43,483 bases of DNA from a virus (lineage: Duplodnaviria > Heunggongvirae > Uroviricota > Caudoviricetes). Below the pieces are notes generated by a model that made no database searches, was not told the DNA's origin, and saw only the letters and a list, made by a program, of their open reading frames with translations. Shown here one piece after another: positions 1 to 43,483 of this stretch; positions within the stretch are counted from its first letter, which is position 1, and each line of letters begins with the position of its first letter. Location of the stretch: the IMG/VR virus record IMGVR_UViG_3300025327_000015. One strand, given 5' to 3'. A program made the position numbers and the translations under genes.

Positions 1-21
1 AGAAAAGGAAGAGTTTTTCCG

Positions 22-390
22 ATGGATCTTTACTGCCCAAAGTGCGGAGAGCCTTGGGATTTTGACAGCCTGCATGACGAGGCACAGGCGCGTTATGGAG
101 TGTCCTACTACGTCGAGGACGATCCATATATCTTCCCAACTTCACGCACCAAGAACCCGGATTACGATGCTGACGCCTATCAGCGTATCTTCCGTGAAGT
201 GCAGCGTGAGTTTCAGTCCAAGGGCTGTGAGACGCTGTATGAGGCATACGGAGCCAAGTGCGGTTCTCCTTCATCTGAGACAGGACCACTGGGTCTGACA
301 CGTCAGGCCGCTGCAAGTGCTTTGTATGAACTTCTTGGCGACGACATGGATGGCGCTGCTGCCATGCTCGAAGATGAGTTCGGCTGGTAA
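22..390 (+). CDS. hypothetical protein, N-terminal CxxC
   Basis: ORF with upstream AAGGAAG; CPKCG motif. Confidence 0.7.
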   Translation: MDLYCPKCGEPWDFDSLHDEAQARYGVSYYVEDDPYIFPTSRTKNPDYDADAYQRIFREVQREFQSKGCETLYEAYGAKCGSPSSETGPLGLTRQAAASALYELLGDDMDGAAAMLEDEFGW

Positions 391-394
391 AAAG

Positions 395-458
395 CAGTAG
401 CTCTGCGGGTGAGATTCTCGAACGTTTGAGAATCTCTTGCCCGGAGCGCTATTGCTCC
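395..458 (+). ncRNA. two-hairpin intergenic element, copy A (stem is palindrome copy 1)
   Basis: TGC-GGG..CCC-GGAGC gctatt GCTCC. Confidence 0.6.
415..432. promoter_or_regulatory. 18-bp palindrome, copy 1
   Basis: TTCTCGAACGTTTGAGAA. Confidence 0.75.
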
Positions 459-477
459 ATCTGAAAGGAGGTCTCTT

Positions 478-825
478 ATGTCCAAGCTCCTGTTCATGGT
501 TCTGAATGACGGAGAAACGTACACAGGACTTGGAGGCTGCAAGATCGTTGCGGTTGATTCGCTCATTGCCAGTGAGGAGGACGATGACAAGGCCATGCTC
601 GCTTCGGGCATAGTCGCGTTTGAGTTCTCGAACCGTCCAACACTCTGGGAACAGGACGTATTCCAGTTTCCGCGACTTCTAGCCGAAATCATGGCGATTG
701 ATTTCCGGGAATCTCAGTGGGATGAACTGCTCGCAGCGATGGATCTTGAATCCGACGATCTAGCAGCTCTCTTTGACCGTGCTCAAATGTCTTGGGAACG
801 GATCAAAGAAGCCACCACGAGGTAG
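478..825 (+). CDS. hypothetical protein
   Basis: ORF with AAGGAGG SD. Confidence 0.7.
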   Translation: MSKLLFMVLNDGETYTGLGGCKIVAVDSLIASEEDDDKAMLASGIVAFEFSNRPTLWEQDVFQFPRLLAEIMAIDFRESQWDELLAAMDLESDDLAALFDRAQMSWERIKEATTR

Positions 826-865
826 CCTGCGATTCCCGCTGGCTTCCTGAAAAGGAGATTCTAAA

Positions 866-1075
866 GTGGACATACGCATTGATAACTCCGGCGATCGAGA
901 CTTCGGAGTCATCGAACTAATCGATGGTGACCACATTGGAACGATCGTCACGCTTTGGATCGCAGATGATGGATGCCCGGTTATACAGATTGATACGCCT
1001 ACCGAAAAGGACACACACGATTTGATTCGAGTGTTTCTCAATGATGCGGTGATGGAAGCCGCAAGGATCAGGTAG
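866..1075 (+). CDS. hypothetical protein
   Basis: GTG start, AAGGAG SD; flanked by 17-bp direct repeats. Confidence 0.65.
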   Translation: MDIRIDNSGDRDFGVIELIDGDHIGTIVTLWIADDGCPVIQIDTPTEKDTHDLIRVFLNDAVMEAARIR

Positions 1076-1139
1076 CCCTGCGATTCCCGCTGGCGGGAAT
1101 CCAGTTGGACTGCTAAACGAAAAGGAGTCACTGTGTTCA

Positions 1140-1349
1140 GTGATGCTGCCATGCTGCGGGAACATCTCAGTCATAACTTCGTTCCTGCGATTTCGGAGTC
1201 CTTTGATTGCGCACAAGAGGCAATCAAGGCAGTCAAATGAGGGTGACTATGATCGGCAGATCAAGACTCCCTCCGGAAACATGATGGAGGCGTGCGAGAT
1301 TATCCAGGAACTACATCTCGACTTCTTCATCGACGAAGAACATCTATAG
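1140..1349 (+). CDS. hypothetical protein (start uncertain)
   Basis: ORF fills gap; AAGGAG upstream. Confidence 0.4.
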   Translation: MMLPCCGNISVITSFLRFRSPLIAHKRQSRQSNEGDYDRQIKTPSGNMMEACEIIQELHLDFFIDEEHL

Positions 1350-1366
1350 AAAAGGAGGTCCTACCG

Positions 1367-1642
1367 ATGTACGACGAATACTACGACGAGGATGAATGGG
1401 CTGAGCGAGTTGAACGCTTTGCCGATCCTGGAGGACCTTCGGCGCTTCATGTCGCTGATTCTGGCAATCCTCGTAATCTGCCTTGTCCGACCTGTGGCTG
1501 GCCGAACCGTCTCACACCACGAGACGTAGCGGCTGGCTATCAATGCGATTCTTGCGCTGATGCGCTTGAACGCGGGCAAGACATCTACTACTACGACGAA
1601 GATGAGGAGGAAGATGAGCTATGGCTCGACGATGGGATATAG
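1367..1642 (+). CDS. acidic CxxC/CxxC zinc-finger-like protein
   Basis: AAGGAGG SD before ATG 1367; CPTC...CDSC. Confidence 0.7.
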   Translation: MYDEYYDEDEWAERVERFADPGGPSALHVADSGNPRNLPCPTCGWPNRLTPRDVAAGYQCDSCADALERGQDIYYYDEDEEEDELWLDDGI

Positions 1643-1821
1643 CTCTCGTCGTGACGATTACGGCAGACATCTACAGTGATGCGCTGCAAGAGGCGGAAGC
1701 TCTCGCTGAGGGAATCGGGATGCAAGATGAGATCTCGATTTCTGCCGTCACCCACTACGATCGCGATAGCGAAGGACAACGAGTTCTCTACTTGCACGAC
1801 GAGAAGCAGCCGATCGTGTAG
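1621..1821 (+). CDS. hypothetical protein
   Basis: ORF; stop TAG begins hairpin element. Confidence 0.55.
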   Translation: MARRWDIALVVTITADIYSDALQEAEALAEGIGMQDEISISAVTHYDRDSEGQRVLYLHDEKQPIV

Positions 1822-1870
1822 TTGCGGGTTCCGTCGCTACCGCGCGGCGGTTCCCGGAGCTACATACTCC
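1819..1870 (+). ncRNA. two-hairpin element, copy D
   Basis: TAG TTGC GGG TT CCGTCGC..GCGGCGG TT CCC GGAG ctacata CTCC. Confidence 0.6.
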
Positions 1871-1891
1871 ACAAAGAAAGGAGGTTCTACG

Positions 1892-2356
1892 ATGCTGCAT
1901 AAGGGTTTTGTTGTCATTCAATACGACAATCCCGAAGTTGTCGGTCCATTCGACACGTTCGAGGACGCGCTCGAAGCAGCATGGAGCGAGTTGAATGAAG
2001 ATGCCTTCGATCCGGAAGGTGATTTCAGCTCGCTAAACGAGTGGTACTACGACGAGGATGGGCTCTGGATCGGAAAGCTCAGAGCCACGCCCTATCCGAT
2101 GAGTCATCAGCACACTAGCCACGAAATCTTCGAGCTGCTCGACGGAGCACACCTTGTCCGCTATGACAAGAGAAACGCTCTCTTGCTCATCTGGTTCGGA
2201 GGACACGGCATCCACGCCTACGATCCCTGGTGGCGGGAAGTGTCCTTCTGGAACGTCGAGGGCACGAGCACGAGCGAAGACGCTTCGCCTGCAAGTGTGC
2301 AGGAGTCGATGGAGAAGCACATTTCGGGCGAATACGAATACACAATCGAAACGTAA
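1892..2356 (+). CDS. hypothetical protein
   Basis: AAGGAGG SD before ATG 1892. Confidence 0.7.
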   Translation: MLHKGFVVIQYDNPEVVGPFDTFEDALEAAWSELNEDAFDPEGDFSSLNEWYYDEDGLWIGKLRATPYPMSHQHTSHEIFELLDGAHLVRYDKRNALLLIWFGGHGIHAYDPWWREVSFWNVEGTSTSEDASPASVQESMEKHISGEYEYTIET

Positions 2357-2375
2357 GGAAAGGAGAAAGGGACAG

Positions 2376-2564
2376 ATGGGCAAGCCAATCTTCTGGGTAG
2401 TAGCTGATGTTCTCCGAAACTTGGAGTCCTCCGGCTTCTTCATTGAAGCCGATGCTGCACACGGATCTATCACGATCTGGGATGTGATGGATTCTGAAAA
2501 GCAGATCGGCTGGACGTTGAAAATCACGTCTGGCCCGCATGTTCGAGAAGTCGAGCACGTCTAA
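2376..2564 (+). CDS. hypothetical protein
   Basis: SD-rich leader before ATG 2376. Confidence 0.6.
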   Translation: MGKPIFWVVADVLRNLESSGFFIEADAAHGSITIWDVMDSEKQIGWTLKITSGPHVREVEHV

Positions 2565-2571
2565 AACTTCT

Positions 2572-2643
2572 GCCGCCTTGGTGTAACGGGAAACACGCTC
2601 GCCTGTAAAGCGACAGATCGTGGTTCGAGTCCACGAGGTGGCA
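2572..2643 (+). tRNA. tRNA-Tyr(GTA), short variable loop, CCA not encoded
   Basis: acceptor GCCGCCT/AGGTGGC, D-stem GTGT/ACAC, loop CTGTAAA, T-arm CGTGG TTCGAGT CCACG. Confidence 0.8.
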
Positions 2644-2644
2644 T

Positions 2645-2662
2645 TTCTGAAAGGTTTGAGAA
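2645..2662. promoter_or_regulatory. 18-bp palindrome, copy 2
   Basis: TTCTGAAAGGTTTGAGAA directly after tRNA. Confidence 0.7.
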
Positions 2663-2675
2663 AAGGGAGGCCATC

Positions 2676-2858
2676 TTGAATGTCGTAATCGAATGGGAGG
2701 TTTGCTTTTGCGAACGCTGCTTTCGTCCCTTCGATATACCCAAATCTGGGAGTAAGGGGCGAAGACGCATGGTCTGTGATGATTGCTTGCGGAAACGTCA
2801 TCGTCACAACAATCGTGCGTCCTGGCATCGTCAGCGCAAGGTTGCGGGTCGTAGGTAG
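2676..2858 (+). CDS. small basic CxxC zinc-finger protein
   Basis: TTG start, GGGAGG SD; CERC...CDDC. Confidence 0.65.
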   Translation: MNVVIEWEVCFCERCFRPFDIPKSGSKGRRRMVCDDCLRKRHRHNNRASWHRQRKVAGRR

Positions 2859-2894
2859 TAATACCTTCCTGCGGCCCGGAGCCTTCCGGCTCCG
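2841..2894 (+). ncRNA. two-hairpin element, copy K
   Basis: TTGC GGGTCGTA..GGTA GTAA TACC..TGCGGCCC GGAGCC ttcc GGCTCC. Confidence 0.6.
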
Positions 2895-2912
2895 TGAGAG
2901 AGGAGGTTCGTC

Positions 2913-3146
2913 ATGCTCCAAGCGATTGTGCCCTGGTCCGCTTCAGGTCCAGGATGGGCCAACTCTGGGCTGACTCTGTTTTATGAGGATCGTGTGACAG
3001 GAAAGCTCAATCGCCGCACGATCTACCAGCGAGACTTACGTGGAGACGCTGCTGTGCTGTTCCCACACGTTCTTCATCTCTATAACGATCTACAAAGAGC
3101 GATCCTGGACGACGAGAATAGAGCTTTTGTAAGCCCGGAGCACTAA
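2913..3146 (+). CDS. hypothetical protein
   Basis: GGAGG SD. Confidence 0.65.
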   Translation: MLQAIVPWSASGPGWANSGLTLFYEDRVTGKLNRRTIYQRDLRGDAAVLFPHVLHLYNDLQRAILDDENRAFVSPEH

Positions 3147-3154
3147 CGCTCCTA

Positions 3155-3172
3155 TTCTCAATCGTTTGAGAA
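3155..3172. promoter_or_regulatory. 18-bp palindrome, copy 3
   Basis: TTCTCAATCGTTTGAGAA running into SD. Confidence 0.7.
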
Positions 3173-3182
3173 AGGAAGTTCT

Positions 3183-3719
3183 ATGGATGACGTGTTGCCC
3201 CTAATCGGTGGGTATCTCGTTGTGACGATCAATGAGGCCGGTTACATCCTGTACGACTCCGGCATCGTGATACATCGTGAGACTCGTGACCTTCACTTGC
3301 TACCTGAATGTCATAGCCGGTTCTCAGATGCCAAGGGTGCTGTCGATCCGACCGTTTTACATGAGTCCTGGCATGATCAGGTAGCTGTTCTCGAACTCAC
3401 GCCTGACGGTGGAGGAGCAGTCCTGTGGATGCGCGAAGATCAAGTGCCAGAGCTATCCACCCGGCGTAATAAGTTCAAAGGCTGCTACGGCGAGTGGCCA
3501 ATCCGCGTTTTCTCAAAAGGAAAGGAGATTTTAAAAATGAAAGAATATACTGTAGAAGTTCCAGAAGTTTGGTATCAAAGTGTGTCTATCGAGGCCAATT
3601 CTGAAGAAGAAGCAAAAAAATTAGTAATGAGTGGAGAAGGAACTATTCTAGATTCTTCTTTAGAATATTCTCATACTCTTGATCCGCGCGAAGCTAATTG
3701 GTATGTAGAAGAAAGTTAA
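3183..3719 (+). CDS. hypothetical protein; probable internal second start at 3537
   Basis: internal AAAGGAG SD + ATG 3537; AT-richer 3' part. Confidence 0.6.
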   Translation: MDDVLPLIGGYLVVTINEAGYILYDSGIVIHRETRDLHLLPECHSRFSDAKGAVDPTVLHESWHDQVAVLELTPDGGGAVLWMREDQVPELSTRRNKFKGCYGEWPIRVFSKGKEILKMKEYTVEVPEVWYQSVSIEANSEEEAKKLVMSGEGTILDSSLEYSHTLDPREANWYVEES

Positions 3720-3722
3720 AAG

Positions 3723-3959
3723 ATGAAATACAACCATGACACTGGCCGTGGAGTCATGGACTATGCTGATGTTAGGAAAGTCGCCGAGGAAGCTCTTGCG
3801 CTCTTACAGCAGATTGATATGACAAAAGTGCAAGAATCGTTGGATTGGAGTGTCGATAAGCGACTCGATGAAGCCCGCACCGCTCTCGAACATTCCACGA
3901 ATCAGCTAGTGCGTATAGAGACGTTGCTTCTCCGAATCATCGGCTCTACTCCTGTCTAG
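3723..3959 (+). CDS. hypothetical coiled-coil protein
   Basis: ORF; stop TAG begins hairpin element. Confidence 0.6.
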   Translation: MKYNHDTGRGVMDYADVRKVAEEALALLQQIDMTKVQESLDWSVDKRLDEARTALEHSTNQLVRIETLLLRIIGSTPV

Positions 3960-4014
3960 CCCTGCGGGTTCTGCCGACTCCATGCGGCAGTTCCCGGAGT
4001 GCTAAGTTCACTTC
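3957..4014 (+). ncRNA. two-hairpin element, copy E
   Basis: TAGC CCTGC GGG TT CTGCCG..CGGCAG TT CCC GGAGTG ctaagtt CACTTC. Confidence 0.6.
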
Positions 4015-4033
4015 AGAAAGGAGGTCCTTCACC

Positions 4034-4267
4034 ATGACGGAGAAGGAAAAGATCCTCAACTTCATAGGCTGGATGGGAGCGATCTTCCTTGGTGCCTGTC
4101 TGCTCGCAGGGTTGATTCTCTCACTCACGGTTGCGGTTCATGCTCTCGATGCAGGACCGCAAGCCGAAGCACGCAGAGCGTACTACCAAGCCTGCAAACG
4201 TCAGTTCAAGGCCGGAATCTTCCAAGAACCATGCGTGACGGCTGTGAGAGATCGTCTAGGACCATAG
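4034..4267 (+). CDS. membrane protein
   Basis: N-terminal hydrophobic helix; AAGGAGG SD. Confidence 0.7.
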   Translation: MTEKEKILNFIGWMGAIFLGACLLAGLILSLTVAVHALDAGPQAEARRAYYQACKRQFKAGIFQEPCVTAVRDRLGP

Positions 4268-4318
4268 TCTGCGGATGGCGAGTTTGACAGGCTCGCCGTC
4301 CGGAGTCTTATGGTTCTC
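4262..4318 (+). ncRNA. two-hairpin element, copy F
   Basis: TAG TCTGC GGATGGCGAG..CTCGCCGTCC GGAG. Confidence 0.6.
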
Positions 4319-4331
4319 AAACGATTGAGAA
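4314..4331. promoter_or_regulatory. 18-bp palindrome, copy 4
   Basis: TTCTCAAACGATTGAGAA. Confidence 0.7.
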
Positions 4332-4345
4332 ATCGCCCACATCGA

Positions 4346-4420
4346 GGGTGGGTAGCTTATCGGTAAAGCCCTGGGTTGTGGTCCCAGACGAAGTCGGTTC
4401 AAATCCGACCCCACCCTCCA
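4346..4420 (+). tRNA. tRNA-His(GTG), CCA encoded, A-1/U73
   Basis: GGGTGGG/CCCACCC, GCTT/AAGC, CTGGG TTGTGGT CCCAG, GTCGG TTCAAAT CCGAC, T CCA. Confidence 0.85.
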
Positions 4421-4438
4421 AAGAAAGGAGTTCCTAGT

Positions 4439-4618
4439 ATGAGATATACCGTGATCGACCGTCGCCGTCTACGACGCTCTCTCGGCTCTCGTGTTATCCG
4501 CCGTCAGAGTACGAAGATGTCTGGTTCGCAGTTCAAACTCGGAATCCGGGAGCGTCCGAAGACCCGCATGAAGAATCTCATTCGAGACATTCAGGCGGGC
4601 CTGATCGAGCATCCGTAG
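4439..4618 (+). CDS. small Arg-rich protein
   Basis: AAAGGAG SD before ATG 4439. Confidence 0.65.
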   Translation: MRYTVIDRRRLRRSLGSRVIRRQSTKMSGSQFKLGIRERPKTRMKNLIRDIQAGLIEHP

Positions 4619-4668
4619 ATTGCGGTTCTTCCGCTAGAAATAGCGGAAGTTCCGGAGCCTTCGGTTCC
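4616..4668 (+). ncRNA. two-hairpin element, copy G
   Basis: TGC GG TT CTTCCGCTA GAAA TAGCGGAAG TT CC GGAG CCTTCGG TTCC. Confidence 0.6.
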
Positions 4669-4682
4669 AGAAAGGAGTTCTC

Positions 4683-4943
4683 ATGCTGCCAGAGCGCATG
4701 ACAAAGACTGATGAGCTTTTCCTGACGGGAGACTTGATTGGTTTCAACAAGTTGCTGTTGAAACGGATTCGTTCTAACCGCACGCAGGCCAAGAACCTCA
4801 TCGCACAATACGAGATGATGTTCCGGAAGTGGCCTGACAGCACCACCGAAGAAGAGCGAGAGTTCTATCGGCAGCTAACCGAATCCATCATCCGTCTTGA
4901 TGCGGCGGAAATCGAGGTAATGGGCCGTCTAACTGACTTGTAG
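4683..4943 (+). CDS. hypothetical protein
   Basis: AAAGGAG SD. Confidence 0.7.
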   Translation: MLPERMTKTDELFLTGDLIGFNKLLLKRIRSNRTQAKNLIAQYEMMFRKWPDSTTEEEREFYRQLTESIIRLDAAEIEVMGRLTDL

Positions 4944-4976
4944 ACAGGTCTTTACTTACTCCAGAAAGGAGTTCTG

Positions 4977-5258
4977 ATGTCAGAGTTTTACGACCAGGAA
5001 GGTCGTCCCATGGAGATAATGGAGTGGGGCAGGGCAAGGCAAGACCTAGCCAATATCATCGTTGCTCGGGATGAGCGTGATGAAATCATGGTCTCGACTG
5101 TTTGGATTGGCATTGACCATGGCTGGGGTCAAGGTCCTCCGATCATCTTCGAAACAATGATATTCGGCGGCAAACACGATCAGTACCAAGAGCGCTATGC
5201 GACGCGAGATGAAGCTCTTGCAGGGCACGCTCGGGCCGTTGCTCTCGCTTTCGGATAA
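4977..5258 (+). CDS. hypothetical phage-type protein
   Basis: AAAGGAG SD; VSTVWIGIDH...FETMIFGG motif seen in phage hypotheticals (recall only). Confidence 0.7.
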   Translation: MSEFYDQEGRPMEIMEWGRARQDLANIIVARDERDEIMVSTVWIGIDHGWGQGPPIIFETMIFGGKHDQYQERYATRDEALAGHARAVALAFG

Positions 5259-5392
5259 TGCGTCACTTATTCGGCATAAAGGAGTTCGGTCTGCTCGTTC
5301 TTCTTGCGGTTGGCTACGCAGCGCTGCAAGGTTCTGTTCTTGCTGCGATTGTGTGGCTCGCATACGCCGTGCTATTCGTGGCTAGCGCATAG
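5258..5392 (+). CDS. 44-aa membrane protein (below ORF-track cutoff)
   Basis: TAATG coupling; MRHLFGIKEFGLLVLLAVGYAALQGSVLAAIVWLAYAVLFVASA. Confidence 0.55.
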   Translation: MRHLFGIKEFGLLVLLAVGYAALQGSVLAAIVWLAYAVLFVASA

Positions 5393-5476
5393 TTGCGAGC
5401 CGAAGTCGGCGGTTTGACACCTACTTCAAGTTGGGGTTTATCCTTACTCTGTGTAAAACTACGCTGGGCATCAGCC

Positions 5477-5526
5477 TAGTTGCGGGTAGGGGCGGGCAAC
5501 CGCCTCCTCTCGGAGCTAATGGCTCT
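5477..5526 (+). ncRNA. two-hairpin element, copy H
   Basis: TAG TTGC GGG T AGGGGCGG GCAA CCGCCTCCT CTC GGAGC taatg GCTCT. Confidence 0.6.
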
Positions 5527-5528
5527 CA

Positions 5529-5546
5529 TTCTCAAATCTTTGAGAA
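5529..5546. promoter_or_regulatory. 18-bp palindrome, copy 5
   Basis: TTCTCAAATCTTTGAGAA. Confidence 0.75.
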
Positions 5547-5568
5547 TGTCCGATAAGGAGGAAAATCA

Positions 5569-6027
5569 ATGAGCGATCTCTACGGAGTCCCTCGCCGTCG
5601 TATTATCGGTGAGGGATTCTTCTGGATCGTGGTTGTCATTGGTTTGATCCTCGCTCTCACGGTAGGTGGTCTTGCCTGGCGGTATGTGATTGCCGCTCCC
5701 AAAGGTAAGGTCGAGGCTCGGGAACAGATCCAGTCGGGTCCGTTTCGGATAGCTGCTTATGACCGCTTCTTCAACCTCTGCGCTGCGGTGCAATCGGATG
5801 AGGCAACGATTGCCGCTTTGCAAGCTGAGTTGAAGACGAAGCCGCCTGCAAGCCGTGTCACGCAGATCAACGCCTCGATTACTGGTCTGCGTTCCGGGAG
5901 AGCCGAGAAGATCAACCAATACAACGCCGATGCCCGCAAGGATTACACCATCGGGCAGTTCCGTGCGTCAGGCCTGCCATATCAACTCTTTATTGAAAGG
6001 GAGGCAACAGAATGCGTCGTTGGCTAA
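5569..6027 (+). CDS. membrane-anchored protein
   Basis: TM helix residues ~15-38; AAGGAGG SD. Confidence 0.75.
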   Translation: MSDLYGVPRRRIIGEGFFWIVVVIGLILALTVGGLAWRYVIAAPKGKVEAREQIQSGPFRIAAYDRFFNLCAAVQSDEATIAALQAELKTKPPASRVTQINASITGLRSGRAEKINQYNADARKDYTIGQFRASGLPYQLFIEREATECVVG

Positions 6028-6575
6028 CCATCATCGCTAGTTTCATCCTTCTCTCCGGATTGCTCGTTGGCTGTACTGAGGGTGGACAGGACGATGCAAC
6101 CAAGAGTGAGACCAAGATCCGCAAAGGCACCTATCAGGCGCTCGTGGCGGCTCAGCCAGCTCATTCCATGAGTTACTCGTCGTCACGAGACACGATCAAC
6201 TTCTGGATCGACACCTGGGGCAATCAGCCCGGCAAGCTCTCCTACGTCTATCTGCTCGCCTCCAATGGGCAGATGATCGGGTACTACGTGTTCAAAGGAT
6301 TGCCTGTTTCCTACTGCGCCGCTCTCACTCCGAACTACGATCTGATTGACGTTCGAGACGACGGAATAGGGCCAAATCTCATAGTCCCAGCACCCGGAGT
6401 CGATGGTGTCTACTACTCCGGTGGACAGTGTTCGGCCTATTACGGCAAAGACGCATCCACAAATCAGTACATCGAGTACACCATCGGGCAAGGGATTTCG
6501 GCGCTCGTTTACGAACGTCCGCTTCCTCGTCAGGATGTAGAACCGCTCGGCTTCACCCGCATTCCAGAGCGGTAG
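6012..6575 (+). CDS. putative lipoprotein
   Basis: signal peptide ending LLVGC; overlaps upstream gene. Confidence 0.7.
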   Translation: MRRWLTIIASFILLSGLLVGCTEGGQDDATKSETKIRKGTYQALVAAQPAHSMSYSSSRDTINFWIDTWGNQPGKLSYVYLLASNGQMIGYYVFKGLPVSYCAALTPNYDLIDVRDDGIGPNLIVPAPGVDGVYYSGGQCSAYYGKDASTNQYIEYTIGQGISALVYERPLPRQDVEPLGFTRIPER

Positions 6576-6623
6576 TTGCAGGTAGGGGTCGCTTGCGGCC
6601 CCCTCCTGGAACCATCCGGTTCC
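6573..6623 (+). ncRNA. two-hairpin element, copy I
   Basis: TAG TTGC AGG TA GGGGTCG CTTG CGGCCCC CT CCT GGAACC atcc GGTTCC. Confidence 0.6.
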
Positions 6624-6626
6624 CGA

Positions 6627-6644
6627 TTCTCAAAGGTTTGAGAA
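6627..6644. promoter_or_regulatory. 18-bp palindrome, copy 6
   Basis: TTCTCAAAGGTTTGAGAA. Confidence 0.75.
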
Positions 6645-6673
6645 TCGCATCAGTTTCAGAAAGGAGAATCGCA

Positions 6674-7087
6674 ATGCAACTCAAGGAGGCGTACTCCAAG
6701 ATTCATGCCTACTTCTCCAAGCCGGGTGCTGCCTTCGGATTCGATCGTGAGCCGGATCTATGTCGCTTCCGTACCGAGGACGGACGTAAGTGCGCTGTTG
6801 GAGTGCTCATCCCGAACGAGATCTACGATCCCTACATGGAGGACGAAGAACTCGATGATCTTCTCCATGACGGGCTCCACTTTCTCTTGGAGGATCTGCC
6901 AGAAGAAGAAGCGGACGATCTTGTCAGGTTTCTCCGAGATGCCCAAAAAGCTCATGATTCACGGGCTGTTGGGAGAAGATGGTCTGAGGACAATCAAAGT
7001 ACAGAGAAGATCGAATCTTCGATTCCACTCTTTCTTCAGGACCTCGATCAACTCGCTCGCGAGTACGGGGTGGAAGTGGCAGCGTAG
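6674..7087 (+). CDS. hypothetical phage protein
   Basis: AAAGGAG SD before ATG 6674; CRFR..GRKCAVGVLIP. Confidence 0.7.
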   Translation: MQLKEAYSKIHAYFSKPGAAFGFDREPDLCRFRTEDGRKCAVGVLIPNEIYDPYMEDEELDDLLHDGLHFLLEDLPEEEADDLVRFLRDAQKAHDSRAVGRRWSEDNQSTEKIESSIPLFLQDLDQLAREYGVEVAA

Positions 7088-7141
7088 AAAGCTGCGGTAG
7101 GACCAGCTCATCACTGGTCCCTCCCGGAGCCTTTTATGCTC
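7085..7141 (+). ncRNA. two-hairpin element, copy J (second hairpin covers SD and ATG of next gene)
   Basis: TGC GG TA GGACCAG..CTGGTCC CT CCC GGAGC cttttAT GCTC. Confidence 0.55.
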
Positions 7142-7669
7142 GATTTTCAAACCATCATCACACTCGATACGTGGGTCACTTCCGATCAACATTGGGAGCA
7201 TCCTCGCATTCGTGAATATCAGGGGAGACCAGAAGGACATTTCTGGCTTATGCGAAATCGTTGGCATGAACTTGTTTCCGAGAATGACGTGCTGCTTCAT
7301 CTCGGGGACATAGTTTGCTTCGGAGATCGAAAACAACATGAGTTCTGGATCAATGGACTTCCTGGAAAGAAGTATCTCATCCTCGGAAACCATGATTATC
7401 ACAGGAAATCATGGTACGAAGCTGCTGGGTTCGTGGTTATTGGACGAGGAAATCGCTTCTATTCTTGGTTGTCTCCCGACGACAAGATCATTGCCTTCTC
7501 ACATGAGCCGCTGATTGAACAACATCAACTTGGTTGGGATATCAATGTTCATGGACATATACATGCGAATGAACATCGAGAAATTCCATTACCAGGTTCT
7601 AAGTACATCAATGTCAGTGTAGAAGTAACGAGCTATGCACCAATAAAACTTCGAGACATACTCAAATAG
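7136..7669 (+). CDS. calcineurin-like metallophosphoesterase
   Basis: SDQH, LGD, GNHD, SHEP, HGHIH motifs. Confidence 0.9.
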   Translation: MLDFQTIITLDTWVTSDQHWEHPRIREYQGRPEGHFWLMRNRWHELVSENDVLLHLGDIVCFGDRKQHEFWINGLPGKKYLILGNHDYHRKSWYEAAGFVVIGRGNRFYSWLSPDDKIIAFSHEPLIEQHQLGWDINVHGHIHANEHREIPLPGSKYINVSVEVTSYAPIKLRDILK

Positions 7670-7682
7670 AAAGGAAAATCAT

Positions 7683-7904
7683 ATGCTTCCGCACGTCGGC
7701 GACCGTATCGAGTTAGTTCTCATGCCTGATGATCCCTGTCCGATTGAGCCTGGTACACAGGGAACTGTCCGTTCAGTTTCCGGTCCTTGGAACTCACCGG
7801 CTGGAAAATCATGGCAAGTGAGCGTGGATTGGGATGTTCCTCGTTCACTCCTGCTCTGCATTCCTCCAGATGAGATCCGGATTATCGAAATGGCAATTGA
7901 TTGA
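7683..7904 (+). CDS. DUF4314-like protein
   Basis: GDRIEL..M.DDP.PI.PGT.GTV...V.WD pattern. Confidence 0.65.
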   Translation: MLPHVGDRIELVLMPDDPCPIEPGTQGTVRSVSGPWNSPAGKSWQVSVDWDVPRSLLLCIPPDEIRIIEMAID

Positions 7905-8371
7905 TCGGCGTTCTTCTACTCAATCCCAAATATCCACACAACGTTGGCGGTGCGCTGAGAGCTGCTGCCTGCTTCGGCGTGAATGTTTTTCGTTGGACCG
8001 GAGATCGAGTACCGCCTCCAGATGCGTGGCCGAAGGGTGCTCGCTTACCACGGGAAGAACGACTCCGTATCAATCAGAACGTGAATTGGGGGCATCTCAG
8101 TTTTGAGAATGTCAACTCATCAGCACTACGCTCTTTCACGCCTATCTGTGTCGAGAAATTAGAGCAAGCGGAATCGCTCTACGATTTCATTCATCCCGAG
8201 AACCCCCTTTACATCTTCGGGCCGGAGGATGGTACAATTTCACAGGGCTGGCGCGCTTTCTGTCACCGTTTTGTTCGCATTCCGACAGAGAATGACGGTC
8301 CATTAAACCTCGCTGCTGTTGTCAATGTCGTCTTGTACGACAGAGCAGCAAAGACATACTCAAACGTTTGA
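7901..8371 (+). CDS. SpoU/TrmH-family (SPOUT) RNA methyltransferase
   Basis: NPKYPHNVGGALRAAACFG; IFGPEDG; IP...LNLAAVVNVVLYDR. Confidence 0.85.
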   Translation: MIGVLLLNPKYPHNVGGALRAAACFGVNVFRWTGDRVPPPDAWPKGARLPREERLRINQNVNWGHLSFENVNSSALRSFTPICVEKLEQAESLYDFIHPENPLYIFGPEDGTISQGWRAFCHRFVRIPTENDGPLNLAAVVNVVLYDRAAKTYSNV

Positions 8372-8374
8372 GAA
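8357..8374. promoter_or_regulatory. 18-bp palindrome, copy 7
   Basis: TACTCAAACGTTTGAGAA overlapping stop codon and next SD. Confidence 0.7.
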
Positions 8375-8384
8375 AGGAGTTCAA

Positions 8385-8585
8385 ATGGCACAGTCTCTTG
8401 AGGAACTTCGGGCTGAGGCTCTGCAATTTATTCCCGACAACATTGCGTTTCGCAGTTGTTGGAAATGCAATAGCGCACATGAGCATCTAAAACAATCTAA
8501 CTATCCGTTTGCGTGTTTCGTCTGTGGACGGTTCTTCTATAAGGGACAGGACATCACCGAGGAAGGAGAGAGTGATGAGTGCTGA
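8385..8585 (+). CDS. CxxC/CxxC zinc-finger-like protein
   Basis: CWKC...CFVC; AAAGGAG SD. Confidence 0.65.
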   Translation: MAQSLEELRAEALQFIPDNIAFRSCWKCNSAHEHLKQSNYPFACFVCGRFFYKGQDITEEGESDEC

Positions 8586-8907
8586 GTGCGGAAAATGCGG
8601 TAGCGACATCGTGTATCCGGTCGGGACATGGCCTGTCGGCGAGTGCCCGAGCTGCTCAAGAGACGAGAAAATCGTCCGCCTCGAAGCTCGCCTCGAACGC
8701 GCTGAGAGTAGTTGGGTTCTGCAAGTAGCTGGGCTTGAACGCCGCGCCGAAGCCGCCAAAGCCCGCCTCGCGCGGCTGGAGCGGATCGAGGAGGCGGCAC
8801 GGGAGATTGATAGACGAGCGATGAACGCCATTCCGTTTGAGCCAGCAATCTTCGTTGCTCTCTCAAACGCCCTCGCCGCCAGCGAGGAAGGGGAATCTTC
8901 AACATGA
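8575..8907 (+). CDS. Zn-ribbon plus coiled-coil protein; shares a segment with 34035-34493
   Basis: CGKC..CPSC; RAEAAKARLARLER. Confidence 0.65.
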   Translation: MSAECGKCGSDIVYPVGTWPVGECPSCSRDEKIVRLEARLERAESSWVLQVAGLERRAEAAKARLARLERIEEAAREIDRRAMNAIPFEPAIFVALSNALAASEEGESST

Positions 8908-9122
8908 GCGGATTTGCTCACATCAAAAAAGGAGACGCGGTGACTCGGATGCTCGCTGGAACGATTCCAATGACATTGAGGGTCACTCAGGTCGATGATA
9001 AGTTGATTCACTGTGGTCCTTGGACATTCGATCGTTTTACCGGAGCCGAAGTGGACCACGACCTCCAATGGGGACCACAGTACGGAATCACTGGCTCTTA
9101 CCTCACTGAAATAGAAATCTGA
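8904..9122 (+). CDS. hypothetical protein
   Basis: ATGA overlap. Confidence 0.65.
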   Translation: MSGFAHIKKGDAVTRMLAGTIPMTLRVTQVDDKLIHCGPWTFDRFTGAEVDHDLQWGPQYGITGSYLTEIEI

Positions 9123-9133
9123 AAGGAGCCCAA

Positions 9134-9403
9134 ATGAGCGGAGGTGCTTACGACTATCTCTACGGCCGAGACCCTGGAGATGGATACGACCGTAATGTTG
9201 CTCGTGCGCTATCACATCGTCTCCGAGAACTCGGCTATTACAAGGCCGCTGATCAACTCGATTCGATATATCTACGGCAACCCTCAAATCCTTTACGGAA
9301 TCTGATGCGGGAAGTTGAGTGGATGGATTCTGGAGACACCGGGATTGAACGAGTGCGAGAAGTTGCGGCCGAGAACGGATATGAGGATTACAGAGAAGTC
9401 TAA
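9134..9403 (+). CDS. hypothetical protein
   Basis: AAAGGAG SD; MSGGAYDYLY start. Confidence 0.7.
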   Translation: MSGGAYDYLYGRDPGDGYDRNVARALSHRLRELGYYKAADQLDSIYLRQPSNPLRNLMREVEWMDSGDTGIERVREVAAENGYEDYREV

Positions 9404-10171
9404 ATGTCCAGTTATCTCGCGTACACTCGCTTTACTCGTCCAACAGGCCGCGTTATTGCTCTTGAACTTGGCCTGCGATATGGCATCAACAAACCGCCTG
9501 AGAGTCCAGAAGTTCTGATCCGATGGGGAAGTCGCCGGAGGATGGGTTCTCCTGGCAGAGTTCTGAATCGAGCTAAGGCTATTGCGCGTGCCGCAGACAA
9601 GCTGGCGACACTCGATAGGCTGCTCGATGCAGCAATTCCTCACGTTCCATTCTTTCGATCCTGGGAGGAGGCGCTTGATGAGACTGGGGGGAGTGGAATC
9701 ATTCTCGGCCGCTCGCGTTATGGAATGAGGGGACGGGACATTGTCGTCTACGATCCTGCTCAGATATATCAGGGGAAATATCCACGAGAACCACAGTTTG
9801 TGCATGACTGGTTTTCGATCTACCTCCAGCCAACAAGAGAGGTGCGCTTACACGTTGTCGGTAGCGAAGTGATTCGCATACAGGGAAAATATCTCGACTT
9901 TCCAGAACAGGCAGATCTCAACCCATTCATGCGTAATCATAGGACGGGATATCGCTTTCGCGCTCCACGTTCGCAGCTGCGTAGCTCCCGTCGGAATGCG
10001 GCAATCGAGGCAGTCCAAACTCTTGGACTCAACTTTGGAGCAGTAGACATGCTGCTCTTTGGCAATTCAGCAGAGGCTCGTGTCTTGGAAGTCAATACCG
10101 CTCCTGCCTGTAGCCCGTTGACTGCGAGTATCTACGTCAATGCGTTTACACGAATTCTAGAAAGGAATTGA
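9404..10171 (+). CDS. ATP-grasp ligase (RimK-like, phage type)
   Basis: EVRLHVVG; LGLNFGAVDM; VLEVNTAPA. Confidence 0.8.
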   Translation: MSSYLAYTRFTRPTGRVIALELGLRYGINKPPESPEVLIRWGSRRRMGSPGRVLNRAKAIARAADKLATLDRLLDAAIPHVPFFRSWEEALDETGGSGIILGRSRYGMRGRDIVVYDPAQIYQGKYPREPQFVHDWFSIYLQPTREVRLHVVGSEVIRIQGKYLDFPEQADLNPFMRNHRTGYRFRAPRSQLRSSRRNAAIEAVQTLGLNFGAVDMLLFGNSAEARVLEVNTAPACSPLTASIYVNAFTRILERN

Positions 10172-10172
10172 C

Positions 10173-10538
10173 ATGAAGTTAGATGATGTTCTGAAAGAAC
10201 TTACTCCAGTAGTGGGGCTTACTTCGTTGATTGGAGCACCGCAAAGTGTCTCCTCTCGGCAGGCGCTGCAGCCCACATTGAGGCAAGCGAGACGAGAATA
10301 CGAACGTGTCCAAGCAGCACAAGCCGCATCCAACTCTGATGCCGCGTATTGGGGATGGGAAGGTCAACGAGCTTATTGGGCTTGTCTTGTTTCTCTACTC
10401 GAAGCAACAGAAATCACAGGGGAAGATAATCTTCCCGATGTTCCTTTGCCGAAAAGAATAGGAGTGGTAATGGACCTCTCATATGAAATGGAGGAATTCG
10501 GCAAGATGGTGCTCGAACTTGCCAAACAAAGTCCATGA
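10173..10538 (+). CDS. hypothetical protein
   Basis: ORF in operon-like packing. Confidence 0.6.
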   Translation: MKLDDVLKELTPVVGLTSLIGAPQSVSSRQALQPTLRQARREYERVQAAQAASNSDAAYWGWEGQRAYWACLVSLLEATEITGEDNLPDVPLPKRIGVVMDLSYEMEEFGKMVLELAKQSP

Positions 10539-11215
10539 GGCTCTGCGCTACTGCTGACTTCCACGGCTTTCTGCCAGAGATCCCAGAGTGCGATGTGCTC
10601 TTGATAGCAGGAGATGTATGTCCTGTCAGTGATCATCGCATTTCCCGCCAGCGGGAATGGCTGCGAGGACCATTCAATGAGTGGCTCGGTTCACTCTCAG
10701 TTAGAGAGATCGTCGGAATCGCAGGGAATCATGACTTTGCGTTCCAAGAAGATCCTTTGCTCGGCAAATCACTTGCTTGGCAGTATCTCCATCATGACTA
10801 TGTCGATATAAGCGACTTCAGCGCGATGTTCCGCTTTTGGGGGTCTCCACTGTCAGCTGAGTTTTTCGATTGGGCGTTTATGGCTTCTGAGAATGAACTG
10901 GCGGAAGTCTATGAAGAAATTCCTGTTGATGCCGACGTTGTTATCACTCACGGGCCTGCGTATGGCTTACGGGATATGACTATTGATGGGAGGGCAGTAG
11001 GTTCTCCGAGTCTTCGAGAACGGCTGGTTGCAATAAAGCCCTCACTTCTCGTCTGCGGTCATATCCATGAGGCGTCGGGTATGGATAGACTCGGAAAAAC
11101 TTTGGCGGTAAACGCTTCTCTCGTTAACTTCTCTTACGAACCAATCTTTCCCCCTTATCTCATCGAACTCAGCAAGGAGAAAGATGCAAAACCCATTCCC
11201 AAAACTCACATCTGA
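10535..11215 (+). CDS. metallophosphoesterase
   Basis: ADFHG, AGD, AGNHD, THGP, GHIHE. Confidence 0.9.
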   Translation: MRLCATADFHGFLPEIPECDVLLIAGDVCPVSDHRISRQREWLRGPFNEWLGSLSVREIVGIAGNHDFAFQEDPLLGKSLAWQYLHHDYVDISDFSAMFRFWGSPLSAEFFDWAFMASENELAEVYEEIPVDADVVITHGPAYGLRDMTIDGRAVGSPSLRERLVAIKPSLLVCGHIHEASGMDRLGKTLAVNASLVNFSYEPIFPPYLIELSKEKDAKPIPKTHI

Positions 11216-11369
11216 GGTTCGGCGTCATCCTGAGAACAAGCGTCTTCTAGACGAGCTTGGCGCATATCTCACCTCTCTCGTCACCAAACCTCACAATAAG
11301 TTGTACGACTTTTATGAGAACTTCGAAGATGAGAAAGGAACATTAGATGCTGTCAGTAATGATCTATGA
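11184..11369 (+). CDS. hypothetical protein
   Basis: AAGGAG SD inside upstream gene. Confidence 0.5.
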   Translation: MQNPFPKLTSEVRRHPENKRLLDELGAYLTSLVTKPHNKLYDFYENFEDEKGTLDAVSNDL

Positions 11370-11537
11370 CGACAACCGAAACTTGTCTGGTCTGGCTTGG
11401 CCGAGGGACGAATCAAGATCGAGAATTATCCGGACAACATGCGCTGTTCTCTAGAACTGCCACTTGACGGCATCCGTGCGGGATGGCGTAAATTTCCATT
11501 TCCGGCTAAAAACGTGCCGGTTCGTCGCATCTACTAA
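11347..11537 (+). pseudogene. 61-aa ORF frameshifted by a 5-bp tandem duplication
   Basis: SD GAGAAAGGAA + ATG 11347; removing one TCTGG at 11386-11395 gives an open 62-codon frame. Confidence 0.45.
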
Positions 11538-11552
11538 AAGAAAACAACACGA

Positions 11553-11570
11553 TTCTCAAACGTTTGAGAA
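11553..11570. promoter_or_regulatory. 18-bp palindrome, copy 8
   Basis: TTCTCAAACGTTTGAGAA (perfect). Confidence 0.8.
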
Positions 11571-11588
11571 TCGAGAAAGGAAGTTGAG

Positions 11589-12353
11589 ATGAGCGCGTCT
11601 GTAGAGGCAGGTCCTCATTCGCGTAGGTTCGGGGTAGAGATCGAATGTGGACTCCCTGGCGGAACACGCCATGCCAGGGAATTGTTCGAGTTTCAACCCG
11701 ATAGTCCCTACTTCAATAAGGACGGATGGTGTGTTGACTCCGACGGCTCCGGCGTCGAGTTGAAGACTCCTATCTTGCAAGGAGAAGAAGGATACGAGAA
11801 AGTACATTGGGCGATGGAGAAGCTCAAGGATGCAGGAGCATTTGTGACTACGGCTGATGGACTGCATATCCATCATGATGCTCCCGAATTTGTCAACAAT
11901 CTTCATAAGTGCCTTCAGTTGGTTCAGAGTTGGCGCAATAACGAGCAATTGATTTTTGAGATGGTTGCTCCCCGCCGTCGGAATGGTCCTCCATGTCCAG
12001 CATGGGACAATTGGGCCTTTACGCATCTCCGGGACTTGCTAGAAGGCGAGGATGATTATTTCGAGACAGGAAGGTTTGACTTGAATATTTCTTCTCTCGC
12101 CGATCACGGAACCATCGAGATCCGATTGCATGAAGGCACTCTGGATGCAGATGTTGCCATCGCTTGGATCAAGTTTGGTCAGTGCTTTATCCATGACGCT
12201 TTGCAGAGTTCCCAAGCGATGAGAGCATCCAAAACAGATGCCACACTCCTGTCCCGGATCCGCCTCTCGCCTGAAGCGCAGGCAATCCTAGCTGCAAAGA
12301 AATCAGAGAACTACATCACGGCGGGTTCAAAGTTCAGATCTCATAATTACTGA
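11589..12353 (+). CDS. putative amidoligase (COOH-NH2 ligase, Amidoligase_2-like)
   Basis: FGVEIEC; ELKTPIL; GLHIHH; LN; GTIEIRLHEGTLD. Confidence 0.85.
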   Translation: MSASVEAGPHSRRFGVEIECGLPGGTRHARELFEFQPDSPYFNKDGWCVDSDGSGVELKTPILQGEEGYEKVHWAMEKLKDAGAFVTTADGLHIHHDAPEFVNNLHKCLQLVQSWRNNEQLIFEMVAPRRRNGPPCPAWDNWAFTHLRDLLEGEDDYFETGRFDLNISSLADHGTIEIRLHEGTLDADVAIAWIKFGQCFIHDALQSSQAMRASKTDATLLSRIRLSPEAQAILAAKKSENYITAGSKFRSHNY

Positions 12354-12355
12354 GA

Positions 12356-12373
12356 TTCTCAAACTTTAGAGAA
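12356..12373. promoter_or_regulatory. 18-bp palindrome, copy 9
   Basis: TTCTCAAACTTTAGAGAA. Confidence 0.7.
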
Positions 12374-12388
12374 TCAGGAAGGAAGCCA

Positions 12389-12904
12389 ATGTACTCCGAC
12401 TACAGAGACTATCTCTGTGCTATTGCAGATGAACTCGGATGTGAGTTTCGTTTCCATAACCACACTGTCCATGGAATGATGTATGTCGAGTTCGGATATG
12501 TTGAGGGACCAGAACCATACAAAACCTCCAATCCGCAGACATGTTTCGCTGTCGGACTTCATGAACTCGGGCATTTCTACCATGGGCATACACAGAGTCG
12601 GCCGCCGATGGAACATCTAAGACACTATTTCGATAATGGTGTCTTGCGTTCAGAAGCCGAAGCCTGGGAATTCGCTCTTGAGCATTTCGAGAAAAGAGGT
12701 GAAGTCATCTATCGCTCCACACGAGATTTCATGTGGAATGTGTGTCTGGGCTCCTACTACAGAGGCTATCTATCTGCAAATGGAGGGATCGATCAACTCT
12801 GGAATGGGAGTCGTCATCACATTCCATTTCGATATGACGAGCCTGACGAGTATTTCTGGCGAATCAAGAGCGCCATTCTCGGGGAGGTGATGCTCAACGC
12901 TTGA
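12389..12904 (+). CDS. putative zinc metallopeptidase
   Basis: HELGH plus downstream EAEAW. Confidence 0.6.
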   Translation: MYSDYRDYLCAIADELGCEFRFHNHTVHGMMYVEFGYVEGPEPYKTSNPQTCFAVGLHELGHFYHGHTQSRPPMEHLRHYFDNGVLRSEAEAWEFALEHFEKRGEVIYRSTRDFMWNVCLGSYYRGYLSANGGIDQLWNGSRHHIPFRYDEPDEYFWRIKSAILGEVMLNA

Positions 12905-12980
12905 CATTCGACGTTGTAGCTGAAGTACCCTTATTTCTCGAAACCCACAACTCACACTAGAAAGAAAGGAAGTGATTACC

Positions 12981-14090
12981 ATTTGTGGCATCGTAGGTGC
13001 TTATGTTCGTGATCCCGATTTTAAAGTCGATCTCAACGGACTTCTCGATGAGATGTTGCTTCAAATCGAGAATCGCGGACGGGACGCTACCGGGTTCGTC
13101 GCTATCTCCGATGATGGGGTAGCTGAGTGGCACAAGGCAGCATGTAAGGCATCTGTCTTCATCAAGTACCGGCGTGCGATACCCAAGGGGACGAGACTCA
13201 TCTTGGGCCACACGCGGTTTGCAACCCAAGGAATTCCTGGGTTCATGGAGAACAACCATCCCATCAGACGGGGACCGTATTTCATCGTTCATAACGGTCA
13301 TGTCCTGAACGATAATGAGGTCTTCGAGAATGCTTCTCGGCAGCGCTATGGCCAAGTCGATTCCGAAGCCATCGCTGCTCGGCTCTCCTCTCTTGGAGAT
13401 CTTGGTGCTCTTGGAAAGGTCATGGAGGAGATCAGAGGCGATGCTGCTGTCGCAGCGGTAGATGAACGAGATCCTACGAGACTCGTGATTGCTAAGGGCA
13501 CCATGTCACCGCTCTGGGTATACAACGGACGCGTCATCGTGCTCTTCGCTTCCATCAGGAGTGCAATTGAGAAAGCGCACACAAAGTACATCGGGAAAAT
13601 CTCAGAAAGCAATCTCAACTGGATCGCTCCCGGTACGCAGATCGAATGGAATGGACTAACGATGATCAAGACGGAATTCGTGGTCCAAGAGTCGTTCATG
13701 AGGCGCTGGTTGGAAGATGATCTGAGAGAAGGTGTCTCGGTGCCGAAGAAGGTCTGGTCGCCAAGTGACTCTCTCTTCTCCACTCCTCCTTCGAGAAAAG
13801 AGCTGCCCAAAAGTACAACTCAATTCGATGAGAAAGATGACGATGATTACCTTGACTGTGAGAACTGCAATAATCCTGTTCATTGGGCCGATGGAAATTA
13901 TCGTTACGATACAGATGATCGTGTCACCTGGATGTTCTGTGATGAATGTGCAGGTATTTGGGATGCGGGAAATTTCGAAATCGTTGATGGCAATTGGGAG
14001 GACGTCGATGACGATGAAGAAGATCCCACAGATAACTACAACGGCGCAAACCAGTCCATCATCCGTCGCCTACTAGACCACGGCATCTGA
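12981..14090 (+). CDS. class II glutamine amidotransferase (Ntn), probable ATT start
   Basis: CGIVG, RGRDATG, GHTRFATQG, NNHP, HNG, DSE motifs; ORF track starts at GTG 12972. Confidence 0.88.
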   Translation: MCGIVGAYVRDPDFKVDLNGLLDEMLLQIENRGRDATGFVAISDDGVAEWHKAACKASVFIKYRRAIPKGTRLILGHTRFATQGIPGFMENNHPIRRGPYFIVHNGHVLNDNEVFENASRQRYGQVDSEAIAARLSSLGDLGALGKVMEEIRGDAAVAAVDERDPTRLVIAKGTMSPLWVYNGRVIVLFASIRSAIEKAHTKYIGKISESNLNWIAPGTQIEWNGLTMIKTEFVVQESFMRRWLEDDLREGVSVPKKVWSPSDSLFSTPPSRKELPKSTTQFDEKDDDDYLDCENCNNPVHWADGNYRYDTDDRVTWMFCDECAGIWDAGNFEIVDGNWEDVDDDEEDPTDNYNGANQSIIRRLLDHGI

Positions 14091-14108
14091 TTCTCAAACC
14101 TTTGAGAA
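14091..14108. promoter_or_regulatory. 18-bp palindrome, copy 10
   Basis: TTCTCAAACCTTTGAGAA. Confidence 0.75.
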
Positions 14109-14135
14109 TCAACTAAAAGAGAAAGGAAATCCTAA

Positions 14136-15524
14136 ATGCCGCTTGGCGAAATCATTACCGAACGGGGTAGAAACCTCTACCTATGTTCATCATGTAGTTG
14201 CGGTCACGTATACGAAGAGGATGCTCGTGATTGCTGCACGTGGCATTGTCAATCATGCGACGAGATGTATGAATCTGAGGAGGAAGCAGAAGACTGTTGT
14301 ATGTACTACTGCCCAAGCTGCCAAACACAACATTCCACCGATGAAGATGCATATAACTGCTGTCTAGACGAGCCAACGCCGTCAGATTACATCGAGACAA
14401 TGGCAGGACCCTACAGTTATCCCTCATCCGTCTTGGAGACAATACCTGAGCATTTGCTTTACGTTCAGAGACTCGAAAATCGCCCAGCACGACTCTGTTC
14501 CATCGAGCAGGAGTTGTGTACCGGAGGGCAGAACATCGCGAGAATGCTCTACGGTCTCGGCTACTCCGAATACGATCACATGACGAGCTACAGCCAGAGA
14601 GGATCGGCTGGATACATTCTCGTCAAAGAGGATAGTTCACTGCCTTCCGGTGGTGGGGAAGTGCTTTACAGCCGCTTCAGACTCGATCATCGATCAAGCG
14701 TCGATCGACTCTCAAAGGCAATGGCTTGTATCGGCATCCTCGATCATGAAGGTATTGCTCGGCCTGGGCCACAGGCAGGAACACATATTCATGTGAGCGC
14801 ACAGGATCAGGGAGGCGAAAGAGTTTTTGGACCTGCCCAAATGGCAGCGCTCTACGAGATCTTCTCTTTCACTGAAGAAGTGCTATTTCGGATCGGTGCT
14901 TCCGGCTGGCCCGAACACCGAGGAACAAGACACACGCTTGTTCTCCCCAAGAACAACCTGGGAAGGCTCGGAAGAATCGCTCAGCAAAGTCAACGTGAGC
15001 GACACTTCTCACTCAATTTCGCTCGGCTTCTGCGAGCTGCTCAGCAGTGCAGCTGTGGAGCATGCGTAGCAGGAGATTGGCAAGCATGTGAATGCGGCTC
15101 TTTGGGTCAAGGAACAATTGAGTGGAGAGTCTTCAATTCGATGACCGATCCCCATACGATCCACGCTTGGCTGCTCCTCGCTCATGGTCTGACCGCCAAA
15201 GCCTTCGATCATGAGTTGGGCACACTGGAGCCGAATGGCTGGAATGAAACACCAGATCCACAGGAACGCCATCCTTGGCTCCTTGGCTGGATTCTCCAGA
15301 ACTGTCCATTCACCGATCCCGAGCGGCAGATCATCATCGATTGTGCGAAGGAAGCTCCCGGTCTTGAAATCGACTGGGCTGACTTTCAGCGCTCGCACGG
15401 AGGTTGGGGACAGCTCCAAGTAACTGAGCCGTCAATTGATCCATCGATACCTCCCGAATTCATCACAGTAACTTACAGGGACACAGCAGATAGCAATACC
15501 TCGTTTACTAGTGAAACTTTCTAA
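14136..15524 (+). CDS. second putative amidoligase with N-terminal Cys-rich repeats
   Basis: IEQEL, KEDSSL, GEV, GTHIHVS, LNF, GTIEWRVF. Confidence 0.75.
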   Translation: MPLGEIITERGRNLYLCSSCSCGHVYEEDARDCCTWHCQSCDEMYESEEEAEDCCMYYCPSCQTQHSTDEDAYNCCLDEPTPSDYIETMAGPYSYPSSVLETIPEHLLYVQRLENRPARLCSIEQELCTGGQNIARMLYGLGYSEYDHMTSYSQRGSAGYILVKEDSSLPSGGGEVLYSRFRLDHRSSVDRLSKAMACIGILDHEGIARPGPQAGTHIHVSAQDQGGERVFGPAQMAALYEIFSFTEEVLFRIGASGWPEHRGTRHTLVLPKNNLGRLGRIAQQSQRERHFSLNFARLLRAAQQCSCGACVAGDWQACECGSLGQGTIEWRVFNSMTDPHTIHAWLLLAHGLTAKAFDHELGTLEPNGWNETPDPQERHPWLLGWILQNCPFTDPERQIIIDCAKEAPGLEIDWADFQRSHGGWGQLQVTEPSIDPSIPPEFITVTYRDTADSNTSFTSETF

Positions 15525-15536
15525 GAAGCAAAGCTA

Positions 15537-15761
15537 ATGCTGAGCCCAGAGAACGTAAAACAAATCAATCGTACTCTGACTCTTCTTCGAGAACTACAAG
15601 GACGGCCAGTGCATACCTTCGGAGAAGGGAAGTTTACGGAGGCATGCAAGGTTGCTGAGATCGTCCTCTTCAACGTACTCATCGTCGCCCGCACTTGGAC
15701 GGAGACAGAAATCTCAAACGGCGAACTGGGGCTCGAACCCGAGACATTGTTGCCAGAATAG
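15537..15761 (+). CDS. hypothetical protein
   Basis: ORF. Confidence 0.55.
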   Translation: MLSPENVKQINRTLTLLRELQGRPVHTFGEGKFTEACKVAEIVLFNVLIVARTWTETEISNGELGLEPETLLPE

Positions 15762-15799
15762 TGGTAAAATGTATAGATACCAGCACCGGAAAGGAAATC

Positions 15800-16030
15800 A
15801 TGCCCGAAAAGATTTCCGTTGAGTTGACCTACGACGAGTTGAGTTATCTCCACGGCTGGAGCAGCTTCGTCCGACATTCTCCAGATGGAGTTTGGGATGA
15901 GCGTGATGAAGCTGTTCGATTGTTGATTTATGAGGCGATGCTCAACTTTCCTAATTCTCAAAGGTTTGAGAATCATGACGCATCTTCAATCGAAAGTGAC
16001 CCTATGCAAGCACAGAGGCATGGCCTATGA
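15800..16030 (+). CDS. hypothetical protein
   Basis: AAAGGA SD; TGG-TAAAAT extended -10 at 15762-15770. Confidence 0.6.
   Translation: MPEKISVELTYDELSYLHGWSSFVRHSPDGVWDERDEAVRLLIYEAMLNFPNSQRFENHDASSIESDPMQAQRHGL
15955..15972. promoter_or_regulatory. 18-bp palindrome, copy 11 (intragenic)
   Basis: TTCTCAAAGGTTTGAGAA. Confidence 0.7.
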
Positions 16031-16494
16031 AGGCCGTCCTCGACAACCAAACGAAGTTTCCAACTGAGAAAGTAAAAGAGGGAGTGTCCTGGGTACTCAA
16101 GGAGATTGAGGCTGATTATGAGACACTCCTAGTGCGAGTAAAGAAAGCGGGCATCTTTCGCCATCATGGTCGCTTCTACCCTCATGCTCGCGAGCACTAC
16201 CCATTGGTGTGGCGAGATCGAGGACGGACTGAGAATCTTGGACTACCGCCAGCGGTAGAACATCTCATCGTGGTATACGTTCCATCCTTTCCAGTTGGAA
16301 GGCAAGATCGAGGCTTACGAGGTGGGCCACCTTCCGTCTACCCAACAGATTGGTTCGAATCACTCATCTGCATCGTCGCGCACGAGGCAAAACACTTCCG
16401 TCAATTCCTGTTCGAATGGACGAGAAGTGAAGTTCAGAGTGAATGGGCGGAATACAACTTACTCACCAAATTCAGGGAGGAAGGAGTTTCATAA
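16027..16494 (+). CDS. putative HExxH metallopeptidase
   Basis: IVAHEAKHFRQ plus downstream EVQSE. Confidence 0.55.
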   Translation: MKAVLDNQTKFPTEKVKEGVSWVLKEIEADYETLLVRVKKAGIFRHHGRFYPHAREHYPLVWRDRGRTENLGLPPAVEHLIVVYVPSFPVGRQDRGLRGGPPSVYPTDWFESLICIVAHEAKHFRQFLFEWTRSEVQSEWAEYNLLTKFREEGVS

Positions 16495-16684
16495 TGTTGG
16501 AAGGAAGAATCCAATGGGAACAGCGTCTGAGCGCTGAGTTTTATCAGGAGACTCCAGAGGTTCGTGGTCCACGAGGCTGGTTTCAGAAGCGAGAATAGTG
16601 CCCGTCGTTTTTTCTTCTGGTCCTATCTCCGATACGCTTAGGTTTACCAGCACTCTACGTCTATCGAGCACAGGAAGGAAGTTC

Positions 16685-32498: not shown

Positions 32499-32641
32499 TC
32501 CCCCGCCCCATCCTGCACGAGCTGGGCTTCCTCGTCACCTTCATGGGCTGGCTCGCGTTAGCCATATTCGGTCATGCGATGGTTGCGACAATCGCGATCC
32601 TCGTGGCGGTTGGGTACGCGGCATGGTGGGTGGCGCGATGA
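32495..32641 (+). CDS. 48-aa membrane protein ending WWVAR
   Basis: GTGA/ATGA overlaps; hydrophobic. Confidence 0.5.
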   Translation: MIPRPILHELGFLVTFMGWLALAIFGHAMVATIAILVAVGYAAWWVAR

Positions 32642-33012
32642 CTGCCCTCTTCGCCCAGAAGATGAAGTCCATTCCCGGCCTTGATGCTGGTATCGCGCAG
32701 TACGTCGAGATCCTCCGTCGTTACGGCGTCGAGACCTACCAATCCTGCGAGGGATGGGGTGATCTGACACAGCACGGCGATGAACATTCCTTCCCCGAGC
32801 CGACGATTCAGTTTCACGGTGGGCCTGAAGGCGGCGCCTACGCCTACGCGATCGCCCGCGTCTTCGGCCTACCGGTGAAGGAGATTCGCCGCTGCTGGGA
32901 CGAGCAGGACGGCGAACTCACGGGTCCGCACTGGGAGATCGTCTTCTGGCGAAAGGCCACGGATGAGCGCGTGAATGTTCAAAGTCTCGCTGAGATCGAG
33001 GCACTCGCATGA
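32638..33012 (+). CDS. hypothetical protein
   Basis: LDAGI..V.IL...GVETYQSCEG motif. Confidence 0.7.
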   Translation: MTALFAQKMKSIPGLDAGIAQYVEILRRYGVETYQSCEGWGDLTQHGDEHSFPEPTIQFHGGPEGGAYAYAIARVFGLPVKEIRRCWDEQDGELTGPHWEIVFWRKATDERVNVQSLAEIEALA

Positions 33013-33058
33013 CCTTCGTTAGCGTCACGGCGCTCTATACCGGGTGGTGGGTGGTGCG

Positions 33059-33244
33059 ATGAGACGACGGCTACGTCGATTTCGGTGGTGGATTGTTCCG
33101 TATCGTGTTCAGGATGGTATGAGTGTGCGCCGACAACAGTGGTGGGAATGGCTCGGTAGGCGGTGGCTCGCCCGATATATCGAGGAAGAAGCCGCGTACC
33201 AAGACCGGAAAGGTCGTTACGAGAAATGGAAGGCCGAGCGGTGA
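33059..33244 (+). CDS. small Arg/Trp-rich protein
   Basis: coupled overlaps. Confidence 0.45.
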   Translation: MRRRLRRFRWWIVPYRVQDGMSVRRQQWWEWLGRRWLARYIEEEAAYQDRKGRYEKWKAER

Positions 33245-33284
33245 CCGTGGCGGCGCTCTATGCCGGGTGGTGGGTGGTGCGGTG

Positions 33285-33614
33285 ATGACCGGGGCTCAGA
33301 TGATCGCCAGAGAACGTACTCGCCAGCATCGGCAAGAGGGCTGGACGGCCAAGCACGACAACGGTCACGTTCATCACGAGCTTGTCCGCGCCGCCGTCTG
33401 CTATGCGCTTCCCGAGCAGGTGCGCGAACAGAGGGTCCTGACCCAAACCCTGTTCTGGCATCTATGGCCTTGGGGATCGCGCTACTGGAAGCCGACTCCT
33501 GATGATCGCATCCGCGAGCTGGTCAAGGCGGGCGCGCTCATCGCCGCCGAGATCGACCGGCTTCACCGTCTCATCGCCCCGCCCCCTGAATCCGAGGAAG
33601 GTGGGGAGCGGTGA
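33285..33614 (+). CDS. conserved phage hypothetical protein
   Basis: ER.RQ...EGW...HD...AA.CYA...WPW...WKP...RELVKAGALIAAEIDRL. Confidence 0.75.
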   Translation: MTGAQMIARERTRQHRQEGWTAKHDNGHVHHELVRAAVCYALPEQVREQRVLTQTLFWHLWPWGSRYWKPTPDDRIRELVKAGALIAAEIDRLHRLIAPPPESEEGGER

Positions 33615-33793
33615 GTGAGCAAGAGGCTCTCGGCATGAGCAGTGGATGGACGAAGGGCGAGTACGTTGGTTTTCTGCCATTTGCGGCTGCGAATGTGCTG
33701 GTAGCAACAGGTCGCTATCAGTTTTGGCAGGCGAGCTTCTGGGGCTACACGGTAAAGCGAGTTTCTAAGCCCGAGGAAGATGGGGAGCAGTGA
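33611..33793 (+). CDS. hypothetical protein
   Basis: GTGA coupling via junction repeat. Confidence 0.55.
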   Translation: MSEQEALGMSSGWTKGEYVGFLPFAAANVLVATGRYQFWQASFWGYTVKRVSKPEEDGEQ

Positions 33794-34038
33794 ACGGGCT
33801 AAGGACTCTCGCGTATCGAATTCTGGCTGATCGTTATGCCACGCCTGCGGCGGCGATAGCAGCGGCGCAACTGATCATTCTCGACGACACCCTGATCGAC
33901 GTGACGCGGGCGGCGGAGCGCGCAGTCACATATCGCGACACGCGTGGCCTTGGTGGCTTAGCGAACCTGCCAGAGGATGCTCTCGATGATCTTGCAGAAG
34001 TTCTCGCCCCGTTCCTTGAGGAAGGTGGGGAGCGGTGA
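33790..34038 (+). CDS. hypothetical protein
   Basis: GTGA coupling via junction repeat. Confidence 0.55.
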   Translation: MNGLRTLAYRILADRYATPAAAIAAAQLIILDDTLIDVTRAAERAVTYRDTRGLGGLANLPEDALDDLAEVLAPFLEEGGER

Positions 34039-34493
34039 GCGCTGAGGACGTGCGGATCGTGCGGGAGGGACTGGATCGCCTTTTCAAGGCCAGCGGAGCA
34101 CCGCTTGAATGGAAGATTGAGAGCGTAGATGCCCTCGACCGCCTCGCCGCCCGCTTGCAGGAGGCTGAGCGGGAGCGGGACGACGCGGAGCAATCGTGGT
34201 CGATGTATGCAAAGGAGGCCGAAGACGCGAATACTCGCGCCGAAGCCCGCCTCGCGGAGGAGGAGAAACGGGCAACTGAGAACGGCCGACTCGCACAGAC
34301 TCATTGGGATCGTGCCGAAGCCGCCAAAGCCCGCCTCGCACGGCTGGAAAGAGCGTTGAGAATAGCGCGGCCGGTGGTGGAAAAGATGGCACAGGAGCGC
34401 GATTGGGATACAGACCTTGAGTGTTCGGTTCTAGCTTGGCCGGACATGCTACATCGGCTAGTAGTTATAGACGCCGCCCTCGCCAGCCAGTGA
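34035..34493 (+). CDS. coiled-coil hypothetical protein
   Basis: junction repeat; shares RAEAAKARLARLER with 8575-8907. Confidence 0.6.
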   Translation: MSAEDVRIVREGLDRLFKASGAPLEWKIESVDALDRLAARLQEAERERDDAEQSWSMYAKEAEDANTRAEARLAEEEKRATENGRLAQTHWDRAEAAKARLARLERALRIARPVVEKMAQERDWDTDLECSVLAWPDMLHRLVVIDAALASQ

Positions 34494-34508
34494 GGAAGGA
34501 GGGGAACG

Positions 34509-34862
34509 GTGAGAATGATTCAGGACTCTAACGACGAGTACGAGTACATGAGCGATACGGCAGAGAGCCGATGGGGAGCTGAGGACGTGCGGCCCTTGGC
34601 TGGGGCTGAATATGTCGGCAGGCGGTTTCCGTTCGCGGAGCGAGTAGAAATGTTCGTCGTTCGCGTCAATCATCCAAATGGACCGTGGGAGGCCATCTAC
34701 TGCCACACAGAGGCTCAAGCTCAAGAAATCGCCCGGATCGAAGCCCGCCTTGCGCGGCTGGAGCTTGCATTGGACACGATTGCTCGCGGTGAATATGCCG
34801 ACTTCGCCGAGAACGTCGCCAGGGACGCCCTCGCCGCCACCGAGGAAGGGGCAGAGAGATGA
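34509..34862 (+). CDS. hypothetical protein
   Basis: junction repeat; EARLARLE. Confidence 0.6.
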   Translation: MRMIQDSNDEYEYMSDTAESRWGAEDVRPLAGAEYVGRRFPFAERVEMFVVRVNHPNGPWEAIYCHTEAQAQEIARIEARLARLELALDTIARGEYADFAENVARDALAATEEGAER

Positions 34863-35110
34863 CTCCCGACGAACTGCGCGCGCTCGCAGACGAATGGGAG
34901 AGGCTTGGCATCCCTGACGACGAGTTGCCGATTGCGCTCGCGCGGCTGTGCGCGGAGATGGGGGAAGCGCTGGAGATTGCGGAGACAATCGCGATGACCT
35001 CGGCGCAAGGCTGGGAGTTACCGCGTGATGTTGTCACGGCCCTGAAGCGTGTGGAACGTGACAGCCGCGCCGCCCTCGCCAAGCTCGCGAAACTGGAGGC
35101 ACCGAAATGA
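34859..35110 (+). CDS. hypothetical protein
   Basis: ATGA coupling. Confidence 0.6.
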   Translation: MTPDELRALADEWERLGIPDDELPIALARLCAEMGEALEIAETIAMTSAQGWELPRDVVTALKRVERDSRAALAKLAKLEAPK

Positions 35111-36039
35111 GTGGCATCGCTGTCTATTCGGAATGGCTCGGCAACTGGGGGGCGCACCGCGCCCGCGACTTGCACGCAGAGGGCACGATCAACGCGGTCT
35201 ATGCGCTGGTCTGGCCGCCGAATGCTGCTGCGAAGGCGAACGCCGCCGCCTGGGAAATGTGGCGCGCGATCTACCCCGGCCCGCTGTGGGCGTGGATGAA
35301 CTGCTCGAAAGACCAGGCGGAGGACGCCTTTCAGCTTGCCGCGCTCGACGCCGCGCTCAAGCCGGACGGCTGGCTGCTCGACATCGAGGGTGAGTGGACG
35401 AAAGGTGCCAAGCTGGACACTATCGTCAGGGCTGCGAAGGCGACGGGAAAGCCCGTGAGGGCTTCCCTGGCTGGCGCCTCGGCCTCGCACGTTGAGTACG
35501 ACTATCGGCGCCTGGACGCGGCCGTCGAGTGGCAAGCCTACGCCGACTCGGGCGAAGGTCCGGATCCTGAGACGGCGGTGCGCGAACTGTACGAGTCGAG
35601 CTTCGTGATTCCGGGGTGGGAGTACCGGAGCTGGGTGAGACTGCCGGAGCAGAAGCGGGCTGTTTACGGCTGGGGCAAGATAGGCAGCGTTGATGGCGCA
35701 GCCGCCTGGTTTGATTCTTACCGTCGACCAAACGAAAGAGACGCTTACTTCATCGTGAGCGCGCGCGAATGGGGCTTCACCGTCAAGGATCATGTTCTGT
35801 GGCCGACTGAAGTATCCGAGCCACCGCTCGGCCGCCTCCTCGGCCGCGCCCGCTACTCCAAGATCAGGGTTGCGCTCATCGTCTCCGAGGAGATCGAGCA
35901 GCGCCGGACACTCGCGGAGTGGACAGCCTACGCGGCCTCGGCGCGGATGCCGGGGATGGCGAAGCGACCAATCAGTGTGTACCTGGCGGAGCGGGCGAGC
36001 GATGACGTGCTGCGGGCGGTGGCGAAGGGAGCGGGATGA
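35107..36039 (+). CDS. hypothetical protein, possible glycoside-hydrolase-like barrel
   Basis: 310 aa; WLLDIEGEW recalls the GH25 DxE motif (weak). Confidence 0.6.
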   Translation: MSGIAVYSEWLGNWGAHRARDLHAEGTINAVYALVWPPNAAAKANAAAWEMWRAIYPGPLWAWMNCSKDQAEDAFQLAALDAALKPDGWLLDIEGEWTKGAKLDTIVRAAKATGKPVRASLAGASASHVEYDYRRLDAAVEWQAYADSGEGPDPETAVRELYESSFVIPGWEYRSWVRLPEQKRAVYGWGKIGSVDGAAAWFDSYRRPNERDAYFIVSAREWGFTVKDHVLWPTEVSEPPLGRLLGRARYSKIRVALIVSEEIEQRRTLAEWTAYAASARMPGMAKRPISVYLAERASDDVLRAVAKGAG

Positions 36040-36356
36040 TGTACGACACCCGACATCAACAACCGCGAGTGGCGTTCCCATTAACTGAACAATTTCATGG
36101 GAACGCGATGGTCTTTCGATTGAGGACTCGGAGATTCCCAAAATGCTCAAACGGTTCCTCGGGACGTGAGTTGCTCGTCTTCGAGGGTGAGGCGGCGAAG
36201 ATTCAGGAGATAAAGGGAACGCTGCGCAAGCATCGCAAGTTTCAAAGATCGCCGCTGCCGAGTGCTGACTTATGGAAGAATGCGGCGGAGCGAACGGCTG
36301 CGTGGCGCGATCGTCGAAGGGAGGAAAGGGTTGATCAGATTTCGCAAGAGGCGTAA
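36036..36356 (+). CDS. hypothetical protein
   Basis: coupled start. Confidence 0.4.
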   Translation: MMYDTRHQQPRVAFPLTEQFHGNAMVFRLRTRRFPKCSNGSSGRELLVFEGEAAKIQEIKGTLRKHRKFQRSPLPSADLWKNAAERTAAWRDRRREERVDQISQEA

Positions 36357-36629
36357 CGGCCGCGTTCGCACTGACGTCGTGATCAAGCGGTTCACCCAGA
36401 GCGAGCAGGACGACATCCTTAGGGATGCTCTGAGGCGCGAGCGAGAGGTCTTCCAGCTCACCGCTGGCCAGCGCAAGACCTTGCGCACTGGGAGCTAAGT
36501 CACCCGCCATGACGGAGGTCTGCAAGCGCGCGAGCTGCTTTCTGTCCTCATCGAGTTCGAGAATGGAGACAGAACTGTGACTTCTATTCGTGCCTTGCGA
36601 TCAGCGAAGAAACAGGAACAACTTTCAAT

Positions 36630-36932
36630 ATGACCTTCATACCACTTGAGCAGCGCAAACAAGAGCGCGAGTTTTACGACTCACAACCTATGCGAAGTAC
36701 ATGTCTTTTCTGTGAATGGTCTATTGAGGGGAGGGCAAATGAAGTGCGTAATCAAGCACTTGCCCATCGACAAGAAAAACATTCGGAGACGTTTAAGAGA
36801 CGTCGATCTTTTCGAAGCCGTCGTGCTCTGAGTACGTTTCGTTATGTGGAAATGGATAATGAGGAGCGCGATGAGGTAGAGCAGGAGCGGAGACGACGTG
36901 CATACCTCATTGGGATCGAAATTGACGAATGA
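36630..36932 (+). CDS. C2H2-like basic protein
   Basis: CLFCEW...AHRQEKH. Confidence 0.6.
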   Translation: MTFIPLEQRKQEREFYDSQPMRSTCLFCEWSIEGRANEVRNQALAHRQEKHSETFKRRRSFRSRRALSTFRYVEMDNEERDEVEQERRRRAYLIGIEIDE

Positions 36933-38980
36933 TTCCATTTCTTCAAGATGCAGATTGCATTATCTACTGTGGTGACGTCGAAGAAGTGTTGCATGAGCTT
37001 TCTGCTGAGAGCGTTGATTGTGTTGTAACCAGTCCACCCTTCTGGAATCTTCGGGATTATGGAACCGCCAAATGGGAAAGCGGAGATTCTCAGTGTGATC
37101 ATATCGAGAGAGAGATTCGCACTGGACTAGGATTAGCTGAATGGAGTGCTGAGAACGCAAGAGGTGGAGCCCATAAGGCAGGCTCTGTTGATCGTATTGC
37201 TTACCGCTCTAAATGTGATAAATGCGGTGCAGTTCGTATTGATCAACAATTAGGACTTGAATCTACGCCGGAAGAATATGTAGAGCGGCTAGTTAGGATC
37301 TTTCGAGAGGTACGGAGAGTTCTTGCTCCGCATGGGACGGTTTGGCTGAATCTAGGAGATTCCTACGCTGCGAATCGTTCTTATCAAGTCAGTGATTCTA
37401 AACATCCTTCTCATGACTTTGTAGATTCGAACAAGGCAAAAACGCCCTCTGGGATGAAACCAAAGGATTTGATAGGTATTCCTTGGATGGTTGCTTTTGC
37501 ATTACGAGCTGATGGCTGGTACTTAAGAAGTGACATTGTGTGGTCTAAAAGTAATCCGATGCCTGAAAGTGTTACTGATCGTCCAACTAAAGCCCATGAG
37601 TATATTTTTTTGCTTTCAAAATCACCGCGCTATTATTTTGATCAAGAAGCCGTCCGTGAACCTGCCGAATGGAATCGCTGGGGGGATCAGACCGTTCCGA
37701 AATATGAAGGGACGCAAACCTCTACGGGTTGGATCAAACCAAAGACGAAAACTGAACTGTTAAACAGGAATCGCCAAAGCTATCCATCTGGTCAAACAGG
37801 TGGGAACACACTCAAAAATCATGTTAAAGGGAGTTCAGGAGGTATGCCTATTAATCCAGCGGGCCGCAACATTCGTTCAGTTTGGGAAATGGAGCAGACG
37901 GGGCGCGCTGCATGGTCGAAGTACACACTGAACGACGCCTACTTTTCATCCATCGAGACTGAGGAGCAGGCGTACTGGCTCGGCTTCCTCTACGCCGATG
38001 CCCACGTCGGGGTTCGACACGTTGACCTCCAACTCTCGGACAAAGACCGAGAGCACATCCTTCACTTCCGCGACACGCTCGGCTCGTCTTATGAGCCAAA
38101 GGACACGGGAGACGGGCGCATTCGTGTGGTCCTCTCGTCCAAGCGCATGGCCGAGGATCTCCTAGCGTTCGGTATCAAGACGCAGATGCTGATTCCCGAC
38201 ATGCCAGACGATCTCGTTCGTCACTTCGTACGCGGACTGTTTGACGGTGACGGAAGCGCGTGGAAATACCTGCCGTCAGGCCGAACCAAGTGGCGTTACG
38301 GAGCGCAGTTCCTCGGCACCGAAAGGATGCTCACCGCAATTCGAGACATTCTCAGACTGAAGGCGAAGCCGAAATTCGAACGCGGCATCTACCGCATCTC
38401 CATTGCGTCAGCGGCTGAACTGGCGCAGCTGTACGAGTACCTCTACGACGGGGCGACTGTCTATCTTAAACGTAAGCGCCGGGAGTTCCCGCAAGCGCAG
38501 CACGTCGCCTCTGACGTGTGGTCTATTGCTACTCAACCCTATGCTGAAAGCCATTTCGCTGTATTTCCTGAAGAAATACCACGACGAGCGATTCTAGCAG
38601 GTTGTCCTGAGCAGGTATGTCGTACCTGTGGTAAGCCAAGAGAACGGGTAGTTGAGCGTGAAATACCTATTGATCCAGGTCGTGGTGAAAGCAAACTTCG
38701 TGATGCTTCTGGTCTTTCAGCAAGGGCTTCCAGCACAGCAAAGCGTCAGCTAGGCGGGAACTATCAAAAACAACTTGATAAGAATCTTCGCACTTCTACT
38801 TGGACTGACTGTGGACATGAGGATTTCAGATCAGGCATTGTGCTCGATCCATTTATGGGCTCAGGAACCGTAGCCTTCGTCGCTCGCAATCTACTCCGTC
38901 ATTCAATTGGAATTGAGCTAAATGAGGACTATTGCCATCTGGCGGCTAAACGTCTGCAGCAACTCTCATTACTTGTATGA
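36929..38980 (+). CDS. N4C/N6A DNA methyltransferase (beta class) with in-frame LAGLIDADG insert
   Basis: VTSPPFW; WLNLGD; KDLIGIPW; DIVWSK; HEYIFLLSK; HFAVFP; LDPFMGSGT. Confidence 0.92.
   Translation: MIPFLQDADCIIYCGDVEEVLHELSAESVDCVVTSPPFWNLRDYGTAKWESGDSQCDHIEREIRTGLGLAEWSAENARGGAHKAGSVDRIAYRSKCDKCGAVRIDQQLGLESTPEEYVERLVRIFREVRRVLAPHGTVWLNLGDSYAANRSYQVSDSKHPSHDFVDSNKAKTPSGMKPKDLIGIPWMVAFALRADGWYLRSDIVWSKSNPMPESVTDRPTKAHEYIFLLSKSPRYYFDQEAVREPAEWNRWGDQTVPKYEGTQTSTGWIKPKTKTELLNRNRQSYPSGQTGGNTLKNHVKGSSGGMPINPAGRNIRSVWEMEQTGRAAWSKYTLNDAYFSSIETEEQAYWLGFLYADAHVGVRHVDLQLSDKDREHILHFRDTLGSSYEPKDTGDGRIRVVLSSKRMAEDLLAFGIKTQMLIPDMPDDLVRHFVRGLFDGDGSAWKYLPSGRTKWRYGAQFLGTERMLTAIRDILRLKAKPKFERGIYRISIASAAELAQLYEYLYDGATVYLKRKRREFPQAQHVASDVWSIATQPYAESHFAVFPEEIPRRAILAGCPEQVCRTCGKPRERVVEREIPIDPGRGESKLRDASGLSARASSTAKRQLGGNYQKQLDKNLRTSTWTDCGHEDFRSGIVLDPFMGSGTVAFVARNLLRHSIGIELNEDYCHLAAKRLQQLSLLV
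37886..38521 (+). mobile_element. in-frame LAGLIDADG homing-endonuclease domain (212 codons)
   Basis: AYWLGFLYADA and FVRGLFDGDGS; interrupts RSVW|SIATQP; visibly GC-richer. Confidence 0.8.
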
Positions 38981-39147
38981 AGCTCGTCTGCTCCGACTGC
39001 GGCCGCGAGATGTTTAAGAAGGACATCGGGCGAGAGCATCATGACGCACGGACGGGCGAAACGACATACCGCTGCCGCACCTGCGCCGAGGCCCGCGTGG
39101 CGGCCCTGATCGAGCGGACGAAGAATACATTGGGGATTTTCTCATGA
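38977..39147 (+). CDS. 56-aa CxxC/CxxC protein (below ORF-track cutoff)
   Basis: ATGA overlaps; CSDC...CRTC. Confidence 0.55.
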   Translation: MKLVCSDCGREMFKKDIGREHHDARTGETTYRCRTCAEARVAALIERTKNTLGIFS

Positions 39148-39365
39148 AAGTAATAGCCGCCCTCATCTTTGTTCCTGGCTTCGCAGTAGGTGTGGTGGCT
39201 GGTATATCAGCGACTCTTGATCTCCCATTCTGGCTGCATCTCATTCTCGTGGAAATTACCTTCATAGTCATATTCAGCATCGTCTGGCTTGAAGCTAAGT
39301 GGATACATGAGCGCAATCAAGCTCGCGCCGAACTTAATGCCCTCGGACTTCTCCCGAAAAGCTGA
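39144..39365 (+). CDS. two-TM membrane protein
   Basis: two hydrophobic helices. Confidence 0.65.
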   Translation: MKVIAALIFVPGFAVGVVAGISATLDLPFWLHLILVEITFIVIFSIVWLEAKWIHERNQARAELNALGLLPKS

Positions 39366-39383
39366 GAGCCCTTCCGGGCTCTC
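39364..39383 (+). terminator. hairpin at stop codon
   Basis: GAGAGCCC ttcc GGGCTCTC; weak U-tract. Confidence 0.4.
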
Positions 39384-39610
39384 TTCGCGATCCTCCTTAC
39401 AGATCAGCCCGAGCTACGCGCGGTTCACTCGTTCCGATCCTCCAAACCCACCGTTGACATTCGGCAGGCGGGGAGCGTCACACCCCAGCTTACATATCGC
39501 GAACAGAAAAACTCTAGCGTACATGCCCTCAGACTTCAAGTTCTGGGCTAGGTCCGACCTCGTGAGGCAGTATAGTTACAGAAGATAATGTCGAAGATAG
39601 CTGAGGCCCT

Positions 39611-39943
39611 ATGTCCAAACTGATCTTGAATGAAGAACTTCCTCTCGATCTAAGAGAAGCTCTAGAACGGGATGCGGCAGAAGATGACATCACCATCAAT
39701 GACGCTGCTACTCGTGTTCTAGCCAAGAACTATGAAGTGAAGTGGGAACCGTCTGGGTTTCGATACCGTCCTGTAGCTGCCCGCTTCAAACTCCGCGTCC
39801 CAACAGTTCTTCACCGTGAGATTCGAATGGATGCTGCCAACAGACTGGCGACAGTCCGTGGTGTAGTCTTGAGTGTGCTTGCGGAGCATTACGGGGCAGT
39901 CAGCATAGATCCGCATCGTCGTTCTCGAAAGGAAGTGGCATGA
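39611..39943 (+). CDS. tandem ribbon-helix-helix-like DNA-binding protein
   Basis: LPLDLREALERDAA...INDAA and LRVPTVLHREIRMDAA...VRGVV. Confidence 0.55.
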   Translation: MSKLILNEELPLDLREALERDAAEDDITINDAATRVLAKNYEVKWEPSGFRYRPVAARFKLRVPTVLHREIRMDAANRLATVRGVVLSVLAEHYGAVSIDPHRRSRKEVA

Positions 39944-40263
39944 GCGAGCGAGAAGCAACTATCGAACGTCTGCGAGAGAAGGTTGCAGGAGCAGATGAGA
40001 CAGAGCAAGAAGAAGTAGACTTGGATGAATCTTTGGTCATCGAAAAAACAGAAGAAAAAGAGACCAAGCGCTCATCCACCCGTGAATATGTTGTTCTCGG
40101 CACTTGGAAGGAAATTGCTCGTATCGAAGCTGGGAGTGCCGAAGCAGCTCTAAAAGTTTTGGGTAAGGGAGACGGTGAATACGCAGTTGTCCCTGCCCGC
40201 AACTGGACTCCGTTTACAGTTAAAACTGAGACGGCGACAGTCGTTCATATCGATCGTCAGTAA
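39940..40263 (+). CDS. hypothetical protein
   Basis: AAAGGAAG SD. Confidence 0.65.
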   Translation: MSEREATIERLREKVAGADETEQEEVDLDESLVIEKTEEKETKRSSTREYVVLGTWKEIARIEAGSAEAALKVLGKGDGEYAVVPARNWTPFTVKTETATVVHIDRQ

Positions 40264-40283
40264 ATATACTCGCTTCGAATTCA

Positions 40284-41054
40284 GTGAGAGAATTCCCTGC
40301 CGAGGTTGAGGACCTAGCGCCTGCTTCGCAGGAGCTTCTACAAGCGCTCCCAAAATCGCAAGAGAAAGCAGCTATCGAGCTATTGCGAGCGCTCGAAGAA
40401 GCAGGAGCAATGACACCTACCTCACTCATGCTCACTGACCCAGAGATGCCTTGGGAACGTTACGAGGCTCTCTGCTTTTTTCTAGGACGAATAAATCGTT
40501 CGTGCAGTTTTTGGATTGGCGATCTTCTCGTCTATGGAGAAGAAACCTTTGGGCACTATGTTTATCAAGCTGCTGAAGCGACAGGTTTAGCACCACAAAC
40601 TTTGGCAAACAGAGCGAGTGTTTGCCGACACATTCCTCCGAACCGAAGACGCTCTTCTCTGCCATTTGGAGTTCATGCTGAAGTTGCCTATCTCGACCCC
40701 CAAGAGCGAGATCGTTGGCTCGATCGCGCTGAGCTAGGTGATTGGACGCGCGCCAAATTGCGGGAGGAGATGCGTGATGTTCGGGGGATCGAACCGGGTT
40801 CGATGGGCGATCTGGCTGTAACGAGCAAGAGCGAGGTTATGCCTCGTGAGGAACACCTTTTAGGGGTGCCTGCCGCGAAGATGGACTTCCTCGGTGAACT
40901 CGTGTCGGGTCCGGTTCAACTACAAGAAACAGCTACTCAAATTACCGTGGCTCTGGGTTGGGTGCCAGAAGAGCACAGACCTATCATTGTTAAGCATCTC
41001 CGTCCTGAAATAAGGACGCGAGTGCAGGAACTACTGGACGAAGATTTCTATTAA
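40284..41054 (+). CDS. LmbU-like DNA-binding protein
   Basis: FWIGDLLVYGE; TGL..QTL.N.A.V; RRR..L.F..HAEVA.L; WL..AE...W....LR. Confidence 0.75.
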   Translation: MREFPAEVEDLAPASQELLQALPKSQEKAAIELLRALEEAGAMTPTSLMLTDPEMPWERYEALCFFLGRINRSCSFWIGDLLVYGEETFGHYVYQAAEATGLAPQTLANRASVCRHIPPNRRRSSLPFGVHAEVAYLDPQERDRWLDRAELGDWTRAKLREEMRDVRGIEPGSMGDLAVTSKSEVMPREEHLLGVPAAKMDFLGELVSGPVQLQETATQITVALGWVPEEHRPIIVKHLRPEIRTRVQELLDEDFY

Positions 41055-41107
41055 AGGTAGAGGCATGACCTCCGGCGGTATGTGTATGATTGTTCATGTG
41101 AAAGCCA

Positions 41108-41401
41108 ATGGCGATCAAGTCGTATACACACCGCTCTTGGCGAGAGCTTCCGCGCGAAGGCGAATGCGCTCTCGTTGATCTTATCGGCGGCGAATGCCGG
41201 GGTGCTCTTGGCTGGCATCATATTCATCCTCTTTCTGAGGACGGCAATGACGAAGACGGTTTGCTGCTTGCCTGTCAACGCCATCATCAATTGCTTCATG
41301 GTGCTCGCAGGCGCGCTCTACCACAATGGAGACGGTGTCGGCATACGCATCGGACCCGCGAGTCACGGCTGCTCTGTGAGCGTCGTCTAAACACAGGCTA
41401 G
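41108..41401 (+). CDS. HNH-like endonuclease
   Basis: HHIHPLS.DG.D..GLLLACQRHH..LH. Confidence 0.6.
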   Translation: MAIKSYTHRSWRELPREGECALVDLIGGECRGALGWHHIHPLSEDGNDEDGLLLACQRHHQLLHGARRRALPQWRRCRHTHRTRESRLLCERRLNTG

Positions 41402-41402
41402 T

Positions 41403-41420
41403 TTCTCAAAGTTTTGAGAT
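41403..41420. promoter_or_regulatory. 18-bp palindrome, copy 15
   Basis: TTCTCAAAGTTTTGAGAT. Confidence 0.7.
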
Positions 41421-41426
41421 TTTAGT

Positions 41427-41456
41427 TTGCGTTGTATTGAAAATCTTTGGTATACT
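41427..41456 (+). promoter_or_regulatory. candidate housekeeping-sigma promoter
   Basis: TTGCGT-18-TATACT with TG extension. Confidence 0.6.
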
Positions 41457-41485
41457 TCTAATACCCCCAAAGAAAGGAGCCAGCA

Positions 41486-41689
41486 ATGGCCAAGAAGGAA
41501 GTATTCGTCTCCGACCTGTCTGGCGAGGCGATCGATGGTGCGGCTGCTCAGGTGACGATTCGTCTCACCTCCAAGCCGCGCTCTGTGTTCGTGCTCGACG
41601 CCAAGGAAGAGGAAGTGGGAATGCTCCTCTCTAAGGCAACCGAGCGTACTCGGCGTGGTCGCAAGCCCAAGGCCGTCGCCGCTGCCTGA
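41486..41689 (+). CDS. Lsr2-like dimerisation-domain protein with basic tail
   Basis: MAKKEVFVSDLSG...VTIRL...FVLD; RRGRKPK tail; AAAGGAG SD. Confidence 0.6.
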   Translation: MAKKEVFVSDLSGEAIDGAAAQVTIRLTSKPRSVFVLDAKEEEVGMLLSKATERTRRGRKPKAVAAA

Positions 41690-41696
41690 GAATCAT

Positions 41697-41779
41697 CTGG
41701 GACCTCGGCTCTGTAGTAGCGAGTTGATCGCCGCGAACTGGGCCTGTGTGTAAACGACCCGGCTAAGCGGGCGTCCCAG
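41697..41779 (+). ncRNA. candidate structured RNA
   Basis: CTGGGAC/GTCCCAG closing stem with several internal hairpins. Confidence 0.35.
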
Positions 41780-41804
41780 TCTCAAGCCTGTTAGAGTGCC
41801 GCCC

Positions 41805-42245
41805 ATGACGGGCGAAGAACTCGTCGTACCTGTTACCGGAGAGATTGTTGATCTCTCAAATGAGACGCAATGTGCCCAGGCGCTCGCAGCACTTCGGGAT
41901 GCTGAATCTCAGATTCGAGAGATTAAAGCGGTGTTGACTGCCGCTATCGTTGAGCGGGCAAAACTGCTTGGGACTCAGACACTTACTCTTGAAAATGGAA
42001 TGAAGGCAGTTCTCAAGGGCGGCACTGAAACGATATATGACGCTACTGAGATCGAAAGACAACTTCGCGTACTCGGAATGCCAGAAGAACGAATTCGAGA
42101 AATCGTGATCGAGGAGGTATCTTACAAGGTATCAGCGAAGGAGGCAAAACGAGCAGCGGCAGCGAATGATGAATACGCAGCCGTAGTTAATAGTGCGAAA
42201 CAAACAATCGAAAAGCCGCTCTATATCTCTATTCAACGGCGATGA
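41805..42245 (+). CDS. hypothetical coiled-coil protein
   Basis: ORF; start uncertain. Confidence 0.65.
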   Translation: MTGEELVVPVTGEIVDLSNETQCAQALAALRDAESQIREIKAVLTAAIVERAKLLGTQTLTLENGMKAVLKGGTETIYDATEIERQLRVLGMPEERIREIVIEEVSYKVSAKEAKRAAAANDEYAAVVNSAKQTIEKPLYISIQRR

Positions 42246-42622
42246 GAGTAATCGTAACTGGAAGTCGTGGTTGGGGAGATCGCGAGCGAATTGCTGAGCG
42301 TCTATGTGATCTTCCTGGCGATACTGTTATCGTTCATGGTGCTGCGCGTGGAGTTGATCGTATTGCCCATCAGGAAGCACAGAAAGCTGGATTCTTACTA
42401 GAACCGCATCCTGCTGATTGGGACCGTTATGGGAAACGTGCTGGCTTTATCCGTAACGAAGAGATGGCGAATCTGGGCGCCGACCTCTGTATTGCGTTTT
42501 GGGATGGACGAAGTAGAGGTACTTTGGACATGATGGAGCGATGTGCGGAACATAGTATTCCTATCGAAGTTCAACACAAGGATTTCCCGAACCGTCCGCA
42601 AAGAGAAGTATTTTCGACATAG
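42242..42622 (+). CDS. SLOG-superfamily (DUF2493/YspA-like) protein
   Basis: VIVTGSR; IVHGAARGVD; PADWDRYGKRAGFIRNEEM; AFWDGRSRGT. Confidence 0.85.
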   Translation: MRVIVTGSRGWGDRERIAERLCDLPGDTVIVHGAARGVDRIAHQEAQKAGFLLEPHPADWDRYGKRAGFIRNEEMANLGADLCIAFWDGRSRGTLDMMERCAEHSIPIEVQHKDFPNRPQREVFST

Positions 42623-42632
42623 TCGATTTGGA

Positions 42633-42650
42633 TTCTCAAAGGTTTGAGAA
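42633..42650. promoter_or_regulatory. 18-bp palindrome, copy 16
   Basis: TTCTCAAAGGTTTGAGAA. Confidence 0.75.
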
Positions 42651-42756
42651 TCAGAAGGAGGGCAGACCATAAGGAACCCACGCCGTAACGTGCTCGTGAT
42701 CCGATCAACTAAGAACGTCCCGGAACGGAGCACGCCATCCGACGTAGGAGGCGAGT

Positions 42757-43416
42757 TTGAGATTCATTTTCCTGTTAGTCGCGACAATTGTCGTCGCTGT
42801 TCTCTCAATCTCAGCGACAGTTGCGACGAAACCCCCTCTGGCGGCAGGTGCGAACGAAGACCGCCATCAAAATAAAGCTATCGAATGTCGCTCTGCAACT
42901 AGAGCTATTGCTTACTATCAGCAACGGTATTCTTACTGGAGAAAGTTGCAGGGAATATCAACAGAATTACGAACAGTTCCTTTTCGTGGGTGTAACTATC
43001 AGCGTTGGCGAGCCAAACTTTGGCAAGAGAGAGCTAGACAAGCACGTAATTCCTATCAGAGATATCTTCATGCCCACTTCACCCTCCAAGAGCGTGAAAC
43101 ATGGCGAGAGGCCGTTCAGGAGACCCAGAAAGCGTTTCCAAGAACCAATGCTTGGTTACTCTCATGTTCTGACTCAGAAGGAGGCTGGGGCCGCTGGGTT
43201 GCAAATGGAGATGGCTCTGGAGCAGGTGGCTGGATGCAATTTCTCGAATCAACATTTTGGAGGATGTTTAGAGCCTCTGAGATTCATCTAAAAGCTCGTG
43301 GTTTTCATCTGTCAGCGTCGGCGGCTTCATGGTATTCACCTCTCGGACAAGCTGTTGCTGGGGCCTGGGGTGTAACTCACGGGCGACAGCATGAATGGTA
43401 TGGATCGGGTTGTTAG
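42757..43416 (+). CDS. secreted lytic transglycosylase (lysozyme-fold) protein
   Basis: AGGAGG SD + TTG; signal peptide; CSDSEGG...N..GSGAGGWMQF...TF. Confidence 0.75.
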   Translation: MRFIFLLVATIVVAVLSISATVATKPPLAAGANEDRHQNKAIECRSATRAIAYYQQRYSYWRKLQGISTELRTVPFRGCNYQRWRAKLWQERARQARNSYQRYLHAHFTLQERETWREAVQETQKAFPRTNAWLLSCSDSEGGWGRWVANGDGSGAGGWMQFLESTFWRMFRASEIHLKARGFHLSASAASWYSPLGQAVAGAWGVTHGRQHEWYGSGC

Positions 43417-43483
43417 CTTATTTTCTTTTTGGAAGAAGTTTTACCGCTAGCGGTAGTCCAAATCCCAAACCGCGAGAGCGCAT

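What the first reader, a model, noticed from the sequence alone, without database searches (positions are those of the whole stretch)
395..7141. Nine copies of an unrecognised two-hairpin intergenic element punctuate the first 7 kb
Seen: copies at 395, 1819, 2841, 3957, 4262, 4616, 5477, 6573 and 7085 share one architecture: (TAG)..YTGC-[variable stem-loop]-GGAR-[second hairpin], usually followed by the next SD. Six copies begin at or beside the upstream TAG stop. The sequence varies but pairing is kept. The first stem opens GGG/CCC, GGA/TCC, AGG/CCT or GG/CC; the second hairpin is GGAGC/GCTCC, GGAACC/GGTTCC or GGAGTG/CACTTC. Loops include GAAA, GCAA, GTAA, CTTG and TTCG. The 5' leader also covaries with the bases after GGAR (TAG/CTA, TAGC/GCTA, AAGG/CCTT, AAAG/CTTT). 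That allows either one long hairpin with a constant G.G mismatch, or two hairpins plus a pseudoknot. Known: GNRA, CUUG and UUCG are stable RNA tetraloops, and T7 and SPO1/SP82 early polycistrons carry intergenic RNase III hairpins. Inference: this is an RNA-level cassette punctuation signal (processing or stabilising site, switch, or new ribozyme), or an attC-like recombination hairpin. I cannot match it to a named family.
Basis: partly seen in the sequence, partly recalled or inferred. Interest (0 to 1): 0.85.

Follow-up and report, generated by a model that had tools for sequence, protein, structure and literature searches.

The report
Stop-codon hairpin switches between phage genes
An uncultivated soil phage separates about two dozen small early genes with copies of one structured mRNA module that starts at each gene's stop codon and can refold into a second hairpin beside the next ribosome-binding site; it is a real, covarying, unnamed RNA family shared by at least four phages, and it probably links or insulates translation of neighbouring genes.

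Summary
Confirmed and larger than reported. A covariance model finds exactly the nine reader copies in the window (E 1e-14 to 8e-5), all on the + strand, and nothing else in 43 kb. The same contig continues upstream, so the full array has 22 good copies in 11.5 kb of one early operon.

Each copy is a ~55-nt imperfect hairpin: stop codon, YUGC, GG(G), variable stem-loop, (C)CC, GGAG, 3' lower strand. A G.G mismatch is almost invariant.

- **Structure:** 17 of 18 pairs show compensatory changes (0/500 shuffles).
- **Second hairpin:** the GGAG strand also covaries with a downstream CUCC strand, and the two pairings exclude each other.
- **Stop codon:** it lies 6 nt before UGC in 19 of 28 cases and is TAG in 25 of 28. 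Other genes mostly use TGA.
- **Other phages:** arrays occur in three further phage contigs (GC 65% against 50%), and two or three copies in a fifth.
- **Not found:** no Rfam match, no U-tract, and no integrase, HUH transposase or RNase III in a complete carrier genome.

Best reading (0.42): a refolding module triggered by the terminating ribosome. Main rival (0.25): an RNase III-type processing site. This scan already noted the upstream part of this array (e1-1678635).

The parts
394..458 (+). Module c14: long hairpin (TAG at 398, UGC 404-406, GGAG 443-446) plus hairpin 2 (443-458). Its upper stem is an 18-bp E2 palindrome (415-432).
   Evidence: R1 hit 395-455, E 6e-8; folds; hairpin 2.
1814..1870 (+). 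Module c17: TAG stop 1819-1821, UGC 1823-1825, GGAG 1856-1859, and a short 4-bp hairpin 2.
   Evidence: R1 hit E 5.6e-13; fold. Its 30-nt upper hairpin is identical to that of upstream copy c06.
2834..2893 (+). Module c18: there is no TAG in the leader, and the upstream ORF (2676-2858) ends inside the stem. UGC is at 2843-2845, GGAG at 2878-2881, and hairpin 2 (6 bp) at 2878-2893.
   Evidence: R1 hit E 7e-8; folds.
3954..4014 (+). Module c19: TAG stop 3957-3959, UGC 3963-3965, GGAG 3996-3999, hairpin 2 at 3996-4014.
   Evidence: Best R1 hit, E 1.5e-14; folds.
4262..4317 (+). Module c20: TAG stop 4265-4267, UGC 4270-4272, GGAG 4302-4305. The hairpin 2 strand overlaps the left arm of E2 (4314-4331). 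It is followed by tRNA-His rather than an ORF.
   Evidence: R1 hit E 7.8e-5; tRNA; fold.
4613..4668 (+). Module c21: TAG stop 4616-4618, UGC 4621-4623, GGAG 4654-4657, hairpin 2 at 4654-4668. It is one of two copies where the two-hairpin state is predicted to be the more stable.
   Evidence: R1 hit E 1.4e-8; energies.
5469..5526 (+). Module c22: TAG 5477-5479 (no called gene ends here), UGC 5481-5483, GGAG 5512-5515, hairpin 2 to 5526, then E2 at 5529-5546.
   Evidence: R1 hit E 1e-7; fold.
6564..6623 (+). Module c23: TAG stop 6573-6575, UGC 6577-6579, GGAA 6608-6611 (the U-A variant of the pair below the core), hairpin 2 to 6623, then E2 at 6627-6644.
   Evidence: R1 hit E 1.1e-7; fold.
7084..7138 (+). 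Module c24, the last of the array: TAG stop 7085-7087, UGC 7093-7095, GGAG 7126-7129. Here the GGAG strand is itself the Shine-Dalgarno of the next gene (ATG at 7136), and there is no hairpin 2.
   Evidence: R1 hit E 5.5e-7. The cost of opening the SD falls from 9.4 to 4.5 kcal/mol when the stop region is masked.
823..860 (+). Degenerate copy: TAG stop, CCTGC, then a truncated hairpin.
   Evidence: Read; weak R1 hit 820-917, E 0.08.
1073..1125 (+). Degenerate copy: TAG stop, CCCTGC, a hairpin, and an altered 3' core (CAG in place of GGAG).
   Evidence: Read and folded.
3131..3154 (+). 3' half remnant: CCCGGAGC plus hairpin 2 without the 5' half, followed by E2 at 3155-3172.
   Evidence: Read; E2.
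5390..5412 (+). 5' half remnant (TAG, TTGC, GAG...) at the stop of gene 5258-5392. A TTGACA promoter-like insert follows it, before module c22.
   Evidence: Read; interpretation is inference.

Best explanation
E1 is a cis-acting mRNA module placed at nearly every gene junction of one long early operon. It has four segments.
- **A** is the 5' lower strand. It carries the upstream gene's stop codon (usually UAG) 6 nt before a YUGC core.
- **A variable hairpin** follows A.
- **B** is the 3' lower strand, which begins GGAG.
- **C** is a downstream strand ending in CUCC. It lies a few bases before the next gene's Shine-Dalgarno.

On free RNA, A pairs with B, giving one long hairpin of about 22-26 bp weakened by a constant G.G mismatch. 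A ribosome that reaches the stop codon holds A, the core and the inner GG(G) helix in its mRNA channel. The variable upper hairpin then sits at the ribosome's leading edge, B is released, and B pairs with C to form hairpin 2.

On this reading the module reports 'upstream gene translated to its end' as a change of structure next to the following ribosome-binding site. The likely result is control of how terminating and initiating ribosomes interact at each junction. That means insulation against re-initiation by scanning ribosomes. In at least one copy (7084-7138, where B is the real SD) it means direct translational coupling.

**Shown:** the structures, their covariation, their mutual exclusion, the stop-codon register and the spread across phages. 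**Inferred:** the ribosome as trigger, and the effect on expression.
For: 1. **The long hairpin is real.** On a plain MAFFT alignment of 22 copies, 82% of cells pair, against 67% in shuffles. Seventeen of 18 pairs change on both sides (0/500 shuffles), and sliding the partner drops pairing to 32-52%. On the model-fitted alignment of 28 matches from three phage contigs (one of them a reverse-strand echo) pairing is 90%.
2. **Hairpin 2 (B with C) is real.** It reaches 6 bp or more in 23 of 31 copies, against 31.5% of chimeras that join one copy's B to another copy's downstream sequence (0/2000 permutations). At variable positions 5-6, 48 of 52 cells pair, against 29.5 expected.
3. **The two pairings share strand B, and hairpin 2 needs a trigger.** With C masked, the long hairpin is more stable than the two-hairpin state with A masked in 17 of 19 copies, by a mean of 4.3 kcal/mol.
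4. **The stop codon has a fixed register.** It lies 6 nt before U of UGC in 19 of 28 cases (range 4-10), and it is TAG in 25 of 28. In the window phage TAG closes 15 of 19 E1-linked genes but only 6 of 40 others (Fisher p = 3e-6). The pattern repeats in contig L371: 6 of 8 against 3 of 15, p = 0.02.
5. **The geometry fits a terminating ribosome.** This is inference from the known ribosome footprint. With the stop in the A site, about 12-13 nt downstream are shielded, which covers A, UGC and GG(G). The variable upper stem starts at about +13 to +15. That is where Chemla et al. place their ribosome termination structure (PMC7518266).
6. **At copy c24, B is the SD of gene 7136.** Masking the stop region lowers the cost of opening it by 4.9 kcal/mol.
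7. **B favours C over A.** At the fifth position of B, the pair with A is broken in 13 of 28 copies, while the pair with C holds in 24 of 26.
8. **Related phages differ.** More distant relatives carrying the homologous early gene (L369, L370, L372) have back-to-back or overlapping stop and start codons and no E1. This suggests the module replaces direct coupling.
Against: - **SD gating is not consistent.** In partition-function models, masking the stop region does not reliably open the next SD. The mean change is +0.5 kcal/mol, with a range of -3.6 to +4.9: eight copies rise by 0.7 kcal/mol or more, six fall by at least 0.5, and five barely change. The C-with-SD step of a full relay is therefore unproven.
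- **Some copies lack the expected context.** One is followed by a tRNA rather than an ORF (4262-4317). One has no ORF ending in it (5469-5526).
- **The G.G mismatch is almost invariant** (33 of 35). A purely energetic role does not explain that. It looks more like a recognition or cleavage determinant.
- **There are no RNA data** for this uncultivated phage.
- **TAG and its register could partly reflect descent**, if the element was copied together with its own stop codon.
Confidence: 0.42

Rival explanations
1. E1 is an endonuclease processing site of the T7 or SP82 early-mRNA type. Host RNase III, or another double-strand-specific nuclease, cuts the long hairpin near the conserved core and its G.G mismatch. 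The upstream product keeps a 3' hairpin. The freed B strand pairs with C, giving the downstream mRNA a protective 5'-terminal hairpin just before its strong SD.
For: - The hairpin has about 22-26 bp with internal defects, the size and style of RNase III substrates, and it sits between the cistrons of an early polycistron.
- The core and mismatch are conserved across phages of 50% and 65% GC, while the stems are free to vary. That fits recognition by a conserved host enzyme.
- It explains why hairpin 2 forms only after A is removed.
- It explains a copy in front of tRNA-His.
- An SD-like purine run that stabilises an SP82 phage mRNA is on record (Hue et al. 1995, as cited in PMC7509114). That it lies just downstream of an RNase III cut is my recollection.
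Against: - It does not explain the fixed 6-nt register of the stop codon or the TAG preference.
- A cut across the lower stem would leave upstream mRNAs without a 3' hairpin.
- The two copies whose ORF ends inside the stem would become non-stop mRNAs after a cut.
- No cleavage data exist. The complete carrier genome G001 has no RNase III of its own, so a host enzyme must be assumed.
Confidence: 0.25
2. E1 is the binding site of a sequence-specific RNA-binding protein. It would be a phage early or middle protein that represses, stabilises or antiterminates, and that recognises the widened groove at the G.G mismatch with its flanking U-A and C-G pairs.
For: The short helical core with a purine-purine mismatch is almost invariant, while everything else varies. 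From general knowledge, purine-purine pairs mark protein-binding sites in RNAs such as the HIV Rev response element.
Against: - No candidate protein was identified. The early-region proteins scanned, including the protein conserved just before the array in both phages (L216 7021-7848 and its G001 relative), have no significant Pfam match.
- The arrays share only one to three genes between phages.
- It does not explain hairpin 2 or the stop-codon register.
Confidence: 0.1
3. E1 acts on transcription. It would be a hairpin-dependent pause or a U-tract-less terminator or attenuator after each early gene, perhaps released by the trailing ribosome.
For: It is a stable hairpin right after a stop codon. 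The layout of alternative pairings resembles attenuators. Terminators without U tails were proposed for the early region of an actinophage; I know this paper only from its title, as cited by papers listed.
Against: - No copy has a T run. The terminator scan flags only one strong + strand terminator in 14.7 kb, a canonical one with a T run just upstream of the array. These phages therefore do use U-tract terminators.
- Mycobacterial RNA polymerase is reported to need a U-tract (PMC3993855, title and abstract).
- Twenty-two terminators within one operon, with few promoters between them, would silence the distal genes.
Confidence: 0.08
4. E1 is mainly a DNA-level element. It would be a recombination hairpin or repeat (attC-like, REP-like or PeSL-like) that moves or shuffles small gene cassettes, with any RNA structure a by-product.
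For: - Gene content of the arrays differs almost completely between phages while the module is kept.
- Two copies share an identical 30-nt upper hairpin between different flanks.
- There are half copies and a promoter-like insert inside one copy.
- GTAG precedes the hairpin in 9 of 22 good copies, as at REP elements (that comparison is from memory).
- PeSLs are composite stem-loop and promoter repeats tied to gene shuffling in T4-type phages (PMC4122927).
Against: - The structure is strand-specific with many G.U pairs, and all copies share one orientation.
- The upper stems are unrelated in sequence yet still paired. That points to selection on folding, not copying.
- The complete carrier genome has no tyrosine recombinase and no Y1 transposase.
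- Hairpin 2 covaries separately.
- Recombination at the repeats may well happen, but as a side effect.
Confidence: 0.07

Closest known systems
Ribosome termination structure (RTS; Chemla et al. 2020, PMC7518266)
   Same: It is a stable mRNA structure placed right after stop codons inside operons, peaking at the edge of the stretch shielded by a terminating ribosome. It is proposed to insulate termination from re-initiation.
   Different: The RTS is a statistical folding bias with no conserved sequence. E1 is a sequence-defined family. It contains the stop codon itself, has a constant mismatch and a covarying alternative hairpin, and recurs at about 24 junctions of one operon.
RNase III processing hairpins of T7 early mRNA and SP82/SPO1 early mRNA
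   Same: They are paralogous imperfect hairpins of about 50-60 nt between the cistrons of a phage early polycistron, with internal defects. In SP82 an SD-like purine run stabilises the mRNA (the rest is from general knowledge).
   Different: As far as I know, those sites have no fixed register to the stop codon and no described alternative pairing. Cleavage of E1 is untested.
ermC/cat-type translational attenuators, and SD-sequestering hairpins opened by an upstream ribosome (MS2 coat-replicase, operon coupling)
   Same: A ribosome sitting on the first strand frees the second strand to pair with the third. At copy c24 the upstream ribosome would directly unmask the next SD.
   Different: In those systems the trigger is a stalled or passing ribosome within a leader or an upstream ORF, not a terminating ribosome at a conserved stop-codon element. 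They are single sites, not a repeated module. The last step (C with SD) is not consistently supported here.
PeSLs of T4-type phages (PMC2839356, PMC4122927)
   Same: They are conserved composite stem-loop motifs that recur between small variable genes in hyperplastic phage regions and are linked to modular gene turnover.
   Different: PeSLs are terminator-plus-early-promoter units, defined at the DNA and transcription level. E1 has no promoter and no U-tract, and it shows RNA-level covariation.
Integron attC sites
   Same: Each is an imperfect hairpin with conserved ends and a variable centre, directly after a cassette ORF.
   Different: E1 has no R/L-box core, no integron integrase and sense-strand G.U pairing, and several genes often lie between copies.

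Membership tests
Any Rfam 15 family (ribozymes and riboswitches included) | A match to a curated covariance model. | tested here: not met
   The gathering scan of the window finds only four tRNAs. The permissive scan of 300-7300 at E up to 10 gives no hit on any copy.
Intrinsic (Rho-independent) terminator | A GC-rich hairpin followed at once by a U-tract. | tested here: not met
   No copy is flagged. The only strong + strand terminator lies upstream of the array, at L216 7973-7994. The 3' flanks read GGAGCGCUA and the like.
Integron attC | An integron integrase (tyrosine recombinase) in the same element. | tested here: not met
   PF00589 is absent from the complete carrier genome G001, while the control genomes all match. 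Nothing recombinase-like was found among nine early-region proteins.
Integron attC | R''/L'' and L'/R' boxes with a GTTRRRY core, and folding of the bottom strand. | tested here: not met
   The core is YUGC...GGAG. G.U pairs favour the sense strand.
REP element with RAYT transposase | A Y1 HUH transposase partner, and near-identical palindromic copies. | tested here: not met
   PF01797 is absent from G001. The upper stems are unrelated in sequence between copies.
RNase III processing site (T7 type) | An imperfect double-stranded hairpin of about 20 bp or more between cistrons. | tested here: met
   Folds give 22-26 bp with a mismatch and a 2x2 loop.
RNase III processing site (T7 type) | Site-specific cleavage by RNase III. 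| not testable with these tools
   No RNA run was listed for this phage.
Ribosome termination structure (RTS) | A stable structure beginning at the leading edge of a ribosome that sits on the stop codon. | tested here: met
   The stop codon lies 6 nt before UGC in 19 of 28 cases. The upper stem starts at about +13 to +15, and long-hairpin energies run from -22 to -42 kcal/mol.
Ribosome termination structure (RTS) | It lowers re-initiation at the next cistron. | not testable with these tools
   This needs reporter assays.
Translational attenuator with alternative pairings (1:2, 2:3, 3:4) | Two mutually exclusive helices that share one strand, each supported by covariation. | tested here: met
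   A with B. B with C. Exclusive, with the long form favoured by 4.3 kcal/mol.
Translational attenuator with alternative pairings (1:2, 2:3, 3:4) | The third strand sequesters the SD when it is not held by the second strand. | tested here: inconclusive
   The change in SD opening energy ranges from -3.6 to +4.9 kcal/mol with a mean of +0.5. It is clear only for c24, c19, c12 and c21.

The most novel reading that the evidence does not exclude
E1 is a new class of cis-regulatory RNA: a termination sensor. The terminating ribosome, paused on a UAG held in a conserved context, releases a decoy Shine-Dalgarno (B). The decoy captures an anti-SD strand (C). This sets, junction by junction, whether the next early gene is translated or its mRNA survives. 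The module has spread as a portable unit through the early operons of a clade of soil phages.
Probability: 0.3. Interest if true: 0.85.

Novelty: new variant of a known kind. Interest (0 to 1): 0.68.

Why it matters
How bacteria and phages set the expression of each gene inside long operons is still poorly understood. Structures after stop codons have so far been described only as a statistical trend. This family offers a sequence-defined, repeated natural example with dozens of covarying copies in at least four phages. It has an alternative fold and a fixed register to the stop codon, so the idea can be tested directly with reporters and structure probing. If the ribosome-triggered switch holds, the module is a compact, portable part for insulating or coupling genes in synthetic operons. 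It would also explain how these phages run two dozen unrelated early genes from one promoter. If the RNase III reading holds instead, it would, to my knowledge, be the first defined family of processing sites for actinophage early mRNAs.

Tried and rejected
**RNA evidence.** No RNA holder was listed for the stretch, so transcript ends could not be examined.

**Natural variants.** Laying contigs from four soil and groundwater DNA runs showed the same strain with no differences in any copy, so there is no population-level covariation. The loose ends at 1823 and 1860 only join the two copies that share an identical upper hairpin. That is probably an assembly ambiguity.

**Pattern scans.**
- Scans of IMG/VR and of genome contigs with core patterns gave almost only single chance hits. 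Folding and the model then picked out the real carriers.
- blastn of one copy against 50,697 GenBank phages gave only chance 18-19-mers.

**Relatives of gene 6012-6575.** Relatives in IMG/VR and JGI carry other hairpins or true terminators after that gene, but no E1.

**Wasted search.** One protein search was run in the wrong frame.

**SD-gating model.** This was tested and found inconsistent.

**Phage release factor as an obligate partner.** The complete carrier G001 has no RF-1 domain, so this is not supported.

**Stop-codon read-through or ribosome hopping.** Both were considered because of UAG plus a hairpin plus a downstream GAG. I rejected them because each junction is followed by its own strong SD and start codon, and the frame after the stop differs between copies.

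**Ribozyme.** Rejected: no Rfam ribozyme hit and too few conserved unpaired bases.

**Pseudoknot.** The same bases are explained by the long hairpin.

**Hairpin 2 alignment.** The MAFFT alignment of hairpin 2 (A3) left the 3' strands out of register, so I did that pair count in a script instead.

Full report
**Source and setting.** The window comes from an uncultivated phage found in soil metagenomes. Contigs of about 109 kb carry it. The gene content looks actinophage-like: an Rpf-type transglycosylase, an amidoligase with a glutamine amidotransferase, and strong AAAGGAGG ribosome-binding sites. GC is about 50%. No close relative exists among GenBank phages. Two loci from the same contig extend the window upstream: L207 (window position = L207 position - 3327, 3 mismatches) and L216 (offset 12918).

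Reading and folding the nine places shows one architecture. In order, it consists of:
- a 5' lower strand that usually contains TAG;
- a YUGC core;
- an inner GG(G) helix;
- often a 2x2 internal loop (UU/UU or UA/CU);
- a variable stem-loop;
- (C)CC, then GGAG;
- a 3' lower strand.

The predicted minimum-energy fold is one long hairpin, with a G opposite a G inside UGC/GGA. I built a covariance model from 22 copies (A1, R1). Run with filters off, it finds exactly the nine reader copies in the window, at E from 1.5e-14 to 7.8e-5, all on the + strand. It finds nothing comparable in the other 36 kb. Because the model was trained on these copies, it is that absence of further hits that carries weight. 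Rfam has no match at the gathering score or at E up to 10.

**The array is larger than the finding.** It starts at L216 8535, right after the first small gene of a rightward operon. A canonical terminator with a T run (L216 7973-7994) and a TTGACA-type promoter-like site precede that operon. The array ends at window 7138. There are 22 good copies in 11.5 kb, two degenerate ones (window 826 and 1073) and two half copies (about 3131 and 5390). After the last copy the genes are tightly packed.

**Structure is under selection.** On the plain MAFFT alignment, 82% of cells pair, against 67.4% in shuffles. Seventeen of 18 pairs change on both sides. None of 500 shuffles reaches any of the five measures. 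Sliding the partner by 1-3 columns drops pairing to 32-52%. On the model-fitted alignment of 28 matches from three phage contigs, one of them a reverse-strand echo, pairing is 90%; that alignment leans towards the structure by construction. The pair below the core is C-G in 17 rows, U.G in 8 and U-A in 1. All copies lie on the coding strand. The folded molecule is therefore the sense RNA. The pair next to the mismatch also covaries: C-G in 25, A-U, U-A and U.G in one each. The mismatch itself is G.G in 33 of 35 structurally detected copies and A.G in two.

**A second, exclusive pairing.**
- It reaches 6 bp or more in 23 of 31 copies. Only 31.5% of chimeras that join B of one copy to the downstream sequence of another do so (0/2000 permutations).
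- At the variable positions, 48 of 52 cells pair, against 29.5 expected.
- A with B and B with C cannot coexist. The long form is favoured in 17 of 19 copies, by a mean of 4.3 kcal/mol. Hairpin 2 therefore needs A to be occupied or removed.
- At the fifth base of B, the pair with A is broken in 13 of 28 copies, while the pair with C holds in 24 of 26.

**Link to translation termination.** The upstream gene's stop codon lies in strand A. It starts 6 nt before U of UGC in 19 of 28 cases, and it is TAG in 25 of 28. In the window phage TAG closes 15 of 19 E1-linked genes but only 6 of 40 other called genes, which mostly use TGA (p = 3e-6). The pattern repeats in an independent contig (p = 0.02). 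A ribosome with the stop codon in its A site shields roughly 12-13 nt downstream (established footprint data). That would hold A, the core and the inner helix, and leave the variable upper hairpin at its entrance. This is the position reported for ribosome termination structures (PMC7518266).

**Spread.** Pattern scans followed by folding and the model found arrays in other phages:
- A complete 86.7-kb genome with terminal repeats (G001, GC 65%) has at least seven copies at 4.7-7.1 kb.
- L355, a 4.1-kb fragment, has two copies.
- L371, a JGI contig, has about ten.
- L380 has two or three.

All of these keep the stop-codon register, the mismatch, hairpin 2 and the following SD. The arrays share only one to three genes. 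More distant relatives of the shared gene sit in blocks of back-to-back or overlapping stop and start codons without E1.

**What it is not.**
- No copy has a U-tract.
- G001 lacks a tyrosine recombinase, a Y1 transposase, RNase III and an RF-1 domain.
- The early-region proteins scanned, including the one conserved just before the array in both phages, have no significant Pfam match.

**Mechanism.** I favour a refolding module triggered by the terminating ribosome (0.42). On free RNA, A pairs with B. A ribosome at the stop codon frees B, which pairs with C next to the next ribosome-binding site. At the last copy B is itself the SD of gene 7136, and masking the stop region lowers its opening cost by 4.9 kcal/mol, so coupling there is direct. 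Elsewhere the predicted effect on the true SD is inconsistent (mean +0.5, range -3.6 to +4.9). I therefore cannot say whether the outcome is coupling, insulation or control of mRNA fate.

The main rival (0.25) is RNase III-type processing, in which the cut rather than the ribosome frees B to form a protective 5' hairpin. It explains the conserved mismatch and the copy before tRNA-His better, but not the stop-codon register. The two readings could both be true.

**Earlier notes of this scan.** Finding e1-1678635 described the upstream part of this same array and reached the 'stop-codon hairpin switch' reading. My tests were run independently and agree on the structures and the register. They add three things: the cross-phage arrays, the bias-controlled test of hairpin 2, and the negative result on SD gating. 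Finding e1-1678636 covers the 18-bp palindrome.

Noticed in passing
window 415-432, 2645-2662, 3155-3172, 4314-4331, 5529-5546, 6627-6644, 8357, 11553, 12356, 14091, 15955, 18958, 26352, 29461, 41403, 42633; also L216 6838, 8269, 9220, 9522, 10469, 12114: A second repeat family (E2): the 18-bp palindrome TTCTCAAANNTTTGAGAA, often extended to 22 bp, with 22 copies, mostly 5-25 nt before an SD. Three copies form the upper stem of an E1 hairpin. The palindrome differs by phage while E1 stays the same: TTCTCAGNNNCTGAGAA in G001 and TACTCAGNNNNCTGAGTA in L371, where it often forms the E1 upper stem. That fits a phage-specific dimeric binding protein.
   Followed up: partly
window 1826-1855 and L216 10283-10312: Two E1 copies share an identical 30-nt upper hairpin between different lower strands and different genes. 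This suggests patch conversion between copies. Assembly loose ends in two runs join these two copies.
   Followed up: partly
window 5390-5480: A 5' half of E1 sits at the stop of gene 5258-5392. A TTGACA promoter-like segment follows it, and then a full copy, as if a promoter had been inserted into one module.
   Followed up: no
L216 7973-8300 and L363 4170-4420: The same layout precedes the array in both the window phage and G001: a canonical terminator with a T run, a promoter-like TTGACA...GACAATGTA, an E2-type palindrome, and then the first SD. A weakly similar 264-276-aa protein of unknown family (26% identity) lies just upstream.
   Followed up: partly
window 2571-2644 and 4346-4420: tRNA-Tyr and tRNA-His lie inside the early operon among the E1 modules. 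tRNA-His directly follows module c20 and an E2 palindrome.
   Followed up: no
window 30000-36000: This stretch has 60-64% GC against about 50% elsewhere. It contains the Rpf-like transglycosylase ORF and a mechanically listed 619-aa - strand ORF with no Pfam match.
   Followed up: no
window 36929-38980: A 683-aa N6/N4 DNA methylase matches its Pfam model in two stretches and has a faint LAGLIDADG hit in the middle. It may carry an inserted homing endonuclease or an intein.
   Followed up: no
L369, L370, L372: In more distant relatives that carry the homologous zinc-ribbon early gene, the small genes around it are mostly packed with back-to-back or overlapping stop and start codons instead of about 90-nt E1 modules.
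   Followed up: partly

What the first reader, a model, noticed from the sequence alone, without database searches (positions are those of the whole stretch)
415..42650. Sixteen copies of an 18-bp palindrome, TTCTCAAA-NN-TTTGAGAA
Seen at 415, 2645, 3155, 4314, 5529, 6627, 8357, 11553, 12356, 14091, 15955, 18958, 26352, 29461, 41403 and 42633, each with at most one mismatch in the arms. Most are intergenic just ahead of an SD. Three sit inside CDS, encoding SQxFE. Two lie 2-6 bp upstream of sigma-type promoters (18978, 41427). None occur in the GC-rich block at about 30.3-36.5 kb. Known: genome-wide operator arrays exist in actinophages (phiC31 conserved inverted repeats, mycobacteriophage stoperators), and ParB proteins bind dispersed palindromic parS sites. 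Inference: a global operator or parS-like network. Candidate binders are the ParB-like protein 19090 (directly downstream of copy 12), HTH 17961, HTH 20617, RHH 39611 and LmbU-like 40284.
Basis: partly seen in the sequence, partly recalled or inferred. Interest (0 to 1): 0.72.

Follow-up and report, generated by a model that had tools for sequence, protein, structure and literature searches.

The report
Lineage-specific palindrome marking phage gene starts
An uncultivated 109-kb soil phage places one 18-bp DNA palindrome in front of about twenty of its early and middle genes. Eight relatives carry a different palindrome at the same places, so it is probably the docking site of a phage regulator not yet identified, a kind of repeat array already known from actinobacteriophages.

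Summary
All 16 copies of TTCTCAAA-NN-TTTGAGAA lie at the stated coordinates (0.01 expected by chance). Six more lie in the 6 kb upstream of the window; this scan had already noted the same palindrome there, in the neighbouring window of this genome. 19 of the 22 copies are intergenic. Most sit between a stop codon and the next Shine-Dalgarno sequence, three flank tRNA genes, and three lie just upstream of promoters.

The new result is comparative. Eight related uncultivated phages (about 50% protein identity) each have their own 16-18-bp palindrome at the same kind of place. The GATase|462-aa gene junction carries a palindrome in all nine, in eight different sequence versions. This implies a sequence-specific trans-acting factor that co-evolves with its sites.

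Symmetry through the exact centre, uncompensated half-site variants, no G·U bias and the promoter-proximal copies favour a DNA operator (confidence about 0.5). An excess of site-specific flank complementarity keeps an RNA-hairpin reading alive (about 0.2).

The binder is unresolved. RHH 39611 and the 40284 protein are disfavoured. The ParB-fold protein (19090) and the sigma-region-4-like HTH protein (17961) are each missing from at least one relative that has an array.

The closest known cases are the Cluster K ESAS and Cluster O repeats. I file this as a new member of a known kind, of moderate interest.

The parts
415..432 (.). Palindrome copy 1 (TTCTCGAACGTTTGAGAA, 1 mismatch). It lies between stop 390 and start 478, inside a stop-codon/CCCGGAG hairpin module.
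2645..2662 (.). Copy 2. It abuts the 3' end of tRNA-Tyr (2571-2644) and is followed by an SD and TTG at 2676.
3155..3172 (.). Copy 3. It lies 8 nt after stop 3146; the SD touches its right end; the next start is at 3183.
4314..4331 (.). Copy 4, 14 nt upstream of tRNA-His (4346-4420).
5529..5546 (.). Copy 5 (perfect), 22 nt before start 5569.
6627..6644 (.). Copy 6 (perfect), 29 nt before start 6674.
8357..8374 (.). Copy 7. It overlaps the TGA stop of the SpoU-methylase-like gene 7901-8371; the next start is at 8385.
11553..11570 (.). Copy 8 (perfect), in the leader of the Amidoligase_2 gene (start 11589). It lies about 55 nt downstream of a candidate promoter, TTGACG-19-TAAATT.
12356..12373 (.). 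Copy 9, 2 nt after stop 12353 and 15 nt before start 12389.
14091..14108 (.). Copy 10 (perfect), directly after the GATase stop (14088-14090) and before the 462-aa gene (14136). This junction carries a palindrome in all nine related phages, in eight different sequence versions.
15955..15972 (.). Copy 11 (perfect), inside the 3' end of CDS 15800-16030 and 55 nt before the next start at 16027.
18958..18975 (.). Copy 12 (perfect), 10 nt after stop 18947 and 2 nt upstream of the -35-like hexamer of the promoter of the ParB-fold gene operon. Its centre is at about -45.
18978..19005 (+). Promoter TAGACT ... TGGTATGTT (extended -10). It is conserved, with the same 24-nt distance from the palindrome, in relatives L160 and L175.
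26352..26369 (.). Copy 13 (perfect), in the 3' part of ORF 25888-26454 and 9 nt before the TTG start of ORF 26379-26747.
29461..29478 (.). Copy 14 (perfect), inside the 5' end of CDS 29441-30229 (codons 8-12, reading S-Q-T-F-E).
41403..41420 (.). Copy 15 (1 mismatch), 6 nt upstream of promoter TTGCGT-18-TATACT. It is followed by a T-rich run and is the only copy that looks like an intrinsic terminator.
41427..41456 (+). Promoter TTGCGT-18-(TGG)TATACT ahead of the 67-aa gene 41486-41689.
42633..42650 (.). Copy 16 (perfect), 10 nt after stop 42622.
19090..19899 (+). Candidate binder A: a protein with the ParB/Noc/KorB fold (N-domain plus HTH plus C-terminal helices), transcribed from the promoter next to copy 12.
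   Evidence: Against it.
17961..18485 (+). Candidate binder B: a 174-aa protein with a sigma-70 region-4.2-like HTH, a second HTH and two H/CxC..C zinc-knuckle helices.
   Evidence: Against it.
17259..17678 (+). Untested candidate: a 139-aa protein with an N-terminal C2H2-like finger, present in all nine phages.
18511..18759 (+). Untested candidate: a basic 82-aa protein present in all nine phages, with no family match.

Best explanation
The palindromes are operator sites on double-stranded DNA for one sequence-specific, two-fold symmetric (dimeric or paired) DNA-binding protein encoded by the phage. This protein controls the early and middle (non-structural) gene block.

Shown:
- There are at least 22 copies in about 49 kb, nearly all in the short spacers in front of genes.
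- Nine related phages keep the positions but use eight different palindromes, so sites and reader must co-evolve.

Inferred:
- At the promoter-proximal copies the bound protein would occlude, or contact, RNA polymerase. These are the first early promoter, the promoter of the ParB-fold operon and the promoter of the 67-aa gene.
- At the many copies wedged between a stop codon and the next ribosome-binding site, or before a tRNA gene, it would act as a roadblock to elongating polymerase. One protein could then shut down, or time, the whole block, as stoperators do.

The identity of the protein is not established.
For: 1. Non-random and gene-start linked. 16 copies against 0.01 expected, plus 6 upstream. 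19 of 22 are intergenic where 15% of the DNA is non-coding. Across nine phages, 54 of 83 sites have an SD plus start within 35 nt, against about 20% of random positions.

2. Lineage-specific sequence at conserved positions:
- window: GATTCTCAAA-NN-TTTGAGAATC
- L160 and L175: TTCTCAA-WW-TTGAGAA
- L074: AACTCAAAATTTTGAGTT
- L075: AACTGGAAATTTCCAGTT
- L158: TTCTCCGGATCCGGAGAA
- L073: GATCTCAAWTTGAGATC
- L076: RTGTCAAATTTGACAY
- L077: GATCTCAGATCTGAGATC
The junction between the conserved GATase stop and the conserved ATG-CCT-CTT-GG start carries the palindrome in all nine.

3. The symmetry is DNA-like.
- Five lineages are palindromic through the exact centre. Where the centre varies (window, L160, L175, L073) it varies freely, as in operators whose central base pairs are not contacted.
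- Half-site variants recur in either arm without compensation. TTCTCGAA occurs on the left at 415; TTCGAGAA occurs on the right at two upstream copies; TTCTGAAA occurs three times, giving G·G.
- Transition mismatches show no G·U over A·C bias: 6 against 9 (counted).

4. Promoter-proximal copies.
- A palindrome plus two extra direct half-sites 11 bp apart lie just upstream of TTGACA-18-CATACT, before the first early gene.
- Copy 12 lies 24 nt before TGGTATGTT. The promoter and this spacing are conserved in L160 and L175. In L073 a variant palindrome overlaps the -35 position.
- L075:602 and L074:8693 also precede -35/-10 pairs.

5. Copies also precede tRNA genes (L176). The signal therefore marks transcribed units in general, not translation starts as such.
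Against: 1. Complementarity extends beyond the lineage consensus, with site-specific sequences, more often than in flank-swapped controls: mean 1.03 against 0.51 pairs, p = 3e-6. A protein/dsDNA operator does not predict this.

2. Most copies would fold as RNA hairpins of -10 to -20 kcal/mol.

3. No binder is identified.
- The sigma-r4-like protein is missing exactly at its syntenic slot in L175, and its similarity does not track palindrome similarity (Mantel r = 0.12).
- The ParB-fold protein is absent from 31 kb of L073 and 21 kb of L076.
- Its correlation with palindrome type (r = 0.75) is matched by the GATase enzyme (r = 0.77), so it reflects phylogeny.

4. Half-site spacing differs between lineages (3, 4 or 6 bp between the CTCA arms). 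That is awkward for one rigid dimer family.

5. There are no binding data and no expression data.
Confidence: 0.5

Rival explanations
1. RNA-level element. The palindrome is transcribed as a hairpin at the head of each cistron and next to tRNAs, and is read by a lineage-specific RNA-binding or RNA-cutting factor. It would act as processing punctuation, a 5'-end stabiliser, or a translational operator beside the SD.
For: - All genes and all copies lie in one transcription direction.
- Copies sit stop|hairpin|SD and beside tRNA genes.
- Predicted RNA hairpins are mostly -10 to -20 kcal/mol.
- Site-specific flank complementarity exceeds controls. Examples are gcagagc/gctctgc at L073:2912 and caggccgga/tcggcctg at the copy 805 nt upstream of the window.
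- Three early copies with imperfect cores have extended flanks.
- Three copies form the inner hairpin of a longer conserved stop-codon module.
Against: - There is no G·U over A·C bias among transition mismatches: 6 against 9 overall, 3 against 5 at inner positions.
- Seven of 22 copies in this phage have a mid-stem mismatch that cannot pair.
- Five lineages are self-complementary through what would be the loop. Pairing does not require this, and loop-reading proteins usually need a fixed loop, whereas the window's 'loop' NN varies freely.
- Several copies lie upstream of promoters.
- No RNA-binding candidate was found.
Confidence: 0.22
2. parS-like loading sites for the phage ParB-fold protein. 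They would serve genome segregation, condensation or compartment targeting, not gene regulation.
For: - The 19090 protein models with the ParB N-domain plus HTH fold. Top matches are Spo0J 1vz0 and the C. crescentus ParB-parS complex 6t1f, Foldseek probability 1.0.
- Known ParB-family sites are 13-16-bp palindromes (established knowledge).
- Copy 12 lies at the promoter of this gene, and this arrangement is conserved in L160 and L175.
Against: - Sites are tied to gene starts, which parS function does not require.
- No ParB-fold homologue is detected in 31 kb of L073/L176 or 21 kb of L076, both of which carry arrays (HMM, E up to 10 for L176 and up to 1 for L073/L076).
- L075's copy lacks the N-terminal domain.
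- No ParA was seen among the genes scanned (not an exhaustive scan).
Confidence: 0.08
3. REP-like selfish or recombination element. A short palindrome spreads within each genome, by a transposase or nuclease or by hairpin-mediated repair, or serves as a micro-homology for cassette shuffling. Its uniform sequence would then reflect copying, not a reader.
For: - Copies are near-identical within a genome and differ between genomes.
- Flank complementarity is in excess.
- In Cluster O phages, one inserted gene is flanked by the 17-bp repeat (PMC4351075).
Against: - The same junction is occupied in all nine phages although only about a third of gaps carry a copy. That fits descent with co-evolution, not repeated insertion.
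- Copies do not interrupt genes.
- No Y1/RAYT-type or other transposase turned up in the proteins scanned.
- The three short contigs of the same phage found in other samples are 99.9-100% identical to the window and show no insertion polymorphism.
Confidence: 0.07
4. Binding sites for a host transcription factor that the phage exploits or titrates.
For: - Half-sites resemble -35 hexamers: TTGAGA here, TTGACA in L076.
- Such host-operator arrays were noted in other phages by this scan (leads only).
Against: - Nine related phages use eight different palindromes with different spacing. This would require as many different host factors.
- The motif matched no operator I could recall. That is recall only: no motif database was available.
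Confidence: 0.05

Closest known systems
Extended start-associated sequences (ESAS) and SAS of Cluster K mycobacteriophages (Pope et al. 2011, PMC3203893)
   Same: - They are inverted repeats placed just upstream of the translation starts of a subset of non-structural genes.
- The consensus differs between subclusters.
- Orthologous genes keep the element across genomes.
- Function and binder are unknown.
   Different: - ESAS are imperfect 17-bp arms with a 4-13-bp variable spacer, and are coupled to a 13-bp asymmetric SAS that replaces the SD.
- Here the element is a tight 16-22-bp perfect palindrome ahead of an ordinary GAAAGGAG SD, with no SAS.
- Here it also occurs at promoters and beside tRNA genes.
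17-bp palindromic repeats of Cluster O mycobacteriophages (TGTTCGG-NNN-CCGAACA; Cresawn et al. 2015, PMC4351075)
   Same: - There are dozens of copies of a 7-3-7 dyad, mostly intergenic and denser in the non-structural arm.
- The central bases are free to vary.
- The function is unknown.
- Those phages are not known to be temperate, and they too carry ParB-like domain proteins and a virion glycosylation cassette.
   Different: - The Cluster O repeats are described as not closely linked to translation starts, and the paper does not report different versions of the repeat among the five genomes it compares.
- Here the copies hug gene starts, and the motif differs in eight versions across nine relatives.
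Stoperators of Cluster A mycobacteriophages (L5 gp71-type repressor)
   Same: - Many copies of one short site lie in short intergenic spaces of the transcribed arms.
- The proposed action is a roadblock to elongating RNA polymerase plus promoter repression.
- This is the mechanism I consider most likely here.
   Different: - Stoperators are asymmetric 13-bp sites oriented with transcription and bound by the immunity repressor of a temperate phage (as summarised in PMC4351075, and from established knowledge).
- Here the sites are symmetric.
- No repressor homologue or lysogeny module was identified.
KorB and its OB operators on IncP plasmid RK2, and ParB-parS / Noc-NBS generally
   Same: - A ParB-fold protein is encoded in the window, and its model aligns with KorB, ParB and Noc structures.
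- That family binds 13-16-bp palindromes.
- KorB uses about a dozen dispersed operators, some just upstream of -35 elements, as a global repressor (established knowledge).
- Copy 12 sits in that kind of position at the gene's own promoter.
   Different: - Binding is untested.
- The protein is absent from the fetched DNA of two array-bearing relatives.
- The window protein does not reach any Pfam family at E 0.01 or better, PF02195 (ParB N-terminal domain) included.
- The nucleotide-binding motif reads DGRNR, not GERR.
Conserved inverted repeats (CIRs) of Streptomyces phage phiC31 bound by the c repressor
   Different: - CIRs sit at early promoters of a temperate phage and their repressor is known.

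Membership tests
Stoperator system (Cluster A mycobacteriophages) | Asymmetric 13-bp site with fixed orientation relative to transcription | tested here: not met
   The sites are perfect or near-perfect palindromes.
Stoperator system (Cluster A mycobacteriophages) | Many copies in short intergenic spaces of transcribed arms | tested here: met
   19 of 22 copies are intergenic.
Stoperator system (Cluster A mycobacteriophages) | Bound by the phage immunity repressor; temperate life style | not testable with these tools
   No repressor or integrase was recognised among the proteins scanned. Binding cannot be tested here.
ParB-parS partition / KorB-OB regulon | Palindromic site of 13-16 bp or more | tested here: met
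   The dyads are 16-22 bp.
ParB-parS partition / KorB-OB regulon | ParB-fold protein (N-domain, HTH, C-terminal dimerisation) encoded by the replicon | tested here: met
   The AF2 model has pLDDT 86. Foldseek matches Spo0J 1vz0, ParB 6t1f, KorB 8qa9 and Noc 7ol9.
ParB-parS partition / KorB-OB regulon | Protein and sites co-occur in every genome that has the sites | tested here: not met
   There is no HMM hit in L073+L176 (31 kb) or L076 (21 kb), both of which carry arrays. Those genomes were only partly fetched.
ParB-parS partition / KorB-OB regulon | ParA/KorA-type partner and specific binding of the protein to the site | not tested
   No ParA was seen in the scanned subset of proteins.
Cluster K ESAS/SAS | Inverted repeat immediately upstream of translation starts of non-structural genes, conserved at orthologous genes, with a consensus that differs between lineages | tested here: met
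   compared with the paper's text.
Cluster K ESAS/SAS | Coupled 13-bp SAS (GGGATAGGAGCCC-type) in place of the SD | tested here: not met
   An ordinary GAAAGGAG SD follows the palindromes.
Intrinsic terminator | GC-rich hairpin followed by a U-tract | tested here: not met
   The stems are A/T-rich and no T-run follows, except at 41403.
Structured RNA element (hairpin read as RNA) | Pairing kept by compensatory or G·U changes on the transcribed strand | tested here: inconclusive
   The core shows no G·U bias (6 against 9) and has uncompensated mid-stem mismatches. However, flanks show excess site-specific complementarity.
REP/RAYT-type mobile palindromes | Associated Y1 transposase and insertion polymorphism between relatives | tested here: not met
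   The orthologous junction is occupied in all nine phages. No transposase family was hit. The other contigs of the same phage show no polymorphism.

The most novel reading that the evidence does not exclude
The palindrome is not a classical operator but a private 'gene-start tag' that works as a hairpin, either in the transcript or as extruded DNA. A lineage-specific phage factor would recognise stem sequence plus structure at the head of every early cistron and beside tRNA genes, and would process, protect or load onto each unit. Each phage lineage has re-coded the tag and its reader together, giving eight versions in nine phages. This would be a phage-encoded punctuation code for polycistronic transcripts, for which I know of no described precedent.
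Probability: 0.17. Interest if true: 0.7.

Novelty: new member of a known kind. Interest (0 to 1): 0.45.

Why it matters
Dispersed short repeats in the non-structural arms of actinobacteriophage-like genomes have been known for over a decade: Cluster A stoperators, Cluster K SAS/ESAS and the Cluster O palindromes. For ESAS and the Cluster O repeats, neither the binder nor the function is known.

This family offers an unusually clean natural experiment. Nine phages have star-like divergence of about 50%, the same gene junctions, and eight different palindromes. That makes the question testable. Express each candidate protein from two or three lineages and ask which one binds its own palindrome but not the others'.

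If the element acts as RNA, it would be a new kind of transcript punctuation.

As it stands, this is a well-documented example of a known phenomenon. It is also the second sighting of this palindrome in this genome by the scan.

Tried and rejected
- **Close DNA relatives among cultured phages:** none by megablast. tblastn with the 462-aa protein also found none.
- **The palindrome in IMG/VR and in metagenome contigs:** only single chance copies, so this genome and its family are not in those two collections. The palindromes of L077 and L073 in IMG/VR also gave chance hits only. One 148-kb contig has three widely spaced copies and no array.
- **The search for related loci with the 462-aa protein:** nothing.
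- **The search for related loci with the sigma-r4-like alignment:** mostly single-domain matches. The two full-length hits lack palindrome arrays. One of them, L078, instead has an asymmetric start-associated motif.
- **The palindrome as a sigma-70 promoter:** rejected. No -10 lies at the right distance, and often there are only 0-10 nt between the palindrome and the SD.
- **Covariation of whole-protein similarity with palindrome similarity (Mantel):** not discriminating. The ParB-fold protein gives r = 0.75 but the GATase enzyme gives r = 0.77.
- **Homodimer prediction for the sigma-r4-like protein:** no verdict (score 0.00). This is neither for nor against binding.
- **Foldseek of the sigma-r4-like model against PDB:** no hit at E 0.001 or better, only local likeness to sigma-A domain 4 and AraC-type double HTH. 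The top profile hit, 8vd6, is cited in a protein-design paper and appears to be a designed repeat protein, so it is irrelevant.
- **Expression data:** no RNA holder listed among public runs; all 20 holders are DNA metagenomes.
- **The genome search on the relatives' records:** those records are not held.
- **ESM Atlas look-ups for the two universal small proteins:** uninformative.
- **Strain-level indels bounded by palindromes:** the three shorter contigs of the same phage are 99.9-100% identical to the window, so there was nothing to compare.

Full report
**Observation.** Nine are perfect and seven have one mismatch, and no further matches appear at two mismatches. Dinucleotide-preserving shuffles give 0.01 matches. 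The repeat finder recovers the same family and shows that the consensus usually extends to GATTCTCAAA-NN-TTTGAGAATC. The window is about 50% GC apart from a 61-66% GC block at about 31-36 kb, which has no copy. All plausible genes are on the + strand.

**Source and extent.** The window is part of an uncultivated phage genome of about 109 kb. The JGI contig Ga0209341_10000041 is 108,733 bp and the longest contig carrying its proteins is 109,585 bp. The phage was found in soil, sediment and groundwater metagenomes. Fetching the 10 kb upstream of the window (L070; window coordinate = L070 minus 9523) shows six more copies. These lie between the first rightward early promoter and the window's start. 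That is the stretch where this scan had already noted the same palindrome (e1-1678636). The array therefore has at least 22 copies over about 49 kb.

**Placement.**
- Using the gene calls returned with the loci plus my own for the last 18 kb, 19 of 22 copies fall in gaps between genes, although only 15% of the DNA is non-coding. 17 of 48 gaps of 20 nt or more carry a copy, and copy 8357, which overlaps a stop codon, sits at a further 13-nt gap.
- The typical arrangement is stop codon, 0-25 nt, palindrome, 0-20 nt, GAAAGGAG, start codon. 14 of 22 copies have an SD plus start within 35 nt, against 21% of random positions.
- Copy 8357 overlaps a stop codon. Three copies are inside reading frames, and 29461 reads SQTFE as stated.
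- Two copies flank tRNA genes. 2645 abuts the 3' end of tRNA-Tyr and 4314 lies 14 nt before tRNA-His.
- A second class lies just upstream of promoters.
  - The first copy (L070:3442), plus two extra direct half-sites TTTGAGAA 11 bp apart, sits immediately before TTGACA-18-CATACT.
  - Copy 18958 lies 2 nt before TAGACT and 24 nt before TGGTATGTT.
  - Copy 41403 lies 6 nt before TTGCGT-18-TATACT.
- Other copies lie downstream of candidate promoters, for example TTGACA-17-GACAAT about 95 nt before the copy at -4650, and TTGACG-19-TAAATT before 11553.
- Sigma-70-like promoters as a class are not enriched.

**Relatives.** The 462-aa protein (14136-15524) has homologues at about 50% identity on long metagenomic contigs. 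I fetched 11-21 kb around eight of them. All share the ATP-grasp / Amidoligase_2 / GATase / 462-aa core and the same one-directional layout. A de novo scan for repeated inverted repeats finds a different dominant palindrome in each:

| Phage | Palindrome | Copies |
|---|---|---|
| L160 and L175 | TTCTCAA-WW-TTGAGAA | 7 and 5 |
| L074 | AACTCAAAATTTTGAGTT | 8, plus 2 ATCTCAAAATTTTGAGAT |
| L075 | AACTGGAAATTTCCAGTT | 3 |
| L158 | TTCTCCGGATCCGGAGAA | 7, all perfect |
| L073 | GATCTCAAWTTGAGATC | 12 |
| L076 | RTGTCAAATTTGACAY | 8 |
| L077 | GATCTCAGATCTGAGATC | 11 |

- A more distant 48-kb phage (L159, 39% identity) has no array.
- The placement is the same as in the window: 54 of 83 sites overall have an SD plus start within 35 nt.
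- The clearest single picture is the GATase|462-aa junction. The flanking coding sequence is conserved (...ATC-TGA/TAA and ATG-CCT-CTT-GG...), and between the two genes each of the nine phages has its own palindrome followed by the SD.
- Only about a third of gaps carry a copy, so occupation of one junction in all nine argues for descent with co-evolution, not repeated insertion.
- The sequences therefore change in concert within a genome. That requires a sequence-specific reader that differs between lineages, and a phage-encoded one is far more likely than eight different host factors.

**DNA or RNA?**

In favour of recognition as duplex DNA:
- (a) Five lineages are palindromic through the exact centre. 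Where the centre varies (NN here, WW in L160/L175, W in L073) it varies freely. This is the usual pattern for a dimer that does not contact the central base pairs. It is not the pattern for proteins that read hairpin loops.
- (b) Half-site variants recur in either arm with no compensating change. TTCTCGAA occurs on the left at 415, TTCGAGAA on the right at two upstream copies, and TTCTGAAA three times, giving G·G. Seven of the 22 copies have a mid-stem mismatch that cannot pair.
- (c) Over all phages, transition mismatches split 6 G·U-type to 9 A·C-type on the transcribed strand (3 to 5 at inner positions). Selection for RNA pairing would favour G·U.
- (d) Several copies lie upstream of promoters, and in L073 a variant overlaps the -35 position of a TGGTATACT promoter.

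In favour of a hairpin:
- Complementarity continues beyond the lineage consensus with site-specific sequences more often than when left and right flanks are swapped between sites. Over 74 sites the mean is 1.03 against 0.51 extra pairs, and 26% against 10% of sites have two or more extra pairs (Mann-Whitney p = 3e-6).
- Most copies would fold at -10 to -20 kcal/mol as RNA.
- Three early copies form the inner hairpin of a longer stop-codon module, TAGCTCTGCGGGT...CCCGGAGCGCT (compare e1-1678635).

I read the balance as favouring a DNA operator that often shares cramped intergenic space with RNA structures. The RNA reading is not excluded. Copies in front of tRNA genes (L176) argue against a purely translational role under either reading.

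**Who binds?** The search for a binder gave no firm result.
- *Shared families.* Six protein families are shared by the window phage and the seven relatives compared: ATP-grasp, GATase, the 462-aa protein, a 139-aa protein with a weak C2H2 finger (17259), a 174-aa HTH protein (17961) and a basic 82-aa protein (18511). L175, fetched later, lacks the HTH protein (17961), and its ATP-grasp gene was not looked for.
- *17961 (sigma-r4-like).*
  - Its HTH is almost letter for letter sigma-70 region 4.2 (VGKEFGITRERVRQIL). A second HTH and two H-x-C-x-C-x2-C knuckles follow.
  - The palindrome half-sites resemble -35 hexamers (TTGAGA; TTGACA in L076), which makes this protein attractive.
  - However, it models as a monomer with two non-identical HTHs.
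  - Its similarity between phages does not follow palindrome similarity (r = 0.12). The window and L160 share arms but are only 36% identical.
  - In L175 it is missing exactly at its slot between the 17259 and 18511 homologues.
- *19090 (ParB fold).*
  - It models confidently as a ParB/Noc/KorB-type protein with N-domain, HTH and C-terminal helices. Known members of this family bind palindromes as dimers.
  - Its operon is preceded by palindrome plus promoter in three phages.
  - However, a family HMM finds no copy in 31 kb of L073/L176 or 21 kb of L076, and L075's copy lacks the N-domain.
  - Its Mantel correlation with palindrome type (r = 0.75) is equalled by the GATase enzyme (r = 0.77), so it is phylogenetic signal.
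- *39611 and 40284.* The tandem RHH (39611) and the 40284 protein have homologues in L073's genome. Their presumed DNA-reading segments are identical or nearly so, although the palindromes differ. I consider them unlikely.
- *20617.* This is an HNH_repeat homing-endonuclease-type protein. No copy was found in the DNA fetched from L073/L176, L076 or L175.
- *17259 and 18511.* These are present in all nine phages and untested.
- All contigs except the window's own were only partly fetched, so every absence is provisional.

**Comparison with known systems.**
- The nearest described cases are the ESAS of Cluster K mycobacteriophages. These are inverted repeats just upstream of translation starts of non-structural genes, with a subcluster-specific consensus, conserved at orthologous genes, and of unknown function (PMC3203893).
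- Next are the 17-bp palindromes of Cluster O phages. They number over 30 copies, are mostly intergenic, have a free central triplet and an unknown function, and occur in phages that also carry ParB-like domain proteins (PMC4351075).
- Mechanistically I expect something like Cluster A stoperators or KorB-OB. Membership in either fails a tested defining feature: site asymmetry for stoperators, and co-occurrence with a ParB-fold gene for KorB/ParB.

**Verdict.** The element is real, is a family trait, and is most likely an operator array for an unidentified, co-evolving phage regulator (confidence about 0.5). It is a new member of a known kind of phage repeat array, and the scan had already met it in the adjoining window. 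Its main value is the nine-lineage comparison, which turns the open question of what reads these arrays into a simple cross-binding experiment.

Noticed in passing
window 17961-18485: A 174-aa protein whose N-terminal HTH is nearly identical in its DNA-reading helix to sigma-70 region 4.2 (TRERVRQI). Foldseek aligns 44 residues to S. aureus sigma-A domain 4 at 45% identity. A second HTH and two H..CxC..C knuckle-helix units follow. The AF2 model has pLDDT 95.5. There are over 280 homologues at E<1e-10, and some proteins carry up to 14 tandem copies of the HTH unit. It could be a sigma-domain-4 mimic.
   Followed up: partly
window 36929-38980: An N6/N4 DNA methyltransferase whose Pfam and PHROG matches are split by an inserted endonuclease-like segment of about 200 residues (phrog_4645; weak LAGLIDADG hit). 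This looks like an intein or other mobile insertion. The L073 homologue (448 aa) lacks the insert.
   Followed up: partly
window ~30300-36500: A block of 61-66% GC in a 50% GC genome. It has no palindrome copy, a weak Rpf-type transglycosylase domain hit (31207-32256; below Pfam's cut-off) and its own junction repeat GAGGAAGGTGGGGAGCGGTGAG (four copies). It looks like a module acquired from a high-GC actinobacterial phage or host and not yet wired into the palindrome network. A 38-nt stretch at 8743-8780 is 95% identical to 34311-34348.
   Followed up: no
window 9404-15524 and all eight relatives: A conserved cluster of an ATP-grasp (RimK-like) protein, Amidoligase_2, a class-II glutamine amidotransferase and a 462-aa protein with faint Amidoligase_2 hits. 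It is probably a peptide or metabolite amidoligase system and is the most conserved module of this phage family.
   Followed up: no
window 440-473, 2875-2908, 3993-4026 (and relatives): A second repeat, CCCGGAGYGCT-loop-...GAAAGGAGG. It is a small GC hairpin directly ahead of the SD and is shared across the related phages. It sometimes combines with the palindrome and with a TAGCTCTGCGGGT segment at the preceding stop codon.
   Followed up: partly
window 18997-19005; L160:12037; L175:9406; L073:17489; window 41448: An extended -10 promoter, TGGTATRYT, recurs right after palindromes in four phages. The version ahead of the ParB-fold operon keeps a 24-nt distance from the palindrome in three phages.
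   Followed up: partly
L078 (IMGVR_UViG_3300020047_004355) 954, 11243, 11617, 12268: A different phage with a full-length homologue of the sigma-r4-like protein has four copies of an asymmetric motif, AATTCACCTAACTAAGGAG, fused to the SD just before start codons. This is an SAS-like start-associated sequence and not a palindrome.
   Followed up: no
window 27672-27757 (-) and 31274-31361 (+): ARAGORN calls a tRNA-Lys on the minus strand and a tRNA-Ser(ACT). Both lie within plus-strand reading frames and are likely false positives. They were not examined.
   Followed up: no
window 39611-39943: A 110-aa protein built of two tandem ribbon-helix-helix-like repeats, that is, a single-chain pseudo-dimer. 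It is 57% identical to its homologue in L073's genome, with identical beta-strand segments.
   Followed up: partly
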